This document shows positions 1-64,000 of a stretch of 64,000 nt of DNA, one piece after another. The translations under genes were made by a program, and so were the position numbers. The notes under the pieces are model-generated. The model was not told the origin of the DNA, made no database searches, and saw only the letters and a list, made by a program, of their open reading frames with translations. The stretch comes from a bacterium (GTDB lineage: Bacteria; UBA8248). Positions within the stretch are counted from its first letter, which is position 1. Each line of letters begins with the position of its first letter. Location of the stretch: the NCBI GenBank assembly GCA_965199855.1, contig OZ241326.1, positions 768,001 through 832,000 of the forward strand, given 5' to 3'.

Positions 1-642
1 ATCCGCGCCGCCCACGCCGTCGGCATCTCGACGACCTCCACCGTCATGTACGGCCACATCGAGAGCGGCGCCGACCTGGCCGAGCACATGGACATCCTGC
101 GCGACATGCAGAAAGACTCGCTGAAGGCGGGCGGGGAGGGCCGCTTCACGGAGTTCGTCCCCCTGCCCTTCATCCCCTACGACAACAAGATGGGCGAGGA
201 GTTCGGCATCCGGGAAATGGCGGATCTCGAGACCATCTTCCGGCTTCACGCCGTCGCCCGGCTCTTCTTCCGGGGCGCCATCGCCAACATCCAGGTGGCC
301 TGGCCCAAAATCGGCATCCGCGCCGCCCGCAAGGCGCTCTCCCTGGGGGTGAACGACCTGGGCGGAACGCTGATCGAGGAGAACATCTCCCGGGAGTCGG
401 GCTCGGAATACGGGCAGAGCCTCACCCCCCGCCAGTTCAACGAGGCGATACGGGAGGCGGGGCGGATTCCTGTCCAGCGCACGACCACCTACGACATCAT
501 CCGGGAGGACGACCCGAGATACCGCCCCCCCCGACCGGACGACGAGGCGCTGCTCGGCGCGGGCGCGGCGGGCGGACAGAAGGCGGGCGGCCTCATCCCC
601 GAGAGCCGCCTGGGCGCCCCGGCCCCGCGCGGCGCCCGCTGA
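1..642 (+). CDS. cofH: Radical SAM FO synthase subunit CofH family, 3' part (gene starts before window)
   Basis: T-x-MYGHIE, FTEFVPLPF, NIQVAWPK and G-x-NDLGGTL-x-EENISR motifs of CofH/MqnE; adjacent to cofD/cofC/cofE. Confidence 0.8.
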   Translation: MRAAHAVGISTTSTVMYGHIESGADLAEHMDILRDMQKDSLKAGGEGRFTEFVPLPFIPYDNKMGEEFGIREMADLETIFRLHAVARLFFRGAIANIQVAWPKIGIRAARKALSLGVNDLGGTLIEENISRESGSEYGQSLTPRQFNEAIREAGRIPVQRTTTYDIIREDDPRYRPPRPDDEALLGAGAAGGQKAGGLIPESRLGAPAPRGAR

Positions 643-662
643 TCCGCCGGAGAGAACCCCCC

Positions 663-2105
663 TTGAGCGAACTTCACCACCCCTCCTTCAAGGACATGAT
701 GAACGACGTGGTGGACGCGGGCAGCTGCTGCGAGTGCGGCAGCTGCGTCCTCGTGTGTCCGCACAACGTCATCGAATACGTCGACGCCAAGCCGAAGCAG
801 ACGGCCAAGGCGAAGGCCGCCTTCGACTACTGCGGCGTGAGCGAGGGGGTGGGCTGCGACGTGTGCGCGGCGGCGTGCCCGAGGCTCTGGCCGCGGGAGA
901 TCCATCTGAGGGACGCCGCGTTCGGGGAGAAGAGGGAGCGGGCCTACGAGGGCGTCTTCGGCTCCTACCGGCACATCTTCATGGCGAGAACCCGGCGCGG
1001 GGACGTGATGCGGCGCGCCCAGGACGGCGGCGTCGTCACGGCGCTGCTCGCGTGGGCGCTCGAGCGCGGCGTCATCGACGGCGCGGTGGTCTCCGCCGTC
1101 GGAGAGGACGACCCGCCCTGCGACCCCAGCCCGAAGGTCGCCGTCTCCGCCGAGGAGATCCTGGCGAGCGCGGGCAGCTGGTACACCTACTGCGCGAACA
1201 ACCTGGCGCTGGAGGACGTGAAGAAAAGGGACCTCAGGAAGGTGGGCTTCGTGGGCGTCCCCTGCCAGATCACCCCGCTTCGCAAGATGGAGCTCATCGA
1301 CCCCTCCTTTCTACTCTCGGGCAGGAAGCGGCCCCAGCACATCGAGAAGCAGCGCGGGTTCCTCCGGGGCTTCGCCGACCGCGTGGCGCTCCAGATCGGC
1401 CTGTTCTGCACGGAGGTGTTCACCTTCGACCTGATGACGGAGAAGATCGAAAAGGAGATGGGCATCCCCCTCGCCGACGTGGCGAAGTTCAACGTGAAGG
1501 GCGAGGTGCTCGTCCACAAGAAGGACGGGGAGCTCGTCACCTTCCCGCTCCGGGAGGCGATGGAGAACTACCAGCGGCCCGAATGCGGACACTGCGCGGA
1601 CTTCTCCGCCGAGCTCGCCGACATCGCCTGCGGGGGGGTGGGCACGCGGGGCTGGACGATCGTGGTCCTGCGAACCGACCGGGGCGTCTCCGTCTGGCGC
1701 GACTTCGAGCGGGAGGGCCTCGCGGAGGTTCGCCCGATAGAGGAGAACAGGCGCGCCTGGAACATCCTGAACATTCTCGCCGGACGCCAGCGAAACCGCG
1801 CGCCGCGGCTGGCGCCGAGGAGCGGCACGGCGCCCGGCCTCCCCCAATACGACCCCTTCGGGGGGGCGGACTTCGCCGCGCGCCGCATGGCCGACGCCCC
1901 CAAGACGCCCGAAGAGCTCGAAGAGTGCCTCGCCACGGCCTACGGCGGCGAGGCGCGCCCCGAAGGCGCGCGCGGCTACATGGCGGGGACGCCGATTCCG
2001 GGCGACCCGGGCGCGCCGCCCCCCGGCGAGAAGCGCAAGCTCCCCCCGCCGCCTTCCCCGACCGAGGGCGGCGCGCCGCCGGGCTGGCGGGCCTCCGGGT
2101 CGTAA
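663..2105 (+). CDS. F420 hydrogenase/dehydrogenase beta-subunit family (FrhB/FpoF-like) with N-terminal ferredoxin domain
   Basis: CCECGSCVLVCP and CDVCAAACP Fe-S motifs; AQDGGVVTALL, VGVPCQ, GLFC, CxxCxDFSAELADIACG. Confidence 0.85.
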   Translation: MSELHHPSFKDMMNDVVDAGSCCECGSCVLVCPHNVIEYVDAKPKQTAKAKAAFDYCGVSEGVGCDVCAAACPRLWPREIHLRDAAFGEKRERAYEGVFGSYRHIFMARTRRGDVMRRAQDGGVVTALLAWALERGVIDGAVVSAVGEDDPPCDPSPKVAVSAEEILASAGSWYTYCANNLALEDVKKRDLRKVGFVGVPCQITPLRKMELIDPSFLLSGRKRPQHIEKQRGFLRGFADRVALQIGLFCTEVFTFDLMTEKIEKEMGIPLADVAKFNVKGEVLVHKKDGELVTFPLREAMENYQRPECGHCADFSAELADIACGGVGTRGWTIVVLRTDRGVSVWRDFEREGLAEVRPIEENRRAWNILNILAGRQRNRAPRLAPRSGTAPGLPQYDPFGGADFAARRMADAPKTPEELEECLATAYGGEARPEGARGYMAGTPIPGDPGAPPPGEKRKLPPPPSPTEGGAPPGWRASGS

Positions 2106-2149
2106 GGGTGGCCGCCCCCGACCTTCGGGACGAAAAGCCCGCGCTGGCC

Positions 2150-2746
2150 ATGCCGCTCGGCGAGGCGCTGCGGAAAAGGCGCTCCGTCCGCCGCTTCGCC
2201 GAAAAGCCCGTTCCGATGGAGATTCTCGACGCCGCGCTCGACGCCGCGCGCCTCGCCCCCAGCCCGCACGGAACGCGGCCCTGGCGCTTCTGCGTCCTCG
2301 ACTCCCGGGAGGCGAAAAAGACGCTCGCCCGCCGCATGGGCGCGGACTTTCTGCGCGACATGGAGGCGGAGGGCGTCCCCGAGGCGGAGCGCAGGCGGCG
2401 GCACGGGGGGAGCCTCCGCCTTCTGACGCGCGCGCCCGCCCTCGTTCTCGCCTCGCTCTCCTACGCCGACCTCGACGAATACGAGGAGGCGGAGAAGCAG
2501 GCCCGGGAATGGATGATGGCCGAGCACAGCCTGGGCGGCGCGCTCCAGAGCCTCATGCTCGCCCTGGCGGCGCAGGGGGTGGCCTCCGTGTGGCGCTGCG
2601 CGCCCCTGTTCTGCCCCGAAACGGCGCGGAAGGCGCTGGACCTGCCCGCCGACTGGACGCCCCGCGCCCTCATCGCGGCCGGCTATCCCGCGCGGCCGCC
2701 CGCGCCCCGCGCCGAGGCGCCCGCGCCCGGGGCGATCGTCCGGTGA
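2150..2746 (+). CDS. Nitroreductase-family protein (FbiB C-terminal/FbiE-like); alternative GTG start at 2108
   Basis: RRSVRRF, APSPHGTRPWRF, WRCAPLFCP motifs; C-terminal part of ORF 734..2746; GTGA overlap with cofD. Confidence 0.8.
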   Translation: MPLGEALRKRRSVRRFAEKPVPMEILDAALDAARLAPSPHGTRPWRFCVLDSREAKKTLARRMGADFLRDMEAEGVPEAERRRRHGGSLRLLTRAPALVLASLSYADLDEYEEAEKQAREWMMAEHSLGGALQSLMLALAAQGVASVWRCAPLFCPETARKALDLPADWTPRALIAAGYPARPPAPRAEAPAPGAIVR

Positions 2747-3687
2747 GCCTCTCGGGCCCGGTCGTCGCGCTCGCGGGCGGGGTGGGCGGGGCGAAGCTCG
2801 CCGCGGGCCTCGCGCGCGTCCTGCCCGAGGGCGGCCTCTCCGTGGTCGTGAACACCGCGGACGACCTCTCGCTTCACGGCCTGCGCATCAGCCCCGACGT
2901 GGACACGGTGATGTACAACCTGGCGGGCGTGTCGAACCCCGAGACGGGCTGGGGCATCGCGGGCGACCGCGAAAGCGCCCTCGAGCTGCTCGGCCGCTAC
3001 GGGGGGCCGACCTGGTTCCGGCTGGGCGATCAGGATCTGGCGACCCACGTCCGCCGCACGCAGCGGCTCGCCGAGGGCGCGCGGCTGACGGAGGTGACGC
3101 GGGAGCTCTGCGCCTCGCTGGGGGTCGGGGCGAACGTCCTGCCCATGACGGACGCCCCCGTCGCCACCCGGGTCATGACGCCCGAGGGCGAGCTCGAGTT
3201 TCAGGACTACTTCGTGGCGCGGGGGACGAGGCCGGAGGTGCGCGGCGTGCGCTTCCAGGGCGCGGAGGAGGCGAAGGCCGCGCCCGAGGCCCTGCGCGCG
3301 ATCGACGAGGCGCGGGCGATCGTGTTCTGCCCGTCGAACCCGATTGTGAGCATCGGCCCCATCCTCGCCCTCGCGGACCTCCGCGAGCGCATCCGCCGCG
3401 CGGGCGTCCCGCGCGTGGGGGTGAGCCCCATCATCGGAGGCGCGGCGCTCAGAGGCCCCGCCGCCGGGATGATGCGGAGCCTGGGGCACGAGGCGTCCGC
3501 CCTGGGCGTCGCCCGCATCCTGAAGGACGTCCTCGACGGGTTCGTCGTGGACGAGGAGGACGCGGCGCTCGTCCCGGCCATCGAGGCCATTGATCTGCGG
3601 AGCCTCGCCCTGCCCAGCGTGATGACGGACGTCGCCTCCAAGGAGGCGCTGGCGCGCGGCGTTCTGGAGTTCGCCTTCTCCCTTTGA
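2743..3687 (+). CDS. cofD: 2-phospho-L-lactate transferase CofD
   Basis: LAGGVGGAKL, NTADD, PDVDTVMY, FQDYFV, PSNPIVSIGPIL. Confidence 0.95.
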   Translation: MSLSGPVVALAGGVGGAKLAAGLARVLPEGGLSVVVNTADDLSLHGLRISPDVDTVMYNLAGVSNPETGWGIAGDRESALELLGRYGGPTWFRLGDQDLATHVRRTQRLAEGARLTEVTRELCASLGVGANVLPMTDAPVATRVMTPEGELEFQDYFVARGTRPEVRGVRFQGAEEAKAAPEALRAIDEARAIVFCPSNPIVSIGPILALADLRERIRRAGVPRVGVSPIIGGAALRGPAAGMMRSLGHEASALGVARILKDVLDGFVVDEEDAALVPAIEAIDLRSLALPSVMTDVASKEALARGVLEFAFSL

Positions 3688-3751
3688 GCCCCGTCCCGGG
3701 AAAATTCGGGTATAATCCGCTCCGTTTCCGCTTCCAAACGCTCCGGGATGG

Positions 3752-4408
3752 ATGATGAGCCTTTCGAGCCGCTGCGTCGCCCTGATACCCGTCCGCGATT
3801 TCCGGACGGGAAAGTCGAGGCTCGCGCGGACGCTGGACGAGACGGCGCGGAACCGGCTGGGCCGCTGGATGCTCGAGCGCGTCCTGGCCGCCGTGGGCGC
3901 GGCGAGCCGGGTGGATGAAATCGCGGTGCTGAGCGATTCGGCGGAAATCCTCGACCTGGCGGGGGAGCACGGCGCCGTCGGGCTGTTCCGGGAATCGGGC
4001 GGCCTGAACGCCGACCTCGAAACCGGCCGCTCCTGGGCGCGGCGAAGGGCGGCGCGCTCCCTCTTCATCGTCCACGCGGATTTGCCGTTCCTGAAGGCCG
4101 GGGAGGTGAACGACTTTCTGGCCGGGGACGCGGCTTCCGAGGGCGCCGGCCGCCTCGTCCGCATCGCCCGCTCGAAGGACGCGGGCACGAACGCGCTGCT
4201 CGTCCGGCCCGTCGACGCGATTCCCTTCCTGTTCGGGGCGCGCAGCTTCGAGAAGCACCGCGCCGCCGCGAGGCGGAGCCGCTGCGCCGCCCAGACCCGC
4301 GAGTCGTTCGGCTTCGCCCACGACATCGACTCGCCCGGGGACATCGAGCGCCTGCTCGCCCGCGAGGGGGAGGCGCCCGCCTGGCTCGCCTCCGCCGTCC
4401 CGGGATGA
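3752..4408 (+). CDS. cofC: 2-phospho-L-lactate/PEP guanylyltransferase CofC
   Basis: IPVRDFRTGKSRL, GLNADL, HADLP, GTNAL, DIDSPGD. Confidence 0.9.
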   Translation: MMSLSSRCVALIPVRDFRTGKSRLARTLDETARNRLGRWMLERVLAAVGAASRVDEIAVLSDSAEILDLAGEHGAVGLFRESGGLNADLETGRSWARRRAARSLFIVHADLPFLKAGEVNDFLAGDAASEGAGRLVRIARSKDAGTNALLVRPVDAIPFLFGARSFEKHRAAARRSRCAAQTRESFGFAHDIDSPGDIERLLAREGEAPAWLASAVPG

Positions 4409-5166
4409 AGCGCGTCGAGCTCATCCCCGTCGCCGGCCTGCCGGAAATCCGGGAGGGCGACCCGCTCGCCTCCCTGATTCTCGGGGCGCTCGAGGCGGGC
4501 GGCGAGCGAATCCGGGAGGGCGACGCTCTCGTCCTCGCCCAGAAGATCGTCAGCAAGGCCGAGGGCCGGCTTCTCGACCTGAACGACGTCCGGCCCTCGC
4601 GGGAGGCCCGCGCCATCGCCCGGCGCGACGGGCGCGACCCCAGGCTGGTGGAGGCGGTGCTGCGCGAGTCGAACGAGGTCGTCGCCGCCTCGGAGCGCGC
4701 CCTCATCACGGAGCACCGCACGGGGGCGGTGTGCGCCCACGCCGGCATCGACCGCTCCAACGTCGGGGGGGGCGCGGATCGCGCGCTGCTCCTGCCGCGG
4801 GACCCCGACCTCTCCGCCCGCAGGCTCCGCGAGGAGGTGCGGCGCGCGGCGGGGCGGCTCATCCCCGTGCTCATCGCCGACACCCAGGGGCGCGCCTTTC
4901 GCCGCGGCGTCGTGGGCGTGGCGATAGGGTGCGCCGGCCTGGAGCCTCTCGCGGACCTGCGGGGCGTGAAGGATCGCGCGGGCCGCGCCCTCGAGATCAC
5001 CATCCTCGCCCACGCGGACGAAATCGCGGCGGCGGCGAGCCTCGTGATGGGACAGGACAGCGAGGGGACGCCCGCCGTCCTCATCCGCGGGCTTCGCTGG
5101 CACGAGGGAGACCGGCCCGCCAGCGTCCTCTACCGCGCGAAGGAGGAGGATTTGTTTCGCCCGTGA
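4405..5166 (+). CDS. cofE: Coenzyme F420-0:L-glutamate ligase CofE
   Basis: GLPEIREGDPL, QKIVSKAEGR, AGIDRSN, DTQGRAFRRG, DEIAAAASLVMG. Confidence 0.95.
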   Translation: MKRVELIPVAGLPEIREGDPLASLILGALEAGGERIREGDALVLAQKIVSKAEGRLLDLNDVRPSREARAIARRDGRDPRLVEAVLRESNEVVAASERALITEHRTGAVCAHAGIDRSNVGGGADRALLLPRDPDLSARRLREEVRRAAGRLIPVLIADTQGRAFRRGVVGVAIGCAGLEPLADLRGVKDRAGRALEITILAHADEIAAAASLVMGQDSEGTPAVLIRGLRWHEGDRPASVLYRAKEEDLFRP

Positions 5167-5202
5167 AGCCGCCCGCGCCCTTGAGGGGAGGAGAGCGCGC
5201 CC

Positions 5203-5535
5203 ATGCCGATACGCCGCTGGAGCGAGATTGAGGAGAAGCCCCTGAACAACGTCATCCGGGGCAGAATCGTCGAGACGCCGAACGTCATGGCGTGCAGGAT
5301 CACGGCGCGCGCCGGAAGCCCCATCAAGACCCACGTCCACGACTTCGACCAGATCACCCACATGATTCGGGGAAAACTGAGGTTCCACTCGGGAGACGAG
5401 CCGCCCCGAATCGTCGGGCCGGGAGACGTCATGGCGTTTCCCGCGGGGACGCCGCACGGCGGGGAAGTTCTGGAGGAAGCGGAGTATATCGACGTCTTCT
5501 CGCCACCGAACCCGGATTTCCGGTGGGATGAATAG
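5203..5535 (+). CDS. Cupin domain protein
   Basis: HVHDFDQ and GDVMAFPAGTPHG cupin motifs; DVFSPP tail. Confidence 0.85.
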   Translation: MPIRRWSEIEEKPLNNVIRGRIVETPNVMACRITARAGSPIKTHVHDFDQITHMIRGKLRFHSGDEPPRIVGPGDVMAFPAGTPHGGEVLEEAEYIDVFSPPNPDFRWDE

Positions 5536-5613
5536 CCCCTGAAGCCCGCCGGAGTCGGCCGATGGCTTCGCGGGGCGGTTCGGGAGCCGCCCGTTTTTCA
5601 TGCCCCCCGGCGC

Positions 5614-5814
5614 TCATCGCATGAACCGCCTCAAGTCCGCGCTCCCCGTCCCCTTCCCCCCGCCCGCGCGCTCGAGCGCCAGGCCGGCCTCGAGCGCCTC
5701 CTGGTTGAAGCGGAACTCCTCCCAGGAGCATCCGGCGAGAAGGTGCGGGGGGAGGCCGTAGGCTTTGGCCTGAAAGTGGATGAGCGCGAGGAGGTCGCGC
5801 CTCGCCCTACGGAA
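5614..5814 (-). CDS. Start-less +1-frame extension of the tail assembly chaperone (gpGT-like frameshift product)
   Basis: Open frame FRRARRDLLALIHFQAKAYGLPPHLLAGCSWEEFRFNQEALEAGL...FMR*, entered by a +1 shift at TTT-CCG-TAG; no own start codon near its 5' end. Confidence 0.45.
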   Translation of the reverse strand, partial: FRRARRDLLALIHFQAKAYGLPPHLLAGCSWEEFRFNQEALEAGLALERAGGGKGTGSADLRRFMR

Positions 5815-6196
5815 ACGCGCCGCCTTCGGGCGCGTCCTCCCCGGTCGGCGGGGCGGCCGCCTCGCCCTGCAGCGCCGTGACCGCGCTGAAGATGGCGTCG
5901 GCGTCCCCGGGGGCGAGCTCGTAGATGCTGAGCTCGTCGGGCAGGCAGCGCGCCGGCTCCTTTTCCGTCATCGAGCCGCGCTCGGGAATGAAGCAGCGCC
6001 GCAGGACGCAGCGAATCCACTCCCCCGTCAGCGCGTATTGCGCCTCCTCGTCCGCCGCCGCGTCCTCCGCGGCGCCGGCGATGAGCTTCGGATGCGCCGC
6101 CAGGTCGAGCAGGTTGGGCGCGCGGACGAAGCCCCTGAGCCCCGAGGGCAGGGTGACGGGCCTGCGGCCCCGGTTCCTGTATTCCGATATCTCCAC
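5807..6196 (-). CDS. Putative phage tail assembly chaperone
   Basis: 129 aa ORF directly downstream of tail tube gene; VTLPSG...VRAPNLLDL pattern; canonical position. Confidence 0.55.
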   Translation of the reverse strand: MEISEYRNRGRRPVTLPSGLRGFVRAPNLLDLAAHPKLIAGAAEDAAADEEAQYALTGEWIRCVLRRCFIPERGSMTEKEPARCLPDELSIYELAPGDADAIFSAVTALQGEAAAPPTGEDAPEGGAFP

Positions 6197-6251
6197 GAAA
6201 AATCTCCCTTTGGCTTTCGATGAAGGAAGGCGCGCCCGGACGGCGGGCGGC

Positions 6252-7391
6252 TCAGGTGAACACGATCTTGAGTTCGTCGTCGCCCGCGTCGCGCGTCAGG
6301 CGAAACGGGGCGTCGAAGGTCAGCACGCCGTCCCGCTCCCCGAATCCCAGATCCGCGTATTGGCACTTGGGCGCGGTGATGGAGCAGACGTTCCCCGCGC
6401 TTCGGCCGACGCGGACGCTCAGGGGAAGCCGCTCGCCGCGCTCCCAGTCGCCGAAGACGTCCTCCGCGGCCCTGAGCACGGCTTCGGGGTCGAAGGAGCC
6501 GGAGGGGGCGCGGCCCGTCACCAGCGCGGCCACGTGCCCGCCGGAGGCGTTCGCGCTCTGGCGCAGCGCCACGCTGTTGTTCATCTCGAAGCGGACGTTC
6601 GCCGCGTCGAAGTGGAAGCCGCCGAGCGAGAAGCCGCTCATGAGCGCGGGGGCGGGCAGCTGGGCGTCGTAGGAGTCGCCCGAAAGAAGGGGCGCGTCGC
6701 TCACCTCGAAGTCGGCCGCCTCGAACTCCCAGTCGATGGTGGGGACGCCGTCCAGGGGGCAGTTGACGGAGAAGGTGCCCATGCAGCCCAGATACATCAC
6801 CCGCAGGCCGTCAACGTAGGCCGTCAGGCAGAGCCGCGCGTAGCTCGCCCTGTCGGAGGAGGGCGCGTAGGCGACGGAGACGCCCGCGGAGATCGTCTCC
6901 GCCATCGCGCACCCCCGGAAGAGCAGCCCGTAGTCCGGCGCGACGCCGGCGGCGCCCGAGCCCCTGAGCTCGGTGGAGAAGGAAAGCCGGGCGGAGCGCC
7001 TGCCCGGCAGCGCGGGAAGCGGCGAGAGGCTCGCGTCCTTCACGGCGCGCTCGAGCCGCTCCACGCTGACCTCGTGGGAGAAGCCGCCCGCCCGGAAGAG
7101 CTCGGAGGCGCGGGCGGGCCGATCCAGCAGATAGGCCGTGCCCGAGGCGGGCCTGGCGTCCCAGGCGGCGTCCACGGTGAGGGTGTCCGAGGCGGCGTCG
7201 AAGTCGCGCACCCGCCGCTTCTGGCCGAGGCCCGCCCCCCGAATCGTCCGCAGCACCGCGCCGTTCCAGTAGTCGTCGCGCTCATCGAGCGCGGCGTCCG
7301 CGAGGGTGGAGGCGCCCGCGGCGTCCGCCGTCAGCTCCTTCTCCTCCGTCGCGCCGATAGTTTGCCGATCCGTCAGCATCGCGTTGCTCAT
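6252..7391 (-). CDS. Phage tail tube protein (non-contractile type) with inserted beta-rich domain
   Basis: FSTELRGSGAAG-x-APDYG-x-LFRGC, GCMGTF, VTGRAPSGSFDPE, GDDELKIVFT; ATG at 7391. Confidence 0.75.
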   Translation of the reverse strand: MSNAMLTDRQTIGATEEKELTADAAGASTLADAALDERDDYWNGAVLRTIRGAGLGQKRRVRDFDAASDTLTVDAAWDARPASGTAYLLDRPARASELFRAGGFSHEVSVERLERAVKDASLSPLPALPGRRSARLSFSTELRGSGAAGVAPDYGLLFRGCAMAETISAGVSVAYAPSSDRASYARLCLTAYVDGLRVMYLGCMGTFSVNCPLDGVPTIDWEFEAADFEVSDAPLLSGDSYDAQLPAPALMSGFSLGGFHFDAANVRFEMNNSVALRQSANASGGHVAALVTGRAPSGSFDPEAVLRAAEDVFGDWERGERLPLSVRVGRSAGNVCSITAPKCQYADLGFGERDGVLTFDAPFRLTRDAGDDELKIVFT

Positions 7392-7558
7392 TCCCCGCTC
7401 TCCTCCCGCTTCGGGTTTCCCTTGGGCGCGGGGGCGGCCTGCGCCCCCCGCGCCTCCTTCTCCGTCCTCCCCTCCCCGGGCGTCCCTCCGCCCGGGGCGG
7501 ACGCGGCGCGGCGCGCTTCCGCCGGCCGCGCCCGCGTCTCCTCCTTCGCCGGCTTCAA
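7388..7558 (-). CDS. Small low-complexity phage protein (56 aa)
   Basis: TTG start after GAGGAGGGAGAGG; stop overlaps tail tube ATG (ATGA). Confidence 0.35.
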   Translation of the reverse strand: MKPAKEETRARPAEARRAASAPGGGTPGEGRTEKEARGAQAAPAPKGNPKREESGE

Positions 7559-7570
7559 GCCTCTCCCTCC

Positions 7571-8104
7571 TCAGCCGCGCCGGATCCGCTCTATGGCCTC
7601 GATGCGGATTTCGGCGTAGTGGCAAAGCGCGCCCCCGAACGTCCTGAGCTCGATCAGGTCCACCTGCGGGGGCCGCAGACGCTCCAGGGAGCGGACGCGC
7701 GGCGCGCCGGACTCATCGAGGAGGCGAAGGGCCCGCTCGTCCCGGAAGCGGCCGCAAATCTCCTCGATCGCGTCCTGGAAGGCGAGCTCGCTGCCCGCCG
7801 CGTCCTCCGCGCCCATGATTCCGAACAGCAGGAAGGTGTGGGTTCTGCGGTTGAGTCCCCCCGGAGCGAAGCCGCCCCCCGCGCGCGAGCCGATGGAGGC
7901 GGCCTCCTCCCGCGCCCTTTCCCGCGTGAGCGTCCAGCCCCGGATCTGGACGACGCCGCCCCCCGCCTCCCAGCGGAAGAGGTCGAGATAGCCGCCCAGG
8001 TCGGCCGACCAGCGCTGATAGGCGTGCACCCGCCCCGCTCCCGCCGCCTTCGATACCTCCGCCAGAATGGCGTCGCCGATTTCCCTGTATCGAGATTCAG
8101 CCAC
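7571..8104 (-). CDS. Phage tail terminator/completion-type protein
   Basis: GRVHAYQRW, IRGWTLTR, SELAFQDAIEEIC, FGGALCHYAEI; position between HK97 gp10-like and tube genes. Confidence 0.65.
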   Translation of the reverse strand: MAESRYREIGDAILAEVSKAAGAGRVHAYQRWSADLGGYLDLFRWEAGGGVVQIRGWTLTRERAREEAASIGSRAGGGFAPGGLNRRTHTFLLFGIMGAEDAAGSELAFQDAIEEICGRFRDERALRLLDESGAPRVRSLERLRPPQVDLIELRTFGGALCHYAEIRIEAIERIRRG

Positions 8105-8597
8105 CGACTCTCTCCGCGATCTCTCTCGCCAGCGCGTCGAGGCGCCGCTCGATGCGGCTCCCGTTCTCATCCAGCACGCGGGCGAACATGAAGCGGCCCC
8201 GGACGCCCCGCCCGGCTATGGCGCGCGCGGCGAGAAAGGCCGCGCTCTGCGGGCTCCCCCCGCGCGGCGCCAGCTTCCGCGCCGCCCACAGGTAGAGGGG
8301 CGACCCCTTCCTCCAGGGAGGAAGGGGGCTTCCCGGCGGGCGGCCGAACTCCACGGGGGCGGCGTAGGGGCAGCGCGAGGCGACCATGCCGGTCACCGCG
8401 CCCCGCCCGTCTCCCCGGATCCCGGTGAAAACGCTTCCCCGCAATTCGCCGGTCGCCCCCGAGGGCGTCCTCCTCCTCGCCTCGCGCCCGAGCGTCTCCA
8501 CGACTTCGGCCATCGCCTCGCGCGCGAGCCGGAGAACCTCCGCCTCGAGAGCGCCCGGCCGCGCGTTCAGGAGTCCCCCGAAATTCCCTCGCCGCAT
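8097..8597 (-). CDS. HK97 gp10-family tail completion protein
   Basis: RTPSGATGELRGS, YAAPVEFGRPPG, ARAIAGRGVRGRFMF. Confidence 0.75.
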   Translation of the reverse strand: MRRGNFGGLLNARPGALEAEVLRLAREAMAEVVETLGREARRRTPSGATGELRGSVFTGIRGDGRGAVTGMVASRCPYAAPVEFGRPPGSPLPPWRKGSPLYLWAARKLAPRGGSPQSAAFLAARAIAGRGVRGRFMFARVLDENGSRIERRLDALAREIAERVGG

Positions 8598-8613
8598 TCG
8601 CCCTCTCCTCCGC

Positions 8614-9324
8614 CTAGCGCTCGTCGGGCGCGCCGCGCGTGACGTATTCGCCGCGCCGCCCGGAGAGGCTCGCGTCCCAGTCGAGCGAGGCGCCCGCGGC
8701 CGCCGCCGGCTCGCCCTCCTTCTGGCCGACGTGGTTTCGATACTTGCGCTCGAGCTCCCGCGCCAGGCGCGCGTATTCGCCGGACTTGCCCGGGTAGTCC
8801 GCCGAATCCGCCGCCAGGGTGGGGGGCGCGGACTGGGCGAAGCGGCGCGCCAGAAGGCCGCAGCCCTCGGCGGCGGCGAGCCAGGCCACGGCGGTCAGGT
8901 CGTTTCGGGGGACGCTCGCGCCCTCCTCGTCCGCCGCGTGTCCGATCGTGTAGAACAGGCGCGCCCGCTCGCCCCTGCGCGGGACGCTCCGCAGGAGCCT
9001 GAGCTTCGCGCCGGGGGCGCCCTTCGCGTAGATGCTCCAGTCGCGCCTCTGCAGGAAGGAGGGCGTCCGCCTTCCCTGGGGATATTCCACCGCCCGGACG
9101 ACCGAGAGGGAATCGTCCCAGTCTCCGGGCAGGGGGAAGTCGAACGAGGCGCCGTCGCCCTCGAAGTCGGCGAAGGCGGCGCGCGGCCTGTCCCGGCTGT
9201 AGCGCGCGAGGGCGGCGCTCACCAGGCCGGCGTAGTCCGCCTCCTCCAGCCCGAACTCCCGGGGCAGCGCGCCCGCCTTCAGGAGCGCCTTCGCCTCCTC
9301 GATGATCGTCTGCCTGCTGGCCAT
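8614..9324 (-). CDS. Phage head-tail adaptor-type protein
   Basis: AALARYSRDRP, VEYPQG, TLAADSADYPGKSGEYARLA; position after head genes; RBS before ATG 9324. Confidence 0.65.
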   Translation of the reverse strand: MASRQTIIEEAKALLKAGALPREFGLEEADYAGLVSAALARYSRDRPRAAFADFEGDGASFDFPLPGDWDDSLSVVRAVEYPQGRRTPSFLQRRDWSIYAKGAPGAKLRLLRSVPRRGERARLFYTIGHAADEEGASVPRNDLTAVAWLAAAEGCGLLARRFAQSAPPTLAADSADYPGKSGEYARLARELERKYRNHVGQKEGEPAAAAGASLDWDASLSGRRGEYVTRGAPDER

Positions 9325-9352
9325 CCGCGTCTCCTCTCCGCCCTCGGGCGGC

Positions 9353-9694
9353 TCAGGTCTTGAGCGCGAGCTTCGCCGAGAAGGTGAACGAGGCGCCCTC
9401 CCCTCCCACCGCCCAGGCGAGCCTGAGCCAGGGGCCGAAGTTCTCGAGCTTGAGGAGGGCCTTGCCCGCCTCGTCGATTCGCGCGGCCCTCGCGTGGACG
9501 AACGCCGCCTCATCGGCCGCCGGGCCGACCTCGACCGCCAGGTCGAGAGCGGGCGAGGCGCCCGAGGCCGCCGTCACGTCGATGAACAGCAGCGCCTCGG
9601 CGAAGCGGCTCACCTCGAACGCCGCGCTGCTCCCGCCCGCGGCGCGGGCCGCCGGGGGCGCGAGGACGATGGCGTGGACTCTCCTGTCGGGCAT
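9353..9694 (-). CDS. Putative head decoration/cement protein
   Basis: 113 aa beta-rich protein (LFIDVTAASGASPALDL, FGPWLRL, SFTFS) immediately after capsid gene. Confidence 0.5.
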   Translation of the reverse strand: MPDRRVHAIVLAPPAARAAGGSSAAFEVSRFAEALLFIDVTAASGASPALDLAVEVGPAADEAAFVHARAARIDEAGKALLKLENFGPWLRLAWAVGGEGASFTFSAKLALKT

Positions 9695-9723
9695 GGCTTC
9701 TCCTGTGAACGAGGCCGCGCGGG

Positions 9724-11790
9724 CTAGCCGGCGGGCGCGCCGCGGTAGAAGCCGCGGTAGTCCAGGACGGCGCCGCCGTAGACGTGCCTGATCTTGTAGC
9801 GAATCTTGTCCGCGCTGAATCCGCTGCCGGCCGAGGGGTTGTCCTCGATGAACAGCTCGGGCTCGCGCATGTCGTCCATGAAGCCGATCTCGATGGTGTC
9901 CATCAGCCCCGGGTCGGCGACGAGGAACCAGTTGTTCGCGTCGGTGAACTCCGGCACCCACAGGGGCTCCAGCCCCAGGCGGTTGATGACGCTGGGCTGG
10001 GTGGAGTTCTCTCCCGATACGACCTTGACGGAGGACTGGGTGACCTCGAAGGCCTCCTCGAGCAGCTCCGTCGGGTGGAGCAGATACCTGGGCCGCGCCT
10101 GCGCCGCCGCCTCGACGCCCGCCTCCCCGTAGAAGGTCTGCTGGCCCATCGCCTTGACGCCGGCGATGACGTTGTCGTAGGCGAGCGCGTTCGCCGACGT
10201 GTTGTTGTGGCTGGCGTGGAACAGGGCGGTTCCGTCATAGATGGCGGCGTTGCCCGTGAGGAAGCCGAAGACGAAGGCGTTCAGGGTGCGCTGCGCCGCG
10301 CGCGCCAGACGCTGGGGAATCATGCGGATCGCGCCCATGTCGTCGTTCTGTATCATCTCCCAGGTGAGCTCCTCGATGCCGCCGCGCTTGGACACGGAGT
10401 AGGTCACCTCCTCGTCCGTCGGAGAGGCCAGCGCGGGATACGACGCCTGCTCGGCGACCGTCTGCAGGTCGCCGTAGCCGCCCACGCGCACCCGGCGGTT
10501 CGTCCGGAAGTCCTTGACGGGCGCGGAGGAGGAGACGATCTTCCTCCACTGGTGAAACCGCTCGTCGCGGAAGTCCCGCAGCATGGCGCGCCGGATGGAA
10601 TCCCCGAACGCCTCGCCCCAGGAGCTCGCCTGAAGGGAGGCGGAGAGGCGGCGCGCCCCGCCGCGCTCCTCGCCGGCGCGGGGATGGTGGAAGGTCTCGG
10701 CGAAGAACCGGCCCGGGGTGAGGCGCCGGCCCGTGAAGTCCTGAAACGCCTCGCTCATGAAGCGGTAGGGCCGCTCGCCCTCCAGGGGCGCGTCGGACGA
10801 GCGCCAGAGGCCGTCCAGCGCCGCCCTCTTGCGATCCGCCTCGTCCCGAACCGCCTCCGCCCGCGCGCCGAACCCGCGCAGCGCGCCGCTCGCGGTGAGC
10901 TTCTCGAGCGTGGCGGCCTCGAGGCGAATCGCCTCCTCCGCCTCCGCCTCCGAGCAGCCGCCGCCGAGCTGCGCGCGCAGCTTCTCCCGCACGGGCTCCG
11001 GCAGGGCGGAGGCGTCGAGCTTCCGCGCGAGCGTCCGCCGCGCTCCCTCCTCCCGCGGCGCCTCCTCCGGCGCGCCGCCGTCTTCCCCGAGGTCCAGCTC
11101 GAGGCCCGCCTCCTCGCAGGCCGCGAGCAGCTGCCGCGGCGTCCAGCGCCCGCCGGGCTCCCCGGCCGATTCAGACGCCGCGCTCTTCAGTTTCCTCGCC
11201 AGTTTCTCGAACATCTTCGCCTCCGATCTGGTGGAATGGTGGGCGGCGAGACCCAATATCCCGCCTCCGAGCCTGCCCTTGTGCACGATATCGACGGAAT
11301 GCACCGCCAGAATTTCCTCGAAATGCAGGACGAGCCTCTCCTCCTCCTCGCGGAACTCCGCCCGGGCGAGCACGTCGAAGGAGAACCCGAACGGCTCCTT
11401 CAGCCCCCGCGCCAGGGCGTCCTGGGCGAGCGCCTGAAACCACGCGGCCGAGCGCGCGACCGCGAACCTGCTCATCAGCCCCTCCTCGCCCATGCGGACG
11501 CCGCGGTGCCAGCCGACCAGATCCCGAATGTCGGGGCCGCCGGGGGGCGCGTGGTTCGCGAACGCCTGCGCGCCCTCGAACAGGGGCGCGGCGCGGCGCA
11601 GCACCTCCCGGGGCAGGAACCACTCCCCGTCCTTCGAGTAGCCCGGCCGCGCGATGAGCACCTCGAAATCCCAGACCTCGCCCCCAGGCCCGGACGCCTT
11701 CGAGAGGGGGCGGACGAGGCGCCCCCGCAGGCGGAGGGGACGCGCCTCCCCGCCCGCGCGCGCCCGCGTTCGATTCACCCGTCTTTTCAA
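9724..11790 (-). CDS. Fused prohead protease-scaffold-major capsid protein (transposable-phage gpI/gpT-like)
   Basis: TTG at 11790 after AAGGAGG; protease motifs AFANH, GFSFD, SVDIV; capsid motifs KDFRTNRRVRVGGYGDL, KRGG, EMIQNDDMGAI, LFHASHNN, YKIRHVYGG-x-VLDYRG. Confidence 0.88.
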   Translation of the reverse strand: MKRRVNRTRARAGGEARPLRLRGRLVRPLSKASGPGGEVWDFEVLIARPGYSKDGEWFLPREVLRRAAPLFEGAQAFANHAPPGGPDIRDLVGWHRGVRMGEEGLMSRFAVARSAAWFQALAQDALARGLKEPFGFSFDVLARAEFREEEERLVLHFEEILAVHSVDIVHKGRLGGGILGLAAHHSTRSEAKMFEKLARKLKSAASESAGEPGGRWTPRQLLAACEEAGLELDLGEDGGAPEEAPREEGARRTLARKLDASALPEPVREKLRAQLGGGCSEAEAEEAIRLEAATLEKLTASGALRGFGARAEAVRDEADRKRAALDGLWRSSDAPLEGERPYRFMSEAFQDFTGRRLTPGRFFAETFHHPRAGEERGGARRLSASLQASSWGEAFGDSIRRAMLRDFRDERFHQWRKIVSSSAPVKDFRTNRRVRVGGYGDLQTVAEQASYPALASPTDEEVTYSVSKRGGIEELTWEMIQNDDMGAIRMIPQRLARAAQRTLNAFVFGFLTGNAAIYDGTALFHASHNNTSANALAYDNVIAGVKAMGQQTFYGEAGVEAAAQARPRYLLHPTELLEEAFEVTQSSVKVVSGENSTQPSVINRLGLEPLWVPEFTDANNWFLVADPGLMDTIEIGFMDDMREPELFIEDNPSAGSGFSADKIRYKIRHVYGGAVLDYRGFYRGAPAG

Positions 11791-11878
11791 GGGAGCCTCC
11801 TTTTCTCCTGTCCCCGCGATTGTCGATTTCCGCGCCGCGCCGGAGGCCGTCCGAAGGGGCGGCGGGCGCGACGGCGAC

Positions 11879-11929
11879 AATCTAGGACAGGCGGACCCGG
11901 AGGCGGGCGGCGCAAATGCGGGCAAATGC
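11879..11929 (-). promoter_or_regulatory. Putative activator-dependent late promoter 1 (capsid/tail module)
   Basis: GCATTTGC-CC-GCATTTGC (+ strand 11912-11929), 27 nt gap, then -10 TAGATT (11879-11884). Confidence 0.7.
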
Positions 11930-12110
11930 GCGCCCGGGCGCTTTTTTTCGCCGAAAATCGCCGATTTCGCGCTTCGCCCGTTTGCGGGCGCGTCAAAAGT
12001 GCGGCAACATGGGGGAACGCAACGGACGGCGGCGCTTCGCCCGCCGCCGCGACTCGCAGCTTCTCCGGGGATTCGGGCCGCCCTCCGGCGGCCCGGACGA
12101 GGCTCATCTC

Positions 12111-13373
12111 ATGTGGGGCGCCGCGCATCCGGCCTTGAACTTCCTCCAGAGCCTCTCCTGGAGCCACCTGATCGACATCGGCATCATGTGGTTCCTGCTC
12201 TACCAGGTCTATATCCGCTTCCGGGGCACCCAGGCCATGCGCCTTCTCGCGCGCGTGTTCGGGGCGTGGCTCGTCTATCTCGCCTCCCGGGCCGCCGGGC
12301 TGCACCTCACCTCGTTTCTGCTCTGGGCCATCTGGATCGCCGCGCTCATCCTGTTTCTCATCAACTTCCACGGGGAGATTCAGAGGATATTCTTCCAGCT
12401 CAATCCGGTGCGCCGCGTCTCCACCCTGCTGCGCCGGGCGATGCGCATCCGCCTGCCGGAGGAGAGCGTGGCCGCCGTCGCCGAATCCGCCGTCGCGCTC
12501 GCTCGCGCGAGCCTGGGCGCCATCCTCGTCGTGGAGCGCCGCGACTCGACCGAGGCGCTGCTGAGCAGCCCGGGCGAGAGGATCGACGCGGACATCCGCC
12601 CGGCGCTTCTGGAGACCATCTTCCTCAAGGGCGCGCCCTGCCACGACGGCGCCGCCGTGATCCGCGGAAGCAAAATCGCGCGCGCGGGATGCCTCCTCCC
12701 CCTCTCGGAGAACCCGGCGCTGCCCCCCTCGTTCGGCGCGCGCCACAGGGCGGCGGCGGGGGTCGCCGAGCGCTGCGACGCCCTGGCCATCGTCGTCTCC
12801 GAGGAGCGCGGCGAGATCACCTGCCTGGAAGGCGGCCAGACGAAGCGGGCGGCGAGCGGGGAGGAGCTCGTCTCCTGGCTCTCCGCGCGCCTGCGCGCGG
12901 ACAGGGGAGCGGCGCAGGCGGGGCGCCGCATGTCGCCCGGGCGCGCCCTGGAGAACTGGAAGCCCAAGCTCGCCGCCCTGGCCGCCGTCCTCTTTCTCTG
13001 GACGCTGGGGGGGCAGGGGGGGCGGAGCCCGCAGACGCTCTTCCCGGGGCTGGAAAGCCGGGCGGAGGAGGCGTTTCGCGTCCCGCTCCGCTTCTACAAC
13101 CTCCCGGAGGGCGCCGCCCTTCCCTCCGACGCGCCGCAAGCCGTGCGGGTCCGCATCGGGGGCAGGCGCGACCTTCTGAACTTCCTCGACGCCTCGCGCC
13201 TGCGGGTGAGCGTGAACCTCGCCGCCATGGCGCCCGGGGCGCGCGAGCGCGCCCTCACCGGCCGCGACATCGACCTGCCGGGCGGCCTCGAATTTCTGGG
13301 GGCGGAGCCGGCCACGCTGCGCTTCACCCTGGGGAAGGCGGGCGCGAAGGAGGAGAAGCGGGAGGCGCCCTGA
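12111..13373 (+). CDS. cdaA: Diadenylate cyclase (CdaA/DisA_N, 3 TM) fused to a YbbR/CdaR-like domain
   Basis: N-terminal TM helices, HDGA and RHRAA catalytic motifs, VVSEERG; C-terminal ENWKPKL-TM and VPL...VRVRIGG. Confidence 0.85.
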   Translation: MWGAAHPALNFLQSLSWSHLIDIGIMWFLLYQVYIRFRGTQAMRLLARVFGAWLVYLASRAAGLHLTSFLLWAIWIAALILFLINFHGEIQRIFFQLNPVRRVSTLLRRAMRIRLPEESVAAVAESAVALARASLGAILVVERRDSTEALLSSPGERIDADIRPALLETIFLKGAPCHDGAAVIRGSKIARAGCLLPLSENPALPPSFGARHRAAAGVAERCDALAIVVSEERGEITCLEGGQTKRAASGEELVSWLSARLRADRGAAQAGRRMSPGRALENWKPKLAALAAVLFLWTLGGQGGRSPQTLFPGLESRAEEAFRVPLRFYNLPEGAALPSDAPQAVRVRIGGRRDLLNFLDASRLRVSVNLAAMAPGARERALTGRDIDLPGGLEFLGAEPATLRFTLGKAGAKEEKREAP

Positions 13374-13674
13374 ACATTTTTCGCTTGCGTTTCCCGCGCG
13401 AAGGGGCGATATTGACAGCGTGGGATGGAAAAAGCCTGGACGCCGCCCGGCGCGAGCCGGAAGGAGCCGACGTGGAAAGCGGCTCCGGCTGATGGGCTGG
13501 CGCGAACGAACGGGAGGGTGCGATGATCTTCATCATCAATCGCTTCACCCGCGCGGAGTTTCCGCCCTCCCCGGCCCAGCGCGTCGGCCGGGCGGGGAGG
13601 AGACGGCAAGGCCGACGCCCATCCAAGGCGACCAGTCGCCTTTGCGGGTGAGCCTTCTCACCCGAAGAAAAGCC

Positions 13675-13717
13675 GAAAAGAGAGCGGGGCCCCTCTCGGG
13701 TCCCGCTCTTCTTTTCT
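13675..13717. terminator. Bidirectional intrinsic terminator
   Basis: GAAAAGAGAGCGGGGCCC-TCTC-GGGTCCCGCTCTTCTTTTC hairpin with A/T tails, between converging units. Confidence 0.65.
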
Positions 13718-13740
13718 CGCCGCTCCGCGAGCCTGCGGCC

Positions 13741-13944
13741 TCAGCCCTTCGCCGCCAGCTTCCGCATTTCGATCTCCAGCTGCTGGAGCCTGTTCTTGAC
13801 CACGTTGAAGTCGTATTCAAGCCCCTCGGCGAGCAGAACGAGGCCCTCGCAGAGCCTGCGCTTCCCGGGCGCCTCCTCCTCGCTCACCGAATCGAGAAGT
13901 TCGGCGAAAGCCTCCCTCGCGTGATGAAAGCTCAAGGCGCGCAC
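13741..13944 (-). CDS. Small coiled-coil hypothetical protein
   Basis: 67 aa, AAAAAGAGGGG before GTG, helical composition, followed by terminator. Confidence 0.55.
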   Translation of the reverse strand: MRALSFHHAREAFAELLDSVSEEEAPGKRRLCEGLVLLAEGLEYDFNVVKNRLQQLEIEMRKLAAKG

Positions 13945-14069
13945 CCCCTCTTTTTGAATGGACGCTGCGAAAGCGGAAAAATTCCCCGGCGGGGAGAGAT
14001 CCTACCCGCGTCTCTGCTAGAATCAAGCGCATCGACCAACGGGCCAGCGGCCCTTTCGAGGAGCCTCCC

Positions 14070-14564
14070 ATGCCGGAACGACCGAACGCGCCGCAGGTCA
14101 TCCTGCGCCTCATCCAGGGAACCCAGCTTCAGATGCTCACCACCACGGGCAGGCACTCCTACGTGCTGGACGAGCCGGAAAGCCGGGGCGGAACCGACCT
14201 CGCCGCCACGCCCTTCGAGTTCTTCGTCGCGGGCCACGCGGGCTGAGGCCTCTACACGCTGCTGGGAGCGGCGAAGAGCAGGGGCGTCCGCATCGACGAC
14301 GTGGAGGTTCACGCGGAGTTCAAGCGCAACGTCACGCCGAAATTCCACGCGGACTATCACGGCGACCCCGAGCGGAGGAAGCTGGCCATCGGCGTCATCC
14401 GAACGAGCTACTACGTTCGCGGCGACGTCTCCGAGGAGCAGCGGGCGGCGCTCCTGGAGGAACTCGCCAACTGCCCCATCCACAACACGCTGACGACGCC
14501 GCCCAGGCTCGAGGAGCGCATCGTCGTTCTGGCCGAAGGCGAGGCGCCGCCCCGGGAGGCTTGA
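14070..14564 (+). CDS. OsmC/YhfA-family protein with selenocysteine (UGA at 14244-14246)
   Basis: ATG 14070 after GAGGAG; DEPESRGGTD-x-AATPFEFFVAGHAG-UGA aligns with the OsmC first catalytic Cys; frame continues to CPIHNTL; hairpin follows UGA. Confidence 0.8.
14250..14278 (+). promoter_or_regulatory. Putative bacterial SECIS hairpin
   Basis: Upper stem CGCTGCT/AGCGGCG with GGG loop starting at the 11th nt after UGA; lower stem CTCT/AGAG. Confidence 0.6.
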
Positions 14565-14706
14565 GGCCCGGCGGGGAAAGGGGAGCCGCTCCCGAAGAAT
14601 TTCCCCGCGCGGACGCGGGGAGGCTCCGCGGAAAAGGACTGGACGCCCGGGCGCGAACGCGCCGTCGCCGGACGGGAACGCTCCCCGCTTGACGAGGAAG
14701 CGAGAG

Positions 14707-15606
14707 ATGAGAATCGGATTCATCGGATTGGGAAAGATGGGCGCCGGCATGGCGGCCAGCCTCCAGAGGGCGGGCCGCGCCCTCGTCGTTCACGACGTCG
14801 TCCGGGAGGCGGCGGAGGCGCACCTCGCGCGCGGGGCGCGGTGGGCGGATTCTCCCGCGGAGGTCGCCCGCGCGTGCGAAATCGTCCTCACCTCGCTTCC
14901 GGGGCCCCGGGAGGTGGAGAGCGTCGCCACGGGCTCCGGGGGCGTCCTCGAGGGCGCGGGCGCGGAAAGCGTCCTCATCGACCTCAGCACGGGCGCCCCC
15001 GCCGTCATCCGGCGGATTCACGAAAAATTCGCCGGGCGCGGGGCGCGCGTGCTCGACGCCCCCGTGAGCGGCTCCACCATCGGCGCGAGGACGGGCCGCC
15101 TCGCCATCATGGCGGGGGGCGAGCGGGAGGTCTTCGAGCGCTGCCGGCCCGTTCTCGAGGACATCGGGGATCGCCTCATCTACGCCGGCGAAATCGGCAG
15201 CGGCGCCGTCTGCAAGCTCGCCCACAACTGCCTGGGCTACGGCATTCAGGCGATCGCGGCGGAATGCTACACCCTGGGCGTCAAGGCGGGCGCGGCGCCC
15301 GAGGCCGTGGCCGAGGCGATTCTGAACGGCGCCGTGGGCCGGGGGGTGCACTTCAGCTTCCTCTTCCCCGAAACCTTCCTCAAGGGGAAATTCGACGAGC
15401 CGCACTTTCCGCTGAAGGGCGCGGTGAAGGACGTGGGGCTCGCCCTCGATATGGCCCGGGAGCACCGGGTGCCCATGACGATGGGCGGCATCGCCTACCG
15501 GGAGCTCGTCGCGGGCCTGAACCGGGGATGGGGAGAGGACGACGCGCGCCGCGCCATGACCCTCCAGGAGGAGCGCGCCGGCGTCCGGGTGCGGATTTCC
15601 GGATGA
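14707..15606 (+). CDS. 3-hydroxyisobutyrate dehydrogenase-family NAD(P)-dependent oxidoreductase
   Basis: IGFIGLGKMGAGMA, LDAPVSG, KLAHN. Confidence 0.9.
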   Translation: MRIGFIGLGKMGAGMAASLQRAGRALVVHDVVREAAEAHLARGARWADSPAEVARACEIVLTSLPGPREVESVATGSGGVLEGAGAESVLIDLSTGAPAVIRRIHEKFAGRGARVLDAPVSGSTIGARTGRLAIMAGGEREVFERCRPVLEDIGDRLIYAGEIGSGAVCKLAHNCLGYGIQAIAAECYTLGVKAGAAPEAVAEAILNGAVGRGVHFSFLFPETFLKGKFDEPHFPLKGAVKDVGLALDMAREHRVPMTMGGIAYRELVAGLNRGWGEDDARRAMTLQEERAGVRVRISG

Positions 15607-15693
15607 GGGGGCCGCGCGCCCCGGACGATGACGCGCGCCTTCGCCCCTGAGGCGCCCCCTCTCCCGCCGGAGCGCGAAGCGAGGAGCATCGGC

Positions 15694-16689
15694 ATGAAGC
15701 ACGGCATCGCCCTGCTGCCGCCCGAGCCGGCGGCCTACGCCCGCTGGTGCCGCCTCGCCGAGGAGGCGGGCTTCGCCGTCCTCTGGGTGCCCGACTCCCA
15801 GTCGCTCTACCGGGAGCTCTACGTCTCCTGCGCCGTCTGCGCCGCGAACACGAAGCGCGCCCTGCTGGGGCCCAACGTCACGAACCCGCTCACGCGGCAT
15901 CCGGCGGCGGCCGCGAGCGCCATCGCCACGGTGGACGAGCTCTCCGGCGGACGCGCGCTCTTCGGAATCGGCACGGGCGACAGCGCGGCGCTGAACCTGG
16001 GGCTGCGCCCCGGCCGGGTGGATGACCTGCGGGACTACGTCCTCGCCCTGCGCGGGACGCTCGAGGAGGGCGCCGCGCGCTGGCGGGGAAAGCCCTGCTC
16101 CCTGACCTGGCATCGAAAGCGCATCCCCATCTACCTCTCCGCCGAGGGGCCGCGAACGCTCATGCTCGCGGGCGAGATCGCCGACGGCGTCACCATCGGC
16201 TCCGGCCTCCGTCCCGAGGACGGCGCGCGCTCCGCGGGCCGCAAGGCGGACGACCTCGACGTCTGGTGGCTGGTGAAGGCGAACGTGGGCGAGGACGGGG
16301 CGCGGGCGCGCGAGGAGATTCGCGCCGCCCTCGCCGCCAGCGCGCATCACGCCTTCCGCTTCACGCTCGAGGGCCGGGGCGTTCCGAAGGAGCTGCGCTC
16401 CGCCGTCCGGACCCTGAAGAAGGAATACGCGTTCCACGAGCACGAGATGACGGACAAGCGCGCGAACGCGGAGCTCGTGGACAGGCTGGGCCTGCGCGAA
16501 TATCTGCTGAACCGCTTCGCCGTCGCCGGGACGCCCGCCGAGTGCCGAGAGCGCATCGCGGAGCTCGGGGCGATCGGCGTCGGGAACCTGAGAATCTCCG
16601 CCCACGTCCCGGACAAGCCCGCCTTCATCGAGAGATGGGGCCGCGAGGTGATGGGCCGGGACGCGCAGCCCGAAAGGACGCTTCCATGA
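15694..16689 (+). CDS. LLM-class (probably F420-dependent, Mer-like) oxidoreductase 1
   Basis: PDSQSLYRE, VTNPLTRHP, ELSGGRA-x-FGIGTGDSA, AEGPRTL-x-LAGEIADG. Confidence 0.9.
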   Translation: MKHGIALLPPEPAAYARWCRLAEEAGFAVLWVPDSQSLYRELYVSCAVCAANTKRALLGPNVTNPLTRHPAAAASAIATVDELSGGRALFGIGTGDSAALNLGLRPGRVDDLRDYVLALRGTLEEGAARWRGKPCSLTWHRKRIPIYLSAEGPRTLMLAGEIADGVTIGSGLRPEDGARSAGRKADDLDVWWLVKANVGEDGARAREEIRAALAASAHHAFRFTLEGRGVPKELRSAVRTLKKEYAFHEHEMTDKRANAELVDRLGLREYLLNRFAVAGTPAECRERIAELGAIGVGNLRISAHVPDKPAFIERWGREVMGRDAQPERTLP

Positions 16690-17687
16690 GACACGGCATT
16701 TCGTTCCGCCCGCCCGATACCGCCTCGTTCGCCCGCTGGTGCCGCCGCGCGGAGGAGGGCGGCTTCGACGCGGTGTTCATCCCCGACTCGCAGTCCCTCT
16801 ACCGGGAGGTCTATGTGTCGAGCGCGATATGCGCGATGGAGACGAAGAGCGTCCTCTTCGGCCCGTGCGTCACGAACCCGCTCACGAGGCACCCGGCCGT
16901 GGCGGCGAGCGCCATCGCCACCATCAGCGAGCTCTCCGGCGGGCGCGCCTTCTGGGGCATCGCCACGGGCGACAGCGCGGTGCTGAACCTGGGGCTCAGG
17001 CCCGCGAAGCTCGCCGACATGCGCGAATACGTCCTCGCCGTCCGGGGGATGCTCGAGGAGGGAAGCGCGCGCTACAAGGGCAAGGACTGCCGGCTGAGCT
17101 GGCATCGCGCCCGCGTTCCCATCCACGTCGCCGCCGAGGGCCCCAGGACCCTGCGCCTGGCGGGCGAGGTGGCCGACGGCGTCATCATCGGGACCGGCCT
17201 CTTGCCCGAGGTGGTCGCCGACGCGCTCCAGTTCATCGACGAGGGGGCGCGCGAATCCGGCAGGCGCGCGGAGGATCTCGACCTCTGGTGGCTCGCCGAC
17301 GCCCACGTGGACGCGGACGGGGAGCGCGCCCGCGAGGACGTCCGCACCGCCCTCGCCGCCAGCGCGCACCATTCGTTCTCCTTCACGCTGGAGGGCAAGC
17401 GCGTCCCGAAAGAGCTGGAAGCGGGCGTCCGCGCCCTCCGGGAGGGCTACCGCTTCTCCGAGCACGGCCTGATGGACAAGTCGAACAACGCCGCCCTGGT
17501 GGACGAATACGGCCTGCGGGAGTATCTGGCGGCGCGCTTCGCCATCGTCGGCACCCCCGCCGAATGCCGGAAAAGGCTCGCGGAGCTTGCGGCGCTCGGC
17601 GTCCGGGGCCTGCGCATCAACAACAACCTGCCCGACCGCGTCGAGTTCATGGACGCCTGGAGCAGGGAGGTGCGGGGGATGGGGTGA
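16686..17687 (+). CDS. LLM-class (probably F420-dependent, Mer-like) oxidoreductase 2
   Basis: Tandem paralogue with the same motifs; ATGA overlap. Confidence 0.9.
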   Translation: MRHGISFRPPDTASFARWCRRAEEGGFDAVFIPDSQSLYREVYVSSAICAMETKSVLFGPCVTNPLTRHPAVAASAIATISELSGGRAFWGIATGDSAVLNLGLRPAKLADMREYVLAVRGMLEEGSARYKGKDCRLSWHRARVPIHVAAEGPRTLRLAGEVADGVIIGTGLLPEVVADALQFIDEGARESGRRAEDLDLWWLADAHVDADGERAREDVRTALAASAHHSFSFTLEGKRVPKELEAGVRALREGYRFSEHGLMDKSNNAALVDEYGLREYLAARFAIVGTPAECRKRLAELAALGVRGLRINNNLPDRVEFMDAWSREVRGMG

Positions 17688-17743
17688 GAGGGGGGAGCGA
17701 AGCAGTTTTCCTTCGGCCGGACGCCCTGAACAACCCGGCCGCT

Positions 17744-18277
17744 CTAACGGGAAGACGCGGCTTCCAGTTCCTCGACCCGCTCGCCGTCCTCGCTTTCCTG
17801 TCGGCGGCGTCGCCCGGCGGCTTCAATCGCCCGGGCGATGACGGAGAACGACTTCGGGGGGCCATACGAGCCTCTCACGTCCAGTTGCCGCAGTTTGTCC
17901 GTTTCCCAATCCGCGAGACGCCTGAACACCCTGGAGACGACCTGCTGCCGGGATTTGACGCGGGAGACGTCCTCCCCTTCCTCCTCCAGGAAGGCGCGGA
18001 CGCTGTTGACGTTCGGCATGAACCTCTTTTCCTCGTATTTCCTCGCAAGCGCCATGAGAGCGTTCTTTTTTCCCTCATCCGGCAACGCAAGGGATTCCAC
18101 GATGGCCACGGCGTTCGGCCTGGGTCGCGGCTTTCTCGCCCGCTTGACGGAAGCATTTATTGAGACGGGCGCGTTTGCCCGGGCGGGGCCGCAATCCTCC
18201 AGCGCTCTGCGAACCGCCTCGTATCCGCAATCCTCGACAAGGACCGACAGCAGGCTTCTCAAAGCGGTTTTTTTCAC
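17744..18277 (-). CDS. Hypothetical protein translationally coupled to ParA
   Basis: 177 aa, GTGA overlap with ParA stop, lower GC than flanks. Confidence 0.6.
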   Translation of the reverse strand: MKKTALRSLLSVLVEDCGYEAVRRALEDCGPARANAPVSINASVKRARKPRPRPNAVAIVESLALPDEGKKNALMALARKYEEKRFMPNVNSVRAFLEEEGEDVSRVKSRQQVVSRVFRRLADWETDKLRQLDVRGSYGPPKSFSVIARAIEAAGRRRRQESEDGERVEELEAASSR

Positions 18278-19140
18278 GGCGAACCCTCCTGCGACTTAAA
18301 ACCCATCATCTTCAAAAACTCGTCGGCGATTTCTCGGAACTCACCAGGAGCATTGCCAGTATGGGTAGGGTACGCTTCTTTCATAAGTTTGGGATACCCA
18401 TCCGAATGCCACATCTGATTTCGCATGATACGCCATTTATTGTTCTTCGCTTCAGCCCGAATATCAGCCAAGGCGGCCTTATGATGCGGCCCTGGCCGCG
18501 AGCCCGATCTTCTCGTATTGTTAATCAGGACGCCGCACACGTCTATGACATGAGCGAGATTGTCTAACCTGAATTTTTCCAGGGATTCTTTCAACAAAGG
18601 AAAGCCGATGGTGGAGAAGAACTCCGTTCGCACAGGAACAAGAACGTAGCGCGAGGCGTGATAGGCCGTTCGGGTGAATCTCGATTCGGTCGGGGCGCAA
18701 TCAATCAACACGAGATCCTTATCGCCCATTTCCTCGGCGATGTATCTCGCCAGAACTCGCTCATCAACAGGGATAGAAGAAATCAGATTGTCCGAGAAAT
18801 CGAACCTCGACGGAATGAGGCTCAGGTTTCCTCCGTGTCCGACCTTTCTGATGACTTGACCCAAAGGCGCGGGTGCCGACTGCGTAGGGGATGGCGGCCG
18901 ATAGCCGTTGAAAAGCTCCACGATGGAGGGTTCCTTGTTGCCCATGAAATCCTTATAGTCGTCTTCATCCATGAGCGCCTGACTCAAATTCGCCTGCGGA
19001 TCCAAATCCACGGCCAGCACCTTCAAACCCTTCCTCGCGGCGTGTCTCGCCAACAACGCCACGACGGTCGTCTTTCCGACGCCGCCCTTCAGGTTGATCA
19101 CCGACGCCACGACAGGCTTTTTCCCGGCTTCCCCGGACAC
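18274..19140 (-). CDS. ParA/Soj-family ATPase
   Basis: NLKGGVGKTT deviant Walker A, VDLDPQANLS, LIDCAP. Confidence 0.9.
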   Translation of the reverse strand: MSGEAGKKPVVASVINLKGGVGKTTVVALLARHAARKGLKVLAVDLDPQANLSQALMDEDDYKDFMGNKEPSIVELFNGYRPPSPTQSAPAPLGQVIRKVGHGGNLSLIPSRFDFSDNLISSIPVDERVLARYIAEEMGDKDLVLIDCAPTESRFTRTAYHASRYVLVPVRTEFFSTIGFPLLKESLEKFRLDNLAHVIDVCGVLINNTRRSGSRPGPHHKAALADIRAEAKNNKWRIMRNQMWHSDGYPKLMKEAYPTHTGNAPGEFREIADEFLKMMGFKSQEGSP

Positions 19141-19454
19141 GCTTTTCTCCTCGGTTATCCGATGCCGCGAATTTTCATGAGCGCATCGTCAACGCGCTCT
19201 CCCCTATTATGCGCCCTCGCGCGCGATTTTGAAAATTCGAGAAACCCCCAGAACCGTTCCCCTCCGCCGCGGCGTGGCGTAGAGCGGACGGAAGCTTGCG
19301 GGATGGGGGCGCGTCCCTGGTCACGCCGCCGCGCCGAGGATGAAGAAGCGCCGCCGAACGTATCTCGCCCCCTGATCGTTCTTCTCACAAGGCTGACGAT
19401 ACCCTGATCCCGAACGGAAACGGCATCAAGCCGCCGCAAAAATTCACGCCCCCC

Positions 19455-20801
19455 TCACCCCTCGAGGCTCATGCCGAACTGGCCGGCGATGTGGCGGACG
19501 AGCCTGCCGGCGGCCGCGTCGCTCATCCAGCCGCGCGCGGTCGCCGCGGCGAGCGCCTCGCTCACGCGCGCGAGCGCCTGGGAGAGCTTCTCGGCGTCGC
19601 GGACGGATATCTCCGGCAGGACGGGCGAGACGCCCGCGCGCAGCGCCTCCTCCGGCAGCGCGCCCGCGCGATGGGCCTCCTCGAGCTGCCTGTCGGCCAT
19701 GGCCTGGAGGACGTGGCGCACGGCGCGCTGGCGCCGCGTCATCTTCTTCAGGGTGGGCTGATCCATCGATTCGGCGGAGGCGCGGTTCACGTCCTCGCCC
19801 TGGGCGAACCAGTGGGAGGGAATCCCCGCGCCGCCCAGCAGAAGCCCCCGCACCAGCTTGGCGACCCCCTGAAGGCCGCTCTCGCCCCCCTTCAGGTCGG
19901 GCGAGACGGCCTGCCAGTGCTCCTTCTCGTTGTGGACGCGCACGCTCGAGGGGCGCGGGGCGACGCCGTTCTCGGCGAGCCAGTCGGCGATCTGCTCCGG
20001 CCCCGCCCCCTTCAGGGTGACGTCGTAGATGAAGCTGTTCTGAAGGCGGGCGCGCTCGACGGCGTCGAAGACGAAGCGCTCGTAGGCGTCTATCCAGTCG
20101 ATGGCGGCGAGGAGGTCGGAGGAGCCGCGGGCGGCGTCGCTCGCCTTGTTGATTTGGAAGAGGAACGCCTCGCCGTCCGTGAAGCGCGCGCGCTCCCTTT
20201 GGGCGGCCGCGCTCAGGTAGCCGCGCGGGTCGCCGCCCAGCGCCGTCCGCAGCCGCCTGCCCCTCCGCCCCGCTCCGCCCGGCCCCTCGGCGCGCAGGAC
20301 GACCCCCAGCGCCAGGGCGCAGTTGTCCGGGTCCATCACCACCTCCTCGATCAGGCGGGGGCTGACGTAGCCCAGGCGCACGCGCCCCTCGAAGCGCGAG
20401 ACGGCGAGCGGCAGGAGGAGCTCGCCGAAGACGCCGAGCTCCGAGACGAGCCGCTCGAAGCGGATGTCCATCTGGTTCACGGGGTCGCCCCAGAACGCCC
20501 GGACGGCGCGCAGGGCGCGCTCATCCTCCGAGTGCCAGCTCACCCCCTCGCCCACGACGTGGTCGGTGACGATCTCGATGAGGCGCTGGCCCATCAGGTT
20601 CGTGAGCCAGAGCTCGTGCGCGAGGAACTGCATCCGCGCGTGGTCGCGGCGCGGCAGCGCGCCCGTCTCCGCTCCCAGGGGCCGCCAGACGCCCTCGTCG
20701 GGGTCTATCGCCGCGCTCATCCGCCCGGCGCCGCGCGAGGCGGCCCCCGCCGCGCGCCTCCTCCTCCGCGCGGGGCTTTCCTTCGCCTTCGCGTTCTCCA
20801 T
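19455..20801 (-). CDS. Phage portal protein
   Basis: INKASDAARGSSDLL...WIDAYERF, VRVHNEKEHW, AGIPSHWF...NRASAESM; follows terminase. Confidence 0.8.
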   Translation of the reverse strand: MENAKAKESPARRRRRAAGAASRGAGRMSAAIDPDEGVWRPLGAETGALPRRDHARMQFLAHELWLTNLMGQRLIEIVTDHVVGEGVSWHSEDERALRAVRAFWGDPVNQMDIRFERLVSELGVFGELLLPLAVSRFEGRVRLGYVSPRLIEEVVMDPDNCALALGVVLRAEGPGGAGRRGRRLRTALGGDPRGYLSAAAQRERARFTDGEAFLFQINKASDAARGSSDLLAAIDWIDAYERFVFDAVERARLQNSFIYDVTLKGAGPEQIADWLAENGVAPRPSSVRVHNEKEHWQAVSPDLKGGESGLQGVAKLVRGLLLGGAGIPSHWFAQGEDVNRASAESMDQPTLKKMTRRQRAVRHVLQAMADRQLEEAHRAGALPEEALRAGVSPVLPEISVRDAEKLSQALARVSEALAAATARGWMSDAAAGRLVRHIAGQFGMSLEG

Positions 20802-20803
20802 TC

Positions 20804-21445
20804 TCACTCCCTCCTGAGCATTCGCCGGCCCGGCGCCCGCGGAGGCGCGGTTCCCCCGGCGGCGGGGGCCAGCATCCCCTCGCTCCGCGCCAGGGACTCG
20901 GCCAGCCGCGCGTAGGCGCAGGCGAAGCCGAAGTGGTTCTCGTTGCGCTCGTAGGACAGGACGGTCTCGCCCGAGGCGCGCAGGCGCGGCCTTTTCCGCA
21001 GGTTCATCAGGTGGCGATCCACGCGGGCGAGGAGCGCCTCCTCCTCCGCGCTCCCGGGCGTGGGCATCAGGACGCGCTCCGGCCCCTGGTGAAGCTCCTC
21101 CACCAGATGATCCAGCAAATCCTCGCGGCTCACGCGCGCGTGGCGGCGCGGCGCGCCCAGAAACGCGACCTCCCTGATCCGCGCCTCCCCCTCGGCGTGC
21201 CGCCAGATGAAGCCGCCCTCCGGATGCAGGTCATAGACCGCCCGCGCGGCCTGGGTGTGGGGGCCGCCGTCGATGACGAACGCCTCGACCCCCAGACCCT
21301 CGAACACGGCGCGGCACCGGGGGAGGAGCCGCTCGATGGGCGGCTCCTCGAAGTATATCCACCGGACGCGCCGCCCCGCCTCGCGCACCGCGAGAGCGCA
21401 GACGTCGCCCGTGTCGATTCCGCAGAAGCGGTGGGGCGCGCTCAC
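20804..21445 (-). CDS. Terminase large subunit, separate nuclease (RNase H-like) half
   Basis: FCGIDTG, FVIDGGP, NENHFGFACAYA; GTG at 21445 with GGAGG RBS, GTGA overlap with ATPase stop. Confidence 0.7.
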   Translation of the reverse strand: MSAPHRFCGIDTGDVCALAVREAGRRVRWIYFEEPPIERLLPRCRAVFEGLGVEAFVIDGGPHTQAARAVYDLHPEGGFIWRHAEGEARIREVAFLGAPRRHARVSREDLLDHLVEELHQGPERVLMPTPGSAEEEALLARVDRHLMNLRKRPRLRASGETVLSYERNENHFGFACAYARLAESLARSEGMLAPAAGGTAPPRAPGRRMLRRE

Positions 21446-22500
21446 GCGGGCGCCTCCGCCGGCGGATAGGGCGCGGCGGCGCGCAGGCTTTCCAGCAGCT
21501 CCCGCGTGACGGGTTGCGCGTCTCCCGCGTCGGGCATGGCGAGCGACGAGCAGCGGAAGCGCGCCTTCTCGCTCGGAAGCCGCGCGGCGGCCCACTTCGC
21601 CGCGATCCGGCGCAGGCGGACGGCGCCGACCGCGAGCTGGGAGAGGCGGTAGCTCCTGTGCCGGGGCAGGGCGCGCGCCGCCTCCCATCGCCCCGCTCCC
21701 CGCGCGAGCGGCGCGCCGCACGCCGGGCAGACGAGCGCCGAGGCGCGCAGGACGCGGGGCCAGTGCTCCTCCAGGGCGCTCTCCGCGCGGCAGGCGGGGC
21801 AGCGCGCGAGCCAGCGCCTCTGATCCCCCGCCTCGTACATGGCGTGAATGCCCGCCCCGGGCGTTCTCCCCACCGCGAGGTTCAGCGTCAGGGCGAGCGG
21901 CGAGGCGTCGAGGCGGTCGTTCGACCACGCGAGGTTCTCCGGCGGGAGGTCGTCCACCTCGTCCCGAATCAGCACGTCGAGCGGCAGCGAGATGGCGCTG
22001 CCCACGTCCCGGAGCCCCAGGATGTAGAGGAACCGCGACCCCCCGGGGCCGGGAAACTCCTTGAGTCCCCTCGGCGAGGCGCCCCGGTAGGCGCCGTGGC
22101 GCATGAGGCGGGCGATTCGCCCGCGCCGCAGCACCGGGCGCACGCGCGTCTGATCGAAGCGGTTGGCGAAGTCCTGGTCGGGCAGAAAATAGCCCACGTT
22201 CAGGCGGCGGACGATGACGCCGTAGAGCGCCGCGCCTATCGCCAGGGTGGTGAGGCCCACCTGCGCCCCCTTGAGGATGGTGATGGTCTCATCGGGCGCG
22301 CCCCTCTCGAAGACGGCGTCGAGGGCGGCCGCGGGCTCCAGCAGCGCCTCGCGCCCCTCGAAGGTGAAGGGGCCGCCGTCGGCGCGAATCTCGCTCGCGA
22401 GAAACCGCGCCAGCCCGCGCGCCGCGCCGGCGAAGCGCGCGGGGGCGCCCGCCGCCAGGGCGAGGCTCGGGGCGCGAATGATTTTTCGGGACTTTCGCAA
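21442..22500 (-). CDS. Terminase large subunit, GpA-type ATPase half
   Basis: ILKGAQVGLTT Walker A, LIRDEVDD Walker B, GDQRRWLARCPAC and CPACG Zn motifs; TTG start after GGAGGAG. Confidence 0.8.
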   Translation of the reverse strand: MRKSRKIIRAPSLALAAGAPARFAGAARGLARFLASEIRADGGPFTFEGREALLEPAAALDAVFERGAPDETITILKGAQVGLTTLAIGAALYGVIVRRLNVGYFLPDQDFANRFDQTRVRPVLRRGRIARLMRHGAYRGASPRGLKEFPGPGGSRFLYILGLRDVGSAISLPLDVLIRDEVDDLPPENLAWSNDRLDASPLALTLNLAVGRTPGAGIHAMYEAGDQRRWLARCPACRAESALEEHWPRVLRASALVCPACGAPLARGAGRWEAARALPRHRSYRLSQLAVGAVRLRRIAAKWAAARLPSEKARFRCSSLAMPDAGDAQPVTRELLESLRAAAPYPPAEAPA

Positions 22501-22551
22501 TCCTGAAACTCCTCCCCGCCGGAGACGCGCGCCGCGTCCCCGCAGGGGAGG

Positions 22552-22602
22552 AATATAGGGCGCGGACGCCGCCGTCCGCGAGGCGCAAATGCGGGCAAAT
22601 GC
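22552..22602 (-). promoter_or_regulatory. Putative activator-dependent late promoter 2 (terminase/portal module)
   Basis: GCATTTGC-CC-GCATTTGC (+ strand 22585-22602), 27 nt gap, then -10 TATATT (22552-22557). Confidence 0.7.
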
Positions 22603-22666
22603 GCGCGGGGGGAGGGTTTTCGCGCGAGCGGCGGCGGAGGAGGGATTTTCGGGGGCGGGGATGTCC

Positions 22667-23152
22667 CTAGTCGCGCATGTTCTCGAACTGGAGGGCGAGC
22701 GGGAGGTTCAGCCCCCGGCACAGGGCGATGACCGCCTGGAGGTCGTCTCGCTTCTTGCCGCTCACCCGGAGCCGATCCCCCTGAACGGCGACCTGCACCT
22801 TCATCTTCGCCGCCTTCACCTTCTTGACGATCTCTCGCGCGGCGTCCGCGTCCACCCCCTGCTTCACGACGACCGTCTGCCGCAGGGCGCCGCCCGAGGC
22901 GGCCTCGGGCTCCCCGAAGTCGAGGGCGCGCGCGTCCACCTTGCGCCGCGCGAGCCAGCCGCCCATCAGATCGCGCATCTGCCGGAGCCTGAAGTCGTCG
23001 TCCGCCAGAAGGGTGATGACCCCCTCCTTGCGATCGATGGCGCACCGGGTTCCCTTGAAGTCGAAGCGCTGGGCGATCTCGCGGCGCGCGCCGTTCATCG
23101 CGTTGTCCACTTCCTGCAGGTCCGTCCTTGAAACGATGTCGAATGAAGGCAT
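22667..23152 (-). CDS. yajQ: YajQ family cyclic-di-GMP/nucleotide-binding protein
   Basis: MPSFDIVS, RFDFKG, RVSGKKRDDLQAVI, LQFENMRD. Confidence 0.95.
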   Translation of the reverse strand: MPSFDIVSRTDLQEVDNAMNGARREIAQRFDFKGTRCAIDRKEGVITLLADDDFRLRQMRDLMGGWLARRKVDARALDFGEPEAASGGALRQTVVVKQGVDADAAREIVKKVKAAKMKVQVAVQGDRLRVSGKKRDDLQAVIALCRGLNLPLALQFENMRD

Positions 23153-23465
23153 CCGTTCCCGAAGCTCCTCTGGCGGGCGGCGGAGCGGCGAGGGCCGCCC
23201 CTGCGAAACTCCACGCGGGAGAGGACGGACGGCGAGAGCGCCCCGTCCCCCGAAATCTCCCGCTCCCATGCTACGCGCCCCGCGCGCGGGATGCTATACT
23301 GCGCGCCGCGCGCGCGCATCGCCTGGAGCGGCTCCGGCGGCCCCCAAGGCCGCGCCGTTCGAGGGTGGCGTCGGGGGCGCGGGGGTGGTAGAAGCCGGCA
23401 TCCTCGCCCGGGCGCGCGCTTTTTCCCGACGGACAAGTCAACGCATCTGAAAGGAGACCGAAGAG

Positions 23466-24755
<1,290 letters not shown>

Positions 24756-24957
24756 TCCGACCGCACCCTCTCCCGCGGCGGGGCGGGCCCCGGAACGCGC
24801 GAGCCTCTCCCAAGGCGCCGGAGGGGGGGACATCCCCGTCCGCCGCGCAAGCCGGACGCATGAGAAAATCATCGGTTCCGGATTGCGGCGACCGCCCTCT
24901 GCCGCGGTCGACGCAACAGTGACGAGCCTGGGGGCGCTCGGCGCGTCAAGCGGGAAG

Positions 24958-25215
24958 TCAGGGCAGCAGTTTTATCAGGGCGACGTTCAGACTGACGATG
25001 CCGAGGGCCACGAGCAGGATGAAGCGATACATGTCCGTTCGCAGTTTTGCGTGGTCGAGCTTCAGTTCGTTGCAGACCTCGGCGAGGTCGGCCTTGGTGG
25101 CGACGTTCTCGGCGACGGCGTCGCGCACGGTGGCGACCACGGCCTCGGCCTGGGTTTCGTCGAAGCCGGACTCCTTGAGCAGCTTCGTCGCCTTGAGGGT
25201 GTCGAACGCGGGCAT
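24958..25215 (-). CDS. DUF1640/CCDC90-like coiled-coil membrane-anchored protein
   Basis: FDTLKATKLLKESGFDETQAEA, ATKADL, C-terminal TM. Confidence 0.75.
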   Translation of the reverse strand: MPAFDTLKATKLLKESGFDETQAEAVVATVRDAVAENVATKADLAEVCNELKLDHAKLRTDMYRFILLVALGIVSLNVALIKLLP

Positions 25216-25524
25216 GGCCTCATCCTCCGGCCATCTACTATAGCCCGTAGGCTTCGCCGACGCAAGCATCCGCGTCATAGGCGGGTTTTCAGGCGGCATT
25301 CGCCGGAGGGAAACTCCCGCCGTCATCGCAGCGGTATTTTTGAACGGCAAAACGATGCGGTCTTGTCGTCCTCGTTCCGACAGGCGCAGGCCAAAGGCCG
25401 CCCTTCGGGACGCGGAGACGGCGGCGCAGGCGGACGCGGCGGCGGGCGAGCCTTGACCGCAGACGCGCTCCACGTCCGCGGAATGCCCGCAGTTCCGGCT
25501 CTTCATCGTCGGCGCGCCGCCCGT

Positions 25525-25896
25525 CTATGCGGCGCCTCCTTCCTCCGCGTCCAGCAGGCTCCGCAGCTTGGGAAGGAGATCGGGAGCGCCGACCTCGATC
25601 ATGTCCCAGATGAGGTCGTCGTTCATGCCCAGATAGCCATGAGCCAGCTGGTTTCGCGCGCCGATGATGTCACCCCAGTGAATCCCGGGATGCCGCTCGC
25701 GCGCCGCTTCCGGGACGTGGGTCGCCGCCTCGCCGATGAGTTCCAGGTTTCGCAGGGTGGCGTCGTAGGTGCGCGCGTCGGCGACGAACGCGGCCTGATC
25801 CAGCCCGGCCGTATAGGAGAGCGCCCTCTCGCCGAATTCGATCATGTCCCGGATGTAGAAGAGCCATTCGCGCCCCTGATGAACGCCGTCAGACAT
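25525..25896 (-). CDS. HepT/DUF86 HEPN ribonuclease toxin
   Basis: RNLELIGEA, RNQLAHGY (RxxxxH). Confidence 0.9.
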   Translation of the reverse strand: MSDGVHQGREWLFYIRDMIEFGERALSYTAGLDQAAFVADARTYDATLRNLELIGEAATHVPEAARERHPGIHWGDIIGARNQLAHGYLGMNDDLIWDMIEVGAPDLLPKLRSLLDAEEGGAA

Positions 25897-26179
25897 GAAT
25901 GAGATCCCGCTCGACGTAGGGGCGCAGCTCGGCGCGCACCATCTTGTCGGTCGCCAGATCGACCTTTCGTCCCAGCAGATCCTCGATGTAGAACTGCGCG
26001 CCGAAATACTTCGTCGTCGTCGTCCGCCCCTCGAAGCGCACGAGAACGTCGAGGTCGCTCCCCTCGCCCGCCTCGTCGCGGGCGAAGGAGCCGAAGATGG
26101 CGAGCTCGGCCACCCCGAAGCGCTCCGAGAGGGTCGCCTTGTGCGTCCGGAGCAGATGAAGCACGTCGTCTCTCTTCAT
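25889..26179 (-). CDS. MNT nucleotidyltransferase antitoxin
   Basis: FGSFARDE...SDLDVLV; overlaps HEPN gene. Confidence 0.9.
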   Translation of the reverse strand: MKRDDVLHLLRTHKATLSERFGVAELAIFGSFARDEAGEGSDLDVLVRFEGRTTTTKYFGAQFYIEDLLGRKVDLATDKMVRAELRPYVERDLIHV

Positions 26180-26282
26180 CGTCCCCTCCCGCGGCGTTCG
26201 GAAACGGCGCGCCGCCCCTCGCTTCGACCGCCCGGCGGCGCGGACGATTCCCCTCCGATGCTCGGGGCGCGCGGGCCGGATG

Positions 26283-28154
26283 TCAACCCCCGCCCTCTCG
26301 CGCCCCCCGCGGAGCGGGGGCGGACGCCGCGAGCTTCTCGAAATGCGCCCGCGCCTCCTCGGGCAGGGAGGTGAAGCGCAGGGTGAGCCGCTCCCCTTTC
26401 GCCTCCACGACCTTCGCGTAGATTTCCGGGACGCCCGCCTCCTCCGCCACCCGCAGCATGAGGTTCGTCCCCCTCCCGAAGGCGGCCTCCGCCGACGCTT
26501 CCGCGCAGTTGCGCGAGACGCGCTCGATGCGGCCGCGCGCCGCCCGCTCCGACACGCGCTTTCCCTCCACCTCGAAGATGCGCGCGGGAAGGGGCGGCTC
26601 GACGTCGGCGAACGCCTCGGGCGGGGGCTCGGGCATCTTGCAGGCGTATTCGCCGCTCACCCCGCGCGCCTCATAGACGCGCACCGGCTCGGCCATGCCC
26701 TTGAAGAGCAGATCCTGCGCCTCGCCCACCCGGACGACGTCCCTCGTCTTGCGCCAGGTCTCGGGGCTGATGAGCACCTGCCCGCTCACGGTGTTCGACT
26801 CGATGCGGTAGGCCATGTTGATGGCCGCGCCCATCGCGCCGTATTTCGTACGCTTCTCCGAGCCGATGTTGCCGACGATCACCTCGCCCGTGTTGACGCC
26901 GATGCCCATGTGCAGCTCGGGCAGCCCGCTCGCGCGCTGCTCCTCGTTGATGCCCGCCAGCGCCCACTGCATCCCCACCGCGCACGCCACCGCGCGCACC
27001 GGGTCGTCCGGGGCGGCGAGGGGCGCGCCGAAGAACGCGAGAATCCCGTCCCCCTGGAACTCGTCGACCGTCCCCCGGTAGCGGGTGATGATCTCCACCA
27101 TCGGCTCGAGGAAGCGGTTCACCATCTCGACGACCTCGTCCGGCCCCAGGCGGTTGGAGAGCGCGGTGAAGCCCCTGAGATCCGAGACCAGGAAGGTCAC
27201 CTCGCGCACCTCGCCACCCAGCTTGAGGCCGTCGGGCGAGTTGAGCAGCTCGTCCACGATCTCCTCGCTGATGTAGCGCCCGAAGGTGTCGCGGATGAAG
27301 TCGCGCTGCCGCAGCCCCTCGACCATCCCCTCGAAGGAGTCGGCGAGGCGGCCCGCCTCGTCGTTCCCGCGCTTCGCGGGAATCGACACGTCGAGATTGC
27401 CCCGGCTCACCTCCGCCGCCGCCGCGGTGAGGCTTCTGAGCAGGCGCAGCATCCGCGCGGAGGCGAACCCGAAGAGGACGAGGCCCAGCGCCAGCAGCGC
27501 CGCCGTGAAGCCGAAGAGCCGGATGGTGTTCATCCGCACCTGCTCGGCCACGGGGTTGGCGAACTTGTTGAGCATCAGGATGGCCACCACCCGCCCGTTC
27601 AGCTTGAGCGGCGCGTTGACCTGGAGGAAGCGGTCGAACTCGCGATCCCCCAGCCTTCCGCCGAAGAGCCGCGAGTGCATCATCTCGCCCCTGTTCCAGG
27701 TGTCGTTCGTGGCCTTGTAGGTGGCGGGGAAGAGCCTGTGGATGTGGGCGTCCTCGCCCACCTCGAAGCCGTCGTGCCCGGCGGCGACGTAGTGGTAGCG
27801 GCCGTCGGCGCCCCGGCGCATGATGACGGCGTTGTCCACGCCCGAGCGCAGCTTGAGGCGCCGCAGCGCGCCCAGGACGGCGCGGTAGGCTTCCGTGTTC
27901 CTGTCGGCGGGCCTTCGCAGGCTGTGGACGGCTTCCACGTCCATGAAGGCCGCCCCGCGCTCGGCGAACACCTCGAGCTTCGAGGCCAGCAGGCGGATCT
28001 CGTAGGCGCGGCTCGACTGGAAGTATTTGTACGCGAGGGGAACCATGGCCACGAGGAGAATCGCCAGGAAAAGCGCCAGGTTCTTGAAGACGATGGAGCG
28101 GTGGAACCCCCCGGGCTTTCGGACGCCCGGCTCGGACGCGCTCGGCTTCGACAT
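26283..28154 (-). CDS. Membrane class III adenylate/guanylate cyclase with HAMP domain
   Basis: Two TM segments, HAMP, SDLRGFT, FQGDG, GIGVNTG-x-VIVGNIGS, INMAYRIE. Confidence 0.9.
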   Translation of the reverse strand: MSKPSASEPGVRKPGGFHRSIVFKNLALFLAILLVAMVPLAYKYFQSSRAYEIRLLASKLEVFAERGAAFMDVEAVHSLRRPADRNTEAYRAVLGALRRLKLRSGVDNAVIMRRGADGRYHYVAAGHDGFEVGEDAHIHRLFPATYKATNDTWNRGEMMHSRLFGGRLGDREFDRFLQVNAPLKLNGRVVAILMLNKFANPVAEQVRMNTIRLFGFTAALLALGLVLFGFASARMLRLLRSLTAAAAEVSRGNLDVSIPAKRGNDEAGRLADSFEGMVEGLRQRDFIRDTFGRYISEEIVDELLNSPDGLKLGGEVREVTFLVSDLRGFTALSNRLGPDEVVEMVNRFLEPMVEIITRYRGTVDEFQGDGILAFFGAPLAAPDDPVRAVACAVGMQWALAGINEEQRASGLPELHMGIGVNTGEVIVGNIGSEKRTKYGAMGAAINMAYRIESNTVSGQVLISPETWRKTRDVVRVGEAQDLLFKGMAEPVRVYEARGVSGEYACKMPEPPPEAFADVEPPLPARIFEVEGKRVSERAARGRIERVSRNCAEASAEAAFGRGTNLMLRVAEEAGVPEIYAKVVEAKGERLTLRFTSLPEEARAHFEKLAASAPAPRGAREGGG

Positions 28155-28198
28155 CCTCTCTCGCCTCCGGCGACGGCTCGGAAGGGCATGATACATCA
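28122..28198 (+). repeat. Direct repeat copy A (contains cyclase RBS and start codon)
   Basis: About 77 bp near-identical to 29272-29348; core CGGCTTCGACRTCCTCTCTCGCCTCCGGCGACGG. Confidence 0.9.
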
Positions 28199-28405
28199 TT
28201 CCCGCGCGGGAGGCGAAGGCGGGGGCGTTCGAGGGGATGCGATTGCGGCGGACGGCTTCAAGCCCCGGCGCCGGAAAACGCCCGCGACCCGGACGCTGCG
28301 GGGAGGCTTTCGTCAAGAAAGAGCGCTGAAAAATACCCGCTTCATTTTTCCTCCCATGCGGCGCCGGACGTCCCGGATTCCCTGACCGGGCTGGCGCTTG
28401 AATCG

Positions 28406-29176
28406 TCATTTCGCTCCCGGTTCTGGTTTGAAGCATTGGTTGGAGTCCAGAAATTTCTTCTCCTCGGCGTCCGCCCGAAGACCCCAGTAAAGTTTCAGGG
28501 CCGCCCACGTCTTCAGATAATCGCAGTGGTATGCCCGGTTCGGCGGAAGCCAGTGGACGGGGTCTTTGCTCCCCTTGGATCGGCTGCTTGAGGACGAAAC
28601 GGCGATCAACGTATCGGGGTTGGAAAGATCATTCGCGTATTCTCGCCGCTGCGCGGGCGTCCAGCCGGCGCCGCCGCTGCGATGCGCTTCGGCCAACGGA
28701 ATGAAATGGTCAATGTCCAGATATTTGGGATCGGTGAATACGCGACCCGTATACGGATCCTCCCATCGACCGGAGACGACCTCGCAGCCCGCCGCGTCGA
28801 GTTTCACGGGTCGGGTGCTCTCGGCTATCAGGACCTCATGCCTGGTATTCTGGCAGTCGCCGTCCTGATCGATCCAGCCCCCGTAGAGCTCCCTGCTGTA
28901 AGGAACCGCCTGGGCGGCCTCCCCGGATGAAGAACGATTCGTTTCCTTGGGGACGTTTCCCCGCCTCCGCCGGCCAAGCATGGGAGTTTCCGGCGAGCCG
29001 GCCCCGGGACGATGGCATCCGCCCCCTTTCCCGCCCCGATGGCAGCCGAATCTATCGAGTCCCCCGCCGCGAGCATGTGCGGGTTCGATTGAGACATGGG
29101 AGAGAAAGGCGAGGGTGAGAAAAAATACGGCTACGACAGAATTGCAAAGCTGATACGATCTGCCGTCTGCGGCCAT
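28406..29176 (-). CDS. Secreted DUF1524-type HNH nuclease with N-terminal YHYH-like segment
   Basis: Signal peptide, GGLDRFGCH, DGDCQNTRHEVL, DPYTG, LDIDHFIPL, RSKGSKDP. Confidence 0.8.
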   Translation of the reverse strand: MAADGRSYQLCNSVVAVFFLTLAFLSHVSIEPAHARGGGLDRFGCHRGGKGGGCHRPGAGSPETPMLGRRRRGNVPKETNRSSSGEAAQAVPYSRELYGGWIDQDGDCQNTRHEVLIAESTRPVKLDAAGCEVVSGRWEDPYTGRVFTDPKYLDIDHFIPLAEAHRSGGAGWTPAQRREYANDLSNPDTLIAVSSSSSRSKGSKDPVHWLPPNRAYHCDYLKTWAALKLYWGLRADAEEKKFLDSNQCFKPEPGAK

Positions 29177-29271
29177 CTTTTTCTTTCCTGTTTGCTCAAG
29201 CCTTACGCAAAAATAGCAAAAGCCCAATCCGGGAAATCGTGCTCCCGCTCTTCCGAGAAAATCCCCCGTTT

Positions 29272-29388
29272 GACGCCCGGCTCGGACGCGCCCGGCTTCG
29301 ACATCCTCTCTCGCCTCCGGCGACGGCTCGGAGCGGCATGACGCATCAACGCGGCCCCGGTGATTCCTTCATATCGACAACTCTTCCT
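29272..29388 (+). repeat. Direct repeat copy B
   Basis: Shares about 77 bp with copy A and about 100 bp with copy C; includes the MTase 3' end (EELSI*). Confidence 0.9.
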
Positions 29389-30829
29389 GCTTCGCGTCCG
29401 GTTGCTGGAAAGCGGCTCTTTTCCCCGGCGCTACCCTGAGAGGAGGGACTTTCACCGGCAAGCCTTCGGACTCGAAGAACTGCTCGATGGTGGCCACCTG
29501 AACGCGGGGAAACCTTCCGAAGTCGCATTCGTAAAAGCCCGCCGAGGCGGCCTGGGCCGTCATCGGCTGCGTCGGCGGCGCGAGCGTGATCAAAAAGCCC
29601 ATCGCCGCGCCTTCGGCGTCCAGGGTGGCCGTCAGCTCTCTGACCATGCCGACGCCGACGTTTTTGCCTCCCTTGACGGAAACAACGCAGAGTTCGTGTT
29701 TTTTCTCGCCCGTCATAATGTAGAAGAATCCATCTACGCCGCCGTCCGCCCCCTTCTTGCCCAAGCGCCATGGCTTGCCGTCGGGCATGAGGGTAACAGC
29801 CCAGAGTTCAAACTGATGCTTGTCCTGATCGGCCAAAGCGCGCGCGCCGGGGATATCCTGGGGCTGACCGTGAATCTCGTATCTCGCGCCCGGGAAAGCG
29901 CCTCGGAGCCGATCCCGAATCTCCCGAACGGCCAGATGGGTGATATCAATCCCCATCCATCGGCGGCCCAATTTCTCGGCCGCATGAACTGTCGTGCCGC
30001 AGCCGCAAAACGGGTCGAGCACCATATCGCCGGGGTTGGAGGAAGCCGAGACTATGCGCTCAAGCAGGGCGAGAGGCTTTTGCGTAGGATAGCCCAGACG
30101 CTCCCTTGATGAAGGCGCCAGAACAGGGATGCGCCAAACGGCGTCCAATGGAACGGCGGAATCTTCCCCGGTCTCCACTGTCGGATTTCTCGCCCCGCCT
30201 TCTCCAAAGGTTGCCCGCTGCCTTTTGCCCTTCCATCTTTTCCGGGAACTTTCCGACTGCTCGCGGTAAAGCTCGTTGAATGTTCCGGGCGCCGCGTTCC
30301 TGGAGTAATAAAGAATGATATCGTGCATTCGCTGAAACCTGCGCGCCTTCGTGGGCCAGCGACGATAGCTCCAGACAATCTCATTCCGGAAGCGATCTTT
30401 CCCGAACACGGCGTCCAGCAGAATTTTGAGATAATGGCTCGCCGTCGGGTCGCAGTGCAGGTAGAGGCTGCCCGTGGGCTTCAGCACCCGATGCAGTTCC
30501 AGCAGCCGCGCGGCCATCATCGCCAGATAGGCCATCATGTCGTTTTCACGCAAAAAAGAGCGCATCGCGTTCAGCATTCCGGCCGCGTCGGAATGACCCG
30601 AGCGCAATACCTCCTCGAAAGCCTCTTCCGCCTTCCGCCCCCAGTGCCAGGTGTCGTCGAACGCTTCGATCTGCGCGCCGCTGTTTTCTCCGGCGGGGGA
30701 CTTGAAAAGCACGTTGTATGCAGCGTTGGAATTGAACGGAGGATCGAGATAAATCAAATCCACGCTTTCATCGGGGACGCTTTCGCGCAGCACCGGCAGG
30801 TTGTCGCCATAGTAGAGCTGATTGGTCAT
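29369..30829 (-). CDS. Adenine/N4-cytosine DNA methyltransferase (beta class) with C-terminal restriction-endonuclease-like domain
   Basis: YLDPPFNS, YPTQKP, VLDPFCGCGTT; C-terminal GADGGVDG...VSVKGG. Confidence 0.88.
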   Translation of the reverse strand: MTNQLYYGDNLPVLRESVPDESVDLIYLDPPFNSNAAYNVLFKSPAGENSGAQIEAFDDTWHWGRKAEEAFEEVLRSGHSDAAGMLNAMRSFLRENDMMAYLAMMAARLLELHRVLKPTGSLYLHCDPTASHYLKILLDAVFGKDRFRNEIVWSYRRWPTKARRFQRMHDIILYYSRNAAPGTFNELYREQSESSRKRWKGKRQRATFGEGGARNPTVETGEDSAVPLDAVWRIPVLAPSSRERLGYPTQKPLALLERIVSASSNPGDMVLDPFCGCGTTVHAAEKLGRRWMGIDITHLAVREIRDRLRGAFPGARYEIHGQPQDIPGARALADQDKHQFELWAVTLMPDGKPWRLGKKGADGGVDGFFYIMTGEKKHELCVVSVKGGKNVGVGMVRELTATLDAEGAAMGFLITLAPPTQPMTAQAASAGFYECDFGRFPRVQVATIEQFFESEGLPVKVPPLRVAPGKRAAFQQPDAKQEELSI

Positions 30830-30926
30830 ATCGACGCGCCTCCGGTCATGTCCGCTCCGCCCGACCCTTCGCGCAACTTAAAGCAAACTCCGGCCGAAGG
30901 AAATCCCGCGCCGGGACAGGCGCGGG

Positions 30927-31028
30927 CGCGCCCGGCTTCGACGTCCTCTCTCGCCTCCGGCGACGGCCCGGAGGGGCATGACGCATCAATGCGGCCCCGG
31001 TGATTCCTTCATATCGACAACTCTTCCT
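30927..31028 (+). repeat. Direct repeat copy C
   Basis: Near-identical to 29287-29388 (offset 1640). Confidence 0.9.
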
Positions 31029-31357
31029 CCGCTCGAATCGTCGGCCCGCGCCGGGGCGTCCTCCCGCAGAAGAATACCATACGTTTCCCCGGCTCTTGCG
31101 GGGATGCGGAAAAATCGCCCCGGCCCCCTTCGCCGCGGGAAGCGGGGCGTCTCTCGCGGGAGGGGAAATCAGAGCCTTCGGGAGCCGCCGCCCTTCATCC
31201 GGTTCTCGTCGAAAAACCCCTCCGGCGGCCCGAATATGGCGATCAAGCGCGAAAGGAGCCGGCCCCGGCTTCTCGATGCCGGCCGTCCGCGCGGGGCTGT
31301 CTCCAATCCCGCCGTCGCCGCGCCGGCAAACGAAAGGGAGCGTCAAAACGTCCCCCC

Positions 31358-31927
31358 TCAAATGCGCTCCTCCAGGGCGCGGGCGGCCTCCGCGGTGATC
31401 TCCTCCACCTTCGCCAGCACGTCGGGATGGTCGAGGAGCGACTCGCGCACCTCGGCGAGAATCGCCATCTTGGCGGCGGCGAAGCCGTCCTCATACCGGA
31501 GCCTCAGCCGTCCCGCCGAGATGCGGGTGCGCTCGAGGGCGTTCACCATCCCCGCGAGCTTCTCCGGCGTGAGCTCCTCGAAGGATTCGCTCCTCATGCG
31601 CGAGACGGCCTCGACCGCCTGCGCCATCAGCATCCGCCGGGCGGCGGCCGCCGCCTTCTCGCCCGGGTCGCTCCCCTCGCCGTCGTAGGCGACGACCTCC
31701 TCGATGAGCTCGTCCACCATGGCCTCCACGCGCCTGCTCCTGCGGATGGCCGCGCGCAGCCTGCCGTTGCGGTTCTTCATCGAGCTGATGGAGATGCTCT
31801 CTCCCGTCGCCTCCTCGAAGGCGCGCGCCACCTCCCTGTAGGGCTTCCCGGCGGCGAGCATGGAATCGACCAGCTCCTCGGCGCCGTATTCCACGATCTT
31901 CGACCTGCGGCCCCGCTTTCTCTCCAT
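31358..31927 (-). CDS. Mu gp27/DUF3486-family protein (putative small terminase)
   Basis: RGRRSKI, N-terminal HTH (YREVARAF...ISISS), long helical C-terminus; TGATG coupling with upstream gene. Confidence 0.7.
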   Translation of the reverse strand: MERKRGRRSKIVEYGAEELVDSMLAAGKPYREVARAFEEATGESISISSMKNRNGRLRAAIRRSRRVEAMVDELIEEVVAYDGEGSDPGEKAAAAARRMLMAQAVEAVSRMRSESFEELTPEKLAGMVNALERTRISAGRLRLRYEDGFAAAKMAILAEVRESLLDHPDVLAKVEEITAEAARALEERI

Positions 31928-32259
31928 CACAGCGCCCCCGCGAGAATGTCCGCCGGAAGCGGCACCGCGCCCTCGAGCGCGCCCCGCCCCCGGCGGGTGA
32001 GGTGCGCCTCGTAGTCCGTCAGCAGGCGGCCGAACCCCTCCGGGGAGCGCTTCTCCACGAGGCCCCGGCGCGCCAGATCGTCCACGAACGCCTCGAGCGT
32101 CTCGCGGCCCAGGGGCGCGCCCTCCTCGTGGTGGCCCGCCTCGCGCAGCGCGCTCCACAGGAGGAGGCTGCCCACGCTCGCCCCCGCGTGAAAGGCGTCC
32201 TGGTAGTAGAGCGTCTTCAGGATGTCGCCGCGCAGAACGCGGGCGGTCAGTTCGTTCAC
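31927..32259 (-). CDS. Mu gp26-like winged-helix protein
   Basis: LRGDILKTL, DLARRGLVE, AHLTRRGR...EG; GGAGG RBS; precedes gp27-like gene. Confidence 0.65.
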   Translation of the reverse strand: MNELTARVLRGDILKTLYYQDAFHAGASVGSLLLWSALREAGHHEEGAPLGRETLEAFVDDLARRGLVEKRSPEGFGRLLTDYEAHLTRRGRGALEGAVPLPADILAGAL

Positions 32260-32384
32260 GATTGCAGCCTCCCGAACGGTCCGGATGCGGCGCGGGCGCG
32301 CCCGGCCCCGATGGCGCGGCGCGCGCGGGCGCGTTTGAGAAAAAGGCGCGCGAGGCGCATGATCGGGGAGAGGAGGAGCGACCG

Positions 32385-32792
32385 TTGCGCGCGAGCCGTC
32401 CGAAAATCATCCTCTGCGCCCTGTGCGCCGCGCCGCTCCTCTGGCTTTCCGCCGCCCCCGCCCTGGGCCACGGCGAGGAGGAAATCCTCCTGTTCGTCTC
32501 CATGGCGGACGAGCCGAACCTGCTCCGCGTCTCGACCGCCCTCGTGGGCGGCCTCATTCTCGCGCTGGGCGCGCTCATCCTGCGCCAGACGCGCGCCGGG
32601 GCGGGAGAGGAAGCGGGCGCCCCGCGCCTCAAGCGCATGGCGCCGGGGCTGGTCGCCGCGGGGCTGGGCGCCGCCATCCTGCTCACGGCCGCCTTCATCC
32701 TCCCCGAGCGGATTCCGGTGTTCCACGATCACCCCGTCCCCGGCGACGCCGGAGGCGGGCGAGAGGACGCGCCGCGGCCCTCGCCGCAATGA
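32385..32792 (+). CDS. Small membrane protein (signal peptide plus 2 TM)
   Basis: TTG after AGGAGGAG; three hydrophobic segments. Confidence 0.55.
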   Translation: MRASRPKIILCALCAAPLLWLSAAPALGHGEEEILLFVSMADEPNLLRVSTALVGGLILALGALILRQTRAGAGEEAGAPRLKRMAPGLVAAGLGAAILLTAAFILPERIPVFHDHPVPGDAGGGREDAPRPSPQ

Positions 32793-32827
32793 CGCCGAAA
32801 GACGGAAGCCGTCCGCCGCGTCAGCCC

Positions 32828-33262
32828 TCACTTCGCCCGCCCTCCGATCTTCTCCACGGTGCGGAGCGCGCCGAGTCCCAGCATCCCGAGGGTGAGCTCC
32901 ATGAGCCCGTCCGCCGCGACGGGATAGGGGACGAGCTCCCCCGTCATGATTACCTGGCGCGTCCACAGCCAGGCGCCCAGGGCGAACTGCGGGATGAAAT
33001 AGAACGCGAGCGAGACCCCGCACGTCCACAGGATGAACGGCCGGCCCCCCGCCACGAAGGGCGAGCGGTGCGCGGCCTCGATCTTCGCGATCTCCGCCTG
33101 CGCCTCCGCCGGCTTCATCATGATCTTCATCTTCAGGGCCTCGGCGGCCCGCTTCTCCTCCGGCGTCTCCACGAAGCGGTCGATCACGTTCGCCACGCCC
33201 TCGGCCGCCGTCGCCACGCTCGCCGCGCCTCCGCCCAGCAGCCCGCCCAGAAAGCCGATCAT
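32828..33262 (-). CDS. 3TM-type holin (DUF3154/GTA_holin_3TM family)
   Basis: EAAHRSPFVAGGRPFILWTCG, LGMLGLGALRTVEK; ATGA overlap with lysozyme. Confidence 0.8.
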   Translation of the reverse strand: MIGFLGGLLGGGAASVATAAEGVANVIDRFVETPEEKRAAEALKMKIMMKPAEAQAEIAKIEAAHRSPFVAGGRPFILWTCGVSLAFYFIPQFALGAWLWTRQVIMTGELVPYPVAADGLMELTLGMLGLGALRTVEKIGGRAK

Positions 33263-33723
33263 CTCCTCTCTCCTCCTCTCCCGGACTCCGGCGATTTCCT
33301 CGCCGTTCCCTCCGCCTCCCGCAGCCCCGCCGCCACGCGCGCCGCGCGCGCGGGCGCCTGCCGCGCGTATTCCGAATCGAGCGCCTCGGCCGCGGCGCGC
33401 CCATAGTCGCCGCGCGCCAGCGCCGCCCACATCCTCCGAAAGCCCAGCAGGGCGGGGACGCCCATGTTGTAGGCCATGTCGAGCAGCGCCTCCCGCGCGG
33501 CGGGGGCGAGGCGCCCGAAGACCGCCCCCCGCTCCGAGCGCGCCACCTCCTCCGCCATCGCGCCCAGGCGGTGGCGAAGGAGCAGCTCCGCCTCCGCCTC
33601 GCTCACGCCCTCCTCCAGCAGCGTTCCGTAGCCGATGGTCGCGTTCCCCAGATGGTCGAGATAGATTTTTCGGGAAAATCCCTCCTCGCGCTTGACGCGC
33701 TCGACCAGTTCGTCCGTGATCAT
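33259..33723 (-). CDS. Phage lysozyme (GH24-like)
   Basis: EEGFSRKIYLDHLGNATIGYG (E-x8-D-x5-T catalytic pattern), DMAYNMG, RQAPARA. Confidence 0.9.
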   Translation of the reverse strand: MITDELVERVKREEGFSRKIYLDHLGNATIGYGTLLEEGVSEAEAELLLRHRLGAMAEEVARSERGAVFGRLAPAAREALLDMAYNMGVPALLGFRRMWAALARGDYGRAAAEALDSEYARQAPARAARVAAGLREAEGTARKSPESGRGGERR

Positions 33724-33800
33724 GCGAGCCTCCTTTTTCGGGTCTGCGGCCTTTCCCGGCGTCCCGCGCCTCTTTCGCCGGACGCCGCCACCGCGGGAGG

Positions 33801-33851
33801 ATTCTAGCCGCGCCCCGCCCCTCTCCCGCGATCGCAGATGCGGGCAAATGC
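33801..33851 (-). promoter_or_regulatory. Putative activator-dependent late promoter 3 (lysis module)
   Basis: GCATTTGC-CC-GCATCTGC (+ strand 33834-33851), 27 nt gap, then -10 TAGAAT (33801-33806). Confidence 0.7.
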
Positions 33852-34050
33852 GCGCAGGCGCGGCCTTTCTTCCGAAAAAAGAACGCCCGCCGCTCCCGAA
33901 GGCGGAGGGCGCGGCCTCCGCCGGGCGGCGGCGCGCGCGGGGGGTTGGGTTCGCGCGCGAGGCGCGCTAGAATGGCGGACGCCGGACCGGGGAATCGATC
34001 ACAGGGGCCGCTTCGGGAGAAGCCGCCGCCCGACACTGGGGAGATGAACG

Positions 34051-34542
34051 ATGAAGAAATGGATGAGCGTCGCGCTGGCAGCCGCATTCGCCCTGGGGCT
34101 CGCCGGATGCGGCCCCGGCAAGGGGCAGTTCAACAAGCAGACGGGCGGGACCATCATCGGCGGCATCGCGGGCGGAGTCCTGGGCTCCAAGATCGGCAAG
34201 GGCCGAGGCCGCGCCATCGCCACCATCGGGGGCGCCATCATCGGCGGCCTGCTGGGCGGCGCCGTCGGCTCGCAGCTCGACGAGCGCGACCGGATGCTCA
34301 TGGCGCGCAGCACGCAGACCACCCTCGAGAAGGGCAAATCCGGCGTGGCGACCAGGTGGGTGAACCCCGACAGCGGCAACCGGGGCGCCATCATCCCCAG
34401 GCGCGCCTACAGGGTCAGGCGGGGGTCGAAAGAGGCGTATTGCCGCGAGTTCCAGCAGACCATCACCGTGGGCGGCAAGACCGAGCGCGCCTACGGACGC
34501 GCCTGCCGCCAGCCCGACGGGAGCTGGAAGATCGAGCGGTAG
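34051..34542 (+). CDS. 17 kDa surface antigen-type glycine-zipper lipoprotein (RT0821/Lpp0805 family)
   Basis: LAGC lipobox, glycine zipper, WVNPDSG, CREFQQTI, GRACRQPDGSW. Confidence 0.9.
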   Translation: MKKWMSVALAAAFALGLAGCGPGKGQFNKQTGGTIIGGIAGGVLGSKIGKGRGRAIATIGGAIIGGLLGGAVGSQLDERDRMLMARSTQTTLEKGKSGVATRWVNPDSGNRGAIIPRRAYRVRRGSKEAYCREFQQTITVGGKTERAYGRACRQPDGSWKIER

Positions 34543-34730
34543 GCGCCGCCTCTTTTCGGAGCCGTCGAACCCCCGGGCGCGCGCTCATGCGTCCGGGGGG
34601 AGCGAGCCGGCCTCCGCAGGGGGCGGAAGCCGCGATTCGCGCTCGCGCCGCGGCCCTGCTACAATCAAGCGGGGGCTGATGAACGCGCGCGCAGGCGCGC
34701 CCCGCATCCCCGGCGCAAGGAGGCCGACGC

Positions 34731-35231
34731 ATGGTTTCCGATCAGACGCGAAACGAGGTTTGGCAGGATCTTCTGGACGTCTCGCGCCTCGTCCGCTACT
34801 ACGACGCGCTCTCCGACGTTCACCGGCGCAACCACGCGATCATCCGGTTCGTCCTGCTCGCCGCCGCGGCGGGCGGAATCGCCGCTCTGCTCGACCTGCT
34901 TCCGCCGATCGCCCAGCTCGCCGCGAGCGGATTCATCGCCCTGGTCGTCGCCTGGGACTTCGCGTCCGACTACGCCAGGAAGGCCGCCGTCCTGCACACG
35001 ATCAGCCTCGAATGCGGCCTGCTGGAAATCGAATGGCGCGACCTGTGGAACGACGCCAACAATCCCGACGCGAGCGACGACGAGGTGCGGGAGAGGAACG
35101 CGCATCTGTCGCGGAGAATCGCCGGCGCGACCGGGCGGGCGGGAGACGCCGGCATCCGCGAGAACCGCAAGCTGAACGAGGAATGCGAGAGAGCGGCATA
35201 CAGGATAATAGAAGACAAATATGCCGCCTGA
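34731..35231 (+). CDS. 2-TM hypothetical protein, SLATT-like architecture
   Basis: N-terminal helix with RYY, two TM segments, helical C-terminus. Confidence 0.55.
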   Translation: MVSDQTRNEVWQDLLDVSRLVRYYDALSDVHRRNHAIIRFVLLAAAAGGIAALLDLLPPIAQLAASGFIALVVAWDFASDYARKAAVLHTISLECGLLEIEWRDLWNDANNPDASDDEVRERNAHLSRRIAGATGRAGDAGIRENRKLNEECERAAYRIIEDKYAA

Positions 35232-35349
35232 AGAATCCATCCGCGAAATCGCCGAAAGCGGCAAGCCCCAGAGACCGGGCAAGACGACCCCTCCGAAGCC
35301 CGAAGAGACGCCGCAGCCCCGAAACGGCGAAGAGCGTCCCCGGCCCTAG
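35221..35349 (+). CDS. Small Pro-rich peptide (42 aa)
   Basis: MPPEESIREIAESGKPQRPGKTTPPKPEETPQPRNGEERPRP*, overlapping upstream stop. Confidence 0.35.
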   Translation: MPPEESIREIAESGKPQRPGKTTPPKPEETPQPRNGEERPRP

Positions 35350-35424
35350 CCGGGGGGCTTTCGGCTTCAGGAGACGCGCGCGACGGGAAAGGAACCCCAC
35401 CTCCGCGCGTCCGGCAGGATCGCT

Positions 35425-35817
35425 TCAATCGCGCAAAAATCTCCTGAGCCTCCGCCGAAGAACGGCGGATTCTTCCTTCAGCTGGCACTCCCAAATGACG
35501 AGAATCCGCCATCCGGCCTTTCTGAGCTCGCGCGCGTTGCGCTTGTCTCTCGTCTTGTTTCTGGCCAGCTTGCCGTTCCAGTATTCAAGGTTGGATTTCG
35601 GGGTGTTTCTTCCGGCCCTGCAATCATGGCCGTGCCAGAAGCAGCCATGAAGGAATATCACGCGCTTTTTGCCGACGAAAACAACGTCAGGCTTTCCCGG
35701 AAGCTTCTTGTAGTGAACCCGGTATCCGCGATAGCCCATGGCGTAAATCAGCTTTCTGAGCCGCAATTCGGGCGCAGTATTCTTGCTTCGCACCTTTCGC
35801 ATGTGCGGTCGGTTCAT
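35425..35817 (-). CDS. vsr: Very short patch repair endonuclease
   Basis: MRKVRSKNTAPE, LPGKPD, FLHGCFWHGH, VIWECQ. Confidence 0.92.
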   Translation of the reverse strand: MNRPHMRKVRSKNTAPELRLRKLIYAMGYRGYRVHYKKLPGKPDVVFVGKKRVIFLHGCFWHGHDCRAGRNTPKSNLEYWNGKLARNKTRDKRNARELRKAGWRILVIWECQLKEESAVLRRRLRRFLRD

Positions 35818-35820
35818 CGC

Positions 35821-36558
35821 TCATACTCGCTCTATCCAGTCCTCCTTGAAGCCGATCAGATTCAAAACGCGCTCGGGTTCCAATGGCTCAACGGGACGCT
35901 TGACGCGGAATTTGCGCGCCGACCCGGGAACGGGCTTGATAATCGTGAACTGGGCGCCGTGCGGCTGCCATGTGAATTGATGCTCGCGGCCGGATTTCTC
36001 GAATCCTTCCAGGTTTTTGCGCCTGTTGAGCTCCCAGTAATAATTGCTCGGGACGTATCTCGACGCTTCGGACTCGAACAGAACGAACTCCAGGCTGGCC
36101 ATGCTTCTAATCAGGACGGCGACGCGCAAATCATCGTATTCGGCGAATGACTGATTCACTCGACCATTCCAGATTCCGAGAACCGCCTCGCCGGTTTTTT
36201 CAACGTCCGAGAGAGGGTCCGTTATGCCGTAGGAATAAACGGGAGAGTTCCGGCCTGAAATGAGCCGGACGTTCAGCAACTCAAAAGGCTTTGGGGCCTG
36301 GACAGTTTTGACCGACCAGGAGCAGTTTCCCCAGACTACGTCGGTTACGCCAATGGGATTCTTGAGGTGATTTCCATCAATGGCGGCCGCGAATATATCT
36401 CCAAAGTCGTCTCCGCTGATGTTCGTCTGCCCTACCGCCAGCCTGTGGACAATCCGGCGGCCGATTTCAACGACGATCTCATCCGGAAACTCGCCGAGCG
36501 GATACGGGCCTCTACGCGCTCTTGACGCGCCTCTCAGCTTCGGACCCCTTGACGACAT
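35821..36558 (-). CDS. Putative type II restriction endonuclease
   Basis: Between C5-MTase and vsr; TDVVW...SVKT PD-(D/E)xK-like motif; low GC. Confidence 0.65.
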   Translation of the reverse strand: MSSRGPKLRGASRARRGPYPLGEFPDEIVVEIGRRIVHRLAVGQTNISGDDFGDIFAAAIDGNHLKNPIGVTDVVWGNCSWSVKTVQAPKPFELLNVRLISGRNSPVYSYGITDPLSDVEKTGEAVLGIWNGRVNQSFAEYDDLRVAVLIRSMASLEFVLFESEASRYVPSNYYWELNRRKNLEGFEKSGREHQFTWQPHGAQFTIIKPVPGSARKFRVKRPVEPLEPERVLNLIGFKEDWIERV

Positions 36559-37525
36559 CTAAAATCCCTTCCATGCCGGCGAGGGCGAGCGGGACGGGAA
36601 TGGCGTTGCCGGCCTGTTTGCGCGTCTGCGCGTCATTGCACGCGAGCTCGAACGAATCCGGAAAGCCCTGAAGCCTCAGCATCTCTCTCGGCGTCAATCG
36701 CCTCTCGCCGTCCACCAACAGGTAATTGTAGGACGCTCCGGCTCTCAGGGCGCAAGAATAAGGGTAGCTGGAAACATTGCCGGCCTTGTTTTCGTGCCAG
36801 ACGCCGGGCCGGTGCGCGCTTCGATGCGCGTCCCGTCGCCGCCGCCGGATGCGTTCGCTGGCGTAGTGTTTCGGAGCGGGATTTTCCTCAAGAATCTCCG
36901 CGAGCGGCTTCCTCGGCCTGCCGCCCGACGGCCAGGGGAATTCCTCAAAAGCGTCCAGCGTCGCCGCAATCAGGACGCGCTCCCGCTTTTGGGGCAATCC
37001 ATAGTCGAGGACGTTCAAAACCTTCCAGGAAACCGTATAGCGAAGCTCTTCCAGAGCCTCTAACACGCGCTCCAGAATAGCGCCCTTGTTCAGGGTCGTA
37101 AGCTGCTTGACGTTTTCCAGGATGACGGCTCTCGGCCGCTTCTCGCTCAGTATCCTCACTATCTCGAAAAACAGCGTCCCCCGGATGTCGTCGAACCCTT
37201 TTCTGTGGCCGATAATCGAAAACGGCTGGCAGGGAAAGCCCGCGCAAAACAGATCGTGGTCGGGAATTTCCTCGGCCCGGACTTTGGAAATGTCTCCTCT
37301 CGGAGTCAATCCGAAGTTATGCGCATACGCTCTTCGGGCCTCGGCGTCGATGTCGCAGGCGAATACGCAGCGCATCCCGAAGGATTGGGCGGCTAAATGA
37401 AATCCCCCTATCCCGCAAAACATGTCCACGAAGGTTTGCAGCCCGAAGGCGCCGGAGGCGCGAGCCGGAAGCGCGGCGCGCCTGGCGAGGCGGGAAAAGT
37501 CCGCCATTGGATGGTTCTCGCTCAT
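36512..37525 (-). CDS. DNA cytosine-5 methyltransferase
   Basis: DMFCGIGG, GFPCQPFS, ENVK, QKRER, RLQGFP, QAGNAI. Confidence 0.95.
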   Translation of the reverse strand: MSENHPMADFSRLARRAALPARASGAFGLQTFVDMFCGIGGFHLAAQSFGMRCVFACDIDAEARRAYAHNFGLTPRGDISKVRAEEIPDHDLFCAGFPCQPFSIIGHRKGFDDIRGTLFFEIVRILSEKRPRAVILENVKQLTTLNKGAILERVLEALEELRYTVSWKVLNVLDYGLPQKRERVLIAATLDAFEEFPWPSGGRPRKPLAEILEENPAPKHYASERIRRRRRDAHRSAHRPGVWHENKAGNVSSYPYSCALRAGASYNYLLVDGERRLTPREMLRLQGFPDSFELACNDAQTRKQAGNAIPVPLALAGMEGILDVVKGSEAERRVKSA

Positions 37526-38148
37526 CCGCTCAACGCCTTGACAAGCGATCCTTCCACCTTCCGGGCCTCAACAGCGGCGATTCCGGAATGCGTCATGGCT
37601 CTCGGAGTGCTCCAGGTTGAAAGGGCGGGTTCTCTACGCGAAGTCATTGCCGGCAGGATATCAATATATCCGTCAAGGCGCAAGGAAACCTTGCGCCGCG
37701 CTTCATCGAGATTCTTTCCCGTTTCGTTGTATATCCGACGAGCGCGTTCCACAGCCTGTTCCGCCGGAGCAGCTCGTCCACGCCCGCCTTCGGAAAAGAA
37801 TCGGCGAACGCGGCCCTGCCCTTTTCGGGATTGATGAGAACCGCGCCGCATTGATATGCGCGGGTCGTCTCCCTCGCTTCCATCTCGCGCGCCTCCCGGG
37901 CGCGGGCGGAGAGTTTCCCGATGGGTGAGCGGGGCAGGATAAAGGGCGGCGGAGAAGCGCGTCAACGCGCCCGGCGCGCGGGCGGGGAGGCGGCCGACCG
38001 GAGAAACGAAAAACCCCCCGGAGGAGCCGAGGGGTCTTTCCCGATGCCGGCGATGCTCGGGGATTCGCTAGAATCCGGGGTCCTCATCCTTCTCGTATCG
38101 GTGGTTCATGGGGCGTCCTCCTTGGTAAGAATGGTTTATATCTGGCCG

Positions 38149-39231
38149 TCAAGCGTTTTGGCCAGTTTTGGCGTCCTTTTCTGTTCCGATTCGAGATTTT
38201 CTGCTTCTTGCTGTATTGCTCTTCCCAGATTCTTGGCGTCCATCATCCACCTTGGGATTTCCTTCTTTTTTCTCTCGTTTTGGTCTTGCATCTCGATTGT
38301 CATCATCAGAAGCGCCCCCTTCCATCGTATAACATTTATCCAGCCTTGCGACATAGCAAGGCCTTTGCGGAGAATAAACCACAGAACCCAGTTCTTCAAT
38401 CAAGGAGGAAACATCTTCCGTCGGTTCGGTCACCTTGTTGAAAAGTTTCTCGGCTTCCGAACGGTCAATGATGAAATCGTGCGATGGATAGTCCTCAACC
38501 AAGCTTCGGACAGTTCTCTGTTTTGCATTTTGCCCATGCTCAACCAGTCTCTCTCCATACGCCGTTGCGACACGAAGATTGCGCAAATCGCTTCCCAAGG
38601 CTTCGGGATCAACCTGGGCATAAACGGGTGTCATAACACCCGTAGCAATCGTCGTGGCGATGCGAGACGCTACTTCAAAACTGATCGCTTGCCTACTGTT
38701 TATCGTGATATCTATCATCACTTGCGAGTAAACTTTCCATGTTTCTTCAGCGAGACCTTCAAGAGCGGTTCGGACGACCAAGCCGGATCTTCTCTGTCCA
38801 AGCTCGTCCCGCCGCACAAGCTGAACGTCAAGAGGACCAAGCTCGGCTATCCCAGTCATTACAATCTCGTTGGCGCCAAGTGCGATAAGAGTTCCCGCGC
38901 TCTTACAGATATCCGCGATGCACAGGCGGAAATTCTCAAAAGTATTTTGAAATAATCTCGCGATTTGGTAGGCGGCAGCTGCTTCTCCTCCATGAGTTGC
39001 CAGCAGTAGAAACGCATTTGGTTTGAAGGGTTGTGCCTCAGATGGCTGCATGGATTCAATAAGTTGCCCAAAACCCTTTGAATCAATGATACCGCTATAG
39101 ACAAATACGCTCGCATCAAAAGCTTCAGAAACCGCATTCGCAATACGGTTCGTTTCCGTCACCTGCTCGCCACCTTCCTTTCGCGACTGCTCTGGCAATG
39201 TCCTGCCCTCTAATAAAATGATAGGCTTCAA
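38149..39231 (-). CDS. SDH-family Clp-fold serine protease (start may be GTG near 39162)
   Basis: THGGEAAAAY, CKSAGTLIALGA, ELGPLDVQ, DYPSHDFII; very low GC. Confidence 0.8.
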   Translation of the reverse strand: MKPIILLEGRTLPEQSRKEGGEQVTETNRIANAVSEAFDASVFVYSGIIDSKGFGQLIESMQPSEAQPFKPNAFLLLATHGGEAAAAYQIARLFQNTFENFRLCIADICKSAGTLIALGANEIVMTGIAELGPLDVQLVRRDELGQRRSGLVVRTALEGLAEETWKVYSQVMIDITINSRQAISFEVASRIATTIATGVMTPVYAQVDPEALGSDLRNLRVATAYGERLVEHGQNAKQRTVRSLVEDYPSHDFIIDRSEAEKLFNKVTEPTEDVSSLIEELGSVVYSPQRPCYVARLDKCYTMEGGASDDDNRDARPKREKKEGNPKVDDGRQESGKSNTARSRKSRIGTEKDAKTGQNA

Positions 39232-39500
39232 GCCCGAGTCCTTGCTACGCTTTTAATCTCTCCGTCTCCGCAAATTGTTCCGGAACCGCAACTTCAAATC
39301 TCGCTTTTCGCTTGTCAGTAGCCAAATTCATAACGAGCCTGATGAATTGGCTATGGGCAACAGCACCTTATTGTTTTTTTATCTTTAGTAAATTATGGCA
39401 CTAGGCTAACCCCGAGGCAACTTGATTCTTCAAATCAATCCGACGGGCCGGCGCGCCGGCGAAGCCCGCAACCCTTCCCTCTCCGGTCGGGCCCGACTCC

Positions 39501-39866
39501 TCACTCCCGCGTTCCGCCGTATTTCCATTCCAGGTCGAGGGGAAACTCCTCGCGCATCTTCTCGACGTAGGCGAGGACGTCCTCCCTGCGGAAGCGCGCG
39601 CTCTTGAAGGAGGGATGGTTCGCGGGCCGCCGGGGGTCGCGCGGGCGCGGGCGGCGCAGATAGACGGGGCGCAGGCACGGGGCGGCGCTCACGCAGTCCT
39701 CGGCGATGATGGCGTCCAGCGCGCGGCGGCCGTAGCCCAGCACCTTCGCCAGCATGGGCTTGGTGAGCAGAGCCTCCTCCTCGAGAATCCGGCGCGGGGT
39801 TCTGGGGTCGGGCGGCGCGCGCCTGGGGCGCGGCGCGGAGCGCGCGCGAGGCTTCCTCGGCGGCAT
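39501..39866 (-). CDS. Excisionase/HTH_17-like DNA-binding protein
   Basis: LLTKPMLAKVLGYGRRAL helix-turn-helix and RFRREDVLAYVE wing motif; TGATG coupling. Confidence 0.6.
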   Translation of the reverse strand: MPPRKPRARSAPRPRRAPPDPRTPRRILEEEALLTKPMLAKVLGYGRRALDAIIAEDCVSAAPCLRPVYLRRPRPRDPRRPANHPSFKSARFRREDVLAYVEKMREEFPLDLEWKYGGTRE

Positions 39867-40129
39867 CAGCGAAGCGCCTCGGGCAGGGAGAGGACGCGAA
39901 CCTCGCGCCTGCGCGCCCGTCCGCTGCGGATGAGCGCGGCGGCGCGCGCCCGGGCGGAGCCTGAATCCGGGAAGAGGAGGCGCACGCGCCTCTCGCGCGT
40001 CCTGTCCCGGTAGAGGAGCAGCGCGCCCTCGGCCGGGACGCCCAGGCCCTCCTCGGCCATGTCGGCCAGGGCGCGCTCGTGGGCGCCGATGAAGGAGACG
40101 GCCTCCTCCACGTCCGTCAAAGCGCTCAT
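39866..40129 (-). CDS. Hypothetical protein (87 aa)
   Basis: GAGGGAGGA RBS; coupled to HTH gene. Confidence 0.55.
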   Translation of the reverse strand: MSALTDVEEAVSFIGAHERALADMAEEGLGVPAEGALLLYRDRTRERRVRLLFPDSGSARARAAALIRSGRARRREVRVLSLPEALR

Positions 40130-40333
40130 CGGAATCCTCCCTCGCGCGAAAGCGGCGGCTGGATGAGGCGGGGCGCCCGGATGATCCGCGCGAGGTGGAA
40201 AGCGCGGGTTCGGAATGCGGAGGGGACGCCCCGCGCGCCGGACCTGCGGCGGCGCGGGACGCCTCGGGGAGGGGAATGGGGCGGGCGTTTGCGGGGCGGA
40301 TCATCCGGGCAGAATGAACTCATGCGAATATCG

Positions 40334-40372
40334 GCAAATTCAGACAAATTCACGACCTTTTCCGACAAATTC
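40334..40372. promoter_or_regulatory. Phased direct repeats RCAAATTC x3, variant of the late-promoter repeat
   Basis: GCAAATTC 40334, ACAAATTC 40344, ACAAATTC 40365 (10 and 21 bp spacing). Confidence 0.5.
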
Positions 40373-40468
40373 ACAGCTTTTTTCCGTCCTTTTGAAAGCC
40401 GATAGACGCCGGAAGGAGACCTCTGTTCCCTGCGGCGCAATGTGCTTTTTCACACATCACGCGCACCG

Positions 40469-40497
40469 AATATATCTATTTATATTCAACACGTCAA
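40469..40497 (-). promoter_or_regulatory. Sigma70-type promoter facing the HTH operon
   Basis: TTGACG-17 nt-TATATT in an AT-rich intergenic patch. Confidence 0.7.
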
Positions 40498-40682
40498 GAA
40501 AAATATCCACGAATAATCATTCTCACATGATTTTTCTCGCAACCGAAGGAATTTCAATGCGTTATCGATTCGACCGGCGGCGCGGAGCGTCCACCGAAGG
40601 GAAGCCGCCCCGGGAGGGGACCGGAGCCGCTAATTCGTTGATAAGAAATGCGTTGGGGAAAATGGGAGCTCGCGAGAGGGGG

Positions 40683-41567
40683 CTAGTCGATCTCCGCGCC
40701 CAGAAGGTCGATGAACCGCTTGACGACGCCGCGCAGGGGTCTGCCGCGCCTGTGAATGAGGCCCACCGGGCGGATGAGGCGCTCTCCCTCGAAGGGCAGG
40801 ACGGCGAGCGTGTTCATCGCCCGCTCGTTCTGGACGGCGGAGCCCGGCAGGACGCTCACCCAGACGTCGATGAAAAGCGCCTCCTTGATGCTCTCCACGT
40901 TGTCGAACTCCATGACGACGTCCACGCTCACGCCGGCCTTGCGAAAGACCCGGTCTATCGCGCTTCGTATGGGCAGATCGGCGTCGAACGCCACGAACGG
41001 CTCGCCCGCCAGGTCCGGGAGCCGCACCGCGTGGCGAAAGGCGAGCCTGTGGCCCGGATGACTGACGAAGAACATGGGCTCCTCCCGGAAGGGGACGACC
41101 CGAAGCGCCTTGTCCCTCGGCGGATAGGAGAGAACGCCTACGTCCGCCGTGTCGTTCAGGACGGACTGCACCACCTTCTCGGGATGGAGGCATTCCAGGT
41201 CAGCCCGCGCCTGGGGATACAGGGCGCGGAACCGCTGCATGCAGGCGCCCATCTGGTGAAGCCCGACCGAGTAGATGGCGGCTACGCGCACCTGCCCGCG
41301 CACCTCGCCGACTCCGTGCGATATGTCCGAGCAGACCTGATCGAAGCCTCCGAGCAGCTCCCGGCACGCCTCGTAGAAGCGCGCGCCCTCCTCGGTGACG
41401 TCGAAGGGTCTCTTGCTTCGGTCAAGCAGCTCGACGCTCAAATCCTCTTCGAGCTGGCGAATCGCCTGACTCGCCGCGGACTGGGTCACCCCGCACCCGG
41501 CGGCGCCCCTGGAAAAGCTCCTCTCCTGGATGATTCGGCAATAGAGCCGCAAGGTCTCGATGTTCAT
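40683..41567 (-). CDS. LysR-family regulator (GltC-like position, divergent from gltB)
   Basis: SFSRGAAGCGVTQSAASQAIRQLE, LysR substrate domain. Confidence 0.92.
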   Translation of the reverse strand: MNIETLRLYCRIIQERSFSRGAAGCGVTQSAASQAIRQLEEDLSVELLDRSKRPFDVTEEGARFYEACRELLGGFDQVCSDISHGVGEVRGQVRVAAIYSVGLHQMGACMQRFRALYPQARADLECLHPEKVVQSVLNDTADVGVLSYPPRDKALRVVPFREEPMFFVSHPGHRLAFRHAVRLPDLAGEPFVAFDADLPIRSAIDRVFRKAGVSVDVVMEFDNVESIKEALFIDVWVSVLPGSAVQNERAMNTLAVLPFEGERLIRPVGLIHRRGRPLRGVVKRFIDLLGAEID

Positions 41568-41786
41568 GCGAGAGAATCTATAATATAAAGAATTCTAATG
41601 CAATATATTAAAAATTTTAGTTTGGCTTATGATTCAGGGCGTGCTATGCTTGCATCGTTTTCATGGAAGTTGCTCTAAAGCTTTCAACGGCATCCACCGG
41701 GACAGACAGGCCGCTTTCGGGAATTTCTCCGCGTGATGGGGAACCGGGGAATTTTCCCCCCGAATTCAGGGAAAGCCGGGAAAAAG

Positions 41787-44700
41787 ATGAGAAAACCCTT
41801 GCGAGAACAAGGTCTTTACGATCCCGCCTTCGAGCACGACGCCTGCGGCGTCGCCTTCATCGTGGACGTGAAGGGGCGCAAGTCCAACGAGATCATCAGG
41901 CAGTCCCTCGCCATTCTGCGCAACCTCGCCCACCGGGGAGCGACGGGCTCCGAAATCAACACGGGCGACGGGGCGGGACTTCTGATGCAGATTCCCGACA
42001 AATTCCTCCGAAAAGCCTGCGAGGCCGAAAGGTTCAAAATCCCGGAGGCGGGCCGATACGGAGTGGGGTCGGTGTTTCTGCCCAAATCCCCGGATCAGGC
42101 GAACGAGTGCGAGCAGATTTTCGAGTCCATCGTCCACGAGGAGGACGCCGTCGTCCTCGGCTGGCGGCCGGTGCCGAACGACCTCTCCTCCGTCGGCCCT
42201 ACCGCCCGGGAGGGCGCGCCGCAGTTCAGGCAGGTATTCATCGGCGGATTCGACGATTCCCTGGACGCCATGGGCATGGAGCGCAGGCTCTACGTCATCA
42301 GAAAGCGCGCCGAGCACGCGATTCGCGAGTCGGGCATGAGGGATCGGGACGAGTTCTTCATTCCCTCCCTTTCCTCGCGCACGCTGATCTACAAGGGGAT
42401 GCTCACGGCGAAGCAGCTCGAAGACGCCTTTCCCGATCTGCGCGATCCCGACATGGAATCGGGCCTGGTGCTGATCCACTCGCGGTTCTCGACCAACACG
42501 TTTCCCTCCTGGCCCCTGGCGCACCCCTACCGCTACCTCGCCCACAACGGGGAGATCAACACCCTGCGCGGCAACATCAACTGGATGCGCGCGCGGGAGG
42601 CGCTGTGCGAATCCCCCCACCTGCCGGACCTCGAGAAAATCCTGCCCATCATCGTAGAGGGCGGGAGCGATTCGGCGATTCTCGACAACGTGCTGGAGTT
42701 CCTCTACATGGCCAGCCGGGAGCTGCCCCACGCCGTCCTGATGATGATCCCCGAGCCGTGGATGGGCCACGAATCCATGAGCGAGGAGCGCAAGGCGTTC
42801 TACGAGTTCCACGCCAGCCTGATGGAGCCCTGGGACGGCCCCGCCTGCATCGCGTTCACCGACGGCTCCGTCATCGGCGCCGCCCTGGACAGAAACGGCC
42901 TGCGGCCCGCCAGGTACTATCTCACGCGCGACGACCTGCTCGTCATGGCTTCCGAAGTCGGCGTCCTCGACATTCCGCCCGAGAAGGTGAAGCTCAAGGA
43001 GCGCCTCCACCCGGGGCGCATCCTGCTCGTGGACACCGGGGAGGGCCGCATCGTCGAGGATGAGGAAATCAAGTCGCGCTACGCCTCCGAGCATCCCTAC
43101 CGGGAGTGGCTGGACGCCCATCTCCTGAGCCTGGACGCCCTGCCCGACGCCCCGGTGCTCCCGGAGCCGGACCGCCGGAGCATCCTCGAGCGGCAGAAAA
43201 TCTTCGGCTACACCCAGGAGGACCTGCGCTTCTTCATCGGCCCGATGGCGCGGGAGAAAAACGACCCGACGGGTTCGATGGGCAACGACGCCGCCCTCGC
43301 CGTGCTCTCGAACCGGCCCCGGCTTCTCTACGACTACTTCAAGCAGCTCTTCGCCCAGGTGACGAATCCGCCCATCGACGCCATCCGCGAGGAGCTCATC
43401 ACCCAGATATCCTCCACCATCGGCCCCGAGAAGAACCTGCTCCGCCCCGGGCCGGAATCCTGCCGGCGGGTGAGGCTCGACTCCCCCATTCTCGGCAGCG
43501 CGGATTTCCACAAGCTCGTCCACGTCGAGCAGCCGGACCTCAAGGCGGTCACCCTGCCCATCCTCTTCTGGGCGAAGGACGGACCGGGGGGGCTCCGGCA
43601 GGCGATGGACGATCTTTGCAGAAAGGCGAGCCGCGCCATCGAGCAGGGCTACAGCTTCATCGTCCTCTCGGACAGGGGCGTCTCGGAGGAATACGCGCCG
43701 ATTCCCGCCCTCCTCGCCACCGCGGGCGTGCATCACCATCTGGTGCGCGAGGGCACCCGCACGCGCGTCGCCCTTCTCGTGGAGACGGGCGAGGCGCGCC
43801 AGGTGCACCACATGTGCCTGCTGCTCGGCTTCGGCGCCGCGGCCATCAACCCGTATCTCGTCTTCGAGACCATCGACGACATGATCGAAAGCGGTCTTCT
43901 CCCGAACGTGGAGCGCGAATCCGCCCGCGAAAACTGCATCGCCGCCCTCAACAAGGGCATCCTCAAGGTGATGTCGAAGATGGGCATCTCGACCATCCAG
44001 TCCTATCGCGGCGCGCAGATATTCGAGGCCATCGGCCTGAAGCGCGACTTCGTCAAGAAGTATTTCACGCGGACGGCCTCGCGCATCGGCGGCATCGGCA
44101 TCGACGTGGTGGCCGAAGAAACGCTCAGGCGGCTCAAGAGCGCCTTTCCCGATCGGCCCGCGGGCTCCCTGGAACTCGAGGGAGGCGGAGACATCCAGTG
44201 GCGCCGGGACGGAGAATTCCACCTGTTCAACCCCGAGACCGTCTTCAAGCTCCAGCACGCCACGATGTCGGGGCGATACGAAATTTTCAAGGAATACGCG
44301 GAGAAGGTGGACAGCCAGAACAGGCATCTGGCCACCCTGCGCGGCCTGCTGGACTTCAGATGGGCGGAAAGCGCCGTCCCCCTGGAGGAGGTGGAGCCGG
44401 TCGAGGCGATCCTGAAGCGCTTCAGCACGGGGGGCATGTCCTACGGCGCGCTGAGCGCCGAGGCCCACGAAGTCCTGGCCGTGGCCCTCAACCGCATCGG
44501 CGGCAAGTCCAACTCGGGCGAGGGCGGGGAGGATTCCGACCGCTACGTCCCGGACTCAAACGGCGACCTGAGGCGAAGCGCCGTCCACCAGGTGGCGTCG
44601 GGGCGCTTCGGCGTGACGAGCGACTATCTGGTCAACTGCACCGATCTCCAGATCAAGATGGCGCAGGGCGCCAAGCCCGGCGAGGGCGGGCAGCTGCCCG

Positions 44701-46343
44701 GCCACAAGGTCTATCCCTGGATCGCCCGGACGAGGCACTCGACCCCCGGGGTGGGCCTCATCTCCCCCCCGCCCCACCACGACATCTATTCCATCGAGGA
44801 TCTGGCGCAGCTCATCTACGACCTCAAGAACGCGAACCCCCGGGCGAACGTCCACGTCAAGCTCGTCTCCGAGGTCGGCGTCGGCACGGTGGCGGCGGGC
44901 GTCGCCAAGGCCCGCGCCGACACCATCCTCATCTCGGGCCACGACGGCGGAACCGGCGCGTCTCCCCTCACCAGCATCCTCCACGCGGGCACTCCCTGGG
45001 AGCTGGGGCTGGCGGAAACGCAGCAGGTGCTCGTGCTCAACAGGCTGCGCGGCAGGATCGCGCTCCAGGTGGACGGGCAGATCAAGACGGGGCGCGACGT
45101 GGTCGTGGGCGCGCTGCTGGGAGCCGATGAATTCGGCTTCTCCACCGCCCCGCTCGTCGTCATGGGCTGCATCATGATGCGCGTGTGCCACCTGAACACC
45201 TGCCCCGTCGGCGTCGCCTCCCAGGATCCGAAGCTCAGGGAGAAATTCGAGGGCAAGCCCGAATTCGTGGAGAATTTCTTCCGCTTCGTCGCCGAGGAGG
45301 CGCGCGAATACATGGCCAGGCTCGGCTTCCGCTCGATGGACGAGATGATCGGGCGCGTGGACAGGCTGGACGCCAGAAAAGCGGTGAACCACTGGAAGGC
45401 GAAGGGCCTCGACTTCTCGGCCATCCTTCACAAGCCCGACGCGGGGCCCGGCGCGGCGATTCGCCAAATCACGGCGCAGGACCACGGACTCGATCGCTCG
45501 CTCGACGTGCGGGAGCTGCTACCCAGATGCCGGGACGCCATCGAGACGGGGACGCCCGTCTCCTTCGAGCTCCCCATCCGCAACATCCACAGAACCGTGG
45601 GCGTCGTCACGGGCTCGGAGATAACGCGCAGGCGCGGCGCGGAGGGCCTGCCGGAGGACTCGATTCGCATCCGCTTCACGGGCTCCGCCGGCCAGAGCTT
45701 CGGCGCTTTCATCCCCAGGGGCATGACCCTCGCCCTCGAGGGCGACGCCAACGACTACGCGGGCAAGGGCCTCTCGGGCGGGAAGATCGTCGTCTATCCC
45801 CCGAAGGAGGCCGGCTTCAGGCCCGAGGAGAACATCCTCATCGGCAACGTGGCGCTCTTCGGCGCCACGTCGGGAGAGGCGTATTTCCGCGGCGTGGCCG
45901 GCGAGCGCTTCTGCGTGCGCAACAGCGGCGCCCATGCCGTCGCGGAGGGCGCGGGGGACCACGGCTGCGAATACATGACGGGCGGGCGCGTCGTCATCCT
46001 GGGAAAGACGGGCAGGAACTTCGCCGCCGGCATGTCCGGGGGCGTCGCCTACGTCTGGGACGAGGAGGGCGATTTCGAGCGGCGCTGCAACGCGGAGATG
46101 GTCGATATCGAACCCCTGCGCGCGCCGGACGACGTAGAGGAGGTGAAGGGCCTCATCCGCAGGCACCTCGAATACACGGGCAGCGCGCGCGCGCGCGCCG
46201 TTCTCGACGCCTGGGAGGAGCATCAGCCGCGCTTCGCCAAGGTGATGCCCCGGGACTACCGGCGCGCGCTCGCCGCCATCGAGGAGGCGAAGGAAAGAGG
46301 CGTCCCCTGGGAGGAGGCCGTCATGGAGGGCGCGCATGGGTAA
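41787..46343 (+). CDS. gltB: Glutamate synthase large subunit
   Basis: [51 protein letters not shown]. Confidence 0.98.
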
Positions 46344-47787
46344 GCCGACGGGATTCGTGGAATTCGGCAGGGAGCCGCCCAGAACGAGGCCGGTGGAGGA
46401 GCGCGTCCGCGACTGGGACGTGGTCTATCTCCCCACGCCGCGCGAGACGCTCCGGCGCCAGGGGGCGCGGTGCATGGACTGCGGCATCCCCTTCTGCCAC
46501 CAGGGGTGCCCGCTCGGAAACCTGATTCCCGACTGGAACGATCTCGTCTATCGGGACTTGTGGAAGGACGCCATCGAGCGGCTTCACGCGACGAACAACT
46601 TCCCCGAGTTCACGGGCTGGCTCTGCCCCGCGCCGTGCGAGGATTCCTGCGTCCTCACGATCAACGACTCTCCCGTGACGATCAAGGAGATCGAGAAATC
46701 CATCATCGAGCGCGCCTTCTCCGAGGGATGGGTGGAGGCGGCCCCTCCCCGGGTCAGAACCGACAGGAAGGTCGCCGTCGTGGGCTCGGGGCCGGCGGGC
46801 CTGGCCGCCGCCCAGCAGCTCAACCGGGCGGGGCACCGCGTCACCGTCTTCGAGCGCGACGACAGGATCGGCGGGCTCATGCGGTACGGAATCCCCGACT
46901 TCAAGATGGACAAGACCTACATCGACCGCCGCGCGCGGCAGATGGAGGAGGAGGGAGTGGTCTTCCGGGTGAACGCGAACGTGGGCGTCGACCCCGGAGT
47001 CTCCGAGCTGCGCGAGGCGTTCGACGCCGTCGTGCTGGCCGCGGGCGCGCTGCGGCACAGGGATTTGCGGATTCCGGGGCGCGGGCTGGAGGGCGTCCGC
47101 TTCGGCATGGAATACCTCGCCGCGCAGAACCGAAGACTCGCGGGCGACCACGTTCCCGAGGCGGCGCTCCTCACCGCGCGGGAGAAGCATGTGGTCGTCA
47201 TCGGCGGCGGGGACACGGGCGCCGACTGCGTGGGCACCGCCCACAGGCAGGGGGCGAAGTCCGTCCGCCAGTTCCAGTATCATCCGCGCCCGCCGGACAA
47301 GAGGGACCCGCTCAACGATCCCTGGCCGAACTACGCGCACGTCTTCCGCACCGCGCCGATGTATGAGGAGGGCGGCGAGCGCATCTTCGAGATTCAGACC
47401 CGCCGCTTCCTCGGCGAAAGCGGCCGCGTGCGGAAGATCGACACCGTCCGGGTGAGCGAGGCGCGGGGCGAGGACGGACGCGCGGTGTTCAGCGAGATTC
47501 CGGGAACAGAAGAGGAAATCGACGCCGACCTCGTCCTCATCGCCATCGGCTTCGAGGGGCCCGACTGCGCCCCGCTTCTCGACGAGCTGGCGCTCGCGCG
47601 CGACGGGCGCGGCGCGGTCGGCCGCGATGAGAACTGGATGACGAGCGCGCCCGGCGTCTTCGTGGCGGGCGACATGACGCGGGGGGCGTCTCTCGTGGTC
47701 TGGGCGATTGCGGACGGGCGCTCCTGCGCCCGCGCCGTGGACGAATACCTGATGGGAGAATCCCGCCTGCCCGCCCCGCTGGAGTAG
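46336..47787 (+). CDS. gltD: Glutamate synthase small subunit
   Basis: [33 protein letters not shown]. Confidence 0.97.
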
Positions 47788-47808
47788 AAGGCGCGGGCCG
47801 GCAGAAAA

Positions 47809-49350
47809 TCATAGAGATTTTCTCCACAGCTCCAGCCCTATGACCAGCGACTCCTCCACCCACAGTTTGAATCTTTCCACCAAAACACCGAAATCATCCA
47901 GATAATTGAACTGGAAAATATCACTACATGACGGCTCCAGTTGAACGAATTCCTCTTCTGACGGGCCGCCGCCCGCCGCCTTTGCGAAAAAAGTGCAGGA
48001 ACAAGCCATGATCCCGCGAAATTCCGGACCATACCCGTGAAACGAGAACAACAGAGTGGTTTTTTCACGATCCCGATTGCTGATTTGTAGCGTATTCCAA
48101 GCTCGATAAGAACTTAAGCTCGCCCAGTATTCGATTTTCTGCGCGGTATTCACTATCTGGGCTTTATAGTAATAAGAATTTTCAGCCGCATCCGAGGCTT
48201 CTCGGTGCCAGACGTCATACCCCAAGTTCAGCTTTATCACTTCAGCTTTGGGCGCTTTTTCAGCATCCACTAGGCGATCTGCGAATTCATCGGGAAGCCT
48301 GCGGAATTCAGCCTTGAGCGCTTTTTCCGTATCCTCCAAGATTTTTGAAAGAACGGTTTGCAGCTTCCGCGCGAATTCAAAAACGCCTCTCATTTTCTGT
48401 GCTTGCTCTTCTTTTCTTTTTCTTAGTTTCTCTCCCGCCGCCTCAATAACGGACAAGACGGGCCTGCGGCCAGCAACCTCATGAACAAGGCCGAGCGCGG
48501 ACAGCAAACTCTTTTTCTGGCGCTCCGACATAAAGTCAACGAGGGGAGAAAGGTCTCCTGAGTCGGCCTTCTCCAGCACATCCAGATAGCTTTCTCTCAA
48601 ATCATTGAATATCACGACCGGAAACAGCCTGCTTCTTAAAAAAATCAGATTTGAAACGGCCCTGGCGACCCGGCCGTTCCCGTCCTGAAAGGGATGAATT
48701 TGAGTAAAGCGATGATGAATCCACGCCGCTTCAATTTCCGGAGGCACATCTTCATCCTCATGTTTTTGATGAATCTCACACAGACGATCCATTTCAGAGG
48801 CGACGTGCTCCGGGGGACAATACTCGTGGATGGTTTCATCTTCGGTAATCGGATTGTTCGACAGGGTCTTCCAGTCCCCTTTTTTCAGCTCGCTCTCAAC
48901 GTATTGGCCTGTATTGTCCACGGCTGAAACATATTTCTGAGATCTCATCAAAGCGGCGTGAAGCTCTTTGATGTATCCAGTCGTCAATCGACGATTTTGG
49001 CCGACGAAATCCATTAAGCCGTCATATACGTTAGCGTGATCTCTTAAAAAACGAATCACCTCTTCTGGAGATTTATCCGTCTTGCCCTTTGGAACAAGAT
49101 CAAGGTTCAGGCCATGCTCGACGAGCAATTGCGTTGTCCCGCGATCAATCGTATAAACGCGCTCAATCACTCCCGTTTCAATCGACCAGCTTCTTTTCAG
49201 CCTTTCGTGAAATTCTTTGAGGGTCTCGGTTTTCTCCAGGGAATGTTTCTGTTCCTGCCAAAGGCCGGACAGGCTCTTCAGCTCCTCGCTGGCCATTTTC
49301 GGCCAGTCCGGCGGCAAATCCTCAATAGGTCTCCACTTATACTCAGGCAT
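47809..49350 (-). CDS. Fic-family protein with C-terminal extension
   Basis: HPFQDGNGRVAR Fic motif; low GC. Confidence 0.9.
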   Translation of the reverse strand: MPEYKWRPIEDLPPDWPKMASEELKSLSGLWQEQKHSLEKTETLKEFHERLKRSWSIETGVIERVYTIDRGTTQLLVEHGLNLDLVPKGKTDKSPEEVIRFLRDHANVYDGLMDFVGQNRRLTTGYIKELHAALMRSQKYVSAVDNTGQYVESELKKGDWKTLSNNPITEDETIHEYCPPEHVASEMDRLCEIHQKHEDEDVPPEIEAAWIHHRFTQIHPFQDGNGRVARAVSNLIFLRSRLFPVVIFNDLRESYLDVLEKADSGDLSPLVDFMSERQKKSLLSALGLVHEVAGRRPVLSVIEAAGEKLRKRKEEQAQKMRGVFEFARKLQTVLSKILEDTEKALKAEFRRLPDEFADRLVDAEKAPKAEVIKLNLGYDVWHREASDAAENSYYYKAQIVNTAQKIEYWASLSSYRAWNTLQISNRDREKTTLLFSFHGYGPEFRGIMACSCTFFAKAAGGGPSEEEFVQLEPSCSDIFQFNYLDDFGVLVERFKLWVEESLVIGLELWRKSL

Positions 49351-49482
49351 ATATCTTCTCCCCGGCACCATGCTCGTCAACCTAGAATTATGCCATTTCT
49401 TATCCCACCGGAGTAAACGGCGGAATTGAAAAACCCCTTAACGCCTTCGCGGCGTTCAATTCAGCGTCCTGGATTGAAAGAG

Positions 49483-50361
49483 TCACCTGAGCCAGCCCAC
49501 CCTCTCGGCGACGCGCAGGAGGATGTCCGAGCGGTTGAGAGCGTAGACGTGGAAGTGTCTGACGCCCATCCGCGTCAGCTCCTGAATCTGCGCCGCCGCG
49601 AGATCGGCCGATTTTTCCCGGAAAGCGCGCGGATCGTCCTCATAGGGCGCAAGAGCCTCCACGACGCTCCGCGGCACGCTCGCCCCGCATTTGCGGGCGA
49701 AGCGCCGCGCCTGGGCGAGGTTGCGTATGGGCAGGATGCCGGGGGCGAGGGGCGCGCTCACCCCCCGCGCGCGCGCCGCCTCCAGAAACCGCTCCCAGAC
49801 GCGCGCCTCGAAGAAGAACTGGGAGGCCGCGTAGTCCGCGCCCGCCTCCACCTTCTGGACGAAATAGTCCATCTCCCTGTCGCGGTCGGGCGTTTCGGGG
49901 TGACCCTCCGGGTAGCAGGCCACCCCTATCGAGGAGAGCCCGCCCATGCGCCTCAGCCACCGCACGAGATCGACGGCGTGGCGAAACCCGCCCGCCGCGG
50001 CCTCCTCCCGCGTCATGCCCTCCGGCAGGTCGCCCCGAAGCGCCAGGATGTCGCGGACCCCGTTCTCCCGATAAACGGCCATGAGGCGCGAGAGCTCTGC
50101 CTCGCCCGCGCCCGCGCAGGTGAGGTGCGCCACGACGCGGCCGGGGCTTCGCCGGGCGAGTTCGAGCACGAGCTCGAGCGTCCCCTCCCGCGTGGAGCCG
50201 CCCGCACCGTAGGTCACCGAGGTGAAGGCGACCTCCATCGCCTTCTGAATCGCGGCCGCCTCGCGCAGGGCGCGCGCCGCGGCTTCGGCGTCCTTCGGCG
50301 GGAAAAGCTCGACCGAGACGCTGACTTCCGGAGAGCGGACGCTCTCGACAATCGCCGACAA
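49483..50361 (-). CDS. metF: 5,10-methylenetetrahydrofolate reductase
   Basis: SVELFPPK, SVTYGAGGS, AHLTC, ALRGD, YPEGHPE, HVYALNR. Confidence 0.93.
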   Translation of the reverse strand: MSAIVESVRSPEVSVSVELFPPKDAEAAARALREAAAIQKAMEVAFTSVTYGAGGSTREGTLELVLELARRSPGRVVAHLTCAGAGEAELSRLMAVYRENGVRDILALRGDLPEGMTREEAAAGGFRHAVDLVRWLRRMGGLSSIGVACYPEGHPETPDRDREMDYFVQKVEAGADYAASQFFFEARVWERFLEAARARGVSAPLAPGILPIRNLAQARRFARKCGASVPRSVVEALAPYEDDPRAFREKSADLAAAQIQELTRMGVRHFHVYALNRSDILLRVAERVGWLR

Positions 50362-50471
50362 TCCGCCGTCCCTTCGCCGTGGGGAGGCCGCCGCGGGAGC
50401 CGCGGAGGCGAAAAAACGGGCGCGGGGCGAATCCGCCCCGCGCCCGCAGGCGTCGAAGCCCCGAAAGCGGG

Positions 50472-50936
50472 CTAGCCCAGATTCTCCAGCGCCGCGAAGA
50501 GCTTCCCGTCGTCGGGCTTCTCCGGGGGGGCGGAGGTCTCCTCCACGTAGGCGACCTTCCCCTCCTTGTCGACGAGAATCACCGCGCGGTTGCTGAAGCC
50601 CTTGTCGTTCAGCAGCCCGTAGGCCGCGCACGTCCCCTTGCCGAAGAAGTCGCTCAGCAGGGGAAACTCGATGCCGTATTTCTCGGCCCAGGCGGCGTGG
50701 GCGAACGGGCTGTCCACGCTGATGCCGAGCACCTCGCAGTCGGCGGCCTCGAATTTCGCCTTCTCCGCCTGGTAGGCGGGCAGCTGCTCGCTGCACACCG
50801 AGGAGAAGTCGAACGGATAGAAGCAGAGCAGCACGTTCTTCTTCCCGCGATAGTCGCTCAGTTTGACGGTGTCCCCCTCGGCGAGGGTTCTCGGAAGCTC
50901 GAAGTCGGGCGCGGCGTCGCCTACGCTCAAAGCCAT
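50472..50936 (-). CDS. Peroxiredoxin (AhpE/BCP-like)
   Basis: [32 protein letters not shown]. Confidence 0.9.
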
Positions 50937-50949
50937 CGGATCGCCCCCC

Positions 50950-51537
50950 CTATCCGGCGGCCGCGAAGCGCGCGGCGACATTGTCCCAGTTCACCACGTT
51001 CCACCACGCGGCGATGTAGTCGGGACGGCGGTTCTGATAGTTCAGGTAGTAGGCGTGCTCCCAGACGTCCACGCCGAGAAGCGGCGCGTAGCCCTCCGTG
51101 CGCACGCTCGTCTGGTTGGGCATCTGTTTGATCTCCACCTTGCCCGAGCCCGGCTTCGTGCAGAGCCAGGCCCAGCCGCTTCCCTGCACGGTCGCCGCCT
51201 TGGTCGAGAATTCCTTCTTGAAGGCGGCGAAGTCGCCGATGGCCGCCGCCAGGTCGCCGTCCGGCTCGCCGCCGCCGTCGGGGCTCATGTTCTTCCAGAA
51301 GATGCAGTGGTTGTCGTAGCCGCCGCCGTTGAAGTTGAGGCCGCCCTGCTCCGGCGAGAGGTTCGAGAGAATGTCCTCGATGCTCTTGCCCTCGAGGTCG
51401 GTTCCGGCGATCGCGCTGTTCAGGTTCGTGAGATAGGTGTTGTGGTGCTTCGTGTGGTGAATCTCCATGGTGCGCGCGTCGATGTGCGGCTCCAGCGCGC
51501 CGTAGTCGTAATCGAGAGCGGGGAGTTCAAAGGCCAT
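50950..51537 (-). CDS. sodA: Fe/Mn superoxide dismutase (Mn-type residues)
   Basis: [29 protein letters not shown]. Confidence 0.9.
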
Positions 51538-51851
51538 TTTGTCTTCTCCTTGATGGGAATGGAACGTTGTTTTTCGCTCAGATGGAAGCCATCGGCTCCG
51601 AGATGCCGCCGGCCTCCCGGAAGCGCCCCTGCCGCACAGACGCCGAAGAATCCCGTAGCCGCGGCCGGACGCTTCCCTCGCGCGAACCCGGGAGAACGCC
51701 CCCTTCGCCTCGCCGCCCCTGGATTCAACCCGAGGCGCCATTCTATTTCAGGGGGCGGCCCCGCGTCAATCCTCTCCGGGAGAGCGCATCCGCGCCGCGG
51801 CTATCCGGCGGCCTTCGTTCGGTGGACTATCGCTCGCGCGCCTGTCCGCGG

Positions 51852-51928
51852 TGGAGCCGACGACCGGACTTGAACCGGTGACCTGCTGATTACGAATCAG
51901 CTGCTCTACCTGTCTGAGCTACGTCGGC
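51852..51928 (-). tRNA. tRNA-Thr(CGT)
   Basis: Cloverleaf, anticodon arm CTGAT-T-CGT-A-ATCAG, GTTCAAGTC T-loop, encoded CCA. Confidence 0.95.
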
Positions 51929-51962
51929 CAGAGGACGCGCCCGCCATTGCCGCGCGAGAGGC

Positions 51963-52053
51963 ATTGAACACGCGCGCGCGGCGCCCGTCAAGCAGCGAGA
52001 AGGCGTGGCGCTTTCGCGTCGGGGTTGACTTACCCGGCGGCGCGGCGTAAAGC
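51963..52053. promoter_or_regulatory. Divergent sigma70 promoters for the two tRNAs
   Basis: Minus strand TTGACG-17-TTCAAT (51991 to 51963); plus strand TTGACT-17-TAAAGC (52025-52053). Confidence 0.6.
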
Positions 52054-52066
52054 TTGTCCTTCCTTC

Positions 52067-52142
<76 letters not shown>

Positions 52143-52259
52143 CGAATCGCCCCGGGCCCCGCTTGGGTTCCGTTTTCTCCATTCGGGGACGCCTCGCCGA
52201 TGCGCGCCGGCCCCGCCGCCCGGAGAAGCAAGGCGCCTTGAAGCGCTCCAAGAGACATC

Positions 52260-53435
52260 GTGATCATGTATGACAATGTCGTAGCCCATAAAATCGCCGA
52301 GCAAGATCCAAGCGTTCCCCTGACGAACTTCTCTGCCGTCCAGCCCGATACGGCCCTGGAAAGCCTGAACCTGAACTGGCGAGAAAGAGACTTGCCTCAA
52401 AGATTGAGAACGAAGCACGTCCATTGCCTTCACCCCTACCTGGGAAAATTCATTCCGCAAATCGTAGAAATTTTTCTGCGCAAATTTCAGCCGCGGCTGG
52501 TCTATGATCCTTTTTGCGGTTCCGGGACGACTCTCGTCGAAGCGAAAACTTTGGGGATTCGCTCGCTTGGAACCGATATTTCCGCCTTCAACGTCCTGCT
52601 TTCGCGCGCCAAGACGAGCGATTACGACATCAGGACGCTCAAGAATGAAATTCAGGACATCTTGTTCAGACTTTCCATATTCAAGGAGCAATTCGCCGGT
52701 GAGGCGCGCAACGAATATCTGGAGGAATGGTTCTCGGAGCAGGCGAGAAGGGAGCTTCTATGCTATCTGGATTTGATCAAAGATTACGAATATCAAGATT
52801 TGCTCAAGATTATCCTTTCCCGCTCCGCGCGCTCGTCGAGACTCACAACCCACTTTGACCTGGACTTTCCCAAGAAGCCGCAAAAAGAGCCCTACGAATG
52901 CTACAAGCACGGGCGAATCTGCCGGCCGGTTCAGGAAGCCTACAAATTCCTGAAGCGATACACGATCGATACCTTGCGAAGGATTGAAGAGTTCCATCAA
53001 CTAAAGCCGGCAGGCGAGGCGGAAGCACTTCACGGAGACGCCCGGGCCATTGAATTGCCGAACGGGATAGACATGGTCTTTACTTCTCCTCCCTACATCG
53101 GCCTCATCGACTACCACGAACAGCACAGATACGCCTACGAACTGCTCGGTCTGGAAAACAACGAAGCGAAGGAGATAGGCTCCGCAAAAAAAGGGGCCTC
53201 TCAAAAGGCGAAGCGGGAATACATCGAAAGCATCAACGAGGTGCTGTTGCATACGCGCTGCCACATGGCCAAGGACGGGATTATGGCCATCGTGGTGAAC
53301 GACAAATACGGCCTTTACGATCCTTCCCAAGTCGGCTTCGAGGCCATCGGGAGAGTCGAACGGCACGTGAACCGCCGCACGGGCAGACGCGGCGACGCCT
53401 TCTACGAAAGCATCTTGATTTGGAAAAAAGCATGA
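52260..53435 (+). CDS. N4-cytosine/N6-adenine DNA methyltransferase
   Basis: HPYLGKFIPQ, YDPFCGSGTT, FTSPPY. Confidence 0.9.
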   Translation: MIMYDNVVAHKIAEQDPSVPLTNFSAVQPDTALESLNLNWRERDLPQRLRTKHVHCLHPYLGKFIPQIVEIFLRKFQPRLVYDPFCGSGTTLVEAKTLGIRSLGTDISAFNVLLSRAKTSDYDIRTLKNEIQDILFRLSIFKEQFAGEARNEYLEEWFSEQARRELLCYLDLIKDYEYQDLLKIILSRSARSSRLTTHFDLDFPKKPQKEPYECYKHGRICRPVQEAYKFLKRYTIDTLRRIEEFHQLKPAGEAEALHGDARAIELPNGIDMVFTSPPYIGLIDYHEQHRYAYELLGLENNEAKEIGSAKKGASQKAKREYIESINEVLLHTRCHMAKDGIMAIVVNDKYGLYDPSQVGFEAIGRVERHVNRRTGRRGDAFYESILIWKKA

Positions 53436-54247
53436 TTGAAAGGGAGACGCGACTTTGCATCAAGGGTTACCTTGAAGGCTTCATCCAAGGCATCATAGAC
53501 GACAAAGCCAGCGCCAGCTTCGATCCCAGAGAGTTGCGGCCATTCAGAAGCGAATCGAAAAAAGCCGATCTGAAGCCCTTCCATGAGTCTCTGCTTCCGG
53601 ACGGATTGCTCAGAATAAGCGAATTCGAAAGGTCGTTTTCCACCAAACTGGGAACGACGTTTGAGGAATGCGCCCGGCTCATCGCCCTCGCCCATCACAA
53701 GCACGCGGAGAGGGCGTATCGCGTTGCGGGTCAAATTTCTCTTGAAGCCGTCAGGTTCATCGAAGAGACGGTCAGCGCGATAGATTCCGGCGGACTGAAG
53801 AGGAGCTACCCAGAACTCATCGAGCAAACGCTCAGGCTTGCGGAGAAGGGGGAGCGCGCGGAAAGGAGCAGCATCGTCGATCTATACATTCTTACGCATG
53901 ACGACGCGAGAATTTTCATCGAGATCAAGAGCCCGAAGCCAAACAAGGGGCAATGCGTGGAAATCATGGGGCGATTGCTTCAGATTCATGGCCTGACTCA
54001 TCGGGAATACCCGAAAATCAAGGCGTATTACGCGACTGCCTACAACCCTTACGGTGTTGAAAAGTCAACATATAAGCACAGCTTCGCCCTGAATTATATG
54101 GACATGGAAAACGAAGTTCTGCTAGGAAGGGATTTTTGGGAGCTGGTCGGCGGAAACGGGACATACGAGGAAATCCTTGAGATTTATCAGGAGGTAGGAC
54201 GGGAAAAGGGACCGGCCATGTTCGAGCAGCTGGCGCTCGGGTATTAG
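53432..54247 (+). CDS. Type II restriction endonuclease, TdeIII-like family
   Basis: FERSFSTKLG, VDLYI...IEIKSPKPNKGQ, AYNPYG, GRDFWE; ATGA overlap with MTase. Confidence 0.8.
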   Translation: MIERETRLCIKGYLEGFIQGIIDDKASASFDPRELRPFRSESKKADLKPFHESLLPDGLLRISEFERSFSTKLGTTFEECARLIALAHHKHAERAYRVAGQISLEAVRFIEETVSAIDSGGLKRSYPELIEQTLRLAEKGERAERSSIVDLYILTHDDARIFIEIKSPKPNKGQCVEIMGRLLQIHGLTHREYPKIKAYYATAYNPYGVEKSTYKHSFALNYMDMENEVLLGRDFWELVGGNGTYEEILEIYQEVGREKGPAMFEQLALGY

Positions 54248-54641
54248 CTCCTTATTCACGGACGCGGGCCAAAAGCGACTGAACGAGGCCCATCCGATAG
54301 GCCGCCGATGACGCATACGCCATCCCGGCCCGGAGAGAACGCCGGCCCCGCGGCGGCGATGGAGACCGACGATGGATGACGCCGGGAAGAAGACCATGAT
54401 GGAGCAGATCGCGGCGGCTCGCGGGTGCCGTCTCGCCTGAGGCTTTCCTGAGTCCCGCCCCCGCGCGGATCATAGAGAATTGCGGCGAGGAGGCGGAGGC
54501 CATGCTTGCCAGGAGAATCGGCGAGCGCATGGGCATATTCACGGAGGCGGACAGGACGAGCGACCCCGCCGCGGCTCTCCCCGCGCCCGGGGCAACCCGC
54601 GCCCCCCTCGGCGCGCGCGATGCGAAGGATGAGCGGACGCG

Positions 54642-55085
54642 ATGAGCGACAAGCCCGAATTCGTCTGGGAAAACCTCAAGGTCGGCATGGTGATCGGCGA
54701 GCGCAGCCTCGAGGTGACCCAGGAGATGGCGGACGCCCACTGCGAGGCCGTGGGCGCGCGGCGGGAGCGATACGCGGGCGAATCCCCGACGGGCGGGCCC
54801 ATCGCGCCGCCGATGCTCTTCATCAACGACCTGCTCGCCATCTACGACGAGAACTACAGGCGGTTCGGCACCATCCACGCCAGGCTGGGCTACCGCTTCC
54901 ACCGGCCCGCGCGAATCGGCGAGACCGTGCGGCAGAAGGTCACGGTCACGGACTTATACGTCAAGAGGGGGAAGGGCTGGATCGTGAGCGAGCTGCGCGT
55001 GACGAGCGAGGCGGGGGCGCTCCTCCTCACCTCCTCGCACGCCTCCGTCCTGAGCCTCACTAGAAGGCACGCGGAAGATGGCTGA
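54642..55085 (+). CDS. MaoC/hotdog-fold dehydratase subunit
   Basis: PIAPP, FHRPARIGE, YVKRGK. Confidence 0.75.
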   Translation: MSDKPEFVWENLKVGMVIGERSLEVTQEMADAHCEAVGARRERYAGESPTGGPIAPPMLFINDLLAIYDENYRRFGTIHARLGYRFHRPARIGETVRQKVTVTDLYVKRGKGWIVSELRVTSEAGALLLTSSHASVLSLTRRHAEDG

Positions 55086-55527
55086 GAATTTTCGCGGAAT
55101 CGAGGCGATGGAGGTCGGCGACGCCCTTCCCGCCTGGACGTTCGAGATGAGCCGGGAGTCCATCCTGAAGTTCAACCGCTACGTCGCCGGCGGGCGCGAT
55201 ACGAAGAACATCCACACGGACGACGCGGCGGCGCGCAGGGCCGGCCTCCCCCGGGCGGTGGCGACCGGCCGCCACCCCGTCGCCTTCATCGCCGAGCTGA
55301 TGGTCGAGCATCTGGGCGCGGGCTTCCTCGAGGGCGGCGAGCTGGACGTCGCCTTCGTCAAGCCCGTCTTTCCGGGCGACGTTCTCCATCTTTCGGCGAC
55401 GCTCAGGGAGAAGAGGCGCGAGGGCGGGGAGACGCGCCTCCTCTTCGATGTCGCGCTCGCCAACCAGGAGGGCGCCGCCGTCACGGTCGGGACGGCGGGC
55501 GGACGCCTCCCGGCCTCCGGCGCGTAG
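55078..55527 (+). CDS. MaoC-family dehydratase
   Basis: NIHTDDAAARRAGL, FVKPVFPGD. Confidence 0.85.
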   Translation: MAENFRGIEAMEVGDALPAWTFEMSRESILKFNRYVAGGRDTKNIHTDDAAARRAGLPRAVATGRHPVAFIAELMVEHLGAGFLEGGELDVAFVKPVFPGDVLHLSATLREKRREGGETRLLFDVALANQEGAAVTVGTAGGRLPASGA

Positions 55528-55537
55528 GCCGCGCCCG

Positions 55538-57670
55538 ATGCGCGCGCGCCGAGGCTCCCTCGACAGCCTCTTTCACCCGAAGTCCTTCGCGGTGGTGGGC
55601 GCCTCCTCGAACCTCCGCAGGCTGGGGGGCATCCCCCTGCGCCTCACGATGGAATACGGCTTTCCCGGCCCCGTCTACCCGATCAACCCCGCCCGCGAGG
55701 AAATCGCGGGGCTGAAGTGTTACCCGGACGCGGCTTCCCTTCCCGAGGCGCCCGAATTCGTCCTCGTCTGCGCGCCGCGGGACGACGTTCTCCCCGCCCT
55801 CGTCCAGTGCGCGGAGCGCGGGGCGCGCGCCGCCGCCGTCATCACCGCGGGCTTCGCCGAAGCCGGCGCGGAGGGAGCGGCGCTTCAGGAGAAGATGCTC
55901 GAGCTCCGCGCGGCGTCCGGCATGAGAATCCTGGGTCCCAACTGCATGGGCGTGGTTCACGTCCGCTCGAGGCTCATGGCCACGTTCACCATCTCCATCC
56001 GGGAGGACGATCCGCTGGTTCCGGGGGCGGCGGCGGTCGTCACCCAGAGCGGGGCGATGGGGGCGTGCATGCTGACGGGCCTTCAGGAGAGCGGCGCGGG
56101 GATAAGCGCGCTCGTGAGTCTGGGCAACGAGGCGGACATCGACTTCGCCGAATGCGTCGAATACTTCCTCGACGACCCCCACACGCGCGTCATCTGCGGG
56201 TATCTCGAATCGGTGAAGGACGGCGCGCGCCTCAAGCGCGCCGCCGCCCGGGCGCTCGCGCGGGGCAAGCCCATCGTCCTGCTCAAGGGGGGCAGGACGG
56301 AGGAGGGGGCGCGCGCCGCGCGGAGCCACACCGCCGCCATCACCACGTCGAGCGCCGTCTTCCGCGCCTTCGCCGACCAATACGGGATTCACGCGCCGGA
56401 CTCGATGGACGAATTTCTGGAAGTCGCGGACTTCCTCGTGCGCTCGAAGCCGATCGCGGGAAGCAGGCTGGGCGTCCTCAGCTTCTCGGGCGGGCTGGGC
56501 GCGCTCGCCGCCGACCTGGCGGCGGAGGCGGGCTTCGAGCTCCCCGCCCTGGGCGAGGAGGCGCAGGCGAGGCTGCGGGACGTCCTCCCCGACTACGCCC
56601 CGACGGAGAACCCCGTCGACCTCGTCTCCGTGATGGTCAGCCGGCCGGACAGCCAGCCCCTGCGCGCGGCGGGCGAGGCGGTGGCTTCGGACGAGGGAAT
56701 CGACGCCCTGCTCTTCCTCATGGGCATCTACCACCACGCGGGCGAGCGAATCGCGGAGCAGGTGAAGGGGCTGTTCGAGGCGCTGGACGTCCCCTTCGCC
56801 TTCGCCTGGCTCACGGGGCCGCGCGAGAGCATCCAGGCGCTCAGGAAGCAGTCCGCGCCCGTCTTCGGCGACTACCCCCGGGCGATTCGGGGGCTGGGGG
56901 CGCTTCTCTCCCTCGAACGGGCGCGCGAGGCCGCAGCCTCCCCGGCGCGCCCGATGAACCGCGCGCGGGCGGAGGCGGCGAGGGAGATCATCCGCGGGCA
57001 TCCGCCCTCGCCTGACGGCTTCTTGCCGCCCGAGGCGTGCGCCGGAATTCTCGACCTCTACGGGATTCCGAGACCCCGGGAAATTCTCGCCGAAACGCCG
57101 GAGGAGGCCCTTCGCGCGCGGGAGGAGATTGGGGGCTCCGTCGCGCTCAAGGCCGTATCCCAAAGCCTCACGCACAAGACGGAGGCGGGCGGCGCGCTCC
57201 TGGGCCTGGACGGGCCGGAATCCATCCTGGCCGGGGCGCGAAAGCTGCTCGCCCTGGCGCCCGACGCCCGCCTTCTCGTGCAGGAGATGGTCGAGGGCGG
57301 CGTCGAGCTGCTCGTCGGCGCGGCGCATGACCCGACGTTCGGCGCCTGCGTCACGGCGGGGCCGGGCGGGATATTCGTCGAGGCGCTCGGCGACGCGGCG
57401 CGCCTGCTGCCCCCCTTCGACGCCCGCCAGGCGGAAAGGGCGCTCCTGGGCCTTCGCTCGCGCGCCTTATTCGAGGGCTTCCGGGGCGGGCCGGCCGTTC
57501 CCCTCCCGCTCGTATCGGGTATAATCACGAAGATCGCGGACGTGGCGCTCGAACTGGAAGGGGAGCTCGTCGAGATGGAGATCAACCCGCTCATCGCGCG
57601 GGCGTCAGATTGCCGCGCCGTGGACGCGCGGATGCGGGCGCGCCCCGGGCGCGGGAGGAAGGGCGCATGA
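55538..57670 (+). CDS. ADP-forming acetate/acyl-CoA ligase family protein
   Basis: AVVGAS, GPNCMG, SLGNEAD, SHTAA, ENPVD, HKTEAGG, EINPL. Confidence 0.9.
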   Translation: MRARRGSLDSLFHPKSFAVVGASSNLRRLGGIPLRLTMEYGFPGPVYPINPAREEIAGLKCYPDAASLPEAPEFVLVCAPRDDVLPALVQCAERGARAAAVITAGFAEAGAEGAALQEKMLELRAASGMRILGPNCMGVVHVRSRLMATFTISIREDDPLVPGAAAVVTQSGAMGACMLTGLQESGAGISALVSLGNEADIDFAECVEYFLDDPHTRVICGYLESVKDGARLKRAAARALARGKPIVLLKGGRTEEGARAARSHTAAITTSSAVFRAFADQYGIHAPDSMDEFLEVADFLVRSKPIAGSRLGVLSFSGGLGALAADLAAEAGFELPALGEEAQARLRDVLPDYAPTENPVDLVSVMVSRPDSQPLRAAGEAVASDEGIDALLFLMGIYHHAGERIAEQVKGLFEALDVPFAFAWLTGPRESIQALRKQSAPVFGDYPRAIRGLGALLSLERAREAAASPARPMNRARAEAAREIIRGHPPSPDGFLPPEACAGILDLYGIPRPREILAETPEEALRAREEIGGSVALKAVSQSLTHKTEAGGALLGLDGPESILAGARKLLALAPDARLLVQEMVEGGVELLVGAAHDPTFGACVTAGPGGIFVEALGDAARLLPPFDARQAERALLGLRSRALFEGFRGGPAVPLPLVSGIITKIADVALELEGELVEMEINPLIARASDCRAVDARMRARPGRGRKGA

Positions 57671-58107
57671 GCGGCAGAATCACCCCCGAAATCCGCGCTC
57701 TGGTGGGGCGAAGGCACGGGCCCTACCGCGTCCGCGTCGAGCAGGGGGCGATAGAGAAGTTCGCGGACGCCATCGGCGACCCGAACCCCGCCTACCGGGG
57801 TCCCCGGGCCATCGCGCCGCCCACGTTTCCCACCACCTTCCGGCCGAAGGACGCCTATCCCGACCTGCCGCCCGACTTCGGCGACGTGGGGCTTCACGCC
57901 TCGCAGGTCTATGAATTCGACCGCCCCCTGCGCGCGGGCGACGAGCTGGAGGTCTCCTTCACCATCAGGAGCGTCACGGAGAAGCCGGGCCGCTCGGGCG
58001 ATCTCGTTTTCATCGAGCGCGAATACGAATTCACGGACGCGCGCGACGGAACCCGCGCGGGCGGGGGGCGGTGGGTCTCCCTCCGGCGGTTTCAGAAGCG
58101 GGGATAG
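57667..58107 (+). CDS. FAS1-like/MaoC N-terminal dehydratase subunit
   Basis: VEQGAIEKFADAIGDPNP, APPTFPT, LHASQ. Confidence 0.85.
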   Translation: MSGRITPEIRALVGRRHGPYRVRVEQGAIEKFADAIGDPNPAYRGPRAIAPPTFPTTFRPKDAYPDLPPDFGDVGLHASQVYEFDRPLRAGDELEVSFTIRSVTEKPGRSGDLVFIEREYEFTDARDGTRAGGGRWVSLRRFQKRG

Positions 58108-58110
58108 GCG

Positions 58111-58521
58111 ATGAGCCTCCGAAAGGGCGACGCCCTGCCCGAACTCGCCAAGCCGCCCGTGTCGAGAATCCAGCTCGTGAAATACGCGGGCGCGAGCGGC
58201 GACTACAACCCGATTCACTTCGACGACGAGGCGGCGCGGGCGGGAGGGCTCCGGGGCGTCATCGCCCACGGGATGCTCTCGATGGGGTTTCTGGGGCAGT
58301 TCGTGGAGGCCGCCTTCGGCGCGGGAAGCTGCCAGAGGATCGAGGCGCGCTTTCAGGGCATGGTGAGCCTGGGCGAGGAGATCGTCTGCCGGGGCGTCGT
58401 CGCCGAGACGGGCGAGGAGGACGGCCGCCCCTTCGCCGTCTGCGAAATCGAGGCGGCGGACCCGGGCGGCCGCGTGGTCGCCTCGGGCGAGGCGCGCGCC
58501 TGGCTGGACTTGAACCCGTAG
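58111..58521 (+). CDS. MaoC-family dehydratase
   Basis: YAGASGDYNPIH, IAHGML. Confidence 0.9.
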   Translation: MSLRKGDALPELAKPPVSRIQLVKYAGASGDYNPIHFDDEAARAGGLRGVIAHGMLSMGFLGQFVEAAFGAGSCQRIEARFQGMVSLGEEIVCRGVVAETGEEDGRPFAVCEIEAADPGGRVVASGEARAWLDLNP

Positions 58522-58534
58522 CGAGAGGATTTTT

Positions 58535-59278
58535 ATGAGACTCAGGGACAGAAACGCCCTCGTCACGGGCGCGGCGCAGGGCATCGGCCGCGCCGTCTGC
58601 CTGCGCTTCGCCGAGGAGGGCGCGCGCGTCCTCGCCGTGGACATGAACGAGGAGGCGGGCGAGGAGACGGCGCGCCTCATCCGGGAGGCGGGCGGGCGGG
58701 CGGCGTTCCACAAGGCCGACGTGAGCCGGCCGGAGGAGGTCGAGGGCGCGGTCGAGGCGTCGGAGAGCGCGCACGGCCCCATCCGCGTCATGGTGAACAA
58801 CGCGGGCGTCGTTCGCGCCGCCATGCTCCACAAGATGACCGAGGCGCAGTGGGACGAGGCGCTCGCCGTCCACCTGAAGGGAACCTGGGCGGGGATTCAG
58901 GCGGCGGCGAAGCGGATGATTCCCCGCAAAGAGGGGCGCATCATCAACGTCACCTCGGGCGCGGGGCTTCGCGGCACCATCGGCCAGATCAACTACGCCT
59001 CCGCCAAGATGGGCGTCGTCGGCGCGACAAAGAGCGCGGCGCGCGAGCTGGGCCGCTACGGCGTCACCGTCAACTGCGTCTCGCCCGCCGCCATCACCCC
59101 GATGACGGAGACCATCCGCACCGACGAGCGCTTCGAGTCGAAGTATCTGGAGCGCATCTGCCTCGGCAGGTGGGGGGAGCCGGAGGAAGTGGCGGCGGGC
59201 TTCGCCTTCCTAGCGTCGGATGAGGCGAGCTACGTGACCGGCATCGTCCTCCGCATCGACGGCGGCCTGGGGATGTGA
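58535..59278 (+). CDS. SDR oxidoreductase (3-oxoacyl-ACP/CoA reductase-like)
   Basis: TGAAQGIG, NNAG, YASAK. Confidence 0.92.
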   Translation: MRLRDRNALVTGAAQGIGRAVCLRFAEEGARVLAVDMNEEAGEETARLIREAGGRAAFHKADVSRPEEVEGAVEASESAHGPIRVMVNNAGVVRAAMLHKMTEAQWDEALAVHLKGTWAGIQAAAKRMIPRKEGRIINVTSGAGLRGTIGQINYASAKMGVVGATKSAARELGRYGVTVNCVSPAAITPMTETIRTDERFESKYLERICLGRWGEPEEVAAGFAFLASDEASYVTGIVLRIDGGLGM

Positions 59279-59296
59279 GGGGGCGGCCAGTCGCCT

Positions 59297-59790
59297 GGCC
59301 ATTTTCCCGATCAGGGGCATCCAATCTTCATTAGGGCCGCCCGGAACCCGTAGGGGCGGTTCGGGAACCGCCCGTTGCGGACGATAACGGCGTTGATTCG
59401 GACAACCACAAGGGGTTGTCCCTACGAAATACCCCGCCGTCATTCCGGCGGAAGCCGGAATCCAGAACGGTCGCGTCATTCGAGAAAGACGGGCGGCCGC
59501 CCGATCATTCACCTGACCATCGGCGCAGGGTTTCGTAGGGGGCGCATATATGCGCCCCGAACGGATGAGCGCGCGGGCGCGGAGGCGAAGAATATCCACC
59601 GGATCGGTTGCGCGCGCGTGGCTTCGCAGGGGCGACCCGTCCGCAACCCGTAGGGGCGGTTCGGGAACCGCCCGTTGCGGACGATAACGGCGTTGATTCG
59701 GACAACCACAAGGGGTTGTCCCTACGGATGCGAAACCACCCAACCGTCGCCAGCCTACGCGCGGGGCGCATATATGCGCCCCCTACGAAC
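59297..59790. repeat. REP-like palindrome cluster
   Basis: About 80 bp unit CCGTAGGGGCGGTTCGGGAACCGCCC...GTCCCTACG repeated at 59348 and 59648; GGGGCGCATATATGCGCCCC at about 59539 and 59763; CGTCATTCCGGCGGAAGCCGGAATCCA at about 59438. Confidence 0.85.
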
Positions 59791-59817
59791 CCAAAGACCC
59801 CGCCCCGTGAAACGCTC

Positions 59818-59971
59818 GACCCCCGACGCCTTTCGACGCCGGGGGTCTTCCTCGCCATGCCACGCCCCGCCCTGCCAAGCCTGGCCGAGCCATGCCTTGC
59901 CCTACCTTGCCGCGCCGTGCCCCGCCTGGCCAAACCTAGCCGTGCCCTGCCGGGCCACGCCTCGCCATGCC
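59818..59971 (-). ncRNA. GGY-NN pentamer array 2 (24 units, 59852-59971) plus GGAAG and 13 bp GAAA-tetraloop hairpin; candidate guide RNA
   Basis: Perfect 5 nt register, 22 GGC and 2 GGT constant triplets, variable dinucleotides; hairpin GACCCCCGGCGTC-GAAA-GGCGTCGGGGGTC. Confidence 0.75.
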
Positions 59972-60010
59972 TCGAACTGTCAGTTTCTCACGCTTCGCGT
60001 CGTTTTCAAT

Positions 60011-60128
60011 GAGCGCGGGGGTAATATATTCGGGCCCCCGCTCCCCTTCCTCGCCAAGCCTCGCCTCGCCAAGCCTCGCCGAGCCCAGCCACGCCTTGCC
60101 ATGCCCAGCCGAGCCACGCCCCGCCCCG
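60011..60128 (-). ncRNA. GGY-NN pentamer array 1 (15 units, 60051-60125) plus GGAAG and hairpin; candidate guide RNA
   Basis: Begins 3 nt after the stop of 60129..60728; ends GGCGA-GGAAG then GAGCGGGGG...CCCCCGCGCTC hairpin. Confidence 0.75.
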
Positions 60129-60728
60129 CTAATCCGTCAACGCCTCGATGCTCTCCGTCTCGAAGCGTCCATAGACGCCGGATTTCTCCGGCCGCCAGTC
60201 GCCCAGGCCGATGCGGCGGCCGGCGATGTCCAGCCACGCTTCCAGCTGGCTCTGATCGACGAGCTCGTCATCCGCCTCGACGACGAACGCCACCCCCCAT
60301 TCGTCGAATTTCGCCCGCGTTCGCAGGACGCGGCTGCGCTGGACGACGACGCCCGTCGTGAACTGCGCGGTCTTGGCGAGCGCCTCCGCCGTCGCTCCCA
60401 TGCTCCTGTCGTAGGAGAACTCCTCGACTTTCTCCACGAGCATCCCCTCGCGCACCTGCGGGCCCTGCTTCAGCTTTCGCGCGCCCGTTTCGATGGCCGC
60501 CCTGAGCATGCCTTCCGGGACGGTAGGCCCGCCGTCCGCGTCGAGATAGAGACTGGTGAGGCAGTCGAGCTCCCGGAGCCGGGCTTCGTCGGACTCCGTG
60601 CGGTTGCTCCCCCGCTTTCGCGCGATTTCCGCCTTCTCGACGTTGGCAGGGGATCGCGCGTCGAGTCCAGCCGCGCCGTTGTGCATGATGAGCGGTCTGA
60701 TGCCCCTGATTTTGATTCTGTATCGCAT
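60129..60728 (-). CDS. Stand-alone RAMP/Cas7-like protein (199 aa)
   Basis: ATG after GGGGAGAGGAA; IKIRGIRPLIMHN first strand, GPTVPEGMLRAAI (RAMP P-x-IP-x-x-x-LK-like), C-terminal Gly loop GLGDWRPEKSGVYGRF. Confidence 0.7.
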   Translation of the reverse strand: MRYRIKIRGIRPLIMHNGAAGLDARSPANVEKAEIARKRGSNRTESDEARLRELDCLTSLYLDADGGPTVPEGMLRAAIETGARKLKQGPQVREGMLVEKVEEFSYDRSMGATAEALAKTAQFTTGVVVQRSRVLRTRAKFDEWGVAFVVEADDELVDQSQLEAWLDIAGRRIGLGDWRPEKSGVYGRFETESIEALTD

Positions 60729-61129
60729 TTCCTCTCCCCTGAATGTTCGCCCGTCCGCCGCCGGGACGCCGGCAGAGGATCGGGCCTCAAGTCGGGCCGC
60801 CCCTCGGCGCGTGATGAGCGGCCCAGCATCCCCGGCGTCTCCGCCGTTTCCGACTGCGCCGCGGCTTCCCTGAACGCGGCCATGAATTGATGCGGGTCGC
60901 CGCCGTATTTCTCGATGTGGCGGCGCAAGGTGGTCGCCGCTTGATGGCATACCCCGCAAAGCGCGGTGAGATCGTTCGCCGTGAGCTCCCCCGGCTTCGG
61001 ATACCGCCATGCCCAATGATGCGCTTCCTCGGCGGGCCGTAGTCCGCAGAACTGGCACCTGCCCCCGCTTCGGGCGAAGGCTTCCGCCCGCGCCGCCTCG
61101 TAATTCGGCCCGTAGGTCGATTCCTTCAT
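60470..61129 (-). CDS. HNH-type Zn-finger nuclease (domain in first ~90 aa; low-complexity tail overlaps next gene)
   Basis: RSGGRCQFCG...EAHH...DLTALCGVCH; GGGAGGG RBS; extended -10 TGCTATCTT at 61155-61163. Confidence 0.7.
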   Translation of the reverse strand: MKESTYGPNYEAARAEAFARSGGRCQFCGLRPAEEAHHWAWRYPKPGELTANDLTALCGVCHQAATTLRRHIEKYGGDPHQFMAAFREAAAQSETAETPGMLGRSSRAEGRPDLRPDPLPASRRRTGEHSGERKCDTESKSGASDRSSCTTARLDSTRDPLPTSRRRKSRESGGATARSPTKPGSGSSTASPVSISTRTAGLPSRKACSGRPSKRARES

Positions 61130-61207
61130 GCGCCCTCCCGAATGAGAAAAACCGAAGATAGCATAAATCGCCCGGCGCGGTGATCCGCAGGGGCGGGGGC
61201 TCGCCCC

Positions 61208-61380
61208 GGCCATTTTCCCGATCATCGGCGGAAGGTTCCGTAGGGGCGGTTCGTGAACCGCCCGTTGCGGATGTCCACGGAAAAACGGGGCGTTCACGAA
61301 CGCCCCCTACGAAATCAATCGCCGACCTGCGGGCGGGTCGCATATATGCGTGGGACGCGCCTCTTGGCGCGTCACCTACG
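61208..61380. repeat. REP-like palindrome cluster, right flank
   Basis: GGCCATTTTCCCGATCA identical to 59297-59313, followed by CGTAGGGGCGGTTCGTGAACCGCCCGTTGCGGA...CCCCTACG. Confidence 0.8.
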
Positions 61381-61494
61381 GAAGCAAATATCCCGCCCCG
61401 TGACGGACGCCCCCGCCGCGCGTGGCGTCCCCGGGGCGGGGCTGGTAGAATCGGCGCGGAACCCTTGGATACCCCAACGCGGAAGGACGCGCCC

Positions 61495-62523
61495 ATGAAG
61501 GCCATGATCCTCAAGGAGTTCGGCCGTCCGCTCGCCCTGGAGGAGGCGCCCGAGCCGCGCATCGGCCCCCGCCAGGCATTGGTGGAATCGAAGGCGAACG
61601 GGCTGTGCGCGACGGATTTGAAGATCGTGGACGGCAGCGTCAGAACCGCCCCCACCCCCCTCATGCTCGGCCACGAGAACGCCGGCGTCGTGCTGGAGAC
61701 GGGCGCGGAGGTGGAATCCGTCGCGCCCGGGGATCGCGTGGTCGTCGTGAGCAAGCAGACCTGCGGGCGCTGCCGCATGTGCCGCGCGGGGAGCGAGGAG
61801 ATGTGCCTGAACTCGCCCGGACGCCTGGGGATAGAGCTGGACGGCGGCTTCGGGCAGCTTGTCGCCGCCTCGGAGCGCAGCCTCGTCAAAATCGGCGAGA
61901 ACGTCTCCCTGGAGGCGGCCTGCCTCATCGGCGGCACGCTCGGCTCCCCGCTCCACGCCATCCGCATGGCGCGGCCCGAGCTCGGCGAGTGCGCGGTCGT
62001 GTTCGGGGCGGGCGGCCTGGGGCTGCACGCCCTGCAGATCCTCCGGCACCTGGGGGCGAACGTGATCGCCGTGGACGTGAAGGAGGAGAAGCTGGCGAAG
62101 GCGCGCGAACTCGGCGCGTTCGAGGCGGTCAACGCCGCGCGAACCGACCCGGTGAAGGCGGTGATGGACATCACGGACGGCTTCGGGGCGGACGTCGCCC
62201 TCGAAATCGTGGGAGGCGCCGCCGTCCCGCCCGTCATCCAGCAGTGCCTGGATCTGCTGCGCCCCGGCGGGCGGCTCGTCATCCTGGGCTACGCCTTCGG
62301 CCAGAAAGTGGAGATCGACCCCGCGCAGCTGGTCTATAAATGGATTCAGGTGGTCGCCTCCCACAACCACACCGTCCGCGACGTGGCCGACGCGGCGAGC
62401 CTCGTGAACGACGGACGGGTGCGCGCCGTCATCACCGAGGAGGCGCCGATGCCGGAGGCGAACGCGGCGCTCGCCGCCCTTCGCGCGGGGGATCCCGTGG
62501 GCCGCATCGTCCTGACGTGGTAG
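61495..62523 (+). CDS. Zinc-binding alcohol dehydrogenase family protein
   Basis: CATD, LGHENAG, CGRCRMC...C, GAGGLG. Confidence 0.92.
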   Translation: MKAMILKEFGRPLALEEAPEPRIGPRQALVESKANGLCATDLKIVDGSVRTAPTPLMLGHENAGVVLETGAEVESVAPGDRVVVVSKQTCGRCRMCRAGSEEMCLNSPGRLGIELDGGFGQLVAASERSLVKIGENVSLEAACLIGGTLGSPLHAIRMARPELGECAVVFGAGGLGLHALQILRHLGANVIAVDVKEEKLAKARELGAFEAVNAARTDPVKAVMDITDGFGADVALEIVGGAAVPPVIQQCLDLLRPGGRLVILGYAFGQKVEIDPAQLVYKWIQVVASHNHTVRDVADAASLVNDGRVRAVITEEAPMPEANAALAALRAGDPVGRIVLTW

Positions 62524-62589
62524 GGCGGGGCGCGGGGCGGCGCGTCAACAGGAGGACGCCGACCAGGAAGGGCATTCGGGGGAGGGAGC

Positions 62590-63981
62590 ATGGGACACCG
62601 GATTGAGACGGACAGCATGGGCGAAATCGAGGTTCCCGAGGACAGATACTACGGGGCGCAGACCGCGCGCTCGCTGATTCACTTCCGCATCGGGGGCGAC
62701 CGCTTCCCCCGGGAGATCATCCGCGCCCTGGGGATTCTCAAGAAGGCCGCGGCGCAGACGAACGAGGAGCTCGGCATCCTGCCGTCCGAGAAGGCCGCCC
62801 TCATCGTCCGGGCGGCGGAGGAGGTCATCTCGGGCGCGCTCGACGAGCATTTTCCCCTCGTCGTGTGGCAGACGGGCAGCGGCACGCAGACGAACATGAA
62901 CGCCAACGAGGTGATCGCCAACCGCGCCATCGAGCTGGCGGGCGGGCGGATGGGGGCGAAGGCGCCGATTCACCCGAACGACGACGTGAACAAGGCGCAG
63001 TCCTCGAACGACACCTTTCCCACGGCGATGCACGTCGCGGCGGGCGAGCGAATCAGCGCGCGGCTCCTGCCCGCCGCGGGCGCGCTCCGGGACACCCTCT
63101 CGGCGAAGGCGGAGGAATTCCGGGAGATCATCAAAATCGGGCGCACCCACCTGATGGACGCCGTCCCCCTCACCCTGGGGCAGGAGTTCTCCGGCTACGC
63201 CCGGCAGCTCGAAAACGGAATCGCCCGCGTGGAAGCCTCCCTCGACGGCCTCTACGAGCTCGCCCTCGGCGGGACGGCGGTGGGAACCGGCCTCAACACG
63301 CACCCGGAGTTCGCGGAGCGCGCCGCCGCCAGAATCGCCGAGATGACGGGGCTTCCCTTCCGCAGCGCGCCCAACAAGTTCGAGGCGCTCGCCGCGCACG
63401 ACGCGGTCGTCTTCGCCAGCGGGGCGCTCAAGACCCTCGCCGCCTCCCTGATGAAGATCGCCAACGACGTGCGGATGCTCGCCTCGGGCCCCCGGTGCGG
63501 CGTGGGCGAGCTGCGCATCCCCGAGAACGAGCCGGGCAGCTCCATCATGCCCGGCAAGGTGAACCCCACCCAGAGCGAGGCGATGACGATGGTCTGCGCC
63601 CAGGTGATGGGCAACGACGTGGCCGTGAACATAGGCGGGGCGACGGGGCACTTCGAGCTCAACGTGTTCAAGCCGCTCATGATCTTCAACCTGCTCAACT
63701 CGACGCGCCTGCTCGCGGACGCCTGCGATTCGTTCGACGTCCACTGCGCCCGCGGCATCGAGCCCGACCGGCCCGCCATAGACGCCCACCTCGAAAACTC
63801 GCTCATGCTGGTGACCGCCCTCAACCCCGTCATCGGCTACGACAGCGCGGCGAAGGTGGCGAAAAAGGCGTTCGCCGAGGGAGGCACCCTGCGCGAGGCC
63901 GCCCTCGCCCTCGGCCTGCTCACCGGCGAGGAGTTCGACGAGGCGGTAAGACCGGAGAAGATGATCGGGCCGGCGGACTAG
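62590..63981 (+). CDS. fumC: Class II fumarate hydratase
   Basis: [33 protein letters not shown]. Confidence 0.97.
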
Positions 63982-64000
63982 GACAAGGGCCGCTTCGCGC

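Follow-up and report, generated by a model that had tools for sequence, protein, structure and literature searches.

The locus studied here raises the question of why phage late genes, still in phage order, lie dispersed among host genes. The window, the whole stretch of 64,000 nucleotides that was analysed (contig OZ241326.1, positions 768,001 to 832,000), comes from a genus without cultured members that is recorded under the labels Nitrospinota, Nitrospinaceae or Tectomicrobia. A preliminary description had reported four phage gene groups, and profile matches verified their places, their phage order and their common location on the minus strand:

32828-33723, minus strand: lysozyme-holin unit
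31358-32259, minus strand: small-terminase-like pair (gp26/gp27 positions)
19455-22500, minus strand: large terminase and portal (block B)
5614-11778, minus strand: protease-capsid to tail tube and chaperone (block A)

The blocks are separated by gaps of 7.7 kb and 8.9 kb. The host genes said to lie between them were found, including cdaA, an OsmC-like fragment, a dehydrogenase, two luciferase-like monooxygenases (LLMs), DUF520/yajQ, amt, and a HAMP-cyclase. The gaps also contain low-GC insertions (a ParA-like gene, HepT/MNT, GmrSD_C, and an MTase-Mrr fusion), which relatives do not carry, and the reported contrast in composition was reproduced, with a GC content of 0.69-0.75 in the blocks versus 0.50-0.63 in the low-GC segments. 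The lysis and gp26/gp27 genes are present as described and, as a correction, the two pairs are separated by a plus-strand host gene (32385-32792). The window indeed holds no tape measure gene; the gene was nevertheless located elsewhere in the same genome (G000:C1:2589032-2590855, L058:8032-9855; phrog_1535, E 2e-12), where it and the distal-tail genes lie more than 1.2 Mb from the window blocks. It is a single-copy gene present in 20 of 22 congeners, the very genomes that have the capsid gene. Weak PHROG matches, language-model look-alikes, synteny in relatives, and co-loss tentatively point to the identity of the distal-tail genes, for which two structure models (pLDDT about 45) were unusable. 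The phage set is broken into at least 5 transcription units, four in the window and the fifth over 1.2 Mb away.

Block A carries the head and tail genes, given below in phage order; all dN/dS values in this study are median pairwise NG86 estimates, and identities are those among congeners.

9724-11778, minus strand: protease-scaffold-major capsid fusion (684 aa; PF25209, E 1.4e-46; phrog_29592, E 5e-122; phrog_4523/133; dN/dS 0.17)
9353-9694, minus strand: small conserved protein after the capsid gene (113 aa; 65-74% identity; dN/dS 0.28)
8614-9324, minus strand: conserved head-tail joining region protein, family unassigned (236 aa; 69-80% identity; dN/dS 0.21)
8097-8597, minus strand: HK97 gp10-like tail-completion/neck protein (166 aa; PF04883, E 3.5e-4; phrog_5, E 3e-11)
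7571-8104, minus strand: conserved head-tail or tail protein, family unassigned (177 aa; 78-88% identity; dN/dS 0.18)
6252-7391, minus strand: tail tube protein (379 aa; PF18906 Phage_tube_2, E 2e-9; phrog_290, E 2.8e-14; dN/dS 0.17)
5807-6196, minus strand: tail assembly chaperone, G ORF (129 aa), with an overlapping T-frame extension at 5614-5967; assigned by position

The capsid fusion may in fact start at an in-frame TTG 12 nt upstream, behind AAGGAGG. The 113-aa protein gave no family match in the PHROG profile search, whereas the 236-aa and 177-aa proteins are 33-34% and about 29% identical, respectively, to ORFs at the matching positions in two relatives, G032 and G027. Profile searches returned no family match for the chaperone, and its position following the tube gene fits this identity. 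Congeners share 73-80% identity in the G ORF, and even the distant loci L044 (78%) and L046 (67%) keep the C-terminal portion of the T frame; the stretch reaching to 5614 is a conserved frameshift-type extension.

The packaging and lysis genes occupy the remaining blocks:

33259-33723, minus strand: endolysin of the phage lysozyme family (154 aa; PF00959, E 2e-12; phrog_7, E 7e-20; dN/dS 0.24)
32828-33262, minus strand: holin with three transmembrane segments (144 aa; PF11351 GTA_holin_3TM, E 1.7e-10; phrog_3427, E 1e-24; dN/dS 0.16)
31927-32259, minus strand: small conserved protein in the gp26 position (110 aa; 83-87% identity in 4 of 6 relatives; dN/dS 0.15)
31358-31930, minus strand: Mu gp27-like small-terminase-like protein (190 aa; phrog_426 terminase small subunit, E 5e-6; dN/dS 0.29)
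21442-22500, minus strand: large terminase, ATPase half (352 aa; PF05876 GpA_ATPase, E 4e-16; phrog_675 positions 25-343, E 1.7e-49; dN/dS 0.25)
20804-21445, minus strand: large terminase, nuclease half, as its own ORF (213 aa; phrog_675 positions 362-547, E 6e-8; dN/dS 0.20)
19455-20807, minus strand: portal (450 aa; phrog_10963, E 1.2e-43; 80-91% identity in congeners; dN/dS 0.16)

The terminase and portal were thus where they had been placed at 19.5-22.5 kb, but the terminase consists of two ORFs rather than one. The GTG start of the nuclease half overlaps the TGA of the ATPase ORF (a GTGA overlap), and this frame change is kept in all 6 relatives. The split could in principle impair the packaging motor, although both halves are conserved. 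Of the proposed gp26/gp27-like genes, the gp27-like one is supported by its PHROG match and is 71-75% identical in 5 relatives; its match to PF11985 (E 0.001, 19.9 bits) falls under the 28-bit cut-off. The gp26 assignment is positional, the 110-aa ORF giving no family match in Pfam and PHROG profile searches.

We propose that these genes constitute a domesticated, chromosomally fixed, multi-locus particle system derived from an ancient Mu-like siphophage, most likely a gene transfer agent (GTA), and we assign this reading a probability of about 0.6. On a host-controlled signal, the cell would express the units. A tailed head would be assembled and filled with DNA through the portal by the two-piece terminase (ATPase and nuclease) and the small-terminase-like protein, the chaperone and the tape measure, the latter encoded far away, would serve in building the tail, and the holin and lysozyme would lyse the cell. 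Because the genes are scattered over megabases, no particle could carry the whole set, so the packaged DNA would be essentially host DNA, as with a GTA.

The set resembles RcGTA-type GTAs of Alphaproteobacteria (Rhodogtaviriformidae) in its tailed-phage-derived head, tail, packaging, and lysis genes, its vertical inheritance and co-diversification with the host, its holin of the GTA_holin_3TM family, and its lack of replication and integration genes. Both systems are fully endogenised at several loci, RcGTA genes being placed at five in one account (PMC9662315). The system described here differs in host phylum, in its split terminase, and in having its head-to-tail genes cut into blocks amid host genes instead of forming one cluster. 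Its structural genes, with a PF25209 capsid-protease fusion, a gpA-type terminase, and a PF18906 tube, are non-homologous to those of RcGTA as far as tested. Particle production, packaging, and transfer are putative here. The set looks like a new, independently tamed GTA.

The particle may instead have been domesticated for another host benefit, as a PBSX-like killer particle, for programmed lysis or DNA release, or for defence against related phages. PBSX of Bacillus is a defective prophage in one contiguous cluster with its own repressor, and its particles hold host DNA. Like PBSX-type elements, the present genes are chromosomally fixed, encode a phage-like particle, and are conserved within a species group, but they occupy at least 5 loci and no phage-type regulator was found. 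The conserved lysis pair would suit such a role, and the inheritance, purifying selection, and joint loss described below fit it equally, none of them bearing on what happens after release. However, dN/dS values of 0.16-0.29 show purifying selection on the portal, on each half of the terminase, and on the small-terminase-like gene, none of which a pure killing or lysis device should need; tailocins, to our knowledge, lack head and packaging genes. We regard a benefit other than transfer as unlikely.

The phage genes are vertically inherited, kept intact under purifying selection, and lost together. Of 22 congeners, 20 carry one copy of the capsid gene, at 77-82% identity; in a second genus the identity is 72%. 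The adjoining host gene cofE shows 76-89% among congeners. The split layout is syntenic: the full interleaved order (F420 genes, tail/head, cdaA-LLM, portal/terminase, amt-cyclase, TerS, holin-lysozyme) recurs in 5 of 6 complete relatives, the sixth (G010) has both blocks A and B within the 60 kb examined, and at 21 of the 28 loci with a capsid gene, cdaA lies next to it. Concatenated trees of phage and host genes from 16 genomes shared 12 of 13 splits, the lone conflict having 9% support; this congruence with the host is partly expected, since the host genes used are physically linked to block A. Values of dN/dS were far below 1 and similar to those of the host neighbours, at 0.12-0.44 for block A versus 0.09-0.19 for nine flanking host genes with similar dS, 0.15-0.29 for blocks B and C, and 0.17-0.38 for the distal-tail cluster. 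The suggestion that the set is inherited vertically is borne out by these data, and each computational check put forward in the preliminary description favoured its reading.

Losses of the set were also traced. In two congeners (G008 and G009), the capsid, tape measure, t2522, terminase ATPase, and portal genes are absent genome-wide, and the host backbone is still collinear. They are not sister genomes: SH-aLRT support for the nested placement of G009 is 99%, and a clade joining the two is rejected by the AU test (p 1.3e-4). Compared with its sister, G009 has lost block A through a clean deletion of 7.7 kb; what survives there are the C-terminal 26 aa of the portal, the N-terminal 27 aa of TerS, and a relic of a promoter. 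In another genome (G023), portal and t2522 are broken, and searches for capsid and tape measure found neither. A sister genus carries a decaying copy of the set.

Such a pattern might be left by a cryptic, functionless prophage remnant that is slowly decaying and owes its conservation solely to common descent and to having integrated not long ago. Phage-type mobility and replication genes were not found, host genes and low-GC insertions break up the element, and besides the two complete losses and the decaying copy, individual genomes show disruption of a few genes: in L048, a stretch of 1.77 kb interrupts the tube gene, while the 113-aa gene is cut short in L037 and divided between two reading frames in L044. 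Together with the gp10-like gene, the fastest evolving of the set (dN/dS 0.44), these are signs of relaxed constraint. Yet the ORFs have stayed open, with dN/dS like that of host neighbours, at a dS among congeners of 0.35-1.0, and an intact gene (covered at least 85% by one open HSP) is seen in 156 of 164 block-A gene-locus pairs. Where selection evidently lapsed, in G023 and G009, the genes contain a stop and frame breaks or are deleted. The chaperone extension and the promoter motifs described below are conserved as well, and a remnant appears quite improbable next to a maintained GTA-like system.

An 18-bp direct-repeat motif followed 26-27 nt downstream by a -10 box was found at 5 of 6 operon starts, 85-134 nt upstream of blocks A, B, and C1, the distal-tail operon, and the tape-measure gene; the gp26/gp27 unit in this genome is without it. 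The three matches in the window (0 expected) are:

33834-33851, minus strand: GCATTTGCCCGCATTTGC with 1 mismatch, TAGAAT 27 nt later, 111 nt upstream of the lysozyme start
22585-22602, minus strand: GCATTTGCCCGCATTTGC, TATATT 27 nt later, 85 nt upstream of the terminase start
11912-11929, minus strand: promoter-associated motif GCATTTGCCCGCATTTGC, TAGATT 27 nt later, 134 nt upstream of the capsid start

The capsid and terminase copies are each kept in 6 of 6 relatives (the former at the orthologous site), with a 2-mismatch relic of the latter in G009, where the block is deleted; variants of the lysozyme copy occupy the orthologous site in G001, G022, G007, G020, and G019. Genome-wide, there are 69 distinct sites at up to 2 mismatches, most of which head two families of repeated, apparently non-coding elements (about 45 across the chromosome). 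The motif therefore represents host-type wiring, not a private regulon. The shared motif and the split terminase are features additional to those of the preliminary description. These promoter-bearing repeats would allow that the blocks are kept as a helper set, whose capsids another mobile element such as a satellite exploits. This is pure speculation, and we hold it to be very improbable: the repeats match no Rfam family and lack recognisable features of packaging or replication, and the motif is found ahead of ordinary metabolic genes, too.

The ancestry of the proposed GTA is suggested by relatives in which homologous late genes are contiguous (L046, L044, G032, and G027). The class-level relative G027 has a seemingly complete, contiguous Mu-like prophage whose homologues are 29-36% identical, and its cluster matches Mu Gam (E 1.5e-29) and, weakly, MuA-C, an AAA (MuB-like) protein, and Mu F, lending indirect support to the claimed descent from a transposable phage. 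The late order of B3/D3112-like, Mu-like transposable siphophages is also shared: lysis, small/large terminase, portal, protease/capsid, connectors, tube, chaperone, tape measure, tail tip. Unlike these phages, the present element is without an early region and cannot move. As claimed, no transposase or integrase was found among the window ORFs scanned (genes at 54.6-64 kb lay outside the scan); Mu F and Mor had no match in the genome, and searches for a receptor-binding protein and a Mu F-like head-morphogenesis gene found none. An ordinary active Mu-like prophage, for which the gene order and the G027 prophage speak, or an assembly artefact has a negligible probability, because many independent assemblies, several of them single-contig chromosomes, share the layout, host genes flank every block without a Mu F or Mor match in the genome, the flanking and separating host genes stay collinear in the two phage-free congeners, the tape measure and tail-tip genes are remote, and the closest phage capsid is 43% identical over just 43% of the protein. 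The terminase of G027, in contrast to the split one described here, is a single 529-aa ORF, and tblastn gave no alignment between the two.

The source genome is a single contig of 3.04 Mb with 67% G+C, on which the window occupies G000:C1:768001-832000. Because such a genome is rich in spurious ORFs, gene calling used a codon log-likelihood model that had learned from long ORFs of the same genome. Sponge metagenomes are among the DNA runs that contain the window sequence; no RNA run turned up in that search. The phage genes had been described as lying on the minus strand in phage order, and Pfam and PHROG matches bore out this order:

33259-33723, minus strand: lysozyme (PF00959, E 2e-12)
32828-33262, minus strand: three-TM holin (PF11351 GTA_holin_3TM, E 1.7e-10; phrog_3427, E 1e-24)
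32385-32792, opposite strand to the phage genes: host gene between the holin and the 110-aa ORF
31927-32259, minus strand: 110-aa ORF
31358-31930, minus strand: small-terminase-like (TerS-like) protein (phrog_426, E 5e-6; Mu gp27 Pfam family, E 0.001, under its cut-off)
20804-22500, minus strand: large terminase (PF05876, E 4e-16; phrog_675)
19455-20807, minus strand: portal (phrog_10963, E 1.2e-43)
9724-11778, minus strand: protease-scaffold-capsid fusion (PF25209, E 1.4e-46; phrog_29592, E 5e-122)
Between the capsid fusion and the tail tube, minus strand: four connector-region genes, one HK97 gp10-like
6252-7391, minus strand: tail tube (PF18906)
5807-6196, minus strand: chaperone

The genes form four blocks, namely the lysozyme-holin pair, the 110-aa ORF with the TerS-like gene (gp26/gp27 unit), the large terminase with the portal (block B), and the capsid fusion through the chaperone (block A). 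Gaps of 8.9 kb (TerS-like gene to large terminase) and 7.7 kb (portal to capsid fusion) hold host genes: cdaA, an OsmC-like fragment, a dehydrogenase, two luciferase-like monooxygenases (LLMs), DUF520, amt and a HAMP-cyclase. Left of the tail genes, the opposite strand carries the F420 biosynthesis cluster. An overlapping alternative frame of the chaperone gene reaches 5614, and the segment it encodes is kept in distant loci (78% in L044, 67% in L046), the pattern of a putative frameshifted G/GT chaperone.

A weak Pfam tape-measure signal led to a fifth locus, the plus-strand operon G000:C1:2581916-2590855 of the source genome. Searching the genome with PF10145 returned two sub-threshold matches only, one of which marked this locus; the other, at 710 kb, was dropped as a tape measure, being a coiled-coil protein beside an OmpA-family protein. 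The operon comprises the following features:

Start of the operon, plus strand: six conserved ORFs, most likely distal tail, no Pfam family
L058:6051-7820 (G000:C1:2587051-2588820), plus strand: three tandem paralogous ORFs of ~184 aa, directly upstream of the tape-measure gene, no family match
After the tandem ORFs, plus strand: tape measure of 607 aa (four PHROG tape-measure families, best E 2e-12)

The six ORFs are assigned to the distal tail because the same genes come after the chaperone or tube in less rearranged relatives, where the distal-tail genes directly follow the chaperone in phage order. Locus L046 reads capsid … tube, chaperone, tape measure and then t916, one of the six ORFs; L044 reads portal, capsid … chaperone, ~4 kb and t916; and in the class-level relative G027 the homologues of t916 and of a second ORF, t2522, come after the tube region. 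Language-model look-alikes of two of the six ORFs belonged to viral clusters and TipJ/Phage-tail_3 clusters (scores 0.95-0.98) and serve as leads only. Structure prediction for the two largest tail-tip candidates yielded models of unusable quality (pLDDT 44.6 and 45.2), and profile searches of both against all PDB chains, RcGTA proteins included, gave nothing above chance. The tandem ORFs have a lower GC (~0.60) and a dN/dS of ~0.45, and show 35-43% identity to single regions in the relatives G007, G022 and G019 and to two regions in G001, with none in G020; they may encode a variable component of the tail or of host range. Convergent with the tape measure lies a host gene of the CinA family (competence/damage-inducible; L058:9944-11272, G000:C1:2590944-2592272). 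It is kept in all relatives examined, phage-free ones included, and its position beside the tape measure is probably a coincidence.

An ordinary active Mu-like prophage would be marked by MuA/MuB, an early region and late genes in one contiguous run; here the late genes are scattered, no phage early genes lie beside any block, and searches of the genome for Mu F and Mor gave no match. The search for the Mu transposase core (DDE, PF02914) was empty too but carries no weight, its control being equally silent. The closest phage capsid among 50,697 phage records shares 43% identity over the C-terminal 43% of the protein. Homologues of the portal, capsid, three connector genes, tube, t916 and t2522 form one contiguous cluster in G027. 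Ahead of it come Mu Gam (E 1.5e-29), a weak match to the Mu transposase C-terminus, an AAA protein and an amidase. The putative terminase of G027 is a single ORF of 529 aa ahead of the cluster, and a weak Mu F match follows the portal. The whole span (L071:7429-L072:13478 on G027:C6) also includes a Dam-like methylase. The G027 element is a seemingly complete Mu-like prophage and a likely model of the progenitor. The preliminary description had proposed transposable-phage ancestry without an ordinary active prophage; the second point agrees with the missing early genes and the Mu F and Mor searches, and the ancestry gains support from the homologous Mu-like cluster of G027.

The capsid gene is single-copy in 20 of 22 congeners at 77-82% identity, falling to 72% in a second genus of the family and to 40-44% in four more distant genomes. 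For comparison, the host gene cofE, a neighbour of the phage block, is 76-89% identical in congeners and 56-67% beyond. Synteny was assessed over 60 kb around the capsid gene in six complete relatives. The interleaved order was whole in five; for G010, the remaining one, the fetched stretch took in blocks A and B. Phage genes are 52-91% identical across these five relatives, and the interspersed host genes fall in a similar range. In a separate collection of capsid loci, cdaA adjoins the capsid gene in 21/28 and cupin/F420 genes adjoin the chaperone in 19/28; four of the loci with no cdaA match end at a contig end. Since independent relatives and loci share the layout, a mis-assembly is excluded. 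Trees of seven concatenated block-A genes and of nine flanking host genes from 16 genomes had 12 of 13 splits in common, the lone conflict carrying 9% support in the phage tree. Given the linkage of these host genes to block A, the comparison mainly excludes replacement of the block rather than transfer of the whole region.

Selection was estimated as median pairwise dN/dS (NG86).

Median pairwise dN/dS and dS by gene group
Seven block-A genes: dN/dS 0.12-0.44 (six ≤0.28; gp10-like 0.44), dS 0.35-0.52
Nine host neighbours of block A: dN/dS 0.09-0.19, dS 0.40-0.67
Portal, both terminase halves, TerS-like gene, 110-aa ORF, holin and lysozyme: dN/dS 0.15-0.29, dS 0.52-1.02
Six distal-tail ORFs and tape measure: dN/dS 0.17-0.38, dS 0.50-0.80
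Tandem 184-aa ORFs: dN/dS ~0.45, dS ~1.0-1.2

A single open alignment covers at least 85% of the gene in 156 of 164 block-A gene-locus pairs. The eight exceptions are four contig ends, one chaperone with 82% cover (L044) and three lineage-specific defects. The tail tube gene of the congener locus L048 carries a 1.77-kb insertion (L048:15025-16793) between halves that remain in the same frame, and a 113-aa gene is truncated in L037 and split over two reading frames in L044. Four expectations of the preliminary description were thus borne out: conservation across related genomes in the single-copy capsid gene, synteny in the interleaved order, host-congruent phylogeny with respect to host genes linked to block A, and constraint in the dN/dS of block A set against that of its host neighbours.

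Two congeners, G008 and G009, gave no genome-wide match to the capsid, tape measure, t2522, terminase ATPase or portal. Their host backbone is intact in order (F420 genes, cdaA, LLMs, amt, cyclase, the 32385 gene and the 34051 gene), so that the host genes between the blocks are collinear in these phage-free genomes, and both retain the host gene beside the tape measure. They are not sisters: G009 is nested in a clade next to L040 (99% SH-aLRT), and an AU test rejects a G008+G009 clade, a group named after the tree had been seen (p 1.3e-4). Relics persist in G009, comprising the last 26 portal codons (E 0.001), the first 27 TerS-like codons (E 5.5e-6) and a copy of the block-B promoter motif with 2 mismatches; relative to its sister, it has a clean 7.7-kb deletion of block A. 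The sister genus represented by G023 holds a decaying copy (G023:C132:4110-13351), in which the terminase ATPase remains whole, a TGA stop and a split over two reading frames disrupt the portal, and t2522 is in three pieces; the capsid and tape measure were not found in G023. A set that is not maintained thus decays or is deleted piece by piece, and elsewhere it is whole. Such joint loss is the pattern expected of scattered blocks under selection as a single unit.

Two ORFs encode the large terminase. The stop codon (TGA) of the ATPase ORF and the start codon (GTG) of the nuclease ORF share bases in a GTGA at 21442-21445, and a GIDTGD motif stands just after the nuclease start. The frame change is present in 6/6 relatives, the halves are separate matches in L053 too, and both are under purifying selection. 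An 18-bp direct-repeat motif, GCATTTGC-CC-GCATTTGC, lies 85-134 nt upstream of block A, block B, the lysozyme-holin pair, the distal-tail operon and the tape-measure gene. In the three window blocks it is followed 26-27 nt downstream by a TAnAnT-type box, and the distal-tail and tape-measure operons have the similar A/T-rich boxes TATAGT and AATACA at that position. The 64-kb window contains three copies, against none in 100 shuffles. The motif is kept at orthologous sites in relatives; G022, G007 and G020 also carry a copy before the gp26/gp27 unit, a position without the motif in the source genome.

A private late-gene regulon like that of Mu C/Mor was rejected, as no Mor homologue was found in the genome and the motif is present at 69 sites. 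These are the distinct genome-wide sites with at most 2 mismatches, and on their account we therefore retain the motif only as shared host-type promoter wiring. By ORF scoring, with the tape-measure start revised, six of the sites stand no more than 150 nt from a strongly coding start, five of them in the element. This arrangement suggests that each block has its own promoter of a host-wide type, with coordinated control. Most of the 69 sites head two repeated, apparently non-coding element families, one of ~230 nt in roughly 25 copies and one of ~480 nt in roughly 20 copies. Both start with the GCATTTGCCCGCATTTGC motif and a -10-like box (for example G000:C1:265881-266480, L081, and 23701-24300, L082). 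An Rfam search with three copies gave no match; small RNAs and MITE-like promoter carriers are candidate natures for these repeats.

The review of Kogay et al. 2022 (PMC9662315) characterises GTAs by caudovirus-like proteins, full and often multi-locus endogenisation and mostly vertical inheritance, and further by a gene set that cannot be packaged in full in one particle, packaging of random host DNA and delivery to other cells. In the present element, the capsid, portal, terminase, tube, neck, tape measure, holin and lysozyme match Pfam or PHROG families. Endogenisation is complete, with four window blocks and the fifth locus more than 1.2 Mb away on the 3.04-Mb chromosome. The capsid position is constant wherever its context was examined, dS is like that of host neighbours, and the element co-diversifies with host genes, those in the tree being linked to block A. 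The separation of the loci argues, by geometry, for a gene set too scattered for one particle; the same text words the criterion as packaged DNA length versus locus size. Compared by Pfam families and by PDB profiles of two tail-tip candidates, the element shares with RcGTA the holin family alone.

Judged on its sequence, the element is a predicted domesticated, multi-locus particle system of Mu-like derivation, very probably functional and most likely a GTA of independent origin. The fullest form of this reading, to which we give a probability of about 0.4, is an independent GTA and new viriform lineage that would have arisen from a Mu-like siphophage and been fixed before the radiation of an uncultured, partly sponge-associated family, with five scattered operons on a host-wide promoter motif and a two-polypeptide packaging motor, and that would mediate DNA exchange among unculturable symbionts. 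The same review classifies three GTA groups that were exapted independently and whose genetic basis is established (PMC9662315). Each known group has shaped thinking on host-controlled gene exchange. A search of literature listings found no report of GTAs in Nitrospinota or Tectomicrobia. If the element is a GTA, its source is another type of phage and its host an uncultured lineage found in sponge metagenomes, and the taming of whole virions would be commoner than supposed. The contiguous Mu-like prophage, the partly split copies and the fully scattered set form a stage series, beside complete losses and one decaying copy, from which the path of domestication can be reconstructed. The split large terminase offers a natural test of function as two separate polypeptides, and the capsid, portal and motif are targets for virus-like-particle sequencing in sponge microbiomes.

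The window also contains low-GC insertions at 17744-19454, 25525-26179, 28406-30829, 35425-37525, 47809-49380 and 52260-54247. Their cargo includes a ParA-like gene, a HepT/MNT toxin-antitoxin pair, GmrSD_C with an N6/N4 methylase-Mrr fusion, Vsr with a C5 methylase, a Fic protein, and an N6 methylase with a TdeIII-type restriction enzyme. Of those checked against the fetched stretches of relatives, the ParA-like gene, GmrSD_C, the 35-37.5 kb cassette and the 52-54 kb RM pair matched weakly or not at all, and HepT/MNT and the methylase-Mrr fusion were found again in G001 only. The ParA-like, GmrSD_C, HepT/MNT and methylase-Mrr insertions sit in the gaps between phage blocks.

Follow-up and report, generated by a model that had tools for sequence, protein, structure and literature searches.

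Three separated blocks of phage-type genes in one stretch of bacterial DNA lie behind what appears to be the same promoter, raising the question of whether they form one regulon and what kind of system they belong to. We scanned the whole stretch, a window of 64,000 nt, with the pattern GCATTTGCNNGCATYTGC, tolerating up to 2 mismatches. The scan returned three matches, all exact and on the minus strand, against 0.09 expected by chance; at least three matches occurred in 0 of 100 shuffles. The sites share one layout: GCATTTGC-CC-GCATYTGC, exactly 27 nt and a −10-like hexamer. At promoter 1, the tandem element, GCATTTGC-CC-GCATTTGC with a 10-bp period, occupies positions 11912–11929 and is followed by the −10 box TAGATT at 11879–11884, with a column conservation of 0.97 across orthologues. 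If transcription starts 7 nt past the −10 box, this element would span about −57 to −40. At promoter 2, the element lies at 22585–22602 and the −10 box, TATATT, at 22552–22557. The element of promoter 3, GCATTTGC-CC-GCATCTGC, lies at 33834–33851, with a degenerate third unit at 33854–33861; its −10 box, as read from the sequence, is TAGAAT at 33801–33806. Each tandem unit is itself a small dyad, GCA-NN-TGC.

The three spacers are unrelated, since their pairwise identities (12, 9 and 10 of 27) match those predicted by composition alone (10.8, 8.5 and 10.0). A/T runs are present upstream of the motif at every site (A7, A4 and T6 at sites 1, 2 and 3, respectively). The initial annotation had described three identical elements at a fixed distance from a −10 box, dissimilar spacers and upstream A/T tracts, and in these respects it was borne out.

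Promoter 1 precedes a protease/scaffold-major capsid fusion gene (9724–11790, minus strand; 688 aa) that matched PHROG 29592 (5e-122), 4523 and 133 as well as Pfam Phage_capsid_4 (1e-46). The gene has a TTG start behind AAAGGAGG, the TTG being common to its orthologues, and the nearest phage capsids are lambdoid (30–43% identity over 43% of the protein). The remaining head-neck-tail-tube operon (5807–9694, minus strand; PHROG 5 and 290, Pfam Phage_tube_2), with dN/dS of 0.19–0.52, has the same order in ~20 species. It comprises genes for tail completion/Neck1 (8097–8597) and the tail tube (6252–7391), both on the minus strand, and ORFs on that strand at 9353–9694, 8614–9324, 7571–8104, 7388–7558 and 5807–6196. 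A 972-aa ORF at 2683–5601 (minus strand), considered as a tape measure, was rejected because it is a spurious frame antisense to the F420 genes CofD/CofC/CofE.

Downstream of promoter 2 is a large terminase of the lambda gpA type, split over two minus-strand ORFs that overlap by 4 nt. The ATPase part (21442–22500; 352 aa; Pfam GpA_ATPase) covers positions 25–343 of the 576 of PHROG 675 and occurs in 20 of 22 congeners, while the nuclease part (20804–21445; 213 aa) covers positions 362–547; its counterparts in congeners are open frames ~365 aa long. The portal gene follows (19455–20801, minus strand; PHROG 10963, 1e-43), with 74–88% identity in congeners; no small terminase was found. Promoter 3 heads a lysis operon (31358–33723, minus strand; PHROG 7 and 3427) encoding, on that strand, an endolysin (33259–33723; Pfam Phage_lysozyme), a three-TM holin (32828–33262; Pfam GTA_holin_3TM, PF11351, 45.5 bits against a cut-off of 24.8) and a conserved 446-aa protein with no assigned function (31358–32698). 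The order lysin-holin-446 aa recurs in congeners.

The initial annotation had predicted that a genome-wide motif scan should mark the missing tail modules. The scan did so: two further modules lie behind the same promoter 1.8 Mb away, one a tape-measure gene and the other a six-gene block. The assignment of the latter to the distal tail is a lead only, a TipJ/Phage-tail_3 look-alike at 0.95.

We then compared these promoters across relatives. The capsid promoter was present in 20 of 26 sequences examined, with a 27-nt spacer in all 20, and the terminase promoter at 21/21 loci, again with 27 nt in each and with an invariant TATATT box. The distal-tail promoter was likewise found at 21/21 loci (27 nt in 15, 26 nt in 6) and the lysis promoter at 16 of 18, with a 27-nt spacer. 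The tape-measure gene directly follows its preceding genes at 13 of 21 loci; it has its own promoter copy at 5 of 21, including this genome, in which it is severed from those genes. Column conservation was 0.97–1.00 for the motif and for the −10 box, as against 0.79–0.83 for the spacer and 0.60–0.81 for the upstream flank. In all five blocks, the alignments thus indicate that the motif, the 26–27-nt spacing and the −10 box are kept throughout the genus, in contrast to the drifting flanks and spacer. These data agree with the earlier proposal that several phage modules stand under one regulon.

In more distant relatives, the phage genes are contiguous and contain internal promoters of the same geometry: a GAAT-type variant, GAATTTCC, followed by 27 nt and a −10 box. 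Such variant promoters precede capsid, terminase, tape-measure-like and distal-tail genes. Because relatives with contiguous genes have these internal promoters, the architecture would be older than the scattering. The suggestion that co-regulation was maintained after the operon was split fits this arrangement, as it does the separate promoter of the severed tape-measure gene.

Between modules 1 and 2 lie genes identified by Pfam as host genes (12009–17687, plus strand), which we regard as context and not as members of the system: a DisA-type c-di-AMP synthase, a 3-hydroxyisobutyrate-dehydrogenase-like gene and two luciferase-like monooxygenases. In ~20 species, portal, Lux2-Lux1-HIBDH-DisA, capsid...tube and FrhB-CofH follow one another in this order; at 21 of 28 related loci, DisA and the capsid gene are neighbours. 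All 20 genes of the system are single-copy. The modules occur in 18–20 of 22 congeners; two others, G008 and G009, lack the capsid gene together with all four of the modules for which the genus was searched. For eight structural genes compared against six genomes, dN/dS was 0.18–0.52 versus 0.17–0.51 for the host flanks, with similar dS, although NG86 estimates of dS are rough in a genome with GC3 above 0.9. These ratios point to purifying selection on the phage structural genes. A Pfam scan of 45 window proteins found no integrase/transposase, integration, replication or lysogeny family. Judged from scan, synteny, dS and copy number, the modules consist of chromosomal genes that are inherited vertically and alternate with host genes; they are not a prophage.

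According to PHROGs and Pfam, the window and the distant modules together encode head, portal, terminase, tail and lysis functions of phage origin. The separated blocks, their conserved order and their host-like evolution therefore suggest a domesticated, multi-locus, gene-transfer-agent-like system. We consider it probable that the three sites are promoters of such a vertically inherited system and form one promoter class with a dedicated activator. Its head-neck-tube, terminase-portal and lysis modules would lie in the window and its distal tail and tape measure 1.8 Mb away. Each promoter would comprise two or three units, GCAT(T/C)T(G/C)C, with a 10-bp period from about −57/−67 to −40, a 26–27-nt spacer of free sequence and a sigma-70-type −10 box, without a −35. 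An activator encoded on the chromosome would bind the tandem units on one helix face, just upstream of the position of sigma region 4, and recruit RNA polymerase so that all modules fire together; this architecture would predate the scattering of the genes. The system might then produce particles and transfer DNA. The transcription start, the co-expression and both the existence and the nature of the activator are inferred. No DNA-binding family was found by PHROGs and Pfam among the module genes scanned, nor beside the contiguous cluster of a distant relative, and ORFs of that relative without assigned function had no counterpart in this genome. OmpR/PhoB-type and MarA-type sites have units every 10 bp that end near −40 and a poor or absent −35. 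The two or three 10-bp units on one helix face resemble these in geometry only, and we know of no OmpR/PhoB-type or MarA-type unit that matches their sequence.

The motif also occurs elsewhere. The genome contains 41 exact copies and 111 with up to 2 mismatches, compared with 0 for a reversed control. A −10-like hexamer, whose background rate is 0.011 per position, lay 26–28 nt downstream of 38 of the 41 exact copies and exactly 27 nt downstream of 32. At these 38 sites, the best match to TTGACA 16–18 nt upstream of the −10 box was 3/6, as at random positions, in keeping with the earlier statement that a −35 consensus is missing. In total, 60 sites were promoter-like, 55 of them outside the phage modules. 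At 51 of these 55, the core GAATTTGTC or its complement occurred within 450 nt downstream, against a chance of 0.015 per site. This core marks two families of short intergenic repeat cassettes that carry ~55 copies of the promoter core, with the promoters pointing into an AT-rich core with phased A-tracts. The motif is abundant genome-wide because the cassettes multiplied the promoter core, and given these copies it is not specific to phage modules in this genome. None of 12 cassette-bearing loci matched an Rfam family at E up to 0.1. An ORF in a 16-copy cassette ('MDFGKRMMTKA...') was rejected as a gene: its copies differ by indels and stops.

With so many copies, the motif may be read by RNA polymerase directly or by some general host factor. 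The tandem units could be an intrinsic, host-wide element, either one that serves the alpha C-terminal domains as an UP element does or a sigma feature peculiar to the lineage, in which case the phage modules would have ordinary, if strong, host promoters and be no special regulon. UP elements are A/T-rich tracts at −60 to −40, have subsites 10 bp apart and are typical of stable-RNA promoters. The predicted position, −57 to −40, and the 10-bp subsite spacing fit this description, as do the 60 promoter-like sites, the presence of the motif in 20 of 22 congeners and the failure to find an activator in the genes scanned. The units, however, are GC-flanked 8-mers conserved at 0.97–1.00 and not A/T tracts. 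Moreover, UP elements would be expected at stable-RNA promoters, yet in this genome the promoter of the rRNA operon and those of many tRNA genes lack the motif and follow the canonical TTGACA-N17-TAnnnT arrangement. The motif promoters, entirely devoid of a −35, accordingly form a class of their own. Cassettes aside, the motif is restricted to the five phage modules. It was not kept at the two host genes tested, occurring at orthologues of methylmalonyl-CoA mutase in 1/22 cases and of CtpA in 1/20. We thus regard an intrinsic element as unlikely. Two related candidates were rejected: copies with a TATATT-type box as rRNA/tRNA promoters (the single rRNA operon and the 49 tRNAs all lack a motif site upstream) and a host housekeeping regulon suggested by Pfam matches of downstream genes, which the orthologue comparison and the count of core linkage ruled out.

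The cassettes also raise the prospect that the motif belongs to a MITE-like mobile repeat bound by a transposase or nucleoid protein, the module copies being old insertions that by chance provided promoters, with no dedicated activator involved. Most of the 60 sites (51 of the 55 outside modules) are cassette-borne, and the dyad symmetry of each GCA-NN-TGC unit suits such a repeat. Cassette positions and sequences turn over fast and are species-specific; one copy, roughly 310 nt long, is an insertion that the closest congener lacks. In other congeners, two convergent motif/−10 units flank the AT-rich core of the cassettes in the manner of terminal repeats. That core, however, is absent at four of the five module promoters. 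The module geometry between motif and −10 box is kept across genus and family, including the cassette-poor G015 and G019, in which most motif matches are at modules, and a transposase site would not readily account for a −10 box at a constant distance of 27 nt. A mobile origin of the module promoters is accordingly rather unlikely in our judgement. The initial annotation had named a motif common upstream of unrelated genes as evidence against the regulon. The motif is indeed common there, but the regulon stands because the extra copies are species-specific cassettes whereas the module copies are conserved across the genus. If the modules are a domesticated particle system, the ~55 cassettes could themselves be a working part of it, as chromosomal sites switched on by the same activator; we consider this doubtful. 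They could be dispersed packaging-initiation sites or sites of local replication/opening that feed host DNA into particles, in which case the system would be a gene transfer agent equipped with pac-like sites of its own across the host chromosome.

The framing of the modules as a Mu-like prophage, with late operons driven by a phage-encoded Mor/C-type activator, is very improbable: although promoters without a −35 and with an upstream element occur at Mu late promoters, the whole genome has no match to Mor/C (PF08765; control positive in Bacillus subtilis) or the Ogr/Delta zinc finger (PF04606; control positive in E. coli), the terminase is gpA-type, the protease-capsid fusion is lambdoid-like, the modules are separated by host genes in conserved order and have host-like dS, and the scan of 45 window proteins gave no integrase/transposase family. 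The resemblance concerns mechanism and not membership. Mu C/Mor acts at Plys, PI, PP and Pmom, and P2 Ogr at four late promoters; these promoters lack a −35, share an activator site immediately upstream of where a −35 would lie and serve one morphogenetic region. The relatives with contiguous genes show exactly such a multi-promoter layout. Unlike those regulons, the sites here are direct 10-bp repeats and not one dyad, Mor/C and Ogr/Delta homologues are absent, and the genes are no longer a phage.

The closer parallel to the proposed domesticated system is the gene transfer agent of Rhodobacter capsulatus (RcGTA). GafA is reported to be its direct activator (PMC6363796, PMC9638019, PMC11150451) and to bind the promoters of the structural cluster, of its own gene and of the lysis cassette (PMC6363796). 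Like that agent, the present system would consist of domesticated, phage-derived particle genes at several chromosomal loci. The holin family PF11351, first defined on GTA holins, is the only one that matches; the structural genes are unrelated in sequence to RcGTA g1–g15, and the terminase here is gpA-type. A solved-structure sequence search with four proteins (capsid, portal, tube and distal-tail protein) matched no chain in the bank searched, which we take to include RcGTA chains. The lineage also differs: related MAG records are labelled Nitrospinota/Tectomicrobia. Here, unlike in RcGTA, every module carries a putative operator, a near-invariant tandem repeat set at a constant distance from the −10 box, and this operator is multiplied on intergenic cassettes.

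A full-text literature search for gene transfer agents with Nitrospin* (judged by title) or Tectomicrobia found none described. If our reading holds, a particle system spread over several loci would have been domesticated independently here, in an uncultured lineage from which no such system has been described; unlike other such systems, it has a clear cis-element that ties all modules together. That element offers a direct handle on the activator and a pattern with which to search for missing modules, and lets one follow a phage late regulon that survived the scattering of its operon. Its spread on mobile cassettes beside host genes also raises the question of whether particle induction rewires or exposes the host chromosome. 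Like the split large terminase and the lack of a small one, a genome of the sister genus (G023) counts against the proposed reading: it has 40 matches to the variant motif but no capsid match, and a portal gene with one in-frame TGA is all that it has of the modules.

We searched the window for the motif, tandem units of 10-bp period with CC between them (GCATTTGCNNGCATYTGC), and obtained three matches, all exact and all on the minus strand, at 11912-11929 (site 1), 22585-22602 (site 2) and 33834-33851 (site 3). By chance, 0.09 sites were expected, and none of 100 shuffles of the window reached three. In the direction of transcription, each motif was followed by exactly 27 nt and a −10 hexamer, TAGATT, TATATT and TAGAAT, respectively. 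The three pairs of spacers shared 12, 9 and 10 identical letters of 27, as expected from composition. The description of these sites in the initial annotation, with exact motifs, fixed spacing, −10 hexamers and unrelated spacers, was correct.

In the whole genome, the motif occurred 111 times with up to two mismatches, versus 0 for a reversed control, and 41 copies were exact. Motif clusters numbered 103, and 60 of them had a −10-like box 25-29 nt downstream. Such a box lay 26-28 nt from 38 of the 41 exact copies, at exactly 27 nt in 32, against a background of 0.011 per position. Of the three remaining exact copies, two belong to an array of three units, in which they form the distal pair. 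The −10 boxes were sigma-70-like (nAnAnT), with neither an extended −10 nor a −35 element: no exact-copy site in the genome matched the −35 hexamer at better than 3/6. In the same genome, the rRNA promoter and many of the tRNA promoters follow the classical TTGACA-N17-TAnnnT pattern. The motif promoters thus form a −35-less class of their own, which speaks for an activator over a general promoter feature. In a rival reading, the motif would be an intrinsic RNA polymerase element.

Because the units repeat every 10 bp, they lie on one helix face, and they end ~4 bp before the −35 position is reached. This geometry is best read as the site of a predicted activator that would bind as tandem protomers, or as a single protein with two reading heads, and contact RNA polymerase. 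Activator-driven logic of this sort is that of phage late promoters. There is also a likeness to RcGTA, the gene transfer agent (GTA) of Rhodobacter capsulatus, in that one activator serves structural cluster and lysis promoters: GafA is described as acting at the RcGTA cluster promoter, its own promoter and the lysis promoter (PMC6363796).

The first gene behind site 1 (9724-11790) encodes a 688-aa protease/scaffold-capsid fusion and is followed, to ~5800, by neck, tail-completion and tail-tube genes. Site 2 precedes a lambda gpA-type large terminase in two ORFs (ATPase, 352 aa, and nuclease, 213 aa; 20804-22500, minus strand) that overlap by 4 nt, with the portal gene next. Open frames of ~365 aa in 20 congeners suggest that the terminase split may be old and tolerated, or else bridged by frameshift read-through. 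Behind site 3 lie genes for an endolysin and a three-TM holin (PF11351, a family named after GTA holins), and a conserved 446-aa gene. Host genes separate the blocks: a DisA-type cyclase, a dehydrogenase, two luciferase-like monooxygenases, YajQ, AmtB, a HepT/MNT pair, an adenylate cyclase and restriction-modification islands. The F420 genes CofD/CofC/CofE occupy the far side of the blocks. Around the modules, at 25525-26179, 28406-30829, 36512-37525 and 47809-49380, there are low-G+C islands and defence-type genes: a HepT/MNT pair, a GmrSD-like nuclease, an N6/N4 methylase-Mrr fusion, a C5 methylase and a Fic protein.

The initial annotation had also predicted that further motif copies would mark the missing tail modules. 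Two exact copies were indeed found 1.8 Mb away, both ahead of phage genes. Behind one was a 607-aa tape-measure-like gene (PHROG 1535, 2e-12). Behind the other was a six-gene block in which the product of the first gene resembles viral proteins with a very high score, and a 403-aa member resembles TipJ/Phage-tail_3 host-specificity proteins with a high score; these likenesses, and the distal-tail identity of the block, are leads only. A 972-aa ORF in the window (2683-5601, minus strand) was rejected as a tape measure, being an arginine-rich antisense artefact of plus-strand CofD, CofC and CofE and a cupin gene; simple ORF lists mislead at the G+C content of this genome.

Anchoring on the motif, we recovered the promoter architecture ahead of the capsid module in 20 of 26 loci, the terminase and distal-tail modules in 21 of 21 each, and the lysis module in 16 of 18. 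The spacer was 27 nt in all 20 capsid and all 21 terminase cases and at the lysis module; at the distal-tail module it was 27 nt in 15 and 26 nt in six. Column conservation reached 0.97-1.00 for both the motif and the −10 box, against 0.79-0.83 for the spacer and 0.60-0.81 for the upstream flank. In most congeners, the lysis element lies ~474 nt upstream of the endolysin gene, ahead of an extra first gene. This gene (L077-L091, ~100-470 nt upstream of the endolysin gene) is absent from the source genome and its nearest relative, and its product contains a stretch that we take, by eye, to be YegP/DUF1508-like. The tape-measure gene has its own motif copy in 5 of 21 loci and directly follows a small membrane ORF closing the distal-tail block in 13, with three loci unassigned to either arrangement. 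The source genome has an insertion of three tandem lipoprotein paralogues that separates the tape-measure gene from the distal-tail block (L016 5882-7651, corresponding to G000:C1:2587051-2588820). Each is ~184 aa with a lipoprotein-like N-terminus, and they are not at that place in the 13 loci with the tape-measure gene immediately behind the block.

In more distant relatives, a GAAT-type variant (GAATTTCCCCGAATTTCC and similar) stands with the same 27-nt spacing ahead of capsid, terminase, tape-measure-like and distal-tail genes, the operator forms across lineages being GCATTTGC versus GAATTTCC. One such relative keeps the order portal-capsid...tube-[promoter]-tape measure-[promoter]-distal tail. 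The promoter set therefore predates the scattering of the modules, and the operator drifted as a whole.

The initial annotation had compared the promoters with the late promoters of Mu. Searching a single genome per species, we located the capsid gene at 28 loci, in records labelled Nitrospinota, Tectomicrobia or unclassified MAGs (the lineage is uncultured), with a recurrent order of portal / Lux2-Lux1-HIBDH-DisA / capsid...tube / FrhB-CofH. DisA adjoins the capsid gene in 21 of the 28, and in 15 FrhB comes next after the tail genes; contig ends cut off most of the remaining loci. Against six genomes, the dS of phage-derived genes equalled that of host neighbours (~0.2-0.4 for the nearest genome and 0.43-0.82 for the rest), and dN/dS was 0.18-0.52 versus 0.17-0.51 for host neighbours. 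Of 22 congeners, 20 have the terminase, 18 the endolysin, 20 the tape measure and 20 the first distal-tail gene; in G008 and G009, none of these four queries had a match, and the capsid gene was likewise not found. All 20 module genes are single-copy in the source genome. Among phage capsids, the closest are protease-capsid fusions of lambdoid type, with 30-43% identity across 43% of the protein, and a search of the genome found no encoded Mor/C or Ogr/Delta proteins. Together, synteny, substitution rates, presence pattern, copy number, capsid affinity and the lack of these activators argue against a Mu-like prophage and for a putative particle system of the GTA kind that is domesticated and vertically inherited.

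Genes downstream of non-module motif copies include those for methylmalonyl-CoA mutase, AlaRS, PlsY, CtpA/TsaD and transporters, among others. At 51 of 55 non-module motif promoters, an AT-rich core, GAATTTGTC or its complement, lay within 450 nt downstream (chance, 0.015 per site; only 114 matches in the genome), and it was absent from four of five module promoters. These copies reside in cassettes, short intergenic repeats that include a ~330-bp family (27 copies) and a larger non-coding family (16 copies). In a second rival reading, the motif would originate as a repeat element and be recognized by a non-transcriptional binder. Cassette turnover was compared at two host genes across the genus and at one intergenic region versus G001. 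Of 22 genomes, only the source genome has the motif promoter at the mutase gene; compared with the nearest congener, this copy is a ~310-nt insertion, and a conserved TGGTATTTT promoter lies downstream of it. At CtpA, motif plus −10 box occurs only in the source genome of 20, and eight others have motif arrays lacking a −10 box. A host regulon was rejected on the core linkage and because the motif promoter is not conserved at orthologous host genes.

The full cassette had no match in five other genomes. Cassettes of G018 and G020 have two convergent motif/−10 units flanking an AT-rich core. The strict pattern had 2 to 77 matches in 20 of 22 congeners; G015 and G019 had few, mostly at modules. 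A sister genus had 40 variant matches versus 0 in the control, yet only a portal gene, with one in-frame TGA, was found there; this is at odds with cassettes that depend strictly on an intact particle system.

The ~330-bp repeat (e.g. G000:C1 908650-908990, L021; 1129440-1129790, L022) begins with an upstream palindrome (TTGTTCCACGTGGAACAA), after which come three units of GCATNTGCCC, 26-27 nt and TATATT, then ~190 nt of phased A-tracts closing with GTGAATTTGTCTGATTTTGCAGAAATTCGC; it had no Rfam match, and one of its copies is an insertion when set against the nearest congener. The second repeat (e.g. G000:C1 837434-838040, L025) has the motif, 27 nt, GAGAAT, ~300 nt and the AT-rich core inverted, and ends with three motif units in a degenerate array. 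Between copies, indels and stops interrupt its apparent ORF (MDFGKRMMTKA...), which is probably not a gene. At 40330-40520 of the window (minus strand), a cassette-type AT-rich core with two GTGAATTTGTC words lies upstream of two small genes (39501-40129), with a canonical TTGACG-N17-TATATT promoter ahead and no tandem motif. In G019, non-module motif copies (L144 2930-3030; L145 3170-3230) are followed by tandem ACCCGGGAAA repeats of 10-bp period with no −10 box, another phased A-tract array beside the motif.

Follow-up and report, generated by a model that had tools for sequence, protein, structure and literature searches.

VIPR systems, which are known from three 2026 preprints, are built around a small, CRISPR-like protein reading guide RNAs of GGY-NN repeats, and 25.5% of the VIPR loci sit on prokaryotic chromosomes (bioRxiv 10.64898/2026.04.26.720920). 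In the SUSP1 phage system, one protein subunit is bound per GGY and the NN pairs spell a gapped target (bioRxiv 10.64898/2026.04.26.720920, 10.64898/2026.04.26.720927); residues H17, R138, D177 and W178 of SUSP1 Vipr contact the GG, and R179 the Y (bioRxiv 10.64898/2026.04.26.720927). The experimentally characterised VIPRs all repress transcription, and the nuclease-bearing types III–V are regarded by the authors as target-destroying (bioRxiv 10.64898/2026.04.26.720920).

We analyzed a 64,000-nt stretch of a bacterial chromosome (the window), for which an earlier note, made from the sequence letters, had described a RAMP/Cas7-like gene followed by GGY-NN arrays and had likened the layout to the phage VIPR systems. 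This comparison was correct: VIPR is described in print (bioRxiv 10.64898/2026.04.26.720920), and in phmmer the protein matched the 'SUSP1 Vipr protein' (PDB 36pp_D) over its full length (query 4-192 vs. 5-188 of 202; E 7.9e-17). The GGYNN pattern is therefore real, yet already explained in kind. The locus is very probably a chromosomal VIPR system of the nuclease-bearing kind, and we infer that it probably belongs to VIPR "type III".

Layout of the locus and comparison with described systems

The module spans about 1.4 kb and is encoded entirely on the minus strand in the order vap (HNH), vipr, vrRNA1 and vrRNA2. Its features, with positions in the window, are as follows:

59337..59810, no strand assigned: palindromic repeats of REP/BIME type, clustered on the array side of the module (repeat families D2, D3, D5, D6, D8 and I2)
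59790..59851, minus: tail type 2, made of GGAAG and a 13-bp hairpin (59818-59851), with a conserved stretch downstream of them (MFE -29.0)
59852..59971, minus: vrRNA 2 guide array, 24 GGYNN units (22 GGC, 2 GGT), counted letter by letter
59972..60010, minus: spacer between tail 1 and array 2, from the sequence
60011..60050, minus: tail type 1, GGAAGGGG plus a 7-bp hairpin (MFE -18.4)
60051..60125, minus: vrRNA 1 guide array, 15 GGCNN units (16 in the YNNGG register), counted letter by letter
60129..60728, minus: vipr, encoding a 199-aa RAMP protein homologous to SUSP1 Vipr (phmmer, PHROGs, AF2, Foldseek)
60470..60728, minus: 259-nt dual-coding stretch, the last 86 vap codons lying in the +1 frame of the first 86 vipr codons
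60470..61129, minus: vap, accessory gene of 219 aa, with an HNH zinc-finger nuclease domain occupying about 100 aa at the N-terminus and followed by a predicted disordered tail
60754..60821, minus: degenerate tandem duplicate of vipr nt 34-101 (60628-60695), with a period of 126 nt (repeat family D4)
61205..61403, no strand assigned: REP/BIME-type repeat cluster on the vap side of the module, from the repeat search
61287..61306, minus: hairpin resembling a terminator, upstream of vap and at the same time a REP-type palindrome (consensus match only)

The locus carries the marks of a VIPR: a RAMP of minimal build (RRM core, G-loop, thumb) that is homologous to a known Vipr, at least four tandem YNNGG/GGYNN units beside vipr with fixed GGY and variable NN, a conserved structured 3' tail after the repeat tract, and a minimal gene set with one accessory gene (vap). 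What it has in common with the nuclease-bearing VIPRs (bioRxiv 10.64898/2026.04.26.720920) is a Vipr RAMP, vrRNA arrays of the GGY/NN kind that carry a 3' tail, a pair of genes of which vap is of the enzyme type (the fig. S21 legend names an HNH domain), residence in cells instead of viruses and the lack of self-targets; it differs from them in lying outside a defence island. The likeness to the SUSP1 phage VIPR (type II, PDB 36pp; bioRxiv 10.64898/2026.04.26.720927) extends to a homologous Vipr whose GG-binding residues are the same, a shared 5-nt repeat code and an array placed directly after the genes. However, SUSP1 VIPR is phage-borne, whereas the present locus is chromosomal; the VIPR operon of SUSP1 encodes a predicted DNA-binding protein, vap1, while vap here lies upstream and is of the HNH type. 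Further, the tail here consists of GGAAG and a simple hairpin, and the arrays have 15 and 24 units compared to 9-16. The length of array 2 (24 units vs. 9-16 in characterised clades) and the different tail count against our assignment.

Class 1 CRISPR effectors (Cas7/Csm3 backbones; type I-E Cas5-HNH Cascade, PDB 8zlu/8yb6) resemble the system in having a RAMP backbone of the Cas7 fold. In contrast to them, the locus has a single RAMP and no CRISPR array, its 5-nt GGYNN guide period would go with a 3-nt target period, and the HNH domain is encoded by a separate, overlapping gene. Neither the repeat-spacer array of a class 1 CRISPR-Cas system nor its adaptation gene cas1 was found in the window: as the earlier note had stated, it contains no cas1, and no CRISPR-like tandem repeat was detected within its 64 kb. 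The only cas1 match in the genome (C1:978061-978717) lies outside the window, about 150 kb from the locus.

The neighbouring genes encode an acyl-CoA ligase-like protein, two dehydratases, an SDR, a Zn-ADH and a fumarase, in agreement with the earlier placement among metabolic genes and not in a prophage. Type III systems tend, without being required, to lie in defence islands; the metabolic surroundings found here instead count against the nuclease-bearing reading. The module is bracketed by two copies of a 35-nt repeat (D8; 61369-61403 pairs with 59776-59810), and no recombinase adjoins it. A sigma-70 promoter scan returned one plus-strand match and none for the minus-strand module, and a search of the locus and three solo cassettes against Rfam gave no family at E ≤ 0.1. 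Run X10 has apparent joints that leap over the module by about 1.45-1.5 kb; these were disregarded because their sides are 26 nt within REP repeats.

The Vipr protein, guide arrays and tails

Beyond its homology to SUSP1 Vipr, the protein matches phrog_4652 (PHROGs, E 3e-36). Its AF2 model (pLDDT 87.4) folds like Cas7/Csm3: 40 Foldseek matches were obtained at E ≤ 0.001, the top-ranked being subunits of type III/VII complexes from the Cas7 family and related RAMPs, with TM values of 0.41-0.54 for Cas7-type chains, which upholds the RAMP/Cas7-like call of the earlier note. The SUSP1 residues H17/R138/D177/W178/R179 align to H16/R138/D177/W178/R179 here; among 24 homologues, H16 is conserved to at least 90% and the other four residues do not vary. 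As judged by this alignment, the protein retains the GG-binding residues of SUSP1 Vipr. A glycine-rich motif, GRRIGLGDWRP..SG.YGRF, is also conserved among the homologues.

The two arrays, their coordinates and their NN strings were reproduced letter for letter. Array 1 begins 3 nt past the vipr stop codon, as had been described (a 199-aa ORF followed at once by an array), and the first arrays do so in most relatives. The recount gave the same composition as before: NN positions have a G+C content of 12/30 in array 1 and 20/48 in array 2, in a window of 67.5% G+C, and array 2 draws on 13 of the 16 dinucleotides. Arrays 1 and 2 are the only runs of at least four GGYNN units in the window. The 3,043,534-bp genome contains 38 such runs, five of them long (13, 15, 15, 16 and 24 units); as the other 33 have exactly four units, the long arrays fall far outside the background. 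Array 2 also exceeds the longest perfect run (21 units) among 67 relatives' loci.

Slippage-type satellite DNA, which the earlier note had argued against, was ruled out, since GGY is perfect in 39/39 units while NN varies and the arrays travel together with the Vipr gene. Homologues had been proposed as a test of this association: 64 of the 67 relatives' loci have GGYNN arrays no more than 1.2 kb from vipr, with a density of 8.4 units per kb near vipr vs. 0.058 far from it. Among populations, the arrays vary by 15 nt and 50 nt, that is, by whole units, and the flanks are alike; these differences show a natural turnover of guides. A shared 5' motif ahead of the arrays, CAGGTCGA, was considered and dropped, as only 10 of 111 array starts have it.

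Both arrays end in a tail of GGAAG and a hairpin. Tail type 1 was found in five copies (the window array, three solo cassettes and one solo array of the sister species G025) with 24 invariant columns. Its stem is paired in 35/35 cells, including one compensatory pair, compared to 46–57% in slid controls; the support is modest because 49 of 500 shuffles reached the pairing score. Tail type 2 has a mean column identity of 92% over 62 columns with the tail of the same-site solo array in G025.

The HNH gene (60470-61129), the conserved tails and the further arrays elsewhere in the genome had gone unmentioned in the earlier note. These arrays form three stand-alone guide cassettes (C, D and E; 13-16 units) with no vipr beside them, and the vipr-less G025 has two solo arrays, one of them at the same site as the module. 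A putative remnant of tail 1 upstream of a G025 solo array was weak, its score being reached by 22/1000 shuffles with the solo C tail and by 810/1000 with the window tail. F5 satellites and VIPR-null phages have solo vrRNAs that are likewise arrays with the system's own tail and no adjoining vipr (bioRxiv 10.64898/2026.10.15.759431). In contrast to them, the solo arrays here are chromosomal and intergenic, not in recognised satellites or phages, those in this genome coexist with a resident vipr, and their guides match no host REP element or host site above null.

The HNH partner Vap and its overlap with vipr

The type III trait of a vap gene encoding an HNH nuclease was found here with a sub-threshold Pfam score (E 0.007; 16.9 bits vs. 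a gathering threshold of 21.4 bits), which counts against the nuclease-bearing reading. Against the HNH endonuclease families of PHROGs the best E-value was 9e-7, and profile matches included the HNH domains of ZRANB3, IscB and Cas5-HNH. The motif CxxC...HH...N...CxxCH is conserved, and 28 Vap sequences retain its Cys4 zinc ligands and HH...N...H residues. In the AF2 model, residues 1-100 have a pLDDT of 86-97, and the remainder (42-62) is without secondary structure. The best Foldseek matches of the HNH domain were Cas5-fused HNH domains, as in type I-E Cascade, with 26–31% identity and marginal E-values (best 1.2e-3) that also count against a nuclease-bearing system. Immediately upstream of vipr, 46 of the 67 relatives' loci have an HNH homologue.

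The tandem duplication (68 nt, 74% identity, spacing 126) adds 41 aa to Vap, and this insert is unique to the window row of the Vap alignment. The insert, which relatives lack, could impair Vap here and so weighs against our reading.

In 45 of the 46 loci the vap ORF reaches into vipr by 163-337 nt, and the relative frame is the same throughout. Within the overlap, alternative-frame stops occur at 0.25 per 100 codons vs. 2.0-3.7 in controls, and synonymous diversity is reduced (0.41 vs. 0.56, p 2.5e-4), the latter only in HNH-bearing loci. From these sequence comparisons we conclude that selection maintains the overlap, which stays open and is synonymously constrained only where the HNH gene is present. 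The searched text of the VIPR preprints makes no mention of it. Inspection by eye revealed no slippery heptamer near the vipr start for a -1 frameshift fusing Vap to Vipr, and a complex prediction for Vipr and Vap scored 0.00, which is evidence neither way.

Based on the published SUSP1 work, arrays 1 and 2 would be transcribed into guide RNAs; one Vipr protomer would bind each GGY and flip it out, as the conserved GG-binding residues also suggest; the NN pairs would read double-stranded DNA with one base skipped per unit (xNN); and the R-loop would start from the tail end. The HNH motif and the published view of types III–V suggest that Vap may then cut the bound DNA, in which case the system would destroy, and not merely silence, invading mobile DNA, as we propose. 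The disordered C-terminal third of Vap, which is encoded inside vipr in the other frame, may couple synthesis of the two proteins or tether the nuclease to the filament.

Another possibility is a silencing-only VIPR like type II, in which the HNH protein would not be an active nuclease but an accessory that binds DNA or has a structural role, and the targets could be resident mobile elements or host genes. The repression of transcription by all VIPRs characterised so far, the sub-threshold HNH score and the location among metabolic genes speak for it; nevertheless, we consider it rather unlikely in view of the zinc ligands and HH...N...H residues retained by Vap, the authors' view of nuclease-bearing types and the lack of host targets. 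When five guides were compared with the whole genome at skips of 0-3, leaving out each array's match to itself at skip 3, the best sites matched 0.56-0.73 of the NN bases, equal to shuffled guides. Other VIPRs are likewise described as being without self-targets in the text consulted (bioRxiv 10.64898/2026.04.26.720920).

Target searches, distribution and significance

The published target rule is a 1-nt skip with at least 80% of the NN bases matching. Our scans employed exact windows of 8-9 units of arrays 1 and 2 against parts of viral and metagenome collections and are far less sensitive than the nhmmer search of the VIPR paper. In the viral collection, units 6-14 of array 1 gave 2 matches (5/12 bases outside the seed), units 1-8 of array 1 gave 23 (2-7/14 outside the seed; best total 23/30), units 15-23 of array 2 gave 2 (7/30 outside the seed) and units 5-13 of array 2 gave none. 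In the metagenome collection, units 6-14 of array 1 had 25 matches: 24 agreed at 2-6/12 bases outside the seed, and the remaining one (L147), whose seed the scorer missed, reached 16/30. Chance alone would give about 1.4 matches with at least 6 bases outside the seed. Thus, no target was found among the scanned viral and metagenome parts and 42 genomes of the host's family, only chance-level matches, a result that counts against the nuclease-bearing reading.

The absence of a target in these scans would also suit a decaying relic, that is, a formerly functional VIPR locus now drifting, with arrays growing by slippage. The unusual length of array 2, the 126-nt duplication in Vap and the sister species G025, which is without vap and vipr (lost or never had) yet keeps arrays, point the same way. 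We hold this to be very unlikely: the vap and vipr ORFs are intact with their key residues conserved, GGY is perfect in all 39 units, and several runs still contain nearly identical copies that differ by whole units.

The distribution of the module raises the question of mobility. Vipr was found in 1 of the 42 family genomes, its relatives at 49–77% best-segment identity occur in MAGs labelled as many phyla, and the spacer that holds the module measures 50-200 nt in most of the congeners listed. These observations would fit a selfish mobile vap-vipr-vrRNA cassette that uses RNA-guided HNH cutting for its own spread or retention (homing, or TnpB/IscB-like addiction) and not for defence, as would the IscB HNH domains among the nearest profile matches of Vap. 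Listed with them are the lack of an adjoining recombinase and the flanking ORFs of relatives with a Pfam match (n=52), 36 of which are ordinary chromosomal and 16 of phage, IS or defence families. However, the complete pattern of array 1 matched 0/42 family genomes with as many as 3 mismatches allowed, and array 1 therefore does not spell the empty site. Comparison of the five guides with the loci of 71 relatives (569 kb) was also near null (guide E reached 22 vs. a shuffled maximum of 21), and neither target-site duplications nor defined ends were found, the flanks being REP clusters. We thus see very little chance that the module is such a cassette, and favour a nuclease-bearing chromosomal VIPR.

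Tests of VIPR have so far been confined to phage type II gene-silencing systems, and the locus is a compact natural example, of about 1.4 kb, of the nuclease-bearing chromosomal form. With its two guides, the three stand-alone guides and a sister genome without the protein genes, it offers a ready-made comparison for the role of the HNH partner. The conserved dual-coding region is a concrete, testable feature that could explain how nuclease and filament are matched, and it constrains the engineering of the vipr 5' end. More tentatively, and with doubt prevailing, we suggest that the nuclease and the guide-binding protein are coupled by overprinting in the HNH-type clade, and that solo guides outlive their effector and can be armed by an incoming Vipr. 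If so, the disordered Vap tail of about 80 codons, rich in Ser, Thr, Arg and Pro, would tether the HNH nuclease to the Vipr filament or set its dose there, and the host would hold a standing guide library without an effector of its own.

Organization of the locus and identity of its RAMP protein

Re-reading the minus strand over 59600-61400 of the window bore out the variable dinucleotide strings and unit counts given in the earlier note. The module comprises the following features:

61129 down to 60470, minus strand: vap, the upstream accessory ORF, with an HNH-like motif (sequence reading)
60728 down to 60129, minus strand: vipr ORF, 199 aa (sequence reading)
60125-60051, minus strand: array 1, 15 perfect GGCNN units, starting three bases past the vipr ORF
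Between arrays 1 and 2, minus strand: GGAAG and a hairpin, then a 39-nt spacer
59971-59852, minus strand: array 2, 24 GGYNN units
After array 2, to 59818, minus strand: GGAAG and a second hairpin

In a regular-expression scan, the two arrays were the only runs of at least four GGYNN units in the window. The host genome (3,043,534 bp, one contig, 67.3% G+C) contains 38 such runs, of which five are long (13, 15, 15, 16 and 24 units) and the other 33 consist of exactly four. The entire module is bracketed by a 35-nt direct repeat (80% identity; window 59776-59810 and 61369-61403, spacing 1593 nt), which belongs to REP/BIME clusters; recombination between its two copies would remove vap and vipr together with the arrays.

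The 199-aa protein had no match in Pfam or PADLOC, and matched PHROGs family 4652 at 3e-36. With phmmer against PDB sequences, a single chain was matched, 36pp_D 'SUSP1 Vipr protein' (E 7.9e-17, residues 4-192 of 199), from a phage with a characterised type II VIPR. The AlphaFold2 and Foldseek check proposed for 60129..60728 was also run: the model (pLDDT 87.4, 24 homologues as input) gave 40 PDB matches at E <= 0.001. Those listed come from type III and type VII complexes and are all RAMP subunits, Cas7-family or related; the Cas7-type chains have TM 0.41-0.54. Both searches uphold the RAMP/Cas7-like character claimed for the protein. According to the cryo-EM preprint, H17, R138, D177 and W178 of SUSP1 Vipr contact the two guanines and R179 contacts the pyrimidine (bioRxiv 10.64898/2026.04.26.720927). 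These residues correspond to H16, R138, D177, W178 and R179 here (phmmer alignment with 36pp_D); in an alignment of the protein with 24 homologues (A1), the last four show no variation, and conservation of H16 is 90% or higher.

Judged by sequence and predicted structure, the 199-aa protein is a Vipr, and the locus, with a SUSP1 Vipr homologue and GGYNN arrays, is a VIPR system, as the earlier note had suggested. Since the GG- and Y-contacting residues are conserved, the SUSP1 recognition mechanism may be carried over: by analogy, one Vipr protomer would bind each GGY, and the NN pairs would be read as xNN on double-stranded DNA. Guide searches, which required either 8-9 consecutive units without mismatch or no more than 3 mismatches over 30 bases, found no target; because near-perfect matches were demanded, such scans would miss most targets at the 80% level of the discovery paper.

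The HNH accessory protein and the overlap of vap with vipr

The vap ORF matched PHROGs HNH endonuclease families (best E 9e-7), while its Pfam HNH match stayed below threshold. In the Vap model, residues 1-100 are well folded (pLDDT 86-97), with no predicted structure thereafter. The solved structures closest to the model are HNH domains: the HNH fused to Cas5 in type I-E HNH Cascade comes first (marginal, E 1.2e-3), followed by T4 endonuclease VII, GVE2 HNH, Cap5 and IscB; a 28-sequence Vap profile matched ZRANB3, IscB and Cas5-HNH in their HNH domains. Vap sequences conserve the four zinc cysteines and the HH...N...H residues. Following the discovery authors' reading of nuclease-bearing types, this Vap would cleave DNA. 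Their preprint names HNH among vap examples from types II, III and VII, and says that types II and VII carry DNA-binding vaps (bioRxiv 10.64898/2026.04.26.720920); on these grounds the locus is probably of type III.

Vap has 219 aa in the window vs 165-180 aa in most relatives, whose start codons were picked by a heuristic; it is longer because the vap/vipr junction has undergone a degenerate tandem duplication (60628-60695 and 60754-60821, 68 nt, 74% identity, 126-nt period), which adds 41 aa. In this region a contig of X10, a public sequencing run, shows an additional joint ('goes back 60').

In 46 of 67 related loci, the gene immediately upstream of vipr encodes a Vap homologue. In the window, a stretch of 259 nt (60470-60728) codes for both Vap and Vipr; among relatives the vap ORF enters vipr by 163-337 nt, mostly 235 or 259 nt, in 45 of these 46 loci, always in the same relative frame. 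Over vipr nt 1-231 in 42 HNH-bearing loci, the vap frame held 8 stops in 3192 codons, and 38 of these loci were stop-free. Control values per 100 codons were 2.6 stops in the other alternative frame, 3.2 in the vap frame further downstream in vipr, and 2.0 in the vap frame of 13 loci without HNH (2 of 13 stop-free). Codon diversity at conserved residues was 0.41 in the overlap vs 0.56 in the rest of vipr in HNH-bearing loci (Mann-Whitney p 2.5e-4), and 0.47 vs 0.48 in HNH-less loci (p 0.58). Given this depletion of alternative-frame stops and the synonymous constraint, each against controls, the overlap is maintained in HNH-bearing loci. The available text of the discovery paper, its supplement and the satellite paper contains no mention of it.

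Guide arrays among relatives and within populations

With a cut-off of E <= 1e-3, 1155 homologues of Vipr were found. Scanning a single genome for each species yielded the 67 relatives' loci (best-segment identity 49-77%), in MAGs whose labels cover at least seven phyla or classes, among them Dehalococcoidia, Alphaproteobacteria, Binatia, Vicinamibacterales and Thermodesulfobacteriota. Within the host family, vipr was found in one of 42 genomes, the host itself, the other 41 being without it. This distribution suggests that the gene has recently spread horizontally in a single habitat, or possibly that genomes were mis-binned. Viral contigs gave only two distant relatives (44%).

The homologue check advised earlier found, for 64 of 67 loci, GGYNN runs of at least four units no more than 1.2 kb away from vipr. 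Such runs follow vipr on its own strand in 51 loci, precede it in 10 and occupy the opposite strand in 3, and a locus can fall into more than one of these categories. Unit density was 8.4 per kb close to vipr vs 0.058 in the remaining fetched DNA. In L003-L006, L058 and L059, long multi-guide arrays with up to 8 runs lie downstream of vipr, their units separated by conserved ~40-nt spacers (GGAACT...CAACGATA...) or repeated hairpins, a layout that differs from the two-guide one of the window. Upstream of vap-vipr in four Dehalococcoidia loci (L012:1179-2600, L014:1205-2617, L029:1098-2639, L030:1176-2588) is a ~470-aa ORF with IstB-like/DnaA-like AAA domains, possibly an additional accessory gene in a subclade. 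The scan of ORFs flanking the relatives' loci covered 100 of 130, all but those of L053-L067.

Across the clade, arrays commonly finish ...GGCAR GGA, followed by a GC-rich hairpin of locus-specific sequence. The array 1 tail, GGAAGGGG plus a 7-bp stem (type 1), recurs after three remote arrays of the host and one of its sister species. In these five copies 35 of 35 pair cells are paired (slid controls 46-57%) and one pair is altered on both sides, G-C to C-G, with a score reached by 49 of 500 shuffles. The array 2 tail differs, being a 13-bp hairpin (type 2). Tails and guides matched no Rfam family.

Contigs of four public runs were compared with the locus; sponge metagenome-labelled runs are among those containing it. 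Run X3 was identical wherever covered. In one X4 contig, 74 other letters stand in place of the 264 between the 3' end of vipr (60113) and tail 2 (59848). In X10, array 1 is 15 letters longer (insertion after 60067), and a 37-letter stretch replaces 87 letters of array 2. The measured array differences (15 and 50 nt) correspond to whole numbers of 5-nt units.

Solo guides in the host chromosome and its sister species

The genes flanking the module are metabolic, as stated previously: SDR and Zn-ADH genes, which lie 50-200 nt apart in most congeners listed. Their spacer in the window is ~2.1 kb and full of REP-type repeats. The closest relative, G025 (one contig, 99% complete, flanks ~92% identical), has no vipr. 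Its 525-nt spacer carries, at the module's site, a 13-unit solo array (L077:2758-2884) with a type-2 tail of 92% mean column identity to that of the window. G025 may have lost vap-vipr, or the host may have gained it. A second G025 solo array lies elsewhere (L085:1474-1604; 9 + 7 units, type-1 tail), and its NN string partly matches solo cassette E.

Three solo cassettes of ~290 nt each lie in the host at 672, 1023 and 1193 kb, far from vipr (C1, host contig):

L069:7885-8175 = C1:672284-672574, minus strand: solo cassette C, 15 GGCNN units
L070:7838-8117 = C1:1022737-1023016, plus strand: solo cassette, 13 GGCNN units
L071:7927-8210 = C1:1193026-1193309, plus strand: solo cassette, 16 GGCNN units

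Each has a conserved ~130-nt leader, the array, the type-1 hairpin tail and a strong terminator hairpin, with 75-86% mutual identity outside NN positions. Among other family genomes, only G025 yielded solo cassettes. Cassette C, with small ORFs lacking a family match, sits between two ORFs resembling halves of one DUF429-like gene (L069:7390-7575 and L069:9324-9827; only the larger with a weak Pfam match, E 3.8e-4). This region varies in length among congeners, and the split could be an insertion. A cas1 homologue (L154, C1:978061-978717; 87.9 bits, above the Pfam cut-off) lies ~150 kb from the VIPR locus.

Solo vrRNAs, guide arrays without adjoining vipr, were already described for satellites and phages in the satellite preprint (bioRxiv 10.64898/2026.10.15.759431). 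VIPR itself is described by three preprints of April-October 2026, so the locus is a system of an already known kind; beyond these, a full-text literature search gave only a passing mention of vrRNA. What the locus adds is the conserved overprinting of vap and vipr, guide polymorphism by whole units, and chromosomal solo guides, which occur both in a genome with its own vipr and in a sister species that has none.

Follow-up and report, generated by a model that had tools for sequence, protein, structure and literature searches.

VIPR, first described in 2026, is a CRISPR-like RNA-guided DNA-binding system (bioRxiv 10.64898/2026.04.26.720920). In the parts of the VIPR literature available to us, a locus is marked by a vipr gene with one vap, and by tandem GGY/NN pentamers (9–16, up to ~30 units) followed by a conserved, structured 3' tail. 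The available preprint text states that types III–V carry predicted nucleases or helicases, proposes that types III and V destroy their targets and names an HNH-domain Vap in the legend of figure S21 (bioRxiv 10.64898/2026.04.26.720920). As far as these sources extend, the nuclease partners are called uncharacterised, only the silencing type has been studied, and no nuclease activity has so far been shown for any VIPR accessory protein. The type II VIPR of Escherichia phage SUSP1 (PDB 36pp) is, on the same partial sources, a phage system whose downstream vap1 is a predicted DNA-binding protein and which silences without cutting. The type I-E Cas5-HNH Cascade (PDB 8yb6, 8zlu) cuts with an HNH domain of its own rather than by recruitment of Cas3.

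Here we analysed a window of 64,000 nucleotides of a bacterial chromosome (contig OZ241326.1, positions 768,001 to 832,000), near the end of which two overlapping genes and two guide tracts lie in a row. Their features, in window positions, are as follows.

61133–61139, minus strand: Shine-Dalgarno-like GGGAGGG, 3 nt 5' of the HNH ATG, read from the sequence.
60470–61129, minus strand: vap-like HNH nuclease gene, 219 aa, with its ATG at 61129 and a TGA stop at 60470–60472.
60842–61108, minus strand: folded HNH (His-Me finger) domain, residues 8–96, with C25, C28, H37, H38, C58, C61 and H62.
60473–60841, minus strand: disordered, basic, Ser/Thr/Arg-rich HNH tail, residues 97–219 (pLDDT 51–59), its open frame kept in relatives.
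60754–60821, minus strand: additional copy of a 5' part of vipr (60628–60695), a direct repeat family with 126-nt spacing and 74% identity.
60470–60728, minus strand: 259-nt dual-coding overlap, the HNH tail running in the +1 frame over vipr codons 1–86.
60129–60728, minus strand: vipr gene, 199 aa, a single-RRM, Cas7-like RAMP (phrog_4652, E = 3.3e-36).
60011–60128, minus strand: vrRNA 1, ~16 GGC/NN units, GAGGAAGGGG junction and a 7-bp hairpin tail, beginning 1 nt past the vipr stop.
59805–59978, minus strand: vrRNA 2, ~24–25 GGY/NN units with a strong 13-bp hairpin tail, called from the pentamer tract and its fold.

The closest known arrangement is VIPR with a predicted nuclease Vap, most likely the 'type III' of the preprint text available; assigning the HNH Vap of figure S21 to type III is our reading of the legend and not an explicit statement of the preprint. 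With nuclease-Vap VIPR the window locus shares the minimal set of vipr, one accessory gene and GGY/NN guides with structured 3' tails, as well as an HNH domain in the accessory protein, a cellular rather than viral location and no self-targeting found. Type III VIPR is described in the available text as enriched in defence islands, whereas this locus has metabolic genes as immediate neighbours and does not appear to sit in a defence island; the nearest defence genes, a methylase and a TdeIII-type restriction enzyme, lie ~6 kb off. VIPR with HNH-bearing partners is already in print, and what sets the window system apart is its conserved dual-coded nuclease tail of ~80 codons, which was not found in the preprint text available to us (bioRxiv 10.64898/2026.04.26.720920). 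With the SUSP1 system it has in common the Vipr family, in which identity to the Felixounavirus copies is 31%, and guides that are coded in pentamers and end in a 3' tail, but here the partner is an upstream, overlapping predicted HNH nuclease in a bacterial chromosome. Cas5-HNH Cascade is likewise a RAMP-based RNA-guided DNA-binding complex with an HNH domain; there, however, the HNH is part of the Cas5 chain of a Cascade with several subunits, whose crRNA pairs contiguously, whereas the window HNH is a separate 219-aa protein beside what would be a filament of one protein that reads a gapped code. The parallel to HNH-bearing type I Cascades drawn in the first-pass annotation was apt, Cas5-HNH Cascade being among the best profile and fold matches of the window HNH (profile E = 1.5e-4; top fold match E = 1.4e-3 at 27–31% identity), at a weak level that is usual for small HNH domains.

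The downstream gene, labelled 'RAMP-like' at first, encodes a Vipr protein, and the label is borne out by structure. A family profile of 80 members matched PDB 36pp_D, 'SUSP1 Vipr protein', at E = 2.8e-51 over positions 1–193 of 196. The predicted model (pLDDT 97.7) gave 45 PDB fold matches at E ≤ 0.001, those listed being Cas7-family subunits of type III/VII effector complexes and Csm3. Its ATG at 60728 is preceded by its own ribosome-binding site (GGGGAGAGGA). Only five GGC-phased pentamer tracts occur in the 3.04-Mb genome and none for ten control triplets; two of the five sit 3' of vipr on the same strand and the other three are solo tracts. The vrRNA 2 hairpin is more stable than expected (z = −4.09), and none of 200 shuffled sequences matched its fold in stability. 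Across 81 entries (80 related loci and the window), a same-strand tract starts −20 to +400 nt from the vipr stop in 37. Scanning 15.6 kb, which covered the cassette and the three solo tracts, for Rfam, CRISPR and known RNAs returned one chance-level match (rdlD, E = 0.52), and such identities for the tracts were rejected. Because the Vipr family match is accompanied by two GGCNN guide tracts with hairpin tails, we regard the locus as a complete chromosomal VIPR system. No genes other than the HNH gene and vipr lie in the interval flanked by an SDR gene and a zinc alcohol dehydrogenase gene. Searching IMG/VR for close relatives produced two distant partial matches only.

Target searches were carried out with the guides. 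In the genome itself, the best matches under the 1-nt-skip rule covered 23/36 and 30/50 informative positions, no better than shuffled guides, and no self-target rose above that background. Exact 12-unit patterns (three against IMG/VR, one against a metagenome collection) gave 0 matches. The available preprint text accepted target matches at ≥80% of NN positions (bioRxiv 10.64898/2026.04.26.720920), a looser rule than ours, and the exact-pattern result says little on targets because exact matching misses matches of that kind.

Within the listed open reading frame (60470–61297, minus strand), reading from the ATG at 61129 gives a protein with C25-x2-C28, H37-H38 and L57-C58-x2-C61-H62, which is the HNH-type CxxC...HH...LCxxCH gene seen in the first-pass annotation, and its N-terminus lines up with the starts of 55 homologues. 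The gene's own ribosome-binding site, also claimed there, corresponds to the GGGAGGG 3 nt before the ATG. The string TGCTATCTT at 61163–61155 on the minus strand is a candidate 'extended −10' by string match; a sigma-70 promoter scan of 59700–61500 found none on the minus strand and one site on the plus strand. Pfam PF01844 (HNH) matched the window protein at E = 0.014 and 16 bits, under its 21.4-bit cut-off, while 10 PHROG families annotated as HNH endonuclease matched at E = 2.6e-6 to 0.09, and a profile from 56 HNH homologues matched solved HNH domains at E = 4e-5 to 5e-3. By profile and fold, the nearest solved relatives are ZRANB3, Cas5-HNH Cascade, IscB and T4 endonuclease VII. PADLOC matched neither HNH nor Vipr, NCBIfam gave nothing useful for either, and a single-sequence genome scan with the window HNH found only six weak, unrelated-looking loci. 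Judged on these sequence comparisons, the HNH assignment is more than chance.

The core of the domain is intact. AlphaFold2 blocks over residues 11–90 reach pLDDT 90–98, and the fold has two CxxC zinc knuckles around the catalytic His, with a metal-binding His after the second CxxC. C25, C28, G29, H37, H38, C58, C61, H62 and R69 are invariant in 56/56 aligned HNH sequences, an alignment from which two loci with degenerate motifs (L035, L037) and two with short tails (L033, L041) had been omitted beforehand. Catalytic degeneracy, named at the outset as a point that would count against a nuclease, was therefore not found. Where H-N-H motifs usually carry their middle Asn, the window protein has Asp (D53) and the relatives shown have either Asp or His; variants at this position occur among active HNH enzymes.

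The domain is followed by a tail that is ~80 aa long in general and about 122 aa in the window copy. Related HNH reading frames (n = 59) span 95–222 aa, most of them 165–190 aa. A 42-aa stretch that is extra in the window HNH relative to its relatives coincides with the 126-nt-spaced direct repeat, and the additional copy of the vipr segment was not seen in the 59 related frames.

The HNH frame had been said to run about 260 nt into the next gene, and it does so for 259 nt. In 56 of the 60 HNH-bearing entries the +1 frame of vipr is open for at least 214 nt, compared with a median of 43 nt after synonymous shuffling, although pooled counts of this kind overstate independence because the loci are related; in HNH-less loci it shuts within 67 nt in 15/19 and is open in 4/19. 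Codon usage in vipr itself tells the two groups apart. At identical residues, codon identity across 54 HNH-bearing loci is 0.588 over codons 2–78 and 0.457 over the rest of vipr, whereas in 14 HNH-less loci it is 0.404 over the same overlap codons and 0.434 over the rest. When matched by amino acid, it is higher in the overlap for 15/18 residues with HNH and for 5/11 without. The sliding profile drops near codon 80, where the HNH frame ends, and G-ending codons are depleted in the overlap (G3 0.23 vs 0.38). Silent-site conservation is thus raised only over the overlapped codons and only in HNH-bearing loci. The HNH tail is dual-coded in the first 78–86 vipr codons and kept by selection. The alternative offered in the first-pass annotation, that the overlap arose from a lost stop codon, is rejected by the frame being open in nearly all HNH-bearing entries and mostly closed in HNH-less ones, with silent-site constraint confined to the former. 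A −1 frameshift fusing HNH to Vipr was also rejected, since a canonical X XXY YYZ heptamer is shared by at most 1/60 entries at any aligned position. Like the overprinted gene pairs of phages and viruses, the arrangement places a disordered, biased extension in the alternative frame of an older structured gene, with silent sites suppressed. Unlike them, it belongs to an RNA-guided system, whose upstream partner owes its C-terminal tail to the overprinting, and it occurs in the chromosomes of several bacterial phyla rather than in the compact genome of a virus.

Co-occurrence of the HNH with the RAMP-like family, which the first-pass annotation had proposed to check across genomes, was found by tblastn: in 60/80 related loci vipr is immediately preceded by an HNH domain, always in the same relative frame, and these loci span at least three phyla (Chloroflexota, Acidobacteriota and Pseudomonadota). 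Pairwise identities of the HNH domain and of the Vipr C-terminus are correlated (Mantel r = 0.53, with 0/999 permutations as high), and the HNH label changes five times on the Vipr tree as against 17 with shuffled labels. These patterns point to inheritance of HNH and Vipr as a unit. In the closest Vipr relatives of the window (L001, L002, L005, L040) the HNH is decayed or lost, so it is dispensable in some hosts. In HNH-less clades the site is not empty but is taken by other large partner genes, which are conserved; the large partner reading frames matched no Pfam family except for a marginal galactose-binding-domain match in L018 (28 bits, cut-off 27), and gave no informative PDB sequence matches. 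Judging from the presence of vipr in only 1/23 genomes of the genus, the HNH–vipr cassette is a recent insertion.

We consider it likely that the HNH protein is an accessory (Vap-type) nuclease of a chromosomal VIPR system that cuts guide-bound DNA, with its dual-coded tail under selection. The overlap could instead be functionless, the HNH needing only its first ~95 residues and the open frame arising incidentally from G+C-rich DNA and from constraints on the vipr mRNA or protein. Such an origin would suit a tail that is predicted to be disordered and whose conservation is in large part forced by the conserved Vipr N-terminus. It would also suit the four HNH-bearing loci with shorter tails (16 nt in L033, 97 in L041, 163 in L028 and 184 in L072) and the open-frame probabilities of single loci, which range from 0.007 to 1.0, lie mostly at 0.05–0.7 and are not significant for any locus taken alone. 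We nevertheless regard it as unlikely, because open frames prevail in the HNH-bearing entries, including loci with only 53–58% G+C, and not in HNH-less loci, because silent sites are constrained up to about codon 80 in the former only, and because the +1-frame stops recur at few positions (+235, +256 and +259).

A role apart from targets was weighed in the same way. The HNH could be selfish, a free-standing homing endonuclease that rides with vipr and has no guide-directed role; in favour of this are its best family matches, which are phage HNH endonuclease PHROGs, and its presence in 60/80 loci with about five changes on the Vipr tree, a pattern that homing genes show too. Yet a homing gene of this kind would be sporadic and unconstrained beside its host gene, and here position and frame are fixed, ~80 overlapped codons are under silent-site constraint, the catalytic residues are invariant across three phyla and HNH co-diverges with Vipr. 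Added to the alternative partner genes that fill the site in HNH-less clades, and to the HNH-bearing Vaps listed as components of published VIPR types in the available preprint text (bioRxiv 10.64898/2026.04.26.720920), this makes a homing origin distinctly unlikely. Another possibility is that the HNH acts on the nucleic acids of the system itself, processing the transcript into guides or making new ones. With vrRNA 1 starting 1 nt past the vipr stop, the guides are probably cut from the operon transcript; no processing enzyme is evident in the two-gene locus, and the basic tail could bind RNA. However, HNH domains are overwhelmingly DNA nucleases and the nearest solved relatives are DNA-cutting domains. 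As mature guides are made by type II VIPR without any HNH, and downstream tracts are retained in the HNH-less loci L048, L056, L068 and L077, we hold this to be highly unlikely.

For the preferred reading, an accessory nuclease that cuts guide-bound DNA, the following sequence of events can be proposed. Vipr protomers would assemble into a filament along the GGC/NN guide RNAs whose genes lie immediately downstream, and the filament would find double-stranded DNA through the variable NN dinucleotides, as published for type II VIPR and assumed here by analogy. The HNH protein, a ~90-aa His-Me finger with a disordered basic tail, would be recruited to DNA bound in this way and cleave it, so that recognition would lead to destruction rather than silencing and the system might serve in defence. 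The tail may hold the nuclease to the filament, to its RNA or to unwound DNA, and the overlap may also tie HNH and vipr together in inheritance and expression. Guided cutting by HNH, recruitment through the tail and a part in defence are inferred. The first-pass suggestion that an HNH could make a guided nuclease of the complex coincides with what the available preprint text proposes for nuclease-bearing types (bioRxiv 10.64898/2026.04.26.720920). A more specific version is that the tail arose when the vipr 5' end was overprinted, was selected in at least three phyla and is an adaptor docking a free-standing nuclease on the Vipr–vrRNA filament or on unwound DNA, while the overlap locks inheritance and sets the translation ratio; we put this forward tentatively, as possible but doubtful.

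If the adaptor reading were true, an RNA-guided DNA binder would here have gained a nuclease by a route not described before. The arrangement could then plausibly stand midway between silencing by VIPR and interference of the CRISPR type, because the closest solved HNH is one within Cas5-HNH Cascade. The locus is compact, with two genes and two guides, and selection clearly acts on its nuclease jointly with the filament protein. Natural variants that have or lack the HNH, and a tail whose removal can leave Vipr intact, make it a direct test bed for VIPR-directed DNA cutting. The clade as a whole shows that VIPR systems move between distant bacterial phyla, and that one intergenic site can acquire or lose VIPR, with solo guides left behind.

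The gene downstream of the HNH gene, rightly described as RAMP-like in the first-pass annotation, encodes Vipr, the guide-binding protein of the VIPR systems. A profile of 80 diverse family members gave a single match among solved chains, 36pp_D 'SUSP1 Vipr protein' (E 2.8e-51), and the AlphaFold2 model of the window's protein (pLDDT 97.7, very confident) gave 45 PDB matches at E<=0.001, those listed being Cas7-family subunits of type III/VII effector complexes and Csm3. No family for this protein was found in Pfam, NCBIfam or PADLOC, and phrog_4652 (unknown function) matched it over its full length (E 3.3e-36). The family is large: one collection yielded 1155 members at E<=1e-3, and a second yielded 3019 cluster representatives. 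In the published description, Vipr is an ancestral RAMP and forms polymers on guide RNAs (vrRNAs) of alternating GGY and NN, double-stranded DNA being read by the NN dinucleotides with one base skipped per unit; published loci are minimal, with vipr and one accessory (vap) gene (bioRxiv 10.64898/2026.04.26.720920). The window carries a complete VIPR locus.

Features of the locus (window positions)
61297 down to 60470, minus strand: HNH-containing ORF, from the ORF listing
61129 to 60470, minus strand: HNH gene from ATG 61129, 219 aa, with C25-x2-C28, H37-H38 and C58-x2-C61-H62
3 nt upstream of ATG 61129, minus strand: GGGAGGG, read off the sequence
60728 (ATG) to 60129, minus strand: vipr, with its own purine-rich RBS
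Directly after the vipr stop, minus strand: vrRNA 1, about 16 GGC/NN units, then the GAGGAAGGGG junction and a 7-bp hairpin
About 40 nt beyond vrRNA 1, minus strand: vrRNA 2, 24-25 units, then a 13-bp hairpin

GGC-phased tracts occur only five times in the 3.04-Mb genome, and ten control triplets gave none. The vrRNA 2 hairpin folds with a z of -4.09, and a same-strand tract starts between -20 and +400 nt from the vipr stop in 37 of 81 entries. Rfam returned nothing in the guide-tract regions.

The N-terminal end of the HNH protein lines up with those of 55 homologues, which makes ATG 61129 the likely start of the gene. The RBS and extended -10 proposed earlier for this gene fared differently: GGGAGGG is in place, and TGCTATCTT occurs as a string at 61163-61155, but a consensus scan of the HNH/vipr region found no minus-strand promoter. 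The Pfam HNH model matched the protein below threshold (E 0.014). Eleven PHROG families matched, ten of them HNH endonucleases (E 2.6e-6 to 0.09) and the eleventh annotated as terminase small subunit. The best solved relatives of the HNH profile were ZRANB3 (E 4.1e-5), the type I-E Cas5-HNH Cascade (E 1.5e-4) and IscB HNH domains; the structural model had Cas5-HNH Cascade as its top, weak fold match (E 1.4e-3), with nothing at E<=0.001.

To follow the pair across relatives, one genome per species was scanned and the best 80 of the 110 loci found were retained. The HNH protein matched 62 of these by tblastn, two of them (L001, L005) by the tail only. This leaves 60 of the 80 with an HNH domain, invariably directly upstream of vipr and in one relative frame, a positive outcome for the co-occurrence check first suggested. 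By record titles the hosts are Chloroflexota (Dehalococcoidia, Caldilineaceae), Acidobacteriota (Vicinamibacterales) and Alpha- and Gammaproteobacteria, and more than one copy occurs in several genomes. Catalytic degeneracy, which would have spoken against a nuclease, was not seen in an alignment of 56 sequences (leaving out L035 and L037 with degenerate motifs and L033 and L041 with short tails), where C25, C28, G29, H37, H38, C58, C61, H62 and R69 are invariant. Identities of the HNH domain and of the Vipr C-terminal part were correlated (Mantel r 0.53, a value reached by 0 of 999 permutations). The HNH label requires 5 changes on a maximum-likelihood Vipr tree (bootstrap range 4-5) against about 17 with shuffled labels, and at least three changes are forced by well-supported branches; HNH-bearing loci are scattered across this tree, whose lack of a root leaves the direction of change unproven. 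The HNH protein is a conserved partner in the VIPR locus, with its catalytic residues intact.

The HNH frame ends at 60470 and vipr starts at 60728, giving 259 nt in common in different frames, in line with the roughly 260 nt noted at first. Most relatives encode an HNH protein of 165-190 aa; its folded domain stops where vipr begins, and about 80 further residues lie wholly within vipr in the +1 frame. Disorder is predicted for this tail, at a pLDDT of 51-59, whereas residues 11-90 reach 90-98. The window's HNH protein has an extra 42 aa, because a vipr 5' segment is repeated upstream of the vipr start. Frameshift fusion of HNH to Vipr was also considered as an explanation of the overlap and was ruled out, since the loci share no -1 slippery site.

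The first-pass annotation had offered a lost stop codon as the alternative source of this overlap. Taken one at a time, the loci have unremarkable shuffle probabilities (mostly 0.05-0.7). Of 60 HNH-bearing entries (59 loci and the window), 56 keep the overlap frame open over 214 nt or more, loci of 53-58% G+C among them, against 4 of 19 HNH-less loci, a pooled contrast that overstates independence as the loci are kin; synonymous shuffles of the same genes have a median open length of 43 nt. The HNH-bearing exceptions are L033 (16 nt), L041 (97), L028 (163) and L072 (184). Among the HNH-less loci (20 by script, one of which, L042, in truth bears an HNH gene whose start was not found) the frame is shut within 67 nt in 15, and the open ones are L002 (226 nt), L005 (259), L015 (301) and L040 (214), L002 and L005 retaining remnants of HNH or its tail. 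Codon identity agrees independently with this contrast. In 54 HNH-bearing loci the same codon is used at a fraction of 0.588 of shared Vipr residues over codons 2-78 and of 0.457 over codons 90-199; the corresponding values for 14 HNH-less loci are 0.404 and 0.434. The sliding profile falls near codon 80, at the end of the HNH frame. With matching by amino acid and near-duplicates removed, the overlap excess was found at 15 of 18 residues (41 HNH-bearing loci) against 5 of 11 (7 HNH-less). G-ending codons are scarcer in the overlap (0.23 vs 0.38). The open frame and the codon identity raised over the overlap only where HNH is present contradict a lost stop and show an HNH tail that is dual-coded with vipr and kept by selection.

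In L001, L002, L005 and L040, Paracoccaceae records that are the window's closest Vipr relatives, HNH has decayed or been displaced. All that is left of HNH in L002 is the region of the second zinc knuckle together with a tail-like frame; L001 and L005 have tail remnants only, and a DDE transposase gene lies upstream in L005. Separately, in 11 of the 19 HNH-less loci, which make up two of the HNH-less clades, the neighbour of vipr is a large ORF from either of two conserved families (about 770-990 aa and about 800-1100 aa):

Clade 1, Binatia and one Thermodesulfobacteriota record: L012, L014, L015, L018, L019, L054
Clade 2, Acidimicrobiia: L048, L056, L068, L073, L077

These ORFs matched no Pfam family, a marginal match of L018 excepted, and PDB sequence matches were uninformative. 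They may represent additional accessory proteins.

Three solo GGC/NN tracts of 13-16 units (L085-L087) lie outside the window in the same genome, far from any vipr, and have in common a leader of roughly 150 nt as well as the GAGGAAGGGG-plus-hairpin tail of vrRNA 1:

G000 C1, 672389-672463, minus strand: solo tract
G000 C1, 1022850-1022914, plus strand: solo tract
G000 C1, 1193134-1193213, plus strand: solo tract

Solo vrRNAs have been published from phages and satellites (10.64898/2026.10.15.759431), whereas these sit in a bacterial chromosome with a single vipr. Under the 1-nt-skip rule none of the five guides had a self-target in its own genome above shuffled guides (best 23/36 and 30/50), and a 3-nt-skip control recovered the own gene of each guide. 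Exact 12-unit guide patterns had no hit in IMG/VR (three patterns) or a metagenome collection (one pattern), a stricter search than the matches of at least 80% accepted in the discovery preprint (10.64898/2026.04.26.720920).

The cassette is a recent acquisition. vipr is single-copy in its genome and was found in 1 of 23 genus genomes; the flanking SDR and alcohol dehydrogenase (ADH) genes are adjacent in same-genus genomes, separated by about 70-940 bp, whereas the gap in the window is about 2.2 kb. In the closest of these (L091, flanks 89-90% identical) the SDR-ADH gap is 526 bp (locus about 975-1501) and holds a vrRNA 2 homologue with the same tail hairpin and different NN, while vipr and HNH are absent throughout that genome; this guide is either a remnant after cassette loss or one predating cassette gain. 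The immediate neighbours are metabolic genes. REP-like palindromes stand on both sides of the cassette (window 59337-59800 and 61170-61440), with matches at many further places in this genome and its relatives. About 6 kb away is one further feature:

Window 51852-54247: low-G+C patch (about 0.49-0.56 vs about 0.70 around)

It carries tRNA-Thr, tRNA-Lys, an N6/N4 DNA methylase and a TdeIII-type restriction endonuclease, and resembles a small restriction-modification island gained by horizontal transfer. In phages, annotated direct repeats (DR_4) bracket a vipr homologue and the next gene in Escherichia phage wV8 (L083), and a vipr homologue with one more gene is reversed between tail genes in Mycobacterium phage LittleE (L084); both homologues are 'hypothetical proteins' in public records.

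The discovery preprint defines seven VIPR types, with predicted nucleases or helicases in types III-V, proposes types III and V as destroyers of viral targets and names an HNH-domain Vap in a supplementary figure legend (10.64898/2026.04.26.720920). The idea of HNH as a guided nuclease is thus essentially what the field already proposes, and the window's locus adds to the known nuclease-bearing VIPR systems. How accessory nucleases sense the Vipr complex is called unclear in the structural preprint (10.64898/2026.04.26.720927); further VIPR literature includes the competition preprint (10.64898/2026.10.15.759431) and 10.64898/2026.10.21.760802. A conserved overprinted HNH tail was found neither by searching the text of the discovery and competition preprints nor by library search. 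DNA bound by the Vipr-vrRNA filament would be cut by HNH, in a role that may be defence against foreign DNA. Recruitment might be mediated by the HNH tail, and this overprinted tail is the one feature of the locus worth follow-up.
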